This document shows, in pieces, positions 1 to 64,000 of a DNA stretch of 64,000 nucleotides. A program made the translations under genes and the position numbers. The stretch covers positions 243,660,001-243,724,000 of the forward strand of contig OZ024740.1 in assembly GCA_964016885.1 (NCBI GenBank), given 5' to 3'. This stretch comes from Eledone cirrhosa (Eukaryota). The notes under the pieces are model-generated. The model ran no database searches, was not told where the DNA came from, and saw only the letters and a list, made by a program, of their open reading frames with translations. Each line of letters starts with the position of its first letter. The stretch's first letter is position 1.

Positions 1-60
1 TGCTTTTTGTTATTTTAGATTATCAATTTTAATATTTCAGGTTTATAGTTAACCAACAAT

Positions 61-134
61 GGCTCCATAGCTCAGTTGGTTAGAGCGCCAGTCTAGTAAA
101 CTGGAGGTCGAGGGTTCGAATCTCTCTGGAGCCA
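61..134 (+). tRNA. tRNA-Thr(AGU), A73 variant
   Basis: GGCTCCA/TGGAGCC acceptor, GCTC/GAGC D-stem, CCAGT-CTAGTAA-ACTGG anticodon arm (AGT), GAGGG-TTCGAAT-CTCTC T-arm with one G-U; T-run downstream. Confidence 0.8.
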
Positions 135-342
135 TCTATTTTTCTTGTTTAATATTATCAGTTTTAAAAGTTCTGGTTTGCGATCCAGCAACTGTCGCTT
201 CATAACTTAGTAGATTGAAACACTAATACAGTAATATGGAGTTCGAATCTAGCCCAGCCTTCTTTCGCTATTTTTCACTGATCTTTGTAGTTTAGATTTT
301 TTGTGTTTTTTGTTATTTTAGATTGTTAGGTTTAATATTTCA

Positions 343-416
343 GGCCCCATAGCTCAGTTGGTTAGAGCGCCAGTCTAATAAACTGGAGGTCGAAGCTTCA
401 AATACCCATTGAGCCG
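343..416 (+). pseudogene. tRNA-Thr-body pseudogene with AAU anticodon (recurrent: 1570, 3241, 4468, 8139 and others)
   Basis: Loop CTAATAA; T-arm disrupted (GAAGC-TTCAAAT-ACCCA) and 3' acceptor strand mismatched. Confidence 0.8.
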
Positions 417-440
417 GCTCTTGCTATTTTTCATACTATT

Positions 441-705
441 ACTTTTTTATTAGTTTTATTTTTTTATTTTAGCAGTAGTAAATTGAATATATAACAGTAA
501 AAACAGTTTTACAGGTAAAGAAGAATAAGTTAGATTGTGGCGATTAAGAAAGTGTAAAAAAACGGAAAAGGAGAGAAAGAGGCAAGGGCTCACGGAAGAA
601 TGGTGAGGGGGGAAAGGGAGGGTGATTGAGCTGGGAACCTTGCGCCCGGCGGTAATGTGACTACGCTTCGGGGACAACAGTAGAGAAGCATTACCGTGTA
701 CGTTT
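441..705 (-). mobile_element. ~265-bp non-tRNA insert co-amplified in most array subunits; probable 3' end of a retroposed element
   Basis: Flanked by direct repeat TACTATT (434-440, 706-712). On the minus strand it reads GC-rich, then pyrimidine-rich, then an A-rich tail. Confidence 0.45.
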
Positions 706-876
706 TACTATTTCAGGTCAATAATTCTGAAACTTCATACATAGCGCAGTAGGTTAGGGTATCAATCTAGTAATATCGCGCACATGTGTTCGAATCACCC
801 ACGAGCCTTCTTTCGCTATTTCTCATAATTTTCGTACTTTACAATGTGATTTTCTTATTTTCTTAAATTTTACATT

Positions 877-940
877 TCAGATTTACGTACCACCAACAAT
901 GGCCACCAGATTTCAGATTTACGTACCACCAACAATGGCC
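877..940 (+). repeat. 36-bp tandem duplication (TCAGATTTACGTACCACCAACAATGGCCACCAGATT) in most subunits
   Basis: Direct repeat, source of the ISDLRTTNNGHQ pseudo-peptide; single copy at the array edge (~38262-38290). Confidence 0.85.
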
Positions 941-997
941 CGATATCTCGGTTGGTTAGAGCGCCAATGAAGGGTTCGAATACCCCTCGAGACTTCT

Positions 998-1055
998 ATA
1001 AAACACCAGTAATGCACTGGAATAATTGATGGTGTTGTAGCAAAAGTAGAAACAA
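998..1055 (+). mobile_element. SINE 3' tail remnant, co-amplified in each subunit
   Basis: ATAAAACACCAGTAATGCACTGGAATAATTGATGGTGTTGTAGCAAAAGTAGAAACAATT matches the 3' end of the SINE at 38384-38572 and of free copies at 46954 and 59678. Confidence 0.85.
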
Positions 1056-1287
1056 TTAATTTACATTGTCAGTTTTAATAATTCCGGTCGGCGATCCGGC
1101 AACTCTCGCTCCATAGCTCAGTAGGTTAAAACACCAACTAGTAATATGGCGCACATGTGTTCAATACACCCACGATCCTTCGTTCGCTATTTTTCGTAAT
1201 TTTGGTACATTAAATTGAGATTTTTTGTGCTTTTTGTTATTTTAGATTATCAATTTTAATATTTCAGGTTTATAGTTAACCAACAAT

Positions 1288-1361
1288 GGCTCCATAGCTC
1301 AGTTGGTTAGAGCGCCAGTCTAGTAAACTGGAGGTCGAGGGTTCGAATCTCTCTGGAGCCA
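1288..1361 (+). tRNA. tRNA-Thr(AGU), A73 variant
   Basis: Identical to 61-134; full cloverleaf. Confidence 0.8.
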
Positions 1362-2167
1362 TCTATTTTTCTTGTTTAATATTATCAGTTTTAAAAGTTC
1401 TGGTTTGCGATCCAGCAACTGTCGCTTCATAACTTAGTAGATTGAAACACTAATACAGTAATATGGAGTTCGAATCTTGCCCAGCCTTCTTTCGCTATTT
1501 TTCACTGATCTTTGTAGTTTAGATTTTTTGTGTTTTTTGTTATTTTAGATTGTTAGGTTTAATATTTCAGGCCCCATAGCTCAGTTGGTTAGAGCGCCAG
1601 TCTAATAAACTGGAGGTCGAAGCTTCAAATACCCATTGAGCCGGCTCTTGCTATTTTTCATACTATTACTTTTTTATTATTTTTAAGTTTTTATTTTAGC
1701 AGTAGTAAATTGAATTTATAACAGTAAAAACAGTTTTACAGGTAAAGAAGAATATATTAGATTGTGGCGAATAAATGTTCGTACTTTACATTGTAATTTT
1801 CCTATTTTTTTAAATTTTACATTATCAGATTTACGTACCACCAACAATGGCCACCAGATTTCAGATTTACGTACCACCAACAATGGCCACCAGATTTCAG
1901 ATTTACGAATCTCTCTGGAGCCTGCTTTTGCTATTTTTCATCTTTTTCTCGTTTAACATTATCAGTTTTATATTTCTGGTCTGCAATCCAGCAACTGTCG
2001 CTTCATAGCTTAGTAGATTGAAACACCAATCTAGTAGAATGGAGTTCAAATCTCCCTCCAGACTTCTTTCGCTATATTTTACTTGTTTTTGTAGTTTAGA
2101 TACTGATGTTTCATATTTTTGTTATTTTAGATTATCAATTTATTATAGGTTATAGCTTACTAACAGT

Positions 2168-2241
2168 GGCTCCATAGCTCAGTTGGTTAGAGCGCCAGTC
2201 TAGTAAACTGGAGGTCGAGAGTTCGAATCCCTCTGGAGCCT
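2168..2241 (+). tRNA. tRNA-Thr(AGU) with one T-stem mismatch (same class at 5066, 8737, 15868)
   Basis: Cloverleaf intact except GAGAG/CCCTC A-C mismatch; U73; TTTTT terminator follows. Confidence 0.6.
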
Positions 2242-4185
2242 GCTTTTTGCTATTTTCCTTTTTAGTATTTCAGGTTGTCAGTTTTAATATTTCAGATTTA
2301 TTATAGCTTGCCAACAATGGCTCTATAGCTCGGCTGGTTAGAGCGCCAGTCTAGTAAACTAGAGGGCGAGGGATCAAATACCCCTAGAGCCGGCTCTTGC
2401 TATTTTTCATTCTATTACTCTTTTATTATTTTAATTTTTTAATTTTAGCAGTAGTAAATTGAATTTATAACAGTAAAAACAGTTTTACAGGTAAAGAAGA
2501 ATATATTAGATTGTGGCGAAAAAGAAAATGAAAAAAACCGGAAAAGTAGAGAAAAAGGCAAGGGCTCACGGAAGAATGATGAAGGGGGAAAGGGAGGGTG
2601 ATTGGGCTGGGAGCCTTGTGCCCGACGGTAATGTGACTACGCTCCGGGGACAACAGTACAAAAGCATTACAGTGTGCGTTTTACTATTTCAGGTCAGTAA
2701 TTCTGCAACTCCATACATAGCGCAGTAGGTTAGGGTATCAATCTAGAAATATGGGGGAAATGTGTTCGCTATTTTTCATAATTTTCGTACTTTACATTGT
2801 GATTTTCCTTTTTTTTTTAATTTTACATTGTCAGATTTACGTACCACCAACAATGGCCACCAGATTTCAGATTTACGTACCACCAACAATTGCCAGATAC
2901 CTCGGTTGGTTAGAGCGCCAATGAAGGGTTCGAATACTCCTCGAGACTTCTATAAAACACCAGTAATGCACTGGAATAATTGATGGTGTTGTAGCAAAAG
3001 TAGAAACAATTAATTTACATTGTCAGTTTTAATAATGCAGGTAGGCGATCCGGCAACTGTCGCTCCATAGCTCAGTAGGTTAAAACACCAACTAGGAATA
3101 TGGCGAACATGTGTTCAATACACCCACGATCCTCCGTTCGATATTTTTCGTAATTTTGGTACATTAATTGAGATTTTTTGTGCTTTTTGTTATTTTAGAT
3201 TATCAATTTTAATATTTCAGGTTTATAGTTAACCAACAATGGCTCCATAGCTCAGTTGGTTAGAGCGCCAGTCTAATAAACTGGAGGTCGAAGCTTCAAA
3301 TACCCATTGAGCCGGCTCTTGCTATTTTTCATACTATTACTTTTTTATTAGTTTTATTTTTTTATTTTAGCAGTAGTAAATTGAATATATAACAGTAAAA
3401 ACAGTTTTACAGGTAAAGAAAAATAAGTTAGATTGTGGCGATTAAGAAAGTGTAAAAAAACGGAAAAGGAGAGAAAGAGGCAAGGGCTCACGGAAGAATG
3501 GTGAGGGGGGAAAGGGAGGGTGATTGAGCTGGGAACCTTGCGCCCGGCGGTAATGTGACTACGCTTCGGGGACAACAGTAGAGAAGCATTACCGTGTACG
3601 TTTTACTATTTCAGGTCAATAATTCTGAAACTTCATACATAGCGCAGTAGGTTAGGGTATCAATCTAGTAATATCGCGCACATGTGTTCGAATCACCCAC
3701 GAGCCTTCTTTCGCTATTTCTCATAATTTTCGTACTTTACAATGTGATTTTCTTATTTTCTTAAATTTTACATTTCAGATTTACGTACCACCAACAATGG
3801 CCACCAGATTTCAGATTTACGTACCACCAACAATGGCCCGATATCTCGGTTGGTTAGAGCGCCAATGAAGGGTTCGAATACCCCTCGAGACTTCTATAAA
3901 ACACCAGTAATGCACTGGAATAATTGATGGTGTTGTAGCAAAAGTAGAAACAATTAATTTACATTGTCAGTTTTAATAATTCCGGTCGGCGATCCGGCAA
4001 CTCTCGCTCCATAGCTCAGTAGGTTAAAACACCAACTAGTAATATGGCGAACATGTGTTCAATACACCCACGATCCTTCGTTCGCTATTTTTCGTAATTT
4101 TGGTACATTAAATTGAGATTTTTTGTGCTTTTTGTTATTTTAGATTATCAATTTTAATATTTCAGGTTTATAGTTAACCAACAAT

Positions 4186-4259
4186 GGCTCCATAGCTCAG
4201 TTGGTTAGAGCGCCAGTCTAGTAAACTGGAGGTCGAGGGTTCGAATCTCTCTGGAGCCA
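4186..4259 (+). tRNA. tRNA-Thr(AGU), A73 variant
   Basis: Full cloverleaf; copy of 1288 at +2898. Confidence 0.8.
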
Positions 4260-6138
4260 TCTATTTTTCTTGTTTAATATTATCAGTTTTAAAAGTTCTG
4301 GTTTGCGATCCAGCAACTGTCGCTTCATAACTTAGTAGATTGAAACACTAATACAGTAATATGGAGTTCGAATCTTGCCCAGCCTTCTTTCGCTATTTTT
4401 CACTGATCTTTGTAGTTTAGATTTTTTGTGTTTTTTGTTATTTTAGATTGTTAGGTTTAATATTTCAGGCCCCATAGCTCAGTTGGTTAGAGCGCCAGTC
4501 TAATAAACTGGAGGTCGAAGCTTCAAATACCCATTGAGCCGGCTCTTGCTATTTTTCATACTATTACTTTTTTATTATTTTTAAGTTTTTATTTTAGCAG
4601 TAGTAAATTGAATTTATAACAGTAAAAACAGTTTTACAGGTAAAGAAGAATATATTAGATTGTGGCGAATAAATGTTCGTACTTTACATTGTAATTTTCC
4701 TATTTTTTTAAATTTTACATTATCAGATTTACGTACCACCAACAATGGCCACCAGATTTCAGATTTACGTACCACCAACAATGGCCACCAGATTTCAGAT
4801 TTACGAATCTCTCTGGAGCCTGCTTTTGCTATTTTTCATCTTTTTCTCGTTTAACATTATCAGTTTTATATTTCTGGTCTGCAATCCAGCAACTGTCGCT
4901 TCATAGCTTAGTAGATTGAAACACCAATCTAGTAGAATGGAGTTCGAATCTCCCTCCAGACTTCTTTCGCTATATTTTACTTGTTTTTGTAGTTTAGATA
5001 CTGATGTTTCATATTTTTGTTATTTTAGATTATCAATTTATTATAGGTTATAGCTTACTAACAGTGGCTCCATAGCTCAGTTGGTTAGAGCGCCAGTCTA
5101 GTAAACTGGAGGTCGAGAGTTCGAATCCCTCTGGAGCCTGCTTTTTGCTATTTTCCTTTTTAGTATTTCAGGTTGTCAGTTTTAATATTTCAGGTTTATT
5201 ATAGCTTGCCAACAATGGCTCTATAGCTCGGCTGGTTAGAGCGCCAGTCTAGTAAACTAGAGGGCGAGGGTTCAAATACCCCTAGAGCCGGCTCTTGATA
5301 TTTTTAATTCTATTACTCTTTTATTATTTTAATTTTTTAATTTTAGCAGTAGTAAATTGAATTTATAACAGTAAAAACAGTTTTACAGGTAAAGAAGAAT
5401 ATATTAGATTGTGGCGAATAAGAAAATGAAAAAAAACGGAAAAGCAGAGAAAAAGGCAAGGGCTCACGGAAGAATGATGAAGGGGGAAAGGGAGGGTGAT
5501 TGGGCTGGGAGCCTTGTGCCCGACGGTAATGTGACTACGCTCCGGGGACAACAGTACAAAAGCATTACAGTGTGCGTTTTACTATTTCAGGTCAGTAATT
5601 CTGCAACTCCATACATAGCGCAGTAGGTTAGGGTATCAATCTAGAAATATGGGGGAAATGTGTTCGCTATTTTTCATAATTTTCGTACTTTACATTGTGA
5701 TTTTCCTTTTTTTTTTAATTTTACATTGTCAGATTTACGTACCACCAACAATGGCCACCAGATTTCAGATTTACGTACCACCAACAATGGCCAGATACCT
5801 TGGTTGGTTAGAGCGCCAATGAAGGGTTCGAATACCCCTCGAGACTTCTATAAAACACCAGTAATGCACTGGAATAATTGATGGTGTTGTAGCAAAAGTA
5901 GAAACAATTAATTTACTTTGTCAGTTTTAATAATTCAGGTAGGCGATCCGGCAACTGTCGCCCCATAGCTCAGTAGATTAAAACACCAACTAGTAATATG
6001 GCGCACATGTGTTCAATACACCCACGATCCCTCGTTCGCTATTTTTCGTAATTTTGGTACATTAATTGAGATTTTTTTGTGCTTTTTGTTACTTTAGATT
6101 ATCAGTCTTAAGATTTCAGGTGCATAATTTCCAATAAT

Positions 6139-6212
6139 GGCTCCGTAGCTCAGTTGGTTAGAGCGCCAGTCTAGTAAACTGGAGGTCGAGGGTTCGAATC
6201 TCTCTGGAGCCT
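6139..6212 (+). tRNA. tRNA-Thr(AGU)
   Basis: Full cloverleaf with G7-U66, U73, TTTT downstream. Confidence 0.8.
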
Positions 6213-6762
6213 TCTTTTGGCTATTTTTCATCTTTTTCCTTTTTAACATTATCAATTTTAATATTTTTGGTCTGCGATCCACCAACTGTCGCTTCATACC
6301 TTAGTAGATTGAAACACCAATCCAGTAATATGGAGTTCGAATCTCCCCCAGGTTTCTTTTGCTATTTTTTACTGATCTTTGTAGTTTAGATTTTTTGTCT
6401 TTTTTATTGTTTTAGATTGTTAGTTTTATTATTTCAGGTTCCATAGCTCAGTTGGTTAGCGCGCCTGTTTAGTAAACTGGAGGTCGAGTGTTCGAATCCC
6501 TCTGGAGCCTTCTTTTCGCTATTTTTCATCTTTTTCTTGTTTAACATTATCAGTTTTAACAGTTCTGTTCTGCGATCCAGCAACTGTCGCTTCATAGCTT
6601 AGTAGATTGAAACACCAATCCAGTAGAATGGAGTTCGAATCTACCTCCAGACTTCTTTCTCTATTTTTTACTTGTTCTTTTAGTTGAGATCGTGATGTTT
6701 CATATTTTTTGTTATTTTAGATTATCAATTTTAATATTTATAGTTTATAGTTCACCAACAGT

Positions 6763-6836
6763 GGCTCCATAGCTCAGTTGGTTAGAGCGCCCGTCTACTA
6801 AACTGGAAGTCGAGGATTCGAATTCCCCTGGACACT
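6763..6836 (+). pseudogene. tRNA-Thr-body pseudogene with ACU anticodon (recurrent: ~10420, ~13945, ~17624, ~32096)
   Basis: Loop CTACTAA; mismatches in anticodon, T and acceptor stems. Confidence 0.75.
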
Positions 6837-7856
6837 GCTTTTTGCTATTTTTCTTTTTTAGTATTTCAGGATGTCAGTTTAAATATTTCAGGTTTATATC
6901 TTGCCAACAATGGCTCCATAGCTCAGTTGGTTAGAGCGCCAGTCTAGTAAACTAGAAGGCGAGGCTTCGAATACCCCTCGATCCGCTTCTTGCTATTTTT
7001 CATACTATTACTTTTTTATTAGTTTTATTTTTTTATTTTAGCAGTAGTAAATTGAATATATAACAGTAAAAACAGTTTTACAGGTAAAGAAGAATAAGTT
7101 AGATTGTGGCGATTAAGAAAATGTAAAAAAACGGAAAAGGAGAGAAAGAGGCAAGGGCTCACGGAAGAATGGTGAGGGGGGAAAGGGAGGGTGATTGAGC
7201 TGGGAACCTTGCGCCCGGCGGTAATGTGACTACGCTTCGGGGACAACAGTAGAGAAGCATTACCGTGTACGTTTTACTATTTCAGGTCAGTAATTCTGAA
7301 ACTTCATACATAGCGCAGTAGGTTAGGGTATCAATCTAGTAATATCGCGCACATGTGTTCGAATCACCCACGAGCCTTCTTTCGCTATTTCTCATAATTT
7401 TCGTACTTTACAATGTGATTTTCTTATTTTCTTAAATTTTACATTTCAGATTTACGTACCACCAACAATGGCCACCAGATTTCAGATTTACGTACCACCA
7501 ACAATGGCCCGATATCTCGGTTGGTTAGAGCGCCAATGAAGGGTTCGAATACCCCTCGAGACTTCTATAAAACACCAGTAATGCACTGGAATAATTGATG
7601 GTGTTGTAGCAAAAGTAGAAACAATTAATTTACATTGTCAGTTTTAATAATTCCGGTCGGCGATCCGGCAACTCTCGCTCCATAGCTCAGTAGGTTAAAA
7701 CACCAACTAGTAATATGGCGCACATGTGTTCAATACACCCACGATCCTTCGTTCGCTATTTTTCGTAATTTTGGTACATTAAATTGAGATTTTTTGTGCT
7801 TTTTGTTATTTTAGATTATCAATTTTAATATTTCAGGTTTATAGTTAACCAACAAT

Positions 7857-7930
7857 GGCTCCATAGCTCAGTTGGTTAGAGCGCCAGTCTAGTAAACTGG
7901 AGGTCGAGGGTTCGAATCTCTCTGGAGCCA
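7857..7930 (+). tRNA. tRNA-Thr(AGU), A73 variant
   Basis: Full cloverleaf; copy of 4186 at +3671. Confidence 0.8.
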
Positions 7931-9809
7931 TCTATTTTTCTTGTTTAATATTATCAGTTTTAAAAGTTCTGGTTTGCGATCCAGCAACTGTCGCTTCATA
8001 ACTTAGTAGATTGAAACACTAATACAGTAATATGGAGTTCGAATCTTGCCCAGCCTTCTTTCGCTATTTTTCACTGATCTTTGTAGTTTAGATTTTTTGT
8101 GTTTTTTGTTATTTTAGATTGTTAGGTTTAATATTTCAGGCCCCATAGCTCAGTTGGTTAGAGCGCCAGTCTAATAAACTGGAGGTCGAAGCTTCAAATA
8201 CCCATTGAGCCGGCTCTTGCTATTTTTCATACTATTATTTTTTTATTATTTTTAAGTTTTTATTTTAGCAGTAGTAAATTGAATTTATAACAGTAAAAAC
8301 AGTTTTACAGGTAAAGAAGAATATATTAGATTGTGGCGAATAAATGTTCGTACTTTACATTGTAATTTTCCTATTTTTTTAAATTTTACATTATCAGATT
8401 TACGTACCACCAACAATGGCCACCAGATTTCAGATTTACGTACCACCAACAATGGCCACCAGATTTAAGATTTACGAATCTCTCTGGAGCCTGCTTTTGC
8501 TATTTTTCATCTTTTTCTCGTTTAACATTATCAGTTTTATATTTCTGGTCTGCAATCCAGCAACTGTCGCTTCATAGCTTAGTAGATTGAAACACCAATC
8601 TAGTAGAATGGAGTTCGAATCTCCCTCCAGACTTCTTTCGCTATATTTTACTTGTTTTTGTAGTTTAGATACTGATGTTTCATATTTTTGTTATTTTAGA
8701 TTATCAATTTATTATAGGTTATAGCTTACTAACAGTGGCTCCATAGCTCAGTTGGTTAGAGCGCCAGTCTAGTAAACTGGAGGTCGAGAGTTCGAATCCC
8801 TCTGGAGCCTGCTTTTTGCTATTTTCCTTTTTAGTATTTCAGGTTGTCAGTTTTAATATTTCAGGTTTATTATAGCTTGCCAACAATGGCTCTATAGCTC
8901 GGCTGGTTAGAGCGCCAGTCTAGTAAACTAGAGGGCGAGGGTTCAAATACCCCTAGAGCCGGCTCTTGATATTTTTCATTCTATTACTCTTTTATTATTT
9001 TAATTTTTTAATTTTAGCAGTAGTAAATTGAATTTATAACAGTAAAAACAGTTTTACAGGTAAAGAAGAATATATTAGATTGTGGCGAATAAGAAAATGA
9101 AAAAAAACGGAAAAGCAGAGAAAAAGGCAAGGGCTCACGGAAGAATGATGAAGGGGGAAAGGGAGGGTGATTGGGCTGGGAACCTTGTGCCCGAAGGTAA
9201 TGTGACTACGCTCCGGGGACAACAGTACAAAAGCATTACAGTGTGCGTTTTACTATTTCAGGTCAGTAATTCTGCAACTCCATACATAGCGCAGTAGGTT
9301 AGGGTATCAATCTAGAAATATGGGGGAAATGTGTTCGCTATTTTTCATAATTTTGGTACTTTACATTGTGATTTTCCTTTTTTTTTAAATTTTACATTGT
9401 CAGATTTACGTACCACCAACAATGGCCACCAGATTTCAGATTTACGTACCACCAACAATTGCCAGATACCTCGGTTGGTTAGAGCGCCAATGAAGGGTTC
9501 GAATACTCCTCGAGACTTCTATAAAACACCAGTAATGCACTGGAATAATTGATGGTGTTGTAGCAAAAGTAGAAACAATTAATTTACATTGTCAGTTTTA
9601 ATAATGCAGGTAGGCGATCCGGCAACTGTCGCCCCATAGCTCAGTAGATTAAAACACCAACTAGTAATATGGCGCACATGTGTTCAATACACCCACGATC
9701 CCTCGTTCGCTATTTTTCGTAATTTTGGTACATTAATTGAGATTTTTTTGTGCTTTTTGTTACTTTAGATTATCAGTTTTAAGATTTCAGATGCATAATT
9801 TCCAATAAT

Positions 9810-9883
9810 GGCTCCGTAGCTCAGTTGGTTAGAGCGCCAGTCTAGTAAACTGGAGGTCGAGGGTTCGAATCTCTCTGGAGCCT
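9810..9883 (+). tRNA. tRNA-Thr(AGU)
   Basis: Full cloverleaf; copy of 6139 at +3671. Confidence 0.8.
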
Positions 9884-12800
9884 TCTTTTGGCTATTTTTC
9901 ATCTTTTTCCTTTTTAACATTATCAATTTTAATATTTTTGGTCTGCGATCCACCAACTGTCGCTTCATACCTTAGTAGATTGAAACACCAATCCAGTAAT
10001 ATGGAGTTCGAATCCCCCCCAGGTTTCTTTTGCTATTTTTTACTGATCTTTGTAGTTTAGATTTTTTGTCTTTTTTATTGTTTTATTATTTCAGGCTCCA
10101 TAGCTCAGTTGGTTAGCGCGCCAGTTTAGTAAACTGGAGGTCGAGTGTTCGAATCCCTCTGGAGCCTTCTTTTCGCTATTTTTCATCTTTTTCTTGTTTA
10201 ACATTATCAGTTTTAACAGTTCTGTTCTGCGATCCAGCAACTGTCGCTTCATAGCTTAGTAGATGGAAACACCAATCCAGTAGAATGGAGTTCGAATCTA
10301 CCTCCAGACTTCTTTCTCTATTTTTTACTTGTTCTTTTAGTTGAGATCGTGATGTTTCATATTTTTTGTTATTTTAGATTATCAATTTTAATATTTATAG
10401 TTTATAGTTCACCAACAGTGGCTCCATAGCTCAGTTGGTTAGAGCGCCCGTCTACTAAACTGGAAGTCGAGGATTCGAATTTCCCTGGACACTGCTTTTG
10501 CTATTTTTCTTTTTTAGTATTTCAGGATGTCAGTTTAAATATTTCAGGTTTATATCTTGCCAACAATGGCTCCATAGCTCAGTTGGTTAGAGCGCCAGTC
10601 TAGTAAACTAGAAGGCGAGGCTTCGAATACCCCTCGATCCGCTTCTTGCTATTTTTCATACTATTACTTTTTTATTAGTTTTATTTTTTTTATTTTAGCA
10701 GTAGTAAATTGAATTTATAACAGTAAAAACAGTTTTACAGGTAAAGAAGAATAAGTTAGATTGTGGCGATTAAGAAAGTGTAAAAAAACGGAAAAGGAGA
10801 GAAAAAGGCAAGGGCTCACGGAAGAATGGTGAGGGGGGGAAAGGGAGGGTGATTGAGCTGGGAACCTTGCGCCCGGCGGTAATGTGACTACGCTTCGGGG
10901 ACAACAGTACAGAAGCATTACCGTGTACGTTTTACTATTTCAGGTCAGTAATTCTGAAACTTCATACATAGCGCAGTAGGTTAGGGTATCAATCTAGTAA
11001 TATGGCGGACATGTGTTCGAATCACCCACGAGCCTTCTTTCGCTATTTCTCATAATTTTCGTACTTTACAATGTGATTTTCTTATTTTCTTAAATTTTAC
11101 ATTTTCAGATTTACGCACCACCAACAATGGCCACCAGATTTCTGATTTACGTACCACCAACAATTGCCCGATACCTCGGTTGGTTAGAGCGCCAATGAAG
11201 GGTTCGAATACTCCTCGAGACTTCTATAAAACACCAGTAATGCACTGGAATAATTGATGGTGTTGTAGCAAAAGTAGAAACAATTAATTTACATTGTCAG
11301 TTTTAATAATTCAGGTAGGCGATCCGGCAACTGTCGCTCCATAGCTCAGTAGGTTAAAACACCAACTAGTAATATGGGGAACATGTGTTCAATACACCCA
11401 CGATCCTCCGTTCGATATTTTTCGTAATTTTGGTACATTAATTGAGATTTTTTGTGCTTTTTGTTATTTTAGATTATCAGTTTTAATATTTCAGGTTTAT
11501 AGTATACCAACAATGGCTCCATAGCTCAGTTGGTTAGAGCGCCAGTCTAGTAAACTTGAGGTCGAGGGTTCGAATCTCTCTGGAGCCTTCGATTTTTCTT
11601 GTTTAATATTATCAGTTTTAAAAGTTCTGGTTTGCGATCCAGCAACTGTCGCTTCATAACTTAGTAGATTGAAACACTAATACAGTAATATGGAGTTCGA
11701 ATCTTGCCCAGCCTTCTTTCGCTATTTTTCACTGATCTTTGTAGTTTAGATTTTTTGTGTTTTTTGTTATTTTAGATTGTTAGGTTTAATATTTCAGGCC
11801 CCATAGCTCAGTTGGTTAGAGCGCCAGTCTAATAAACTGGAGGTCGAAGCTTCAAATACCCATTGAGCCGGCTCTTACTATTTTTCATACTATTACATTT
11901 TTATTATTTTTAAGTTTTTATTTTAGCAGTAGTAAATTGAATTTATAACAGTAAAAACAGTTTTACAGGTAAAGAAGAATATATTAGATTGTGGCGAATA
12001 AATGTTCGTACTTTACATTGTAATTTTCCTATTTTTTTAAATTTTACATTATCAGATTTACGTACCACCAACAATGGCCACCAGATTTCAGATTTACGTA
12101 CCACCAACAATGGCCACCAGATTTAAGATTTACGAATCTCTCTGGAGCCTGCTTTTGCTATTTTTCATCTTTTTCTTGTTTAACATTATCAGTTTTATAT
12201 TTCTGGTCTGCAATCCAGCAACTGTCGCTTCATAGCTTAGTAGATTGAAACACCAATCTAGTAGAATGGAGTTCGAATCTCCCTCCAGACTTCTTTCGCT
12301 ATATTTTACTTGTTTTTGTAGTTTAGATACTGATGTTTCATATTTTTGTTATTTTAGATTATCAATTTATTATAGGTTATAGCTTACTAACAGTGGCTCC
12401 ATAGCTCAGTTGGTTAGAGCGCCAGTCTAGTAAACTGGAGGTCGAGGGTTCAAATACCCCTAGAGCCGGCTCTTGCTATTTTTCATACTATTACTCTTTT
12501 ATTATTTTAATTTTTTAATTTTAGCAGTAGTAAATTGAATTTATAACAGTAAAAACAGTTTTACAGGTAAAGAAGAATATATTAGAATGTGGCGAATAAG
12601 AAAATGAAAAAAAACGGAAAAGCAGAGAAAAAGGCAAGGGCTCACGGAGGGTGATTGGGCTGGGAGCCTTGCGCCCGACGGTAATGTGACTACGCTGCGG
12701 GGAAAACAGTACAAAAGCATTACAGTGTGCGTTTTACTATTTCAGGTCAGTAATTCCGCAACTTCATACATTGCGCAGTAGGTTAGGGTATCAATCTAGA

Positions 12801-25800: not shown

Positions 25801-28800
25801 GTCGCTCCATAGCTCAGTAGGTTAAAACACCAACTAGTAATATGGCGAACATGTGTTCAATACACCCACGATCCTTCGCTCGCTATTTTTCGTAATTTTG
25901 GTACGTTAAATTGAGATTTTTTGTGCTTTTTGTTATTTTAGATTATCAGTTTTAATATTTCAGGTTTATAGTTAACCAACAATGGCTCCATAGCTCAGTT
26001 GGTAGAGCGCCAGTCTAGTAAACTGGAGCTCGATGGTTCGATTACCTCTCAAGCCGCCTCTTGCTATTTTTCATGCTATTACTTTATTATTTATTTATTA
26101 ATTTTTTTTACAGTAATAAATTGATATTTATAACAGTAAAAACAGTTTTACAGGTAAAGAAGAATAAATTAGATTGTGGCGAATAAGAAAATGTAAAAAA
26201 AAGGAAGAGGGAAGAAAAGGGCAAGGGCTCACGGAAGAATAGTGAGGGGGAAAGGGGCAGTTGATTGGGTTGGGAGCCTTGCGCCCGACGGTAATGTGAC
26301 TACGCTCCCGGGACAACAGTACAAAAGCATTACCGTGTGCGTTTTACTATTTCAGGTCAGTAATTCCGCAACTTCATACATTGCGCAGTAGGTTAGAGTA
26401 TCAATCTAGTAATATGGGGGTATTGTGTACGAATCTCCCCCCCCCCCGCCTTCTTTCGCTATTTTTTACTGATCTTTTTAGTTTAGATTTTTTGTGTTTT
26501 TCGTTATTTTAGATTGTTATGGCTAATATTTCAGGCCCCGTCGCTCAGTTGGTTAGAGCGCCAGTCTAGAAAACTGGAGGTCGAGAGTTCGAATCCCACT
26601 GGGGCCTGCTTTTGCTATTTTTCTTTTTAGTATTTCAGGTTGACAGTTTTAATATTTCAGGTTTATAACTCGCAAACAATGGCTCTATAGCTCGGTTGGT
26701 TAGAGCGCCGGTCTAGTAAACTACAAGTCGGTGGTTCAATTACCCTCAAGCCGTCTCATACTATTTTTCATGTTATTACTTTTTTTTTTTCTTTTTTTTT
26801 TTTTTTACAGCAATAAATTGATATTTATAACAGTAAAAACAGTTTTACAGGTAAAGAAGAATAAATTAGATTGTGGCGAATAAGAAAATGTATAAAAAAG
26901 GAAGAGGGAAGAAAAGGGCAAGGGCTCACGGAAGAATGCTGAAGAGGGGAAAGTGAGGGTGATTGGGTTGGGAGTCTTGCGCCCGACGGTAATGTGACTA
27001 CGCTCCGGGGACAACAGTACAAAAGCATTACCGTGTGCGTTTTACTATTTCAGGTCAATAATTCTGCAACTCCATACATAGCGCAGTAGGTTAGGGTATC
27101 AATCAAGTAATATGGTGCACATGTGTTTGAATCACCCACGAGCCTTCTTTCGCAATTTCTCATAATTTTCGTACTTTACATTGTGATCTTCCTATTTTTT
27201 TAAATTTTACATTTTCAGATTTACGTACCACCAACAATGGCCACCAGATTTCAGATTTACGTACCACCAACAATGGCCAGATACCTCGGTTGGTTAGAGC
27301 GCCAATGAAGGGTTCGAATACCCCTCGAGACTTCTATAAAACACCAGTAATGCACTGGAATAATTGATGGTGTTGTAGCAAAAGTCGAAACAATTAATTT
27401 ACATTGTCAGTTTTAATAATTCAGGTCGGCGATCCGGCAACTGTCGCTCCATAGCTTAGTAGGTTAAAACACCAACTAGTAATATGGGGAACATGTGTTC
27501 AATACACCCACGATCCTTCGTTCGCCATTTTTCGTAATTTTCGTACATTAATTGAGATTTTTTGTGCTTTTTGTTATTTTAGATTATCAGTTTTAATATT
27601 TCAGGTTTATAGTATACCAACAATGGCTCCATAGCTCAGTTGGTTAGAGCGCCAGTCTAGTAAACTGGAGGTCGAGGGTTCGAATCCCACTGGAGTCTGC
27701 TTTTTTTTTTTTTTTTTTTTTTAGTATTTCAGGTCGTCAGTCTTAATATTTCAGGTTTATAACTTGCAAACAATGGCTCCATAGCTCTGTTGGTTAGAGC
27801 GGCGGTCTAGTAAACTAGAGGTCGATGGTTTGATTACCCCTCAAGCCGCCTCTTGCTATTTTTCATGCTTTTATTTATTTTTTTACAGTAATAAATTGGG
27901 TTGTGAGCCTTGCGCCCGACGGTAATGTGACTACGCTCCCGCGACAACAGTACAAAAGCATTACCGTGTCCGTTTTACTATTTCAGGTCAGTAATTCCGC
28001 AACTTCATACATAGCGCAGTAGGTTAGGGTATCAATCTAGAAATATGGGGAAATGTGTTCGAATCACCGACGAGCCTTCTTTCGCTATTTCTCAGAATTC
28101 TTGTACTTTACATTGCGATTTTCCTATTTTTAAAAATTTTACATTGTCAGATTTACGTACCACCAACAATGGCCACCAGATTTCAGATTTACGTACCACC
28201 AACAATTGGCAGATACCTCGGTTGGTTAGAGCGCCAATGAAGGGTTCGAATACCCCTCGAGACTTCTATAAAACACCAGTAATGCACTGGAATAATTGAT
28301 GGTGTTGTAGCAAAAGTAGAAACAATTAATTTACTTTGTCAGTTTTAATATTTCAGGTAGGCGATCCGGCAACTGTCGCTCGATAGCTCAGTAGGTTAAA
28401 ACACCAACTAGTAATATGGCGAACATGTGTTCAATACACCCACGATCCTTCGTTCGCTATTTTTCGTAATTTTGGTACATTAATTGAGATTTGTTGTGTT
28501 TTTTGTTATTTTAGATTATCATGTTTTAATATTTCAGGGTTATAGTATACAAACAATGGCTCCATACTCAGTTGGTAAGAGCGCCAGTCTAGTAACCTGA
28601 AGGTCGAGGGTTCGAATCCCTCTGGAGCCTGCTTTTGCTATTTTTCTTTTTAGTATTTGTTGTCAGTTTTGATATTTCAGGTTTATTATAACTTGCCAAC
28701 AGTGGCTCTATAGCTCGGTTGGTTAGAGCACTAGTCTAGTAAACTAGAAATCGAGGGTTCAAATATCCCTCGAGCCGGCTCTTGCTATTTTTCATACTAT

Positions 28801-29862
28801 TACTTTCTTATTATTTTTATGTTTTTATTTTAGCAGTAGTAAATTGAATTTATAACAGTAAAAACAGTTTTACAGGTAAAGAAGAATATATTAGATTGTG
28901 GCGAATAAGAAAATGTAAAAAAACGGAAAAGGAGAGAAGAAGGCTCACGGAAGAATAGTGAAGGGGGAAAGCGAGGGTGATTGGGCTGGGAGCCTTGCGC
29001 CCGGCGGTAATGTGACTACGCTCAGGGGACAACACTACAAAAGCATTACTGTGTGCGTTTTACTATTTCAAGCCAATAATTCTGTAACTTCATACGAAGC
29101 GCCGTAGGTTAGGGTATCAATCTAGTAATATGGCGCACATGTGTTCGAATCACCCACGAGCCTTCTTACGCTATTTCTCATAATTTTCGTACTTTACATT
29201 GTGATTTTCCTATTTTTTTATATTTTACATTTTCTGATTTACGTACCACCAACAATGGCCCGATACCTCTGTTGGTTAGAGCGCCAATGAAGGGTTCGAA
29301 GACCCCTCCAGACTTCTATAAAACACCAGTAATGCACTGGAGTAATTGCTGGTGTTGTAGCAAAAGTAGAAACAATTAATTTACATTCAATTATTTTTAT
29401 TTTTTTATTTTTACAGTAATAAATTGATATTTATAACAGTAAAAATAGTTTTACAGGTAAAGAAGAATAAATTAGACAGTGGCGAATAAGAAAATGTAAA
29501 AAAACGGAAGAGGGAAGAAAAGGGAAATGGCTCACGGAAGAATGGTGAGGGGGAAAAGGGCGGTTGATTGGGTTGGGAGCCTTGCGCCCGGCGGTAAGGT
29601 GACTACGCTACCGGGACAACAGTACAAAAGCATTACCGTGTGCGTTTTACTATTTCAGGTCAGTAATTCCGCAACTTCATACATTGCGCAGTAGGTTAGG
29701 ATATCAATCTAGAAATATGGGGTAAATGTATTCGAATCACCCACGAGCCTTCTTTCGCTATTGTTCATAATTTTCAAACTTTACATTGTAATTTTCCTAT
29801 TTTTTTAATTTTACATTGTCAGATTTACGTACCACCAACAATGGCCACCAGATTTCAGATTT

Positions 29863-31070
29863 AAATAGTAAAAGTACGAAAATTATGAAAAATAGCGAAA
29901 GAAGGCTCGTGGGTGATACGAACACATTTCCCCCATATTTCTAGATTGATACCCTAACCTACTGCGCAGTGTATGAAGTTGCGGAATTACTGACCTGAAA
30001 TAGTAAAACGCACACGGTAATGCTTTTGTACTGTTGTCCCGGGAGCGTAGTCACATTACCGTGGGGCGCAAGATCCCAGCCCAATCACCCTCCCTTTCCC
30101 CCTTCATCATTCTTCCGTGAGCCCTTGCCTTTTTCTCTCCTTTTCCGTTTATTTTCATTTTCTTATTCGCCACAATCTAATATATTCTTCTTTACCTGTA
30201 AAACTGTTTTTACTGTTATAAATTCAATTTACTACTGCTAAAATTAAAAAATTAAAATAATAAAAGAGTAATAGTATGAAAAATAGCAAGAGCCGGCTCT
30301 AGGGGTATTTGAACCTTCGACCTCTAGTTTACTAGAATGGCGCTCTAACCAACTGAGCTATGGGGCCTGAAATATTAAACCTAACAATCTAAAATAACAA
30401 AAAAACACAAAAAATCTAAACTACAAAGATCAGTAAAAAATAGCGAAAGAAGGCTGGGGCAAGATTCGAACTCCATATTACTGTATTGGTGTTTCAATCT
30501 ACTAAGCTATGAAGCGACAGTTGCTGGATCGCAAACCAGAACTATTAAAACTGATAATATTAAAAAAGAAAAATGGAAGGCTCCAGAGAGATTCGAACCC
30601 GCGACCTAACCAACTGAGCTATGGAGCTATTGTTGGTATGCTAGAAACCTGAAATATTAAAACTGATAATGTAAAATAACAAAACGCACAAAAAATCTCA
30701 ATTAATGTACCAAAATTACGAAAAATAGCGAACGAAGGATCGTGGGTGTATTGAACACATGTTCGCCATATTACTAGTTGGTGTTTTAACCTACTGAGCT
30801 ATGGAGCGGCAGTTGCCGGATCGCCTACCTGAAATATTAAAACTGACAATGTAAATTAATTGTTTCTACTTTTGCTACAACACCATCAATTATTCCAGTG
30901 CATTACTGGTGTTTTATAGAAGTCTCGAGGGGTATTCGAACCCTTCATTGGCGCTCTAACCAACCGAGGTATCGGGTCATTGTTGGTGGTACATAAATCT
31001 GAAATCTGGTGGCCATTGTTGGTGGTACGTAAATCTGACAATGTAAAATTTTAAAAAATAGTAAAATCAC
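29863..31070 (-). repeat. Inverted array subunit (~1.2 kb)
   Basis: Reverse complement of array sequence (e.g. CTCTAACCAACTGAGCTATGG); forward orientation resumes at 31071. Confidence 0.9.
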
Positions 31071-31470
31071 GATTTACGTACCACCAACAATGGCCACCAA
31101 ACTTCAGATTTACGTACCACCAACAATTGCCAGATACCTCGGTTGGTTAGAGCGCCAATGAAGGGTTCGAATACCCCTCGAGACTTCTATAAAACACCAG
31201 TAATGCACTGGAATAATTGATGGTGTTGTAGCAAAAGTAGAAACAATTAATTTACATTGTCAGTTTTAATAATGCAGGTAGGCGATCCGGCAACTGTCGC
31301 TCCATAGCTCAGTAGGTTAAAACACCAACTAGTAATATGGCGAACATGTGTTCAATACACCCACGATCCTTCGTTCGCTATTTTTCGTAATTTTGGTACA
31401 TTAAATTATGATTTTTTTGTTACTTTAGATTATCAGTTTTAAGATTTCATGTGTATAGTTTGCTAACAAT

Positions 31471-31544
31471 GGCTCCGTAGCTCAGTTGGTTAGAGCGCCA
31501 GTCTAGTAAACTGGAGGTCGAGGGTTCGAATCCCTCTGGAGCCT
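31471..31544 (+). tRNA. tRNA-Thr(AGU)
   Basis: Full cloverleaf, G7-U66, TTTTTT terminator. Confidence 0.85.
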
Positions 31545-31770
31545 TCTTTTTGCTATTTTTCATCTTTTTCTTTTTTAACATTATCAATTTTAATATTTTT
31601 GGTCTGCGATCCAGCAACTGTCGCTTCATAGCTTAGTAGATTGAAACACCAATCCAGTAGAATGGAGTTCGAATCTCCCTCCAGACTTCTTTCGCTATTT
31701 TTTACTGATCTTTGTAGTTTAGATTTTTTTGTCTTTTTTATTGTTTTAGATTGTTAGCTTTATTATTTCA

Positions 31771-31844
31771 GGCTCCATAGCTCAGTTGGTTAGAGCGCCA
31801 GTCTAGTAAACTGGAGGTCGAGGGTTCGAATCCCTCTGGAGCCT
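31771..31844 (+). tRNA. tRNA-Thr(AGU), fully Watson-Crick stems
   Basis: Same sequence as 17772-17845. Confidence 0.88.
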
Positions 31845-34800
31845 TCTTTTGCTATTTTTCATCTTTTTCTTGTTTAACATCATCAGTTTTAACAGTTCTG
31901 GTCTGAGATCCAGCAACTGTCGCTTCATAGCTTAGTAGATTCAAACACCAATCCAGTAGAATGGAGTTCGAATCTCCCTCCAGACTTCTTTCGCTATTTT
32001 TTACTTGTTCTTGTATTTTAGATCGTGATGTTTCATATTTTTTGTTATTTTAGATTATCAATTTTAATATTAATAGTTTATAGTTCACCAACAGTGGCTC
32101 CATAGCTCAGTTGGTTAGAGCGCCCGTCTACTAAACTGGAAGTCGAGGATTCGAATTCCCTTTGACCCTGCTTTTGCTATTTTTCTTTTTTAATATTTCA
32201 GGATGTCAGTTTAAATATTTCAGGTTTATATCTTGCCAACAATGGCTCCATAGCTCGGTTTGTTAGAGCGCCAGTCTAGTAAACTAGAAGGCGAGGCTTC
32301 GAATACCCCTCGATCCGCTTCTTGCTATTTTTCATACTATTACTTTTTTATTATTTTAATTTTTTTATTTTAGCAGTAGTAAATTGAATTTATAACAGTA
32401 AAAACAGTTGTACAGGTAAAGAAGAATATATTAGATTGTGGCGAATTAGAAAATGTAAAAAAACGGAAAAGGAGAGAAAAAGGCCAGGGCTCACGGAAGA
32501 ATGGTGAGGGGGGAAAGGGAGGGTAATTGGTCTGGGAGCCTTGCGCCTGGCGGTAATGTAACTACGCTCCGGGGACAACAGTACAAAAGCATTACCGTGT
32601 ACGTTTTACTATTTCAGGTCAATAATTCTGCAACTCCATACATAGCGCAGTAGGTTAGGGTATCAATCTAGAAATATGGGGGAAATGTGGTCGAATCACC
32701 CACGAGCCTTCTTTCGTTATTTTTCATAATTTTCGTACTTTACATTGTGATTTTCCTATTTTTTTAAATTTTGCATCGTCAGATTTACGTACCACCAACA
32801 ATGGCCACCAGATTTCAGATTTACGTACCACCAACAATTGCCAGATACCTCGGTTGGCTAGAGCGCCATTGAAGGGTTCGAATACCCCTCGAGACTTCTA
32901 TAAAACACCAGTAATGCACTGGAATAATTGATGGTGTTGTAGCAAAAGTAGAAACAATTAATTTACATTGTCAGTTTTAGTAATTCAGGTAGGCGATCCG
33001 TCAACTGTCGCTCCATAGCTCAGTAGGTTAAAACACCAACTAGTAATATGGCGAACATGTGTTCGAATCACCCACGATCCTTCGTTCGCTATTTTACGTA
33101 ATTTTGGTACATTAAATTAAGATTTTTTATGCTTTTTGTTATTTTAGATTATCAGTTTTAATATTTCAGGTTTATAGTTCACCAACAATGGCTCCATAGC
33201 TCAGTTGGTTAGAGCGCCAGTCTAGTAAACTGAATGTCGAGGGTCGAATCCCTCTGGAGCCTTCATTTGATATTTTTCATCTTTTTCTTGTTTAACATTA
33301 TCAGTTTTAATAGTTCTGGTATGCGATCCAGCAACTGTCGCTTCATAGCTTAGTAGATTGAAACACCAATGCCGTAATATGGAGTTCGAATCTTGCCCCA
33401 GCCTTCTTTCGCTATTTTTTACTGATCTTTGTAGTTTAGACTTTTTGTCTTTTTTGCTATTTAGATTGCTAGTTTTAATTTTTCAGGTTCCATAGATCCA
33501 TAGTTAGAGCGTCAGTCTAGTAAACTGGACGTCGAGTGTTCGAATCTCCCTGGAGCCTGCTTTTTTTTGCTATTTATCTTTTTTAGTATTTCAGGTTGTC
33601 AGTTTTAATATTTCAGTTTTATAGCTTGCCAACAATCGCTCCATAGCTCGGTTTGTTAGAGCCCCAGTCTAGTAAACTGGAAGGCGAGGGTACGAATATC
33701 CCTCGAGCCGCTTCTTGTTATTTTTCATACTATTACTTTTTTATTATTTTTTATTTTTACAGTAGTAAATTGATATTTATAACAGTAAAAACATATGGGG
33801 AACATGTGTTCAATACACCCACGATCCTTCGTTCGCTATTTTACGTAATTTTGGTACATTAAATTGAGATTTGTTATGCTTTTTGTTATTTTAGATTATC
33901 AGTTTTAATATTTCAGGTTTATAGTATACCAACAATGGCTCCATAGCTCAGTTGGTTAGAGCGCCAGTCTAGTAAACTGAATGTCGAGGGTCGAATCCCT
34001 CTGGAGCCTTCTTTTGCTATTTTTAACAGTTCTGGTGTGCGATCCAGCAACTGTCGCTTCATAGCTTAATAGATTGAAACACCAATCCAGTAATATGGAG
34101 TTCGAATCTCCCCCCCAGCCTTCTTTCGCTATTTTTACTGATCTTTGTAGCTTAGATTTTTTGTGTTTTTTGTTATTTTAGATTGTTAGGTTTAATATTT
34201 CAGGCCCCATAGCTCAGTTGGTTAGAACGCCAGTCTAATAAACTGGAGGTCGAGGTTTCGAATTCCCCTGGCGCCTGCTTTTGCTATTTTTCTTGTTAGT
34301 ATTTCAGGTTGTCAGTTTTAATATTTCAGCTTGCAATCAATGGCTTCATAGCACGGTAGGTTAGAGCGCCAGTCTAGTAAACTTGAGGTCGAGGGTTCGA
34401 ATACCCCTCAAGCCGCCTCTTGCTATTTTTCCTACTATTACTTTTTTATTATTTTTATTTTTTTATTTTTACAGTAATAAATTGATATTTGTAACAGTAA
34501 AAACAGTTTTACAGGTAAAGAAGAATAAATTAGATTGTGGCGAATAAGAAAATGTAAAAAAACGGAAAAGGGAGGAAAAAGGCAATGTCTCACGGAAGAA
34601 TGTTGAGGGGGAAAGGGGAGGGTGATTGGACTGAGAGCCTTGCGCCCGGCGGTAATGTGACTACGCTCCGGAGACAACACTACAAAAGCATTACCGTGTG
34701 CGTTTTACTATTTCAGGTCAGTAATTCTGCAACTTCATACATTGCGCAGTAGGTTAGAGTATCAATCTAGAAATATGGAAGAAATGTGTTTGAATCACCC

Positions 34801-35467
34801 CCGAGCCTTCTTTCGCTATTTTTCATAATATTTCGTACTTTACATTGTGATTTTCGTATTTTTTTATATTTTACATTGTCAGATTTACGTACCACCAACA
34901 ATGGCCACCAGATTTCAGATTTATGTACCACCAACAATTGCCCGGTACCTCGGTTGGTTAGAGCGCCAATGAAGGGTTCGAATACCCCTCGAGACTTCTA
35001 TAAAACACCAGTAATGCACTGGAATAATTGATGGTGTTGTAGCAAAAGTAGAAACAATTAATTTACATTGTCAGTTTTAATATTTCAGGTCGGCGATCCG
35101 GCAACTGTCGCTCCATAGCTCAGTAGGTTAAAACACCAACTAGTAATATGGCGAACATGTCTTAAATACACCCACGATCCTTCGTTCGCTACTTTTCGTA
35201 ATTTTGGTACATTAATTGAGATTTTTTGTGCGTTTTGTTATTTTACATTATCAGTTTTTATATTTCAGATTTATAGTTAACCAACAATGGCTCCATAGCT
35301 CAGTTGGTTAGAGCGCCAGTCTAGTAAACTCGAGGTCGAAGATTCGAATCCCCCTAGAGCCTGCTTTTGCTATTTTTCTTTTCAATATTTTAGGTTCGCA
35401 GTTTTAATAATTCAGGTTTATAGCTTGCCAACAATGGCCACAGAGCTCGGTTGGTTAAAGCGCTTGT

Positions 35468-36483
35468 CTAGACTGGCGCTCTAACCAACTGAGCTATGGA
35501 GCCATTGTTGGTATACTATAAACCTGAAATATTATAACTGATAATCTAAAATAACAAAAAATACGAACATTCACTATCTAAACTACAAATATCACTAAAA
35601 AAATATCGAAAGAAGGCTGGGGGGAGATTCGAACTCCATATTACTGGATTGGTGTTTCAATGTACTAAGCTAAGAAGCGACATTTGCAGGATCGCACACC
35701 AGAACTATTAAAACTGATAATATTAAACAAGAAAAAGATAAAAAAATAGCAAAGATGACTATAGAATGATTCGAACCCGCGACCCTCAGGTTACTAGACT
35801 GGCACTCTAACCACCTGAGCCACGGAACCATTGTTGGTACACTATCAACCCGAAATATTAAAACTAGAAATCTAAAATAACAAAAAACCCAAAAATCTAA
35901 ACTACAAAAATCAGTAAAAAATAGCGAAAGAAGTCTGGAGGGAGACTCGAACTCCATATTACTGCATTGGTGTTTCAATCTACTAAGCTATGAAGCGACA
36001 GTTGCTGGATCGCTGACCAGAAATATTAAGACTGATAATGTTAAACAAGAAAAAGATGAAAAATGGCAAAAGAAGGCTTAAGGGGGCTCGAAACATCGAC
36101 CTCCAGTTTACTAGACTGGCGCTCTAACCAACTGAGCTATGAAGCCACGTTGTCAAGCTATAAACCTGACAAGCTAAAACACTAAACTAAAAAGAAAAAT
36201 AGCAAAAAGCTGGCTCCAGAGAGATTCGAACCCTCGACCTCCAGATCACTAGACTGGCGCTCTAAAAAAACTGAGCTATGGAGCCATTGTTGTTAAACTA
36301 TAAACTTGAAATATTAAAACCTACTGAGCTATGGAATTTCAGAATTACTGACCTGAAATAGTAAAACGCACACGGTAATTCTTTTGTAACTTTGTCCCCG
36401 GAGCGCCGTCACATTACCGCTGCGCCCAAAGCCCCGAGCCCAATCACCTATCCCTTTCTCCCTCATCATTCTTCCGTGAGCCC
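35468..36483 (-). repeat. Inverted array block (~1.0 kb)
   Basis: Reverse-complement tRNA monomers; left junction at the CTAG of an anticodon loop. Confidence 0.9.
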
Positions 36484-38383
36484 AACTAGTAATATGGCGA
36501 ACATGTGTTCAATACACCCACGATCCTTCGTTCACTATTTTTCGCAATTGTGGTACATTAAATTGAGATTTTTTGTATTTTTAGTTATTTTAGATTATCA
36601 GTTTTAATATTTCAGGTTTGTAGTTAACCAACAATGGCACCATAGCTCAGTTAGTTAGAACGCCAGTTTAGTAAACTAGCGGTCAAGGCTTCGAATACCT
36701 CTCGAGCCGCCACTTGCTATTTTTCATAGTATTACTTTTTTATTATTTTAATTTTTTTAATTTTTACAGTAGTAAATTGATATTTATAATAGTAAAAACA
36801 GTTTTACAGGTAAAAAGAATAAATTAGATTGAGGCGAATAAGAAAATATAAAAAAACCGAAAAGGAAAGAAAACGGCAAGGGGTCACGGAAGAATAGTGA
36901 GGGTTAAAGGGGAGGGTGATTGGGCTCGGGGCCTTGGGCCTGGCGGTAATGTGACGGCGCTCCGGGGACAAAACTACAAAAGCATTACCGTGTGCGTTTT
37001 ACTATTTTAGGTCAGTAATTCTGCAACTCCATAGCTCAGTAGATTTTAATATTTCAGGTTTATAGCCTTCCAACAATGGCTCCGTAGCTCAGGTGGTTTG
37101 AGCGCCAGTCTAGTAATCTGGAGGTCGATGTTTCGAACCCCCTTAAGCCTTCTTTTGCCATTTTTCATCTTTTTCTTGTTTAACATTATCAGTTTTAATA
37201 TTTCTGGTCTACGATCCAGCAAATGTCTCTTCATAGCTTAGTAGATTGACACACCAATCCAGTAATATGGAGTTCGAATCTCCCTTCAGCCTTCTTTCGA
37301 TATTTTTTACTGATCTTTTTTAGTTTAGATTTTTTGTGTTTTTGTTATTTTAGATTGTTAGTTTTAAAATTTCAGGTTTATAGTTTAGTAACAATGTCTC
37401 CATAGCTTTGTTGGTTAGAGCGCCAGTCTAGTAAACTGGAGATCGAATCCCTCTTGAGCCTTCTTTTGCTATTTGTTCATCTTTTTCTTGCTTAACATTA
37501 TCAGTTTTAATATTTCTGGTCTGCGATCTGGCTATTGTCGCTTCATAGCTTAGTAGATTGAAACACCAATCCGGTAATATGGAGTTCGAATCTCCCTCCA
37601 GCCTTCTTTCCTTATTTTTTTAGTGCATTTTCTAGTTTAGATAGTGATGTTTCGTATTTTTTGTTATTTTAGATTATTAGCTTTAATATTTCAGGTTTAA
37701 AGCTTTGTACCAATTGGCTCCGTTGGTTAGAGCGCCAGTCTAGTAAACGGGAGGTCGAGGGTTCGAACAACCCTCGAACCTTCTCTTGCTATTATTTATA
37801 CTATTACTTTTTTATTATTTTTACTTTTTTATTTTTACAGTAGTAAAATGATATTTATAATTATAACAGTAAAAACTGTTTAACAGGTAAAGAAGAATAA
37901 ATAGATTGAGGCGAATAAGAAAATATAAATAAACGGAAAAGGGAAGAAAAAAGGCAAGGGCTCACGGAAGAATAATGAGGGGGGAAAAGGGAGTGTGATT
38001 GGGCACGGGGCCCTGGGCCCGGCGGTAATGTGACTGCGCTCCGGGGACAACACTACAAAAGCATTACCGTGTCCGTTTTACTATTTCAGGTCAGTAATTC
38101 TGCAACTCCATAGCTCAGTAGGTTAGAGCATCAATCTAGTAATATGGCGGACATGTGTTCGAATCACCTACGAGCTTTCTTTCGCTATTTTTTTTATAAT
38201 TTTCGTACTTTACATTGTGATTTTCCTTATTTTAAAATTTGACATCGTCAGTCTTAATATTTCAGATTTACGTACCACCAACAATGGCCCCATAGCTCGG
38301 TTGGTTAGAGCGCCAATCAAGGGTTCGAATACCCCTGGAGACTTCTTTTGCTATTTTTCATCCTTTTATTATATTACATTGTC

Positions 38384-38572
38384 GGTGGATTGGCAGTATC
38401 GGTAGAAGGGCGAACGCCATGCTTTGCGGTATAGAGTTATGGCCCTTTACCGTCTGAGTTACAATTCTGCCAACGTTAAATTTGTTTTCATCCGTTAAGG
38501 GTCGATAAAATAAAACACCAGTAATGCACTGGAATAATTGCTGGTATTGTAGCAAAAGTAGAAACAATCATT
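38384..38572 (+). mobile_element. Full-length SINE inserted in the array spacer
   Basis: Matches the SINE family at 46954 and 59678; flanked by TTACATTGTC at 38374-38383 and 38573-38582 (TSD). Confidence 0.85.
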
Positions 38573-38615
38573 TTACATTGTCAGTTTTAATATTTCAGGT
38601 CGGCGATCCGGCAAC

Positions 38616-39809
38616 AGGCAGGGTTCCGACCAAAACGTTCCTGTGCAGAGCAGATTTTTACGCTCCGTCACATCATTGAGAGGTACAACGAATTCCAGAG
38701 GCCCCTCGCCATCAGCTTCATCGATTTCTCCAAAGCATTCGATAGCCATCGACCGTCGCTCTGGAGCATCATGCATGAGTATGGTCTGCCCCAGAAAGTC
38801 ATTTCGGCAATCAAACAGATTTACGCAAACTCCAAGTGCTGCATACGGACAGAGGATGGTTACAGTGACTGGTTTGGTGTGGTTACTGGTGTGCGTCAAG
38901 GTTGCTCGCTCTCTCCAATTCTCTTTGCCATAGCCATTGACTGGGTACTAAGAAGAGCGTCTAAAGACCAGGGTATATCTTGGGTGGGAGAGCAAAAGTT
39001 GTCTAACCTGGACTTTGCGGACGATATTGCTGCACTTGCAGAGAGCACAGCTGACCTGCAAATCATTATGAACAATATCAATGTCGAAGCAGGAAGCTTA
39101 GGTCTCAATATCGGTGCCAAGAAGACCAAAAGCATTTTATCTGGGACACCCCACCACCAACCAGTGTCTTCATTGAACAGGGGGAGGTGGAGATAGTGGA
39201 CAACTTCACCTACCTAGGAAGCTCCATTAACAATGAGGGCACCATGGACAGTGAACTGCAATGTAGAATGGGAAAGGCTTCAGCAGCATTTAACCAGCTT
39301 GACAAGATCTGGAAGAGCAGGAAGTTCACCCTCAAAACAAAGATGAGATTCTACAACAGCAACGTGCTGTCCACACTCTTGTACGGAAGTGAAACATGGC
39401 ACCTTAAGACCAGCCAAGATAAGAAGCTGGACGCATTCGATTCCAGATGTCTGCGAAAGATCCTGGGGATCAAATGGAGTGACCATGTAACAAACCAGGA
39501 AGTCAGGAACCGCAGCACCAACCAGCAGCTAGTCTCTTCTACCATCTACAAGCGACGCCTGGGCTGGTTTGGACACGCTTTGAGACTTCCCCGGAGAGAC
39601 TGGCGAACCAAGTACTTAAATGGAGCCCGCAGGGAAGCAGACGGAGAGGGCCACCCAATATGAACTGGCGCCAGACAGTTGAGAGGGACCTGCGAGCGAC
39701 AAACAGACAATGGCGGGACGCTGTGCAACTGGCTGCTGACCGAACGCGATGGAACACTATGATTGCTTCATGCGCCGCAAGACGCGGGAGTTTCTGAGGC
39801 TGAGTCTGA
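38616..39809 (+). mobile_element. 5'-truncated RTE-clade LINE, frameshifted reverse transcriptase
   Basis: Motifs FIDFSKAFDS, GVRQGCSLSP, DFADD, FTYLGS, LLYGSETW; short (CTGAG)-type 3' repeats; 11-bp TSD GATCCGGCAAC (38605-38615, 39810-39820). Confidence 0.92.
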
Positions 39810-39997
39810 GATCCGGCAACTTTCGCTCCATAGCTCAGTAGGTTAAAACACCAACTAGTAATATGGCGAACATGTGTTCGAATCACCCACGATCCTTCGT
39901 TCGCTATTTGTTACTTTAAATTGAGATTTTTCGTGTTTTGTTTATGTTATTTTAGTTTGTCAGTCTTAATATTTCAGTTTTACCGTTAACTACCCGT

Positions 39998-40071
39998 GGC
40001 TCCATAGCTCAGTTGGTTAGAGCGCCAGTCTAGTAAACTGGAGGTCGAGGGTTCGAATCCCTCTGGAACCT
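39998..40071 (+). tRNA. tRNA-Thr(AGU) with C3-A70 acceptor mismatch
   Basis: Cloverleaf intact except 3' strand TGGAACC. Confidence 0.5.
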
Positions 40072-40310
40072 TCATTTGCTATTTTTCATCTTTTTCTTGT
40101 TTAACATTATCAGTTTTAATATTTCTGGTCTGCGATCCAACAACTGTCGCTTCTTAGCTTAGTAGATTGAAACACCAATGCAGTAATATGGAGTTCGAAT
40201 CTCCCTCCAGCCTTCTTTCGCTATTTTTCATTGTTTTGGTACTTTACATTGTGATTTTTCCTAATTTCGTTATTTTAGATGGTCACTTTTAATATTTCAG
40301 GTTCATCAAT

Positions 40311-40384
40311 GGCTCCATAGCTGAGTTGGTTAGACCGCCAGCCTTGTAAGCTGGATGTCATGGGTTAGAATGATCTTAGATCTT
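40311..40384 (+). pseudogene. tRNA-Thr(UGU)-type pseudogene at array edge
   Basis: Anticodon arm CCAGC-CTTGTAA-GCTGG; D- and T-arms decayed. Confidence 0.65.
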
Positions 40385-40525
40385 CCTGTTTGTTTTTTAG
40401 TATTTTAAATCGTCAGTTTTAATATTTCAGGCTTGTAGTTTAACAACAATAGCTCTTCCGCTCAGTTGGTTAGTCTGCCAGTCTAGTAAATTAGAAGTTT
40501 AGGGTTCGTATCCACCTGGAGCGTT

Positions 40526-40855
40526 GTTTGTGGAAGGTTGTGCAGGATGTTTAGATTGATGGTCGGCTTCTTGCTGCCCTGATGTCATTATTCGAATGAC
40601 CGAGTATTTGTGTTCGGGTGAATCGAAACAATTCAATGTGGGAGTCGGATTCCGTCAAGGGTGCATACTGTTATGTATCCTGTTCATTGTTTACATGACT
40701 AGGATTGTCATGCGCAGCTGGGTTGGAAGTGGTATCATGACTGGCGGGTGTAAAATCAGCCAGCTACAATTTGCAGACGACATGGTGTTACTTATCTTGA
40801 CAGATGATTTCTTTGGAGATTGTTGGATAACATCCATGAGTTTGGCTGGTCTCAA
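40526..40855 (+). mobile_element. Internally deleted RTE-like LINE fragment (same family as 53268-54320)
   Basis: GVGFRQGC..., SGIMTGGCKIS.LQFADD shared with the minus-strand copy at ~54 kb. Confidence 0.8.
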
Positions 40856-40859
40856 CCCG

Positions 40860-41510
40860 GGCGAACATCCCCTCAATCTTAGAACCACCTGGGTTGTCCA
40901 GAAGTGACAGCAAAAGACCTGACGGCCTTACCCTGTGCCCCTGGTCGAGAGGCAGGTACCTTATCTGGGACATCACTGTTAGTGACTCCTTTGCTCTTTC
41001 CCACATCCTGGATGCTGCGGTTAGGACGAGAGCCACAGCTTCCGCAGCCGAGCAGAGTAAGACCCTCAAATACTCTGATCTGTCGGCCAGCTACATTCTT
41101 CAGCCTGTGGCTTTCGAGACGTTTGGGGGAGCCAGGCCGCTGCCTGCGAGGTTCCTCTCTTCAATGGCGGCTCGTCTAATAGAGGTAACTGGCGAATCTC
41201 GCGAGGGCGCCTGGTTGTTCCAGCGCATTAGTCTCGCCATCACCAGAGGCAACGCTGCGAGTGTGCTGGCTTGCCTCAAAAATCATTAGAGAGGTTTCCC
41301 AGTACCCCTCGCTGCTGTCTTTTGCTCTGGTGTTGGCTCGGTTGTTCACCCCTTCTATTTATAATGTTATTTAAGCATTTGTAGTGTTATTCCTGTATAT
41401 ATTTAAAACATATTTATGTTATTCTACTGTAAATTTATTTATATGCTTTGTATATATCATGTGTTTATATCTTCACTCCCATTTGTAACGTTATTTAATA
41501 AATAATAAAC
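40860..41510 (+). mobile_element. 3' end of a CRE-like non-LTR retrotransposon (restriction-like endonuclease domain plus 3' UTR)
   Basis: RPDG..PW....LIWDITV...AEQSK..KY......PVAFETFG...LFQRISLAITRGNA; stop at 41289; AT-rich UTR ending AATAAATAATAAA. Confidence 0.8.
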
Positions 41511-41539
41511 TTCATATATATATATATATATATATATAT

Positions 41540-42017
41540 AGGAAAGTAAAAAACAAGGCAGGAGTAAAAGTTACGAAAGGTATTAGGTTCACGCTTTTTG
41601 AAAGTGTGGGGGGACGACGACATTTCGGATATAAGCCCTTCATCGGGAGAGTGGTGGGAAGGAGGAGGAGGAGGAGAGGAGGAAATGGGAAAAAAAAGTT
41701 AAAAACAAGTGGTGAAACGATGTGAGGCGTGTAGAGATGGTGGGTGGATGGAGGGAGAAGGGGTCCGAGCGGGGAGAGAGGAAGGTGGTGTGTATGTGTG
41801 TAAGTGTACGTGTGCGTGTGCGTGTGCGTGTGTATGCGTGGATGTAAGTGTGGGAGTCTGAGGGAGAGCGGAGTTGCATAATTGGGTTTTGGAAAACCAT
41901 TGTGTACGTTGGGGTGGAGTGTAGGTCTGTGAATGTGTGCGTGAGGTTAGGGGTCGGATGGGGTGGAGGAGAGAGTGTGCGGAATCCGGAGGCGGAGTGG
42001 GTGTATGTGAAGATACA

Positions 42018-42078
<61 letters not shown>

Positions 42079-44362
42079 TGCGGATGCGTGGGAGTGTATG
42101 GTTGCGTGTGTGCGAAAATGGTGTAAGTGTGTGTGTGTGTGTGTGTGTTTATGTGTGGTGCGGATGCGTGGGAGTGTATGGTTGCGTGTGTGCGAAAATG
42201 GTGTAAGTGTGTGTGTGTGTGTGTGTGTGTGTTTATGTGTGGTGCGGATGCGTGGGAGTGTATGGTTGCGTGTGTGCGAAAATGGTGTAAGTGTTTGTGT
42301 GTGTTTGTGTACCTGACTGGTTTTCCGGTGTGTGGGTAGAAGGAGGGCGAGGATCCGGGTGGTTCTCTTCTTAGATATCCGAATGTGTGATCAGAGTGAT
42401 AAGGTCCGAGGAATTGGTGAGGAGGAAGTAGAAAGTTGTGGGGCGCACGCAACAGGAAGTGGTCAAGATGGTCAAGGCAAGGGGTGGAGATGGCAGGGTG
42501 AAGTGAGCGAGAGAGGGAGAGGAGATAGCAGTGAGAGGGTAGGGAACAGTCAGGTGAGTGGTAGTTGGCAGGTGTGGCCTTTATGTGTGTGTGGAATGTG
42601 TGTATATGTGTGCGGAGGTGCGGTGGATGGGAGAGGGGGTGGGTCGGTGTGAAAAGTTGAAGGAGAGGGTGGTGGTGTGTGTGTAGGGGGTTGTGTGTAT
42701 ATTTGTGATGGTGTTAGTAGGATGTGTGGGGGGAGGGGGGTAGTAGTGGGGGGGTGCTGGGTACGTGTGTGTAAGTATATATATATACTAGTGTGTGTGT
42801 GTACGTGTGGGTGTGGTAGGGTGGGTGTTAGTATTATTTGTGGTGGTCGAATATAGGTGTGTGGGTGGGGGTTAGTGGTGGTAGTAGGGTGTGTGTATGG
42901 GTGTGTACATAGGTATGGGTGAGTGTATATATGCTGGTGCGTGTACGTGTGTGCATTGTGAGGGGGAAGGTGGGTTGAGGGCGGGGGAGGGGGAGGGGGG
43001 TTGTGTTATTAGTGGTGGGGTGGTCGAATGTGGATGTGTGGGTGGGGATTAGTGGTGGTAGTAGGGTGTGTGAATAGTGTGAGTGAGTGTATATACTGGT
43101 GTGGGTGCGTGTCGAGGGTGTGGGTGCGTGTCGAGGGTGTGGGTGCGTGTGTGGTAGGGGGAGAGGGTGTGTTAGTAATATTAGTGGTGGGGTGGATCAA
43201 TGTGGATGTGGGGTTGGCTGGAAGTGGACGGGAAGTGTTTTAGTGGTGTTAGTATGGGGGGAAGGAGAGAGGGGTGGAGCACGGTCGAAGGCCAAAGGAA
43301 GAGTGGTGGGGAGTTCAAGCTGGGAAGGGGCGGGAGGGTGTCCTGTAAAGTGAAGATGGTGCGTTGTTCGGCCCTAAGTCGGGCGTCGGGAGTCCGTGGC
43401 ACTCAATCAGGCCGAAGACGGTTAGGTGGCGAGCGGAGTGTCCGGCGGAGCCAAAATGGTAGACAATGGGGGAACTCCGTGAACCGATCCGCCAGGCGAC
43501 GTCCGGTCTGTCCGACATAGGAGTCCGTAGACAAGGTTATAGGAGGTGCAGTGGAAGGCATGCCGGACAGAGAGAGAGAGTGGCCGTTGGGACCCTGGAA
43601 GGTGGTGGTGTTGGTAATGTGGGGGCAGGTGTGGCAGCGGGGTCTGAGGCAGGGAAAGGAACCGGGGGGGGAGGTAGGGAGCTGCGGACGATAGGTGGCG
43701 GCGATTGCACGCCCGTTTGAAGGAGGGGAGGGTGTGAGTGGGAAGATGGGGGGGTGGAGGGTTGGACTAGAGGCGGAGGATGGTTTGTTGGAGGAGTAGG
43801 GTGGCGGGTGGTAGGTGAGGGGGAAGGGGAGACGATGGGTCGGAGGCGGTGGCGTGGGATGAGGGCGGTGGATCGGCGGATTGCCAGGGCGCTAGTGAGG
43901 GCGGCGTGGACGAGGGAGGGGCTAACCCCTCCGGGTGAAATGGCTGACCAGAGGAAGAGCCTGAGTCTCAAAGTCAGCATCTCGGCTGCAGAGGCGGTGG
44001 ATCCGGAGGAGTTGGGAATTAAGAATGGAGTGTTTGGTGTGTGTAGGGTGGGAGGAGGTGAAGTCGAGGTAGGAGTGGGAGGAGGTGGGTTTGAAGAAGG
44101 CGGCGAGATCGATGACGGAGATGTCCAAGAAGTGGACGTGGGTGGTGGAGATAGAGGTGGTGAAGTGGAGGGAAGGGTGGAAGAAGCAGAAGAAGGAGAG
44201 AAAGGTGTCGAGCTGTTCTCGGGTGAGGGTCCTGGCCCCGATGCAGTCGTCAATGTAACGACTGTACAGTTCGGGCGTGGGACCGGTGTATTAGGCAAAG
44301 ATTTGGGCCTCGACATGGCCGACGAAAAGGTTGGCATAGTTGGGCCCATTCTTGTGCCCATG
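41540..44362 (-). mobile_element. Decayed Penelope-like element (RT, GIY-YIG remnant, terminal region)
   Basis: Minus-strand RT fragments MGTRMGP, YIDDCIG, FLDISV, KPTSSHSYLDFTSSHPTHTKHSI..SQLLRIHRLCS; CTSYNLVY-like endonuclease remnant ~43520-43555; hammerhead-like remnant ~41615-41650. Confidence 0.8.
42022..42310. repeat. (GT)n microsatellite plus 3 copies of a ~80-bp minisatellite
   Basis: GGTGCGGATGCGTGGGAGTGTATGGTTGCGTGTGTGCGAAAATGGTGTAAGT repeated three times. Confidence 0.9.
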
Positions 44363-45660
44363 TATCATCATCATTTAATGTCTATTTTCCATGCTTGCAT
44401 GGATTAGACATCCATCATATGCTATAGCCAGACTGGTCAGGTGACTAGATCCCGCTCATATGCTTTGTTTGACTTGTTTTCTATGGTTGGATGCCCCTCC
44501 TAACACCAACCACTTTACAACATGTACTGGGAGCATGATTTCGACAGCTGGATACCCTTTTTAACACAAACCACTTTACAGAGTGTACTGGGAGCATTCT
44601 ATAGTGACTGTGACACTACCACCTTACAAGGTGGACTGGTGCTTAGTGTATATAGTGTGGGGGGGGGGGCATCATGTCATTGCTGGGAGGGGGGATCTTA
44701 GTCAAGTCATTTATATACTGCTTAGGGCATGTGGTTGAATGGTGTCCATCATTTGGGTGTGTGCCAGGCTTTCATTGTTGTTTTTATGTCCACTTTTCTA
44801 CATTTGCATGGATTGGATGGGTCCTTTTCAACACAGCATCTCTCTGCTTGCCGCGTTCCTTCCTCATCACCTCTGTGAGTTTCAGCAATGTGAGATCAGC
44901 TCTCACCATCTCTGCCCAGGTCATCCTTGATCTTCCTCTACTGCAGCTTCCTTCTACTAGGATTTGCTGGCACTTCTTCACCAAGAGATCATCACCCATG
45001 CCTACATTATGTCCATGCAAGGCCACTTCCTTAATGGGATTGGAATCCTGTCTTCTTTCCTACTTTCTAACACTTTAGTTATTTCTAAGTTTACTCTCAG
45101 CACTTTTGATTGTTAATTCTGTTTCTACAGTTGAAACTTATTCTCTAGTTCTTCTATCGATTCAGCTATATGGACATCTGCATAAAGAAGTTTCAATGGA
45201 CAGTCAATCTTAAACTCCTCTGTTGTGGCCTGGAAAACTATAATGAACAGAAAGGCATGTGGCTTAGTTATTAAGATATTTGGTATACAATTATATGGTC
45301 ACATTGTGTCGTTGAGCAAGATATTTTGTTTCACGTTATTCCAGTCCTCTCAGCTGACAAGATTGAGTTGTACCTTTAATTCAAAGGGCCAGCTTTGTCA
45401 CATACTTTCACACTGAATTTCCCTGAGAACTACATTAAGATTTCATTATCACTGTTTAATGACCCTTTTTGCATGCTAGCTTGGGTTAGACGAGTTGTCC
45501 CATTGTGAGACAAGTAAGATCAGATGACCCTGTCTTGCTCATACTGAGCTGTTTCTGGCTTGCTTTCTATGGCTGGATGCTCTTCCTAACATCAACCACA
45601 TTTACAGTGTGAACTGGGTGCTTCTTGTTGTGACACCAACATGACCACTTTACAGTGTAA
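44363..45660 (-). mobile_element. Cluster of decayed SINE-tail and RTE-like LINE fragments
   Basis: GGATGCCC..CCTAAC.CCAACCACTTTACA motifs are the reverse complement of the tail at ~49800-49860; GRSRMTWAEMVRADL (ORF 44784-45026) resembles an RTE C-terminus. Confidence 0.55.
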
Positions 45661-46329
45661 TCCAGGCACCTTTTCGCTAATTTACAGTGTACATATACTT
45701 GCATGTTACTGGCAGTATACACTAATACCAAATGTAAATACAGAATGTCATAACTGAATTTTTAAATAATTTTGAATGTATAGTATGCTGTTATTTTTTA
45801 AGTATACTGTTATTTTGAAAAATTTTAACCAAACTGAAAATAAAATCCCATAAATCTATAAATCAATTTCTATATTTTTAATGAAGACTTTTTACTGTCA
45901 AAGAGATAAATATGTTTTCTTATGAAATTACGGCATTGCAGTCAATACCACATCTTCATACATATACATACATCTTCATACATATACATCATTTGTTTGT
46001 TTGTTCTTTACAAAGGAGATTTCTTTCAAACAACTTGTACATATATTGTTTTTTTTTTGTTAAACATACATATGCCATGAATTCTATCACCACCAATTTG
46101 ATTGCTCCAGCTCCTCTAAAAATAAAGGATAAATTTACATGGTTTTAATTTCTTCTACATTTAATATTTTAATTCCTTCTATTATTCGTTTTTCCCTACA
46201 CTTGTCAATACTGTTTTTATAAGGCCCTTATAAAATTTTCAAAATAACAGTGTATTATACATGTATCAATTTTTAAAATGTTTAAATAATTGGGGCATAT
46301 TCTAAAATAGTGTACACTTTACACATTAA

Positions 46330-48634
46330 CAAATAGTTCAAAATTGTATTACATGCAGTCCACTATATTAAGATCAATCGTTTGAGTTCACTAGATGATT
46401 GTGTAAATCTATCAATAATTGCTTCTGCATCCAATTCATTTAACAAATCCTTCCCAATGAATAGCAACATATAGGATTCCAAGTTCTCCTCAGACAGTGA
46501 ATTTCTTAACCTTACTTTATGACCTTTAGTTCTGAAAATAACCTCTCACATTGGACTTGGGTAACTGACAGTGTGCAAATGACTTTATAAAGTTCATAAA
46601 GATTATCATATGCCTTGTCATGAAGTCTGTTGGATGCCAGAACGTTTAGTACACATGATGGGCAAGTGATGCAAATTTTACAGTTGTTGCAACTGGAACC
46701 CATATTCTCACCATCATTGAACAATAGCTTTAATGCATCAAAGTTTGAAGCAAAAGAACACAATTCCAATTTTACTTGATTGTTGCTGATTTGTGGAAAC
46801 AACTTAATAATACAATCTAATGCTTCATCTTCAAGATCCTTCCTTCTCTGCAATAGTTTTAAACTTTGCTGGGTCCCTGCAGGATAAATCTTTATACAAC
46901 TGTTTGTGTGATTCTTATGACTGGATAATACAATCCATTATTAGGTTAAACACGGCGGTGGATTGGCAGTATCGGTAGTGGGTCGGACGCCATGCTTTCC
47001 AGCATAGTTACGTCCCTTTACGATCTGAGTTCAAATCCCGCCGAGGTTGACTTTGCCTTTCATCCTTATGGGGTCGATAAAATAAAGTACCAGTAATGCA
47101 TTGGGTAATTTCTGGCCTTGTGCCTAAAGTAGAAACAATTATTAGGTTAAACACATTTACTCGAAAATCAGCTAGAGAATCTGAGGAATTTCCTTCATCA
47201 TTAACAAGCTCATCTGCCATTCTTTCTTTCTTCCTCTGTCATTTAACTGGCAATGCTGTTTTCAAAGTATCAATTTCCAATATATGATTTTCATCCATAT
47301 TCTTCTGTGCAATCTTGTCATTACATTTATTTACAAATGTTCTTGTCTGTACCTTAAACTTGTTTTGTAGCTGAATCTACCAAACATCATGTAAACATAT
47401 CTAAACCACTTGTCTATAGATAACTTGATAATGGGGCTGTAGTTTCAAATATATACAAGTAAGTAAATGCTGTCAATATGGTTTGAAACTTTAGACTTTG
47501 AAGTAAAACATTTGCTTTATATTTTGTTTTTGCATCAAACTTGTCTGAATCTTGCATCATTGATAAATGTGTCAATAGATTGACATAAATACTGACAGTG
47601 GCATCATCAAAGCGTCCAAATATAGTTGTTGCTGCATTGGATTTTCCTGACCATCTGGTCTCACCAATTAGTTTTAATCGTTTCATTATTTCTTGTAGAT
47701 GTTTACCAACAACTTCTATCCATACAGCCATTCTCTTGTATGACACCTTTACAAAAGTTGCTAAATTCTAGAGAAACTTCAGGTACACAATATTTTGTTG
47801 TTTCAGTTATCACCAAATTCAAGACATAGGCATAGCACCATATATGAACATGTTGATCTGCCAGCGATTGTACTTTGTAACCCATTATACTTCCCATGGT
47901 AACTTGTAGCACCATTTGTGCTATCAGATAAACATTTTTTAGGGGAGGGGGTCAATTTTAAAATGCTGTAACGTTACAGTCAATAGACCCAAAAGTCCCT
48001 ATCCTGTACCATCATTACTTGGCACAACTGAAAGTAGTCGCTCACAGATAACACCTTTAAGCACACACCAAATAATAATGTTAAACTGATCGATGGATGA
48101 ATTATCTTGTGTTGAATCAACCTGAATAGAATAACATGGATGTTCAGCAAAAAACTGTTTCAGATTTGATTGTGATGGACATTGGAATATTCCAGTCACT
48201 GATCTTTCATTTTCTTGTAAAGGTTCATTTACAGAACGTGCTTCAGAAACCAAGTCATTTATGTCTGAAGTAATATTTGATCCCATGTCACTAGTTAAAG
48301 CTATGTACTCATATGTTGCAACTACAGGCTGTACAGATACTGGAACAATGAAGCCAGTAGTACAGGGCCTAGGTTGATTAGAAAAGGATGTACTTGTATT
48401 TTTCTCTACATCCAATGTCACTCTTCCTTGTTCTTACAACTCATATGTCACTGCATCATCACCATGGCTCTTGTTTCTTGTTTCTCGATTATTTGTTGCA
48501 GAACAGGACATTGATGTTGATGGTGGTTGCAGTATTATAAAATTTGCAATAGACCTGCACCGCTTGGCTGACTCCTATCTTTCTGCTTCATGTCTCTTTT
48601 TACGTTTCAGTGATCCAGATTTATGCTTTTCCAT
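46330..48634 (-). pseudogene. Decayed hAT-superfamily transposase (ZMYM1-like type)
   Basis: Fragments IQVDSTQD, HIWCYAYVLNLVI, ETRWS, SVTQVQCERLFSELKVIK (hAT dimerisation domain); many frameshifts; interrupted by a SINE. Confidence 0.85.
46954..47137 (+). mobile_element. SINE inserted in the hAT transposase
   Basis: B-box-like GAGTTCAAATCC; 17-bp TSD ATTATTAGGTTAAACAC (46937-46953, 47138-47154). Confidence 0.9.
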
Positions 48635-48729
48635 GTTGGTATAAATTAAACCAGACAAATCACTACTTTATATTATCATTTTTTATGCAAATGATATCAA
48701 AAAACAAAATTTGGAACATTATCTCCTTC

Positions 48730-49492
48730 GACTGTTCACTGTAAAAGGATTTTTTTGCAGTAGCATCTGCTTGCAGTGTTGGGGCATAAACACTAATGAT
48801 GGTGAGGAATTGATTATCTTGCAAGGGAAGATGGAGAGACATCAGTCGGTCAGTATGACCAGCTGGGAGATTTTCCGAGATGGTTAGCAATGCTGTTTTT
48901 TTATAATGAAACCAACTTCAGACAGCCTGTAATTGTCTAGCCTTGCCAGACTAGTACAAGGTGAAGCCTGCACTGTGTTCCACCAGAGAACCCTGCTTGG
49001 TCAGGTGACCTCGCTCATGGCAGCAATGTCAATGTTCAGTTGATCAAGCTCCTTGGCTACTAATGCTGAACAACTCTGTGAGCGGTTGTTGTCATCAGAA
49101 TACTGCATGGTGCGAACATTCCAACATGCTAGCTTGAGACTTCTCATCTTTGTCATTTTCTTTGTAATACTTTTCTTTTTGTTTCCACCAGTGATGAGAT
49201 GTCTGTTGGCAACAGTGAGCCAACCAGGTGAGGGTGAAACAAGCTTGTCTAGAGCAACTTCTCTAGGTCCGTCTCCTTGTGGAACAAGCAGTGTTGTCTC
49301 TTTAGAGAGCTGCTTGGTCACCTAGAGTGCCGCCGAGTGCTGCTGTTGTCTCGTTCAGCAGGCAACTGACACATACATCTGAGCCACGTACATGTGGAGT
49401 TGAGACTGCGATATCCAGTCCATCTAGTACCTGTCGGTTCACCCCCTCTCCATTGTTGTAGGACTATTAATAACAATAACTTCCCCCATGCT
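48730..49492 (-). mobile_element. RTE/BovB-like LINE 5' portion (AP endonuclease plus 5' UTR)
   Basis: LACWNVRTM, ELDQLNIDIAAMSEV, DRLMSLHLPL, TIISVYAPT motifs. Confidence 0.85.
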
Positions 49493-49590
49493 GTTTCAAC
49501 ATGCATATATGGAGATATATGTACATATACATATGTGTGTGTGCATGTATGTATATAACTATATAAAAAATATATACATATATGGAGGTA

Positions 49591-49922
49591 TGGAGGCACA
49601 TGGCTTAGTGGTTAGAGCATTGGCCTTGCAATCGAAAGGTTGTGAGTTCAATTCTCAGACCGGGTGATGTGTTGTTTCCTTGAGCAAGACACTTTATTTC
49701 ACATTGCTCCAGTTTACTCAGCTGTAGAAATGAGATGATAGGGACTGGGGTCCCTATCATTCCACTGAGAAGTGGACGTATAGGTGCCACGGCAAAAAAG
49801 CACCCAGCACTCACTGTAAATGAGGTTGGTGTTAGGAAGGGCATCCAGCTGTAGAAATCAAGCCAGAATCAGTTCCCGTCCCACCCTTGCAAGCAGGGAA
49901 AAGCAGACGTAAAATGAAATGA
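49591..49922 (+). mobile_element. tRNA-head SINE (second family)
   Basis: A box TGGCTTAGTGG, B box GAGTTCAATTC, central CCTTGAGCAAGACACTT, tail shared with fragments at 44.4, 45.5 and 54.4 kb. Confidence 0.75.
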
Positions 49923-50023
49923 TGATGTGTGTATATATACATATATTTACATCTACACACACATCACACACATATATATATAGACATACATATATATATA
50001 CATATATATATATACATATATAT

Positions 50024-50055
<32 letters not shown>

Positions 50056-50477
50056 GTTTGCATCTATATACAAATATATGTGTGTATATATATGTGTGTG
50101 TCTAGTTTTATTGCTTGTTGTGCTGGCGGTTGGGGGCTAATCACTGAGAATATGAGAATATGAACAGAAGAGACTTCTTGTGTGTGTGCCTGTATATATA
50201 AATTTATACATACATATATATATGTGTATGTGTGTATGTATGTTCTTTTGGTTTTATAATTTCACAAATTTTTACCAATAGAGAAAGAGTCGGTTTCTAA
50301 CATAGATACAAGACTCTCTCACTGGAATTTACACATCATCAACTAGGTAGATATGTATGTATGTCAGCATGCATGTGTGTGTAGGTATGGATGTTATTGT
50401 ATGTGTGGATGTGGATGTTTTGAGTTATATGTGTGCAGGCGCATATGTGTTGTATCTGTACATGTGTATAAGCAGTT

Positions 50478-51258
50478 ATTAGATGAAGAACTTTTGGAAT
50501 ATTTTACATATTTTTACTGTTCCATTAATGGATTGTACTTGTAATTTCCTAACTAGTCGTGTTCTTTCTGTTTCTGTGAAGCCCAGCTTCTCAAGATTTG
50601 TACTGAGGCAGTTACTAACATATCCCAGTGCCCCAATAATCACAGGCATAAATCTGAAGGTATAGTCCGAGTGGAGTATCTGCAGATTTCTCATTAGTTC
50701 TGCATAAATATTCTCCTTTTTGCTAATCTATAATATTATATTGGCATCTGCTTGACAGCTAACTTCTACTACTAAGCATGTCTTCTTTTCTCTGTCCCAT
50801 ATCATTATATCGGGTCTGTTATGCTTGCATTTTATTGGGGTTTTGACTGAAACATTCCACTAGCACTCTTTCATATTATGTATATGTATATCTTCCACAT
50901 TGCTGTAACTTTTAATGTGTTTATTGTCAGGGTTATCTTTTCAACAGATTGCATTGTACAGTGTTTTGGTCACTACATCATGCCTCATAGGTAGATAGTA
51001 CCATGATGACATCTTTGGACGGCTGCTGATGACATGGGTGACATCTTTGATGTTAATTCTGCAGAATCTGCATTTGTTGTCGCATATAAGTGTTTTGCCT
51101 GCATCCCTATCTCTTTTGTGAATCAAGTATTTTATATTGATTTCCTGTTCTTGGATTGCAAAAGCGTATTCTTCAAAGTGGGAGCCAATATAGCGGTTGT
51201 TGGTCCAAGATAGACTACTTTGCTTATCTATATTACTCTCACTTTGGAGCTTCCTGGC
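50478..51258 (-). mobile_element. R4/Dong-like non-LTR retrotransposon C-terminus (CCHC-like knuckle plus restriction-like endonuclease), decayed
   Basis: AIQEQEI...CRFC....DVTHVISS...RHD; HNRPDIMIWD; PVIIGALG. Confidence 0.8.
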
Positions 51259-51564
51259 ATGTATGTATGTATGTGTGTATATGCGCAGGGACATAGAAAT
51301 AATTGGGCTGGATACCCGATTATGTGGTTAAACCTCTGGGAGTGAAGGACCCCTAGCCTTTGTCAGGGCATTCTTCTAGGAGAAGGCAACTCAGGCAGCC
51401 ATCGTGTATGTATGTATGTATGTATGTATGTATGTATGTATGTATGTATGTATGTATGCATGAATGAATACAGTAAACTATACATTTAGTACAATGTATC
51501 ACCACTGAGTCTCACTGTTTCCAAATATTGGCTGAATTAATCAAAGCATTGAGTGGGCAAGCGA

Positions 51565-51785
51565 CCGGGTGGTGAATTGGCAGTATCAATAGAGCATCAG
51601 ACACCATGCTTCACGGCAGAGAGTTAGGGCCCTTTAAGTTCTGAGTTCAAATCCCGCCAAGTTTAGCTTTGCCTTTCATCCTTATGGGGTCAATAAAATA
51701 AAGTACCAGTGAGTACAGGGATCGACTTAATTGACTTTCCCCTCCCCTTCAAATTGCTGGGCTTGTGCCTAAAGTAGAACTCATC
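51565..51785 (+). mobile_element. SINE (related to the 46954 family)
   Basis: Shared GAGTTCAAATCCCGCC...CTTTGCCTTTCATCC...AAATAAAGTACCAGT body. Confidence 0.85.
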
Positions 51786-51818
51786 ATTATTTTTATTATT
51801 ATTATTATTATTATATAG

Positions 51819-52003
51819 GGCGGTTGATTGGCAGTATCGGTAGAGGCTCGGACGACATGCTTTGCAGCAGAGTTACGTCCCTTTATGAACTGAGTTCAAA
51901 TCCCGCTGAGGTTAACTTTGCCTTTCATCCTTACGGGGTCGATAAAATAAAGTACCAGTAATACACTGGGATATTTGCTGGCCTTGTGCCAAAATTAGAA
52001 ACA

Positions 52004-52005
<2 letters not shown>
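51819..52005 (+). mobile_element. SINE (46954 family)
   Basis: Full-length match; (ATT)n on both sides. Confidence 0.85.
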
Positions 52006-52053
<48 letters not shown>

Positions 52054-52244
52054 GGTTTGAGGTTCACCACTGTATAGAGCTGGTCTATTCCGTATGGTCA
52101 ATCGTAATGCAATAATATAGAGAGTACTCAACGTAAAGTAGTTCAACCGTCTTTGTTTTTGTAGTTGGTGGTGCTATTACGGAGTTAAATATTATAATTA
52201 AATGACAGGAGGCTGGATTTGTGTAAATCCTTGAAAGGTTTATT

Positions 52245-52302
52245 ATACTATGATCATTTCAATGACTGGGTTCCGTATGAATCCGGTGATATCATCAGGT
52301 AT
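52245..52302 (-). ncRNA. Minimal type I hammerhead ribozyme-like motif, partly decayed
   Basis: Minus strand: AUAC-CUGAUGA-[stem II, 9 of 13 bp]-GAAA-UGAUCA-UA^-GUAU; palindromic stem III AUGAUCAU. Confidence 0.55.
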
Positions 52303-52734
52303 TCGAAATATAATACGTGAATGTAATAGATAAAATCCATGGGGCTGAAAATCGAGGACCCGAGGGCGACCGCTATTCTGTTCCTTCAATATATATATAT
52401 ATGTGTGTGTTGGATAGAATGATTTATGGTATTTGTTCTGGCTCTCTGCTCTCTGAGTTCAAATCCCGCTGAGGTCATCTTTACTTTTCATTCTTTTGAG
52501 GTTGATAAAAAAATAATACCAGTTTAGTACTGGGTACGATTCTTCCTCTATATCTCTTTCTCACTTCCTCTCTCTCACTTTCTATCTTTCTCTGGAAGAA
52601 ATCTGCTGTACTCAGGCCTGGAGTGGGATGGGCTCTGTCAGGCTTAAGATGCCCAAGAAACACTGTATACAGCACCCCTACGACTCTATCAGGAGTTACA
52701 TGACCATTCATCCAGCCATATATATATGTATATG

Positions 52735-52855
52735 TGAAAAGAGTCAGGACCCCGACGGCTGAGCTCCAGCCATTTCCACAGCTTCATCTGAACTCAGTTT
52801 GGATCTAGCTGTCGGAATGGTCGGAGCTCAGCTATCGGGGTCCTGATTCTTTTCA
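52735..52855. repeat. Near-spacerless imperfect palindrome, ~60-bp arms
   Basis: TGAAAAGAGTCAGGACCCCGACGGCTGAGCTCC... pairs with ...GGAGCTCAGCTATCGGGGTCCTGATTCTTTTCA. Confidence 0.9.
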
Positions 52856-52928
52856 TATTACCCACTCTACTACCCTAAATATTGAGTACTCTGCTGCGTT
52901 ATGGTCCACCTGGTATGTTACCACACCC

Positions 52929-52968
<40 letters not shown>

Positions 52969-53129
52969 AATCAGGAAAGAAGGTTTACATGGTTTGCTGT
53001 ACAAAAAAGTTTTAATCACATAGCTTACATTTGTTTCACCGAAGCCAAGCGTTAATATCATCCACTACCTGGAATACCATAACTGGACTTCACCTAAGTG
53101 GACTGCATTTAACTATTATTTGTTAATCC

Positions 53130-53262
<133 letters not shown>

Positions 53263-53267
53263 AATAT

Positions 53268-54320
53268 CTTCTACTTCTTCACCCACTTATTCTTGAAAGA
53301 GTCGTAGAGGAAGAGTCCTCAAATACTCCTTCCAGTGGGTCCCATCAGAAGCAACCATCTTGAATTGATTTGGCTGGGTCCCCAAGCGTGACCAGCCAAG
53401 TTCATGGATGTTATCCAACCATCTTGCTCAGGGTCTACTCCTGGGTCTCCTGGTTTTGCAGGTAAAATATGTCCAACAATTCTTTCCTGAGATATTCTCA
53501 CCACATGCCCTGAGTATCGGAGCTGTGATCTCTCAATTCGGAGAAGTAACGGTTCTACCTGGAGTGACTCTCAGATCTCCGATTTACTCACTTTATCGAA
53601 TAACATTACTCTAAAGACCCTTCGGAGGTATCCCATTTTGGCTGCTTGTATTCGCGATTGTATTCTTTTGGTCATAACCCAAGATCATGACCATAGGTAA
53701 GGGTTGGCACAAATACTAAATTGAAGATAGTGAGTTTGGCTTTTACACCTACCTCCCTTCTTCTGATTACTGAATGCTGAAGCTGGCGCATTACTGCACC
53801 AGCTTTTGCAATTCTTGCACTTAATTCAGCCTCCTGCCATCCATCACTCGTAAACACAGCCCCAAGATACTTGAACTTCTCCATCTGCTTCAGTGGAACT
53901 CCATTCACATGTAGAGTGCACTGCACAGGTTTCTTTGAGAGGATGAGTGTCTCAGTTTTCACAGTACTGATTTTCATTCCAGCCATGCGACACTCGGCAT
54001 CAAACCTATAAAGTTCAAGTTGAAGATCACCTTCTGTTGAGTTAAGTAACACCATGTCGTCTGCAAATTCTAGCCAACTGATTTTACACCCACCAGTCAT
54101 GATACCGCTTCTAACCTGGCTGGGGCTGTCAACCCTGTTCAATGAACAGGGAGGTGACAGTACGTACCCTTGGCGGAGTCCAACTCCCACATTGAATGGT
54201 TTTGATTTAGCACCATTTACTCAGGCATTCATATAGAGACATCAGGGCAGCAAGAAGTTGACAATCAATCCCATATTCCTGTAGAACCCTCCACAGCAGG
54301 TCCCGAGAAACATGGTCATA
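53268..54320 (-). mobile_element. 5'-truncated RTE-like LINE (RT), decayed
   Basis: GVGLRQGYVLSP, LEFADD, KFKYLG, PTLTYG; GAA-type 3' tail. Confidence 0.85.
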
Positions 54321-54994
54321 TTGATCAAAGATCAATGTCCATCTTCCACACTAGCATGGGTTAGACAGGTCCCACTTAGAAGCAAGTTGGGTCGGATGAC
54401 CGAGTATCACTCATATAGGGGTATTTCTGGTTAGTTTTCTATGGCTGGATGCCCTTCCTAATGCCAACCACAATGACAGTCATATATACAGTATATATAT
54501 ATATATAAAGAAAATGACAAACACAGAGATACATAAACAATTAATGTTATTAGATTCGTGCTTTAGATGAAAGAGAGAAAAGCAGTTCAACGGAGAGTAC
54601 AAGTAGAAACAAATAAAAATAGAGAAAGGGTACATGTGAGTTTGTGTGTTGTTATTAATTCTTTGTGTGTATCGCCATATATATTGGTGGGAAGGTCTAT
54701 ACTTAGTTTGTGAAGTTGTCTAGCTGTATAAACATTGTATATGAGTGTGATTATATGTCAAAAATATAAAAGAAATGAATAAATTGGTGACAAAAAGTAT
54801 CGTTAAAATGACATGTAACTACAATGTGGACTAGCTAATTTTGAAATGAAAGAAAAATCAGTTACAGTTGTCAAGGTAACACAATAAAAGGCATAAGTGC
54901 TCTGATATATATATGGAGAGAGCGAGAGAGATGTCAAATCCTGATAGATACATGCACATAGATACAGAAATATATACATACAAATATGCAATGT

Positions 54995-55255
54995 TTGTGG
55001 TGGTGATAATGAGGTTGGTGATGACATTGCTAATGATGATATTGATACTGTTGGTGACAGTGATGTTTGGAAGAAGGCAATGAAGAACATGATGATGGTG
55101 GTGATTATGATGATTGTGTTAATGATAGTAGTAGTGGTTGTGGTGATGATGTTGATAATGTTGGTGATAGTCGAGATGAAGATGATGATGGTCATGGTGA
55201 TGTTAATGATGATGTCACTATTGTCAGTGGTGATGGTGATGATGATGACAGTGAC
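54995..55255. repeat. (GAT/GGT)n low-complexity tract
   Basis: Degenerate trinucleotide repeat; explains the overlapping spurious ORFs. Confidence 0.85.
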
Positions 55256-55699
55256 AGAGATAATGGCAGTACAAAGAAAACAGAATGAACGTTATTGTGA
55301 GAAGCCAATGAATGTTGGCACTAATATGGCAATTCCTCTGGAAACACAGATAATACTGATTATCACAATCATCACAACCACCAGCACAATCATCATCATC
55401 ATCACCATTATTTTGGCAGAATTAAAGAGAGCTTTGGATAAAATATGTTGTGACACTTATACAGGCTCTTTACCTTCTGATTTCAAATTCTGCTAAGGTG
55501 CATCTCTATGTTCCTGAGGTGTGTGCAGCAGTGTTTGTTCTTTTTGTGTATGTATATGTATGTGTATGGGGCAATGTCTTTTATATTCCTTCTATGCAAG
55601 AATGTCAGGCACTCATACCTTCTTCCCACATAACCTACATTTATTTCTTTTATCTGGATTATACATATTCTTTATCATGCTTGTGTTTAGTGCTTGACC

Positions 55700-57075
55700 C
55701 TGAGTAGCCATTAATAAAATGTTAAACTCTTTCTTAAGATCACCTTTTGTCAATCATTTCCATGAAGATTCTGCCTTTACTTCCATCATTTCTCTTTCAA
55801 ATCGACCCTGTAATTCCATACTCTTCCTCGTGTTCAGTTTCAGCTAGCAACTTCTGTTTGTAATTTTTCTTCACTTCCAATAGTTTCACTGCAAAGGAAT
55901 CTGCTTTTGGCAACATACCTTAAAAGTTCTTCTTTGCTACTGGCTAAATACAAATCTTAAGATCTGCATATACTAGCCACACAATCTTTGACACTTACAA
56001 ATCCTTGTCCTTCTATGTTCTGCAATGTATATAATCTTATAACATTAGTGTTTGGATGCAATGCACCATTGTCAACCATTTTTTTTTTGGCCTATCCAAC
56101 TTTTTTTTATTGCTTCTTTGGTTTAATTCAAAATAGCTGCACTATATCTAATAACTGGCACAGCCTTGACATTGACAGCAGTAATCAAGTTCTTCCCAAT
56201 CAATTTCATTTTCAGTAGCAGTTTTAACCTATTTAAATAGACTTCACATTTCCTTTCATCTTCTCATTTAGAACTTTGTTCAAATCCCAAATGCCCAGAT
56301 ATTTGTGCCCACTATCCTCAGTGTCACCAATTGACTCTCCATCAGGTAAATCAATCCTACTAATATGTACACACATACCTCTCTTCATAGTTAGGATGAC
56401 ACACCATCCCAATGTTCTTACAGTACCAGTGAATAGTTTTGACCAATGAGTCAACCTGAGATTCCCTGCCACAGAGCTTCTGATCATCCATGAAAAGCAG
56501 ATGATTGGTCTTAGGTCCTTTGTTTTCCATCCGATAGCCAATATCTGTATCCCATAAAACCATTGATAATGGAATCATGGCAATCACAAAGAGCAGTGGT
56601 GAGAAGGAATCTCCTTGAAATATTCCTCTTCTTATATTGACTATAGTGTTTGTCTAGGTGTTTTTCTCCCGTATACAGGTTTGTCTTCCATAAAGGCATG
56701 CTAGACTCCATTACATTCATAATATAGTCTGCTATCCCAAACATTCTCAAACATTTCAGTTCCCATGAATGTGGGACCATGTCAAAGGCTTTCTTAAAGG
56801 CTATCCAAGCCATGCATAAATTCTTTAGACATCTTTTGTAGTTATTCATGATCACTTTGTCAACAGCAAGATGGTCTTTGGTTCCCTGAAAATTATTTCT
56901 ATACTCCTTCTTCTCAACAGATAACATCTCATTCTGAAGCAAGTGATCATTCAATTTTGCAGCAAAGATGCCTGTCAACAGCTTCCAAAACACGGCCTGT
57001 AATTGCCAACTAACGGTCCTTTCATTTTATCCTTCATTATCAAAGTTGTCTTCCTTTCAACCATCCAACTTGGAA
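55700..57075 (-). mobile_element. R4/Dong-like reverse transcriptase, decayed
   Basis: WKLLTGI, GTKDHL, WIAFKKAFDMVPHSW, RGIFQGDSFSP, NHLLFMDD, KYLGI. Confidence 0.85.
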
Positions 57076-57245
57076 GCAGTATCGGTAGAGGGTCGGACGC
57101 CATGCTTTGACATATAGAGTTACGGCCCTTGCCATTCTGAGTTCAAATCCCGCAGATGTTAACTTTGCCTTTCATCCTTACGGGGTCGATAAAATAAAGT
57201 ACCAGTAATGCACTGGGTAATTGTGCCAAACGTAGAAACAATTAT
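57076..57245 (+). mobile_element. SINE (46954 family), slightly 5'-truncated
   Basis: Sequence match to the family body. Confidence 0.85.
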
Positions 57246-57299
57246 ATGATCATTTACATGCTTCCCTAGCCTTGAATGAACACATTTATTATTATTTTG

Positions 57300-59655
57300 G
57301 AGAACCATGACGGGCGCATGTTAGTCGATCCCGAGCAGATGTGTGCAGCCTTTCAGCAGCACTTCGCTCAACTGTTCGGGAGCAGTGGCGGGCCAGATCA
57401 CAGAATGGATTTTAGTCCCTACTTTGATGGCTTCCCACAGCTCTCAGCAATGGAGTGCTGTGAAAGGCCAACTGCCACTGAGATACGAGAGGCAATGACT
57501 GGCTGCGCGAGGGCTAAATTGCCTGGTTTGGATGGTCTGTCCTACAAGCTTTGTGTACACATGCCAGAGTTGTTTGGTGACCTCTTGGCAGATGTCTACT
57601 GCAATTGGCAGCAGAATGGGAGAATACCTAGTTCTGTGAGCCGAGGAAATTGGCACTGCTGAGAAAGGACCCAAACAAGGGGAATAACGTAGATAATTTC
57701 AGGCCCATAACTCTGCTGAACACAGAGTTCAAAATTTTGGCCAAGGTATTAGCAATAAGGTTGGTGATTGTCGTCGAGTGTCGGGTGGGTGAGACATGCA
57801 CCATTCCCAAGAGATCCATCCCCGACAACCTCCACCTTATGTGTTACATTGTGGAGAGGGTAGCTAAGCACCTGGCATGGGTGGGGCCCTGATCAATTTA
57901 GATGAATTGAAAGCAATCGATAGGGTCAACCAGGGCAGCTAGCTTTGGGCTCATTTGCAGAGGGTGGGTTGCTACCAGGCACAGCGACATATGCTCTGTG
58001 GTAAGAGTGAATGGTCACCTTTTGGAACCAAGATTGCGCCCTCTCGTTCTTGTTGTATATATTGACCCTGGAGACATTACTGCACAAACTGGAGACATTG
58101 AGGGGTATCACACGTGAACTGAATGCAGGAGAACCATGTCAGCTTATAGCAACGACGTCACTATAATGGCATTGAGCAGCAAACACATCGAGGCAATCAG
58201 TACTTCTCTAAGAAAATATGATGTGGTGACAGGAACAATGATTTACCAGGAAAAGTTGGTGGGGCTGCGGTTTGACACCTGGAGAGGAGGCAGGACCATA
58301 TCATCCAACAGCATTGTTGGGTGCTGGATGGATGGACTGGTTAAAGTGCTTGGGTTCTGGACCTCCAGACAGACAAAAACTGGGATGAGGTGACCTCTCT
58401 TACCCAGAAATGGGACGAGAGAAAGCTATCCTTCAAAGGTTGGGCGAAGGTGGTAAACATGTACATCACGTCCATCATCTACTACTGCCTGACCATCATG
58501 CCTTGTCCTAAGTCTCATCTAACTGCACAGTAAGATTTTCTCTCTTGCTTTTTGGGGAAGGGATGTGCTCTGATTGTCAGGTGGTCCATCTGCTATCAAC
58601 ACGCTCAGCGTGGAGGACTGGGCATGCGATGGTTGATGATGCGCAGACATGCGCTGAGGCTCTCCAGATCTTCCTCTATGGTAAACAGGTGTGGTTGCCT
58701 TTCACTAGGCATGTTTTTCCCCAGCTCATCTCCTTGACGGAGCTGCAATCCTGGATCAAGCAGAGACCGAGAGGGAGCACTTGGAAACTGGAATGTTTTC
58801 AAGTGTTCACTGTCTTTTGCCAATCGGGCCCTGCAATCGGTGGAAACTCTACCTTGCCTTTATAGAGAGTGTTAGTGGAGGGCATGAATGAAGATGTCTT
58901 TGGGGAAATTCTGGGTGTCGATGAAAGCCAACTAGCTATTCTCTTCGGGAGGACTTTGGGTCCAGGGCCAATGGATAACTTCCAGAAGTCCCTGGCCTGG
59001 CAGTGTTACCAGGGAGCGTTGCCAGTTCGAGATGAACTTTACAGGTATGGAAGTGATATCAGTCAGGCATGTTCGAGATGCGCATGGGACAACGAGACCA
59101 TCCTGCATGCACTTGTCCAGTGTCCGAGCATCGCTGACTTATGGGTTTATGTCTAACATCTGCTGTCGTGTGTAGGACGGAACCAACTATCAACTGAGTC
59201 CATCGTGAAGATTGCCCCACCGTCCTCCTTTAACCAGGAATGGCAGGCATTTTTTTCTGGTGGCCATGGTGAAAGAAGTCATATGGTGGATCCGTCTGAA
59301 AGAGTTTAAGATGAGCACTTTCTTCTTCGTTGACACTCTCATTAACTTTTTCAAGTTTCACTTGGAAAGGAAAATCAGGGTAGAGAGGGAAGTGCTGCCT
59401 TTCAGCCAGTTTGTTGAAAGGTGGGTGAGAGAGGCAAGAATGGCACGTGTGAATGGGCCTATAGTATGAATGGGCCTATTGATGAGTAACCCTCGGCGAT
59501 TCCCCCCCCCCCCATTGAGGATTTTTCCTTTGTTTCCATTTTTTGGAGACATTTTTTATTTTTGTTTCCTTTACACGCAGAAACTCATATCTGTACCGTC
59601 CTGTGCTGTCCTTAATGTATTTTTTTGTAAACCCTTTGTGGTCAATAAAGAAATC
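57300..59655 (+). mobile_element. 5'-truncated Tx1/L1-clade LINE, decayed
   Basis: PGLDGL, NFRPITLLNTEFKILAKVLA, AYSND (YADD-like), CSRC....ETILHALVQC zinc finger; pyrimidine-rich 3' UTR ending AATAAA plus (ATT)n. Confidence 0.85.
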
Positions 59656-59677
59656 ATTATTATTATTATCATTAATG

Positions 59678-59862
59678 GGCGGTGGATTGGCAGTATCGGT
59701 AGAGGGTCGGACGCCATGCTTTCCAGCAAAGTTACGTCCCTTTACGATCTGAGTTCAAATCCCGCCGAGGTTGACTTTGCCTTTCATCTTTACGGGGTCG
59801 ATAAAATAAAGTACCAGTAATGCACTGGGTAATTGCTGGCCTTGTGCCTAAAGTAGAAACAA
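59678..59862 (+). mobile_element. SINE (46954 family) inserted in the LINE tail
   Basis: Full-length; ATTATTATTATCATTAAT duplicated on both sides. Confidence 0.9.
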
Positions 59863-60774
59863 TTATTATTATCATTAATATTTGGATACTGAACCAGTAG
59901 CATTGTTAGAGCATCAGACAAAATGCCTTGTGGTATCTGTTCTGTTACACAGAGAGTAATTTTCAGATGTTCAAGAGGAACATTTATTGTATTGATTTCA
60001 ACAGTTTCAGTAAGCTTAATTTTGCAAGGCAGAATAAAACAGCTTCCATGTACTGGAAGTGGGTAACTCCTTTCAAAATTCAAGGAGGTTGGAAGATTGA
60101 AAGATGTAGCATCATGTGATACATATTCAAAGGTTCCTCTTTAGTTCTTTGGGCCCCAAACTTATGTACTGACTGAAAACTCTTCTTATTGGTCCTAGGA
60201 CGCAGTCATTTCCACTTACCACCTATTTTACACCTATCATGTACCCTAATAAGTGAGGCAACTATGAAAGTAATGGTATTTCATTGTAGCTGTGTGCGAT
60301 ACACCAACTACCACAGTAACAACCAGAGCAAGTATTGTATTTGTACCTGTTGGTGAGAGTGTTACTTTCTAGTTAGAGAATCTCATATATAACTCTTAGC
60401 ATCCTGTACCACCTAGAACAGCATTAGCAAAACACTCTTGACAAGTTTTACGATGGCATCACTTTAAATGTTAGTCTTTACTGTATGTAATACTGAAAAA
60501 TTTCAGAACAATTTGTCAATTAAAAGTGTTATTATAAAGATTTAAATTAACAAGCCTGTTTTAAAATATTTTCTGCTAAATCATTATAGGATATTAAGAG
60601 CAAATAAACAAGTAAACTAAGGTGAAATGTTCGATCCTCAGCGAAGTAAATCAATATGGTTTCGATTTTTGGTTGAAAAAGAACACACACAAGACAGATA
60701 AAAACAACTTCACTTAAAATTGCTATCATACTTGGTAATGGTATGATTATACCATCATCGTACCACATACATCC

Positions 60775-60958
60775 CTAACCAGCAAGGTCTATGCAGTCGT
60801 TTGACTTGCTAGATGAAGCGACTAAATCTCCAGCCAATCCCCTTAATAAGAAGAAAGACATGTTGGATAATTTAGTTCTAGACATTCATAAAATGACGAG
60901 ACTGTCATGGCTAGAATGTCTTTGATCACAGACCTGACCTGGGGCTAAACAACAACAA
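60775..60958 (+). mobile_element. Probable SINE 3' portion with (CAA)n tail
   Basis: Ends GACCTGGGGCTAAACAACAACAA; recognised from memory as a cephalopod interspersed repeat, not verified. Confidence 0.4.
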
Positions 60959-61302
60959 TCCTGAAGTGTTATGACTATTAGATGAATTCAGTGAGTACAG
61001 CTGCAGTACAGCTTAACGAAGAGCTTGCCAGCTGCTGCTGATTCTGGAGCACATGTTCATTAGCGTAGCCGATTGTAGGCAAGTCGCCACGTTTCTTTAA
61101 TCGCTGCCGGTTTACTTTTACAGTTCATATTTCACACAAAACACCGAAAAACAAAGCTATTATAATGTGATTAAAGGGGAACGCACACAATATATTTAAA
61201 AAAGCAACAAAATAAGGCATTCGTGGAATCTTTTATATTTATTTAAAAGCAAAAGAAGAATCGTGGAAATATACAGATATTTTATAGTAAATTCCTGAAA
61301 GT

Positions 61303-61428
61303 ATGCGACGCCGGACTGCAAACGGGGAAACTACAGGGAACCAGGCACATGGAGAGAATCGATCTGATTCTCACAGCCCCCATCATCACCGCCATCATCA
61401 CCACCACCACGAACAACAGACAAACACA
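61303..61428 (+). CDS. Candidate first coding exon of an unidentified host gene (MRRRTANGETTGNQAHGENRSDSHSPHHHRHHHHHHEQQTNT)
   Basis: ATG with A at -3 and an in-frame upstream TAA; 42 codons of locally higher GC; ends at ACA|GTAAGC phase-0 donor; non-repetitive CpG-containing upstream region; intron-like AT-rich DNA follows. Confidence 0.55.
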
Positions 61429-61924
61429 GTAAGCATGGGTGCATCATCATGCATTTAATATCTCTTATATTTTACGTATTCGTAATCCCTATATTAACCC
61501 TTTCTTTTTTCTCCTGCAATCTCTAGATTGTGTATAATATAATGTTGCCTGTTTTATTTTTAGACTATCGAATTCTAATTTAGTTAGGTTTGAAATTTGT
61601 GGTTAGAGTAACCTCTTATATTTTAACGTACGAATAATACGTAGTTTATAATATATACCTACTGACCACAACTATTTCAGTTGAAACAGGTGTTCCCCCT
61701 CTTCCGTATATATATTTACATACACACACAAATATACATTGATATTAAATAAATGGAAACTATATTTATAAAACCATATTTATTTTATTATATATATTTC
61801 AAGGGTACCAACATTTTGGTACGCTATCATCAGCTAAAATACAAAATGTTTTGGCATAACCAAGGACAATATACCTTAACGGTTCAAGTTATCCCCATAT
61901 ACTCAACCGGCATACCGCCTATGG

Positions 61925-62285
61925 AAGCATCTTAGCTACCATTAGACACACATACACACATATATATATGTCTAATGGTAGCTAAGATGCTTAGGACTAG
62001 AACTGTTTCATTCCAGTGTGTGAGTGTATATTTGTGTGTGAGTGTATATATGTGTGAGTGTATATTTGTGTGTGAGTGTATATATGTGTGAGTGTATATT
62101 TGTGTGTGAGTGTATATATGTGTGAGTGTATATGTGTGTGTGAGTATATATATGTGTGTGTGAGTATATATTTATGTGTGTGAGCTTATCACTATATATA
62201 TATATAGTGATAAGCTCTCACACATACACACTTTCCTGATGATTTCCTTCGAATGAAAGAGTTCTAGTCCTGTAGAAGCCATCTC
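61925..62285. repeat. Nested inverted repeats with hammerhead-like remnant in TA/GT microsatellite
   Basis: 24-bp perfect IR (61925-61948 / 61969-61992); 21-bp IR with one mismatch (61993-62013 / 62251-62271); palindrome 62182-62217; CTGATGA at 62236. Confidence 0.8.
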
Positions 62286-63133
62286 TCTCTCTCTCTATAT
62301 ATATATATATTTACGTAGACAACGGAGCGTATGTGTATAAACACTTGCACCGTGTCATAGTATGTGTGTACACATTCATGCCTTAAAGTTAAATTGGTTT
62401 TTATCCCCTAAATTTTAGTAATCAAGATATGAAAATGATATTTCTAAATTTGTGTATTTTTCATACAGTTCTTGATTTCTACACCGTTGAGCCCTTTATA
62501 AAAGGAAGGGCTATATATAACAACAAACCTTCGGAATTTGAACGACTCCATTCCCATATCTTCGTATCCTCGTCAGAAGTCTTAAGAAATTTAATCTTAT
62601 TACGATATTTCTAAATTTTCGTTTCTTATTTTTTGTAGAGCGATATTTCTAGAGTGATTTATACAACTATAAAGCCTCATAAAATTCTGCCTTATACGTG
62701 CACCTGCTGTTATTGATGCAAAGGTTTCCCATCTCTCGTTTTTTAGGTCCCAGCTATTGAACAAATCAATTGTCTATAGATAATTTTTTTTTTTCTGACT
62801 GATTTCTATTTTTAGCGATGTGTTTTCTGTTAGTTTTTTGCGTAAACAAATTCAGCCTATTATAGTGGCAGCAAGCTCCGTTAACTGAACAGACGTATTC
62901 TGGTCCCTCGGTAAATTTTGGGGAACCGCCCCTCTTCCTAACGTCTCACAACTGCTTCGTATAGGAATGTCATTTTATGTTTATTAAATTCTATTACAAT
63001 TTAACTCTGAGTATTTCAAATATTAGACATATATATATATATATAGTAGAAATGAACGAACAAAACACAGGAGACAATTGTACACAGTTATATTAGGTTC
63101 ACGCTTGGTGGAAGTGGAGGAGGTTTTAACGTT

Positions 63134-63189
63134 TATATATATATATATACACATATATGTATATACACATACATATATATATATATATA

Positions 63190-63229
<40 letters not shown>

Positions 63230-63290
63230 TATATATACACATACATACATATACACATATATTTATACATACACGCACATATATGCATAC
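63134..63290. repeat. (TA)/(CA) compound microsatellite
   Basis: Direct reading. Confidence 0.9.
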
Positions 63291-64000
63291 GAACAGTCTC
63301 CAAAACACACACATTGTAAATATTAGTTCACACTTGATTTTTTCAAATCATCTAGTATTAACTCATAATTACTATTTAATTCAATTCGAATTCTGTTTTT
63401 ATTATTTCGCCTCCCGACTCGTTTCTATCCCTCGCCTCCCAAATATATTCTTCTACGCACCTCTGCATTCATTGTATTAATTCTGATATCAGAAGAACGG
63501 TACTCATTTCCAAGGTTGATGTCATTCTTTAAATAACACTTCTGTACTTTCTATGCATCGTTGCACCTGATAAATGAAAGAGGAAGTTTAGTTAGCTGAG
63601 GGCAGAGAGCATCATTCAATCTGTCACGAACCTATTTCAACTTGCGCTGGGTTCGTTATCGATTTTCTTTTCTTGCTTTCTTCAAGAAAGAAAAACAAAA
63701 CCAATTCAAACGAATTCTTCCCCATGTGGTGTAATTAGATGGAAATTAATAATTCTATAGTATTTCAAAATATCTTTCCAGCTATTTTGCGTTCATCGTG
63801 TATTCATAATATATAATCATTGTAAGAAATGGTCTTAAAATCAGTTTCATGTATTGAAACTCTCAAGACACTTGATGCTACTATTAATAGCAATAATTAT
63901 AATTAAAAAGGCTGTTTTATACAATATTATTTTTCTTCATTAAAATTACAAACGAAATTGAAATAAGCTAGTATGTTTGATGTGTTTATTAATTCATTAC

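What the first reader, a model, noticed from the sequence alone, without database searches (positions are those of the whole stretch)
1..40525. A >40-kb higher-order satellite built from one tRNA isoacceptor (Thr-AGU), mixing intact genes with fixed pseudogene classes
Seen: nearly every monomer, including very decayed ones (e.g. CGCTTCATAGCTTAGTAGATTGAAACACC..GGAGTTCGAATCT), aligns to the same tRNA-Thr. Monomer classes recur in fixed order within ~1.2-1.5 kb subunits and 2898/3671-bp HORs; the 3671 unit is the 2898 unit plus ~773 bp of extra monomers. At least 11 copies fold fully. Known: alpha-satellite has monomer/HOR hierarchy, Entamoeba has tRNA arrays, and fission yeast centromeres use tRNA clusters as barriers. 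Inference: this could be a structural (centromeric, pericentromeric or boundary) satellite made from tDNA and/or a Thr-tRNA dosage locus. I do not know of a description of it, but I cannot search.
Basis: partly seen in the sequence, partly recalled or inferred. Interest (0 to 1): 0.8.

Follow-up and report, generated by a model that had tools for sequence, protein, structure and literature searches.

The report
Threonine tRNA gene array gathering pseudogenes
This is a 52-kb head-to-tail array of one threonine tRNA gene in which most copies are decayed; it likely grew by unequal crossing-over, it is one of several such tRNA arrays in this genome, and it lacks the size and spread of a centromeric satellite.

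Summary
The array is real and longer than reported: 52.5 kb (window -11,929 to 40,525), 255 tRNA-Thr(AGT)-derived monomers, 32 structurally intact (22 in the window). The basic repeat is a seven-monomer unit of about 1.37 kb with two near-intact slots and five decayed ones. The 2,898 and 3,671 bp periods exist but are local duplications of 2 and about 2.5 copies, not a regular higher-order repeat. The leftmost gene is identical to dispersed Thr-AGT genes elsewhere and is the likely founder. The two intact slots differ at 2 of 73 tRNA bases but 15 of 62 flank bases (P = 0.0002), so their tRNA body has been kept by selection or conversion. The array's spacer was found at this locus only. The same genome holds independent tandem arrays of Thr-AGT, Thr-TGT, Thr-CGT, Gly-GCC and Asp/Glu genes, several with fixed pseudogene slots. 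Verdict: a birth-and-death tRNA gene array, the genome's main Thr-AGT locus by copy number (36 of 44 exact anticodon arms), unusual for its density and depth of decay. A centromeric role is not supported; expression is untested. New variant of a known kind; interest 0.38.

The parts
1..40525 (+). In-window part of the tRNA-Thr(AGT) tandem array (195 of 255 monomers); the array starts 11,929 bases left of the window (G000:C1:243,648,071) with the likely founder gene
1..20500 (+). Young core (continues left to about -9,200): nested recent duplications; 13 of the 16 sampled units there lie within 1.6% of another unit; holds 22 of the 32 intact genes of the whole array
343..6245 (+). 2,898-bp duplication, 2 copies, 98.3% identical
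3184..12482 (+). 3,671-bp duplication, about 2.5 copies, 98.2% identical
61..133 (+). Example intact slot-A tRNA-Thr(AGT) gene with A box, B box and T-run terminator (9 identical copies in the whole array)
2168..2240 (+). Example near-intact slot-S gene (one T-stem mismatch; 6 identical copies)
5293..5600 (+). Example non-tRNA insert between slots D and E; found only in this array
20500..40525 (+). Older, more decayed part: units from 21,900 on lie 4-17% from their nearest relative; 7 intact genes among 94 monomers
29862..31070 (-). Inverted segment (6 monomers)
35468..36480 (-). Inverted segment (6 monomers) starting at a fold-back inside an anticodon arm
38381..38575 (+). Full-length dispersed-repeat (SINE-like) copy after slot F; in the other units examined only its 3' end remains, which marks this unit as the outgroup
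38616..39811 (+). 5'-truncated LINE (RVT_1, E 5.7e-23) with a target-site duplication of about 10 bp, just upstream of a slot-G pseudogene
39998..40070 (+). Intact gene in the oldest, right-end unit (2 differences from the founder although the surrounding stretch is at best 82% like other units)

Best explanation
This is a single-locus tandem array of tRNA-Thr(AGT) genes and pseudogenes that likely grew rightwards from one ordinary gene by repeated unequal crossing-over and likely supplies some Thr tRNA from its intact copies. Shown: the leftmost gene is identical to dispersed genes on other contigs; the repeat unit has seven tRNA-derived slots in fixed order; two slots keep the tRNA body while five are decayed; recent duplications lie in the centre-left and old units at the edges. 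Inferred order of events: (1) short tandem copies of the gene plus about 80 bp of flank; (2) most copies decayed; (3) a block of seven, with a captured insert and a SINE, became the unit of amplification, which froze the decayed copies into fixed slots; (4) further slips of one to several units gave the local 2.9 and 3.7 kb periods. Inferred upkeep: purifying selection on total Thr-AGT supply and/or gene conversion among near-identical tRNA bodies keeps slots A and S intact on average, while single copies keep dying; slots that are already 25-30% diverged are likely beyond conversion and ride along as spacer.
For: Founder identical to genes on C26 and C3 and matching C2 over 45 bases, all with unrelated flanks; slot B and G monomers carry the founder's last 10 upstream bases. 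Slot A against slot S majorities: body 2/73, flanks 15/62, Fisher P = 0.0002; among decayed slots body and flank diverge alike (B-G, E-G, B-E, P = 0.4-1). The two most widely spread changes in slot A (15 and 9 of 27 copies) keep the stems paired, whereas 15 of 19 singleton stem changes break them. A base that repairs the 50-64 pair is in 30 of 32 intact copies but in none of the D, F and G monomers, as expected from conversion or selection among intact bodies. Age gradient and SINE-deletion outgroup. 30 of 32 intact copies have a T-run within 22 bases. The same organisation recurs at independent loci: Thr-AGT on C3 (10 copies, intact and decayed alternating), Thr-TGT on C24 (22 pieces, whole and half genes), Thr-CGT on C1, Gly-GCC (61 of 75 motif matches in three arrays, units with 1 intact plus 2 decayed pieces), Asp/Glu on C3 (1,337-bp period over at least 172 kb). 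The Arabidopsis 81-gene array shows the same multi-unit expansion with non-functional genes at the ends (PMC2886086).
Against: No expression data were available, so function of any array copy is inferred. Within the recent expansion, slot A is not measurably better kept than pseudogene slots G and B (15 of 73 against 29 of 135 variable columns in 22 G-A-B blocks, P = 1), which fits neutral drift on that time scale. All three tRNA-derived parts, pseudogenes included, vary less than the spacers (mean p-distance 0.034-0.064 against 0.086-0.097), which this model does not explain except by base composition and alignment noise in T-runs. Only 2 of 5 shared stem changes are stem-compatible. Selection and gene conversion cannot be told apart here. 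The class comparison rests on majority sequences and 31-base flanks, and class labels among A, S, C and D are approximate.
Confidence: 0.68

Rival explanations
1. Wholly neutral, silent amplification: only the founder and the dispersed genes work; intact-looking copies are young or passively converted, and the array is on its way to becoming a tRNA-derived satellite.
For: No difference between slot A and slots G/B in the recent expansion; 223 of 255 monomers fail the intactness test; singleton changes mostly break stems; sampled copies in the Asp/Glu and Gly arrays also carry many private changes. PMC2886086 argued for drift in the Arabidopsis array.
Against: Slots A and S kept the body while flanks diverged 24%; an intact gene survives in the oldest right-end unit; a pair-repairing base spread through the intact copies. 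Conversion alone could do this, so the rival is not excluded.
Confidence: 0.17
2. Germ-line or maternal tRNA supply: the arrays of this genome are switched on in oocytes or early embryos and the dispersed genes serve the soma, as reported for zebrafish.
For: In zebrafish, maternally deposited isodecoders lie in repetitive clusters and late ones in isolated genes (PMC11417395, passages). Here three dispersed Thr-AGT genes and the founder share one T-arm variant, while 30 of 32 intact array copies and the C3 array carry another. All five isoacceptor queries that gave matches revealed arrays. CpG observed/expected is 0.89 in this array and 0.9-1.2 inside the Gly and Asp/Glu arrays against 0.38-0.49 in the flanks, compatible with escape from germ-line methylation.
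Against: The split is not clean: a dispersed gene on C19 has the array-type base; Gly-GCC and Asp-GTC arrays share their commonest sequence with dispersed genes, and the Thr-TGT array variant also occurs in 2 of 6 single genes read. High CpG may only reflect youth.
Confidence: 0.15
3. Structural element: a centromeric or pericentromeric satellite, or a TFIIIC-bound boundary, in which pseudogene slots are kept as promoter-box landing pads.
For: Fixed monomer order as in alpha satellite (alpha-satellite features recalled). Box-like words are dense: 2.8 B-box and 2.5 A-box matches per kb against 0.4 and 0.03 in the flank; slot G keeps a B-box match in 29 and an A-box match in 27 of 30 copies; slot E keeps box positions better than others (2 of 21 against 21 of 52 changed, P = 0.008). 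The human 1q23.3 tRNA repeat was proposed as a boundary (PMC4041453, abstract).
Against: Box retention is significant in 1 of 7 groupings tested (others P = 0.09-0.95); slots C, D and F have lost the B box in 73 of 74 copies. Single 52-kb locus, no regular higher-order repeat, no satellite field in the flanks, a protein-coding exon about 41 kb away.
Confidence: 0.07
4. Assembly artefact.
For: No record in the runs laid spans a whole unit, so unit order and number are unverified. The best-holding runs may be the assembly's own sample.
Against: Contigs of runs X1-X3 hold tRNA slots, spacers and insert at many times the depth of the unique flank (67-188 against 8.6-12.7; summed depth is no copy number); the internal deletion junction seen in the assembly appears in samples S1 and S2; raw reads X5 and X6 from another study cover parts of slots E-G (18 and 13 of 30 bins). 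Unit-specific substitutions form a tree with 0-17% distances.
Confidence: 0.03

Closest known systems
Arabidopsis chromosome 1 tRNA-Ser/Tyr/Tyr array (81 genes, 27 units; PMC2886086, abstract and first part of Results read)
   Same: Multi-gene basal unit in fixed order, expansion by one or several units, single locus, non-functional genes towards the ends, unequal crossing-over model
   Different: Here one isoacceptor only, seven slots, five of them heavily decayed; about 5 monomers per kb
Genome-wide tandem tRNA arrays of Hydractinia and Nematostella (PMC11067881, passages), Phytophthora infestans (PMC9584435, passages) and Entamoeba (PMC2652664, abstract start and passages)
   Same: Most tRNA genes of a type sit in tandem arrays with similar spacers, often on one chromosome; the same holds for the isoacceptors sampled in this genome
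   Different: Those arrays are described as near-identical or similar genes; the Entamoeba paper reports no clear pseudogenes. Here 223 of 255 monomers are not intact
tRNA-derived tandem repeats of amphibians: newt PolIII/TAN, Xenopus OAX, Rana/polIII (seen as summarised in PMC10702118, passages)
   Same: Short tandem monomers with a tRNA-like part
   Different: Rana/polIII is given as up to 10% of the genome and the families are described as tRNA-like only; this array is 0.002% of the genome and still holds the founder and 31 other intact genes, so it looks like an intermediate stage
Zebrafish clustered maternal tRNA genes (PMC11417395, passages)
   Same: Clustered and dispersed copies of one isoacceptor, partly with different sequences
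   Different: Expression untested here; the sequence split between arrays and single genes is partial
Human 1q23.3 tRNA VNTR (PMC4041453, abstract and outline)
   Same: Tandem tRNA repeat at one locus
   Different: 7.3-kb GC-rich unit with tRNA under 6% of it and a CTCF site; here AT-rich, about a third tRNA-derived
Xenopus oocyte 5S DNA (gene plus pseudogene in each unit) and primate alpha satellite (both recalled, not read)
   Same: Fixed pseudogene inside an amplified Pol III gene unit; diverged monomers in fixed order
   Different: Different gene; no long homogeneous higher-order array here

Membership tests
Tandem tRNA gene array | Head-to-tail units that each carry intact tRNA gene(s) with A box, B box and terminator | tested here: met
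   32 intact genes, 30 with a T-run; 243 of 255 monomers on one strand
Tandem tRNA gene array | Spacers shared between units and confined to the locus | tested here: met
   41 of 41 spacer matches in this array; 40 of 265 candidates scored
Tandem tRNA gene array | Signature of unequal crossing-over: single- and multi-unit duplications, older edges | tested here: met
Tandem tRNA gene array | Array copies are transcribed into mature tRNA | not testable with these tools
   No small-RNA or ChIP data were at hand
Tandem tRNA gene array | Copy number varies among individuals | not tested
   One assembly; contig depths are not copy numbers
Alpha-satellite-type centromeric higher-order repeat (features recalled) | Diverged monomer classes in fixed order | tested here: met
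   Class majorities differ by up to 41% in the tRNA body and recur in order
Alpha-satellite-type centromeric higher-order repeat (features recalled) | One higher-order unit repeated many times at near identity over hundreds of kb | tested here: not met
   2,898 bp twice, 3,671 bp about 2.5 times; 52.5 kb in all
Alpha-satellite-type centromeric higher-order repeat (features recalled) | Related arrays on many chromosomes or a satellite field around it | tested here: not met
Alpha-satellite-type centromeric higher-order repeat (features recalled) | CENP-A chromatin | not testable with these tools
   Needs ChIP or CUT&Tag
tRNA-derived tandem repeat family (PolIII/TAN, OAX, Rana/polIII) | Short tandem monomers with tRNA-like sequence | tested here: met
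   4.9 monomers per kb
tRNA-derived tandem repeat family (PolIII/TAN, OAX, Rana/polIII) | Abundant repeat family detached from working tRNA genes | tested here: not met
   One locus, 32 intact genes, founder present
tRNA-derived SINE | Dispersed copies sharing a body and tail behind the tRNA head | tested here: not met
   Dispersed Thr-AGT copies have unrelated flanks and end in T-rich trailers; 44 exact anticodon-arm matches genome-wide
Maternal-type clustered tRNA genes (zebrafish) | Array-specific isodecoders distinct from dispersed genes | tested here: inconclusive
   Partly true for Thr-AGT and Thr-TGT, not for Gly-GCC and Asp-GTC
Maternal-type clustered tRNA genes (zebrafish) | Expression confined to oocytes and early embryos | not testable with these tools
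   Needs staged tRNA-seq
TFIIIC-bound tDNA boundary | Promoter boxes kept better than the rest of the decayed tRNA | tested here: inconclusive
   Significant for slot E only, 1 of 7 groupings

The most novel reading that the evidence does not exclude
This animal keeps most of its tRNA genes in tandem arrays that serve a separate, germ-line or maternal translation pool, as zebrafish does, and the Thr-AGT array is a tRNA-derived satellite caught in the making: founder, working slots and frozen pseudogene slots with surviving promoter boxes all still in one place.
Probability: 0.15. Interest if true: 0.72.

Novelty: new variant of a known kind. Interest (0 to 1): 0.38.

Why it matters
It is a readable record of how a working tRNA gene turns into satellite-like DNA: founder, seven-slot unit, dated layers and array-specific bases are all present, so birth-and-death, gene conversion and drift can be tested with one tRNA-seq and one comparative assembly. 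The wider point is that tandem tRNA arrays with built-in pseudogenes are the rule for the isoacceptors sampled in this 3-Gb genome; the Hydractinia paper (PMC11067881) calls such organisation unusual in animals, and my searches found no account of it for cephalopods, the group this genome resembles by my recollection of its repeats. It does not reveal a new centromere type.

Tried and rejected
RF00005 as a genome-wide tRNA census: 63 of about 552,000 candidates scored, 16 matches; of the 14 outside the array, 10 were heads of one dispersed tRNA-like repeat, 3 another repeat, 1 a Thr-type gene, so it was useless as a sample of tRNA loci. A recalled Lys-CTT anticodon-arm motif found nothing; uninformative. 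Sequencing-run search: no RNA holder listed. An ARAGORN 'Tyr' call near the C3 array was not a tRNA on reading. Box-retention test: significant in 1 of 7 groupings. Recent-phase selection test on 22 G-A-B blocks: no difference between intact and pseudogene slots. Array-versus-dispersed isodecoder split: not general. Left junction in contigs: pieces run from the unique flank 30 bases into the founder, one short of the tool's bridging rule. Protein atlas on the flanking MFS exon only repeated the Pfam family. SINE origin of the monomers rejected. Earlier findings of the scan: nothing shown. Literature searches without a description of this array or of cephalopod tRNA arrays: 0 papers; listings read by title and abstract start only; the library lacks most subscription papers, and no supplements were read.


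Full report
Place and extent. The window is G000:C1:243,660,001-243,724,000 in a genome of 3.0 Gb. ARAGORN tRNA genes in the window, 49 of them Thr-AGT, all between 60 and 40,071. With 100 kb of left flank added, nhmmer shows the array starting abruptly at window -11,929 and ending at 40,525, 52.5 kb. Of 268 hits in the array, 13 overlapping weaker ones were dropped, leaving 255 monomers, 195 in the window, 4.9 per kb. The taxon is not given; microsatellite-rich flanks and the SINE-like repeat remind me of octopus-type cephalopod genomes, which is recall and comes from no call.

Anatomy. Sorting monomers by best match to eight exemplars (A 45, B 46, C 22, D 22, E 31, F 30, G 30, S 29; labels among A, S, C and D are approximate) gives a basic unit A-B-S-D-[insert]-E-F-[SINE end]-G of about 1.37 kb, seen plainly in the first two units, and many variants with extra AB or CB blocks or missing slots. 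The top lags are 3,671, 2,898, their sum, and 11,672, but each rests on one long self-alignment: 5.6 kb at 98.2% and 3.0 kb at 98.3%. These are local duplications, not an iterated higher-order repeat. Two segments are inverted (12 monomers), one starting at a fold-back in an anticodon arm. A truncated LINE with a short target-site duplication sits at 38.6-39.8 kb.

History. A tree of 30 insert-plus-E segments shows 13 of the 16 units between -8,000 and 20,500 within 1.6% of another unit (the other three at 0.4-4.6%), and distances of 4-17% from 21,900 rightwards and 5-6% in the two leftmost units. The unit at 38,100 carries the whole SINE-like copy, the others read only its 3' end, so the amplified unit descends from a deleted version. 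The leftmost gene has a unique upstream flank and is identical to dispersed genes on C26 and C3; a 45-base pattern ending in its T arm and acceptor matches four places only, that gene and C2, C3, C26. Slots B and G keep the founder's last upstream bases, and the D, F and G monomers keep its base at position 64. I infer that the array grew from this gene.

Intact genes and selection. 32 of 255 monomers have no indel, at most one broken pair and both promoter boxes; 22 lie in the window, 31 read AGT and one has shifted to TGT. RF00005 gives 27 window copies at least 60 bits, dispersed Thr-AGT genes 68.5-70. Slots A and S differ at 2 of 73 body positions but 15 of 62 flank positions (P = 0.0002), while decayed slots diverge equally in body and flank. 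A base that completes the 50-64 pair is in 30 of 32 intact copies. Against this, in the recent expansion slot A is no better kept than G and B, and 15 of 19 singleton stem changes break pairs. Together: the working sequence has been kept over the long run, by selection or conversion, while single copies die freely.

Genome context. An exact 27-base anticodon-arm pattern matches 44 places: 36 in this array, 4 in a second Thr-AGT array on C3 and 4 single genes. The C3 array has 10 copies about 1 kb apart, unrelated spacers, and intact and decayed copies in turn. The non-tRNA insert matches this locus only (41 of 41 matches, 40 of 265 candidates scored). A Thr-TGT query found arrays on C24 (22 pieces in 4 kb, whole and half genes), C160 and C11 and a Thr-CGT array on C1. 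Recalled anticodon-arm motifs found Gly-GCC at 75 places, 61 in three arrays whose sampled units hold intact genes plus decayed pieces, and Asp-GTC at 157 places, 94 of the 100 listed in an Asp/Glu array of 1,337-bp period running at least 172 kb; a third motif found nothing. So tandem arrays with pseudogene slots are common here; the Thr-AGT array stands out by density and depth of decay. Flanks hold LINE and hAT fragments and an MFS transporter exon about 41 kb to the left (64 open frames scanned) and no tandem repeat longer than 1.7 kb. CpG observed/expected is 0.89 in the array and 1.0 in its insert against 0.38 and 0.49 in the flanks.

Reality of the assembly. Contigs of runs X1-X4 and raw reads X5 and X6 hold the array's slots, spacers and one internal deletion junction. 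X1-X3 may be the assembly's own sample, X4 is a second sample of that study, X5 and X6 another study with partial cover. No record spans a unit, so order and number of units are not independently confirmed.

Mechanism. Shown: structure, founder identity, age layers, conserved bodies in two slots, single locus, sister arrays. Inferred: unequal crossing-over as the engine, freezing of decayed copies once a seven-slot block became the unit, upkeep of A and S by selection or conversion, and some tRNA output. Confidence 0.68; rivals are silent neutral DNA (0.17), a maternal tRNA pool (0.15, overlapping the best explanation), a structural role (0.07) and artefact (0.03). The structural idea gets only one significant box-retention result in seven groupings; the maternal idea gets a partial isodecoder split for Thr but none for Gly and Asp.

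Comparison with print. PMC2886086 (abstract and first part of Results) describes an Arabidopsis array with a three-gene unit, multi-unit expansions, non-functional genes towards the ends and probable drift. PMC11067881 (passages) reports tandem arrays of tRNAs for all 20 amino acids in Hydractinia and calls this unusual outside Entamoeba. PMC9584435 (passages) reports single-chromosome tRNA arrays in Phytophthora. PMC2652664 (passages) finds no clear pseudogenes in Entamoeba arrays. PMC4041453 (abstract, outline) proposes a boundary role for a human tRNA repeat. PMC10702118 (passages) lists amphibian tRNA-like tandem repeats. PMC11417395 (passages) links clustered tRNA genes to maternal supply in zebrafish. 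PMC7919458 and PMC2888827 (passages) cover tRNA cluster turnover and anticodon shifts. Nine searches showed no account of this array or of cephalopod tRNA arrays; the library is incomplete and no supplements were read.

Verdict. It works like, and meets the sequence features of, a tandem tRNA gene array; it fails the tests for a centromeric higher-order satellite. New variant of a known kind: a dense single-isoacceptor array in which five of seven slots are fixed pseudogenes, part-way to a tRNA-derived satellite. Interest 0.38.

Noticed in passing
G000:C3:277,237,000 to at least 277,410,000 (L052-L055): Asp-GTC/Glu-TTC gene pair in opposite orientation, repeated with a 1,337-bp period over at least 172 kb; many sampled copies carry private changes, two Glu copies read CTC.
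   Followed up: partly
G000:C1:141.18-141.28 Mb, C4:11.78-11.85 Mb, C4:26.06-26.10 Mb (L058-L065): Three Gly-GCC arrays; the 2.48-kb unit holds one intact and two decayed copies, the 2.6-2.8-kb unit holds Gly-GCC, a Gly-CCC-like gene and a half gene.
   Followed up: partly
L035:3,495-6,765 (G000:C24:25.35 Mb): Dense Thr-TGT array, 90-170 bp spacing, whole genes alternating with 3' half genes: a smaller parallel to the finding.
   Followed up: partly
L013-L014 (G000:C3:17.745-17.755 Mb): Second Thr-AGT array of 10 copies in a 2.1-kb intact-plus-decayed dimer; it ends at a 200-N gap, so it may be longer.
   Followed up: partly
L010:4,467-4,540 and 833-906; L020:4,956-5,029: Anticodon shifts AGT to TGT on the Thr-AGT body, two in the array (one structurally intact, 70 bits) and one dispersed on C19 (75 bits); decayed slots also read ACT (7) and AAT (13).
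   Followed up: partly
L021-L030: A dispersed repeat family whose head still folds as a tRNA and scores 53-72 bits with RF00005 under varying anticodons; it would inflate tRNA counts in this genome.
   Followed up: no
window 38,616-39,811: LINE inserted a few bases upstream of a tRNA pseudogene; probably chance given the density of such sites, but tRNA-targeting elements exist (recalled).
   Followed up: partly
L005:6,175-7,107: 311-codon open frame of an MFS (monocarboxylate-transporter-like) gene about 41 kb left of the array.
   Followed up: no
L001-L003, L071: Repeated open frames with a reverse transcriptase followed by a PHD finger; L071:5,883-9,644 is a 1,254-codon frame with endonuclease, RT and PHD domains.
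   Followed up: no
L019:3,707-3,752: Histone 3' stem-loop match 1 kb from the dispersed Thr-AGT gene on C2.
   Followed up: no
window 42,000-44,400: Strongly G-skewed GT-rich stretch (GC skew 0.66) followed by a retroelement-like fragment without Pfam match.
   Followed up: no
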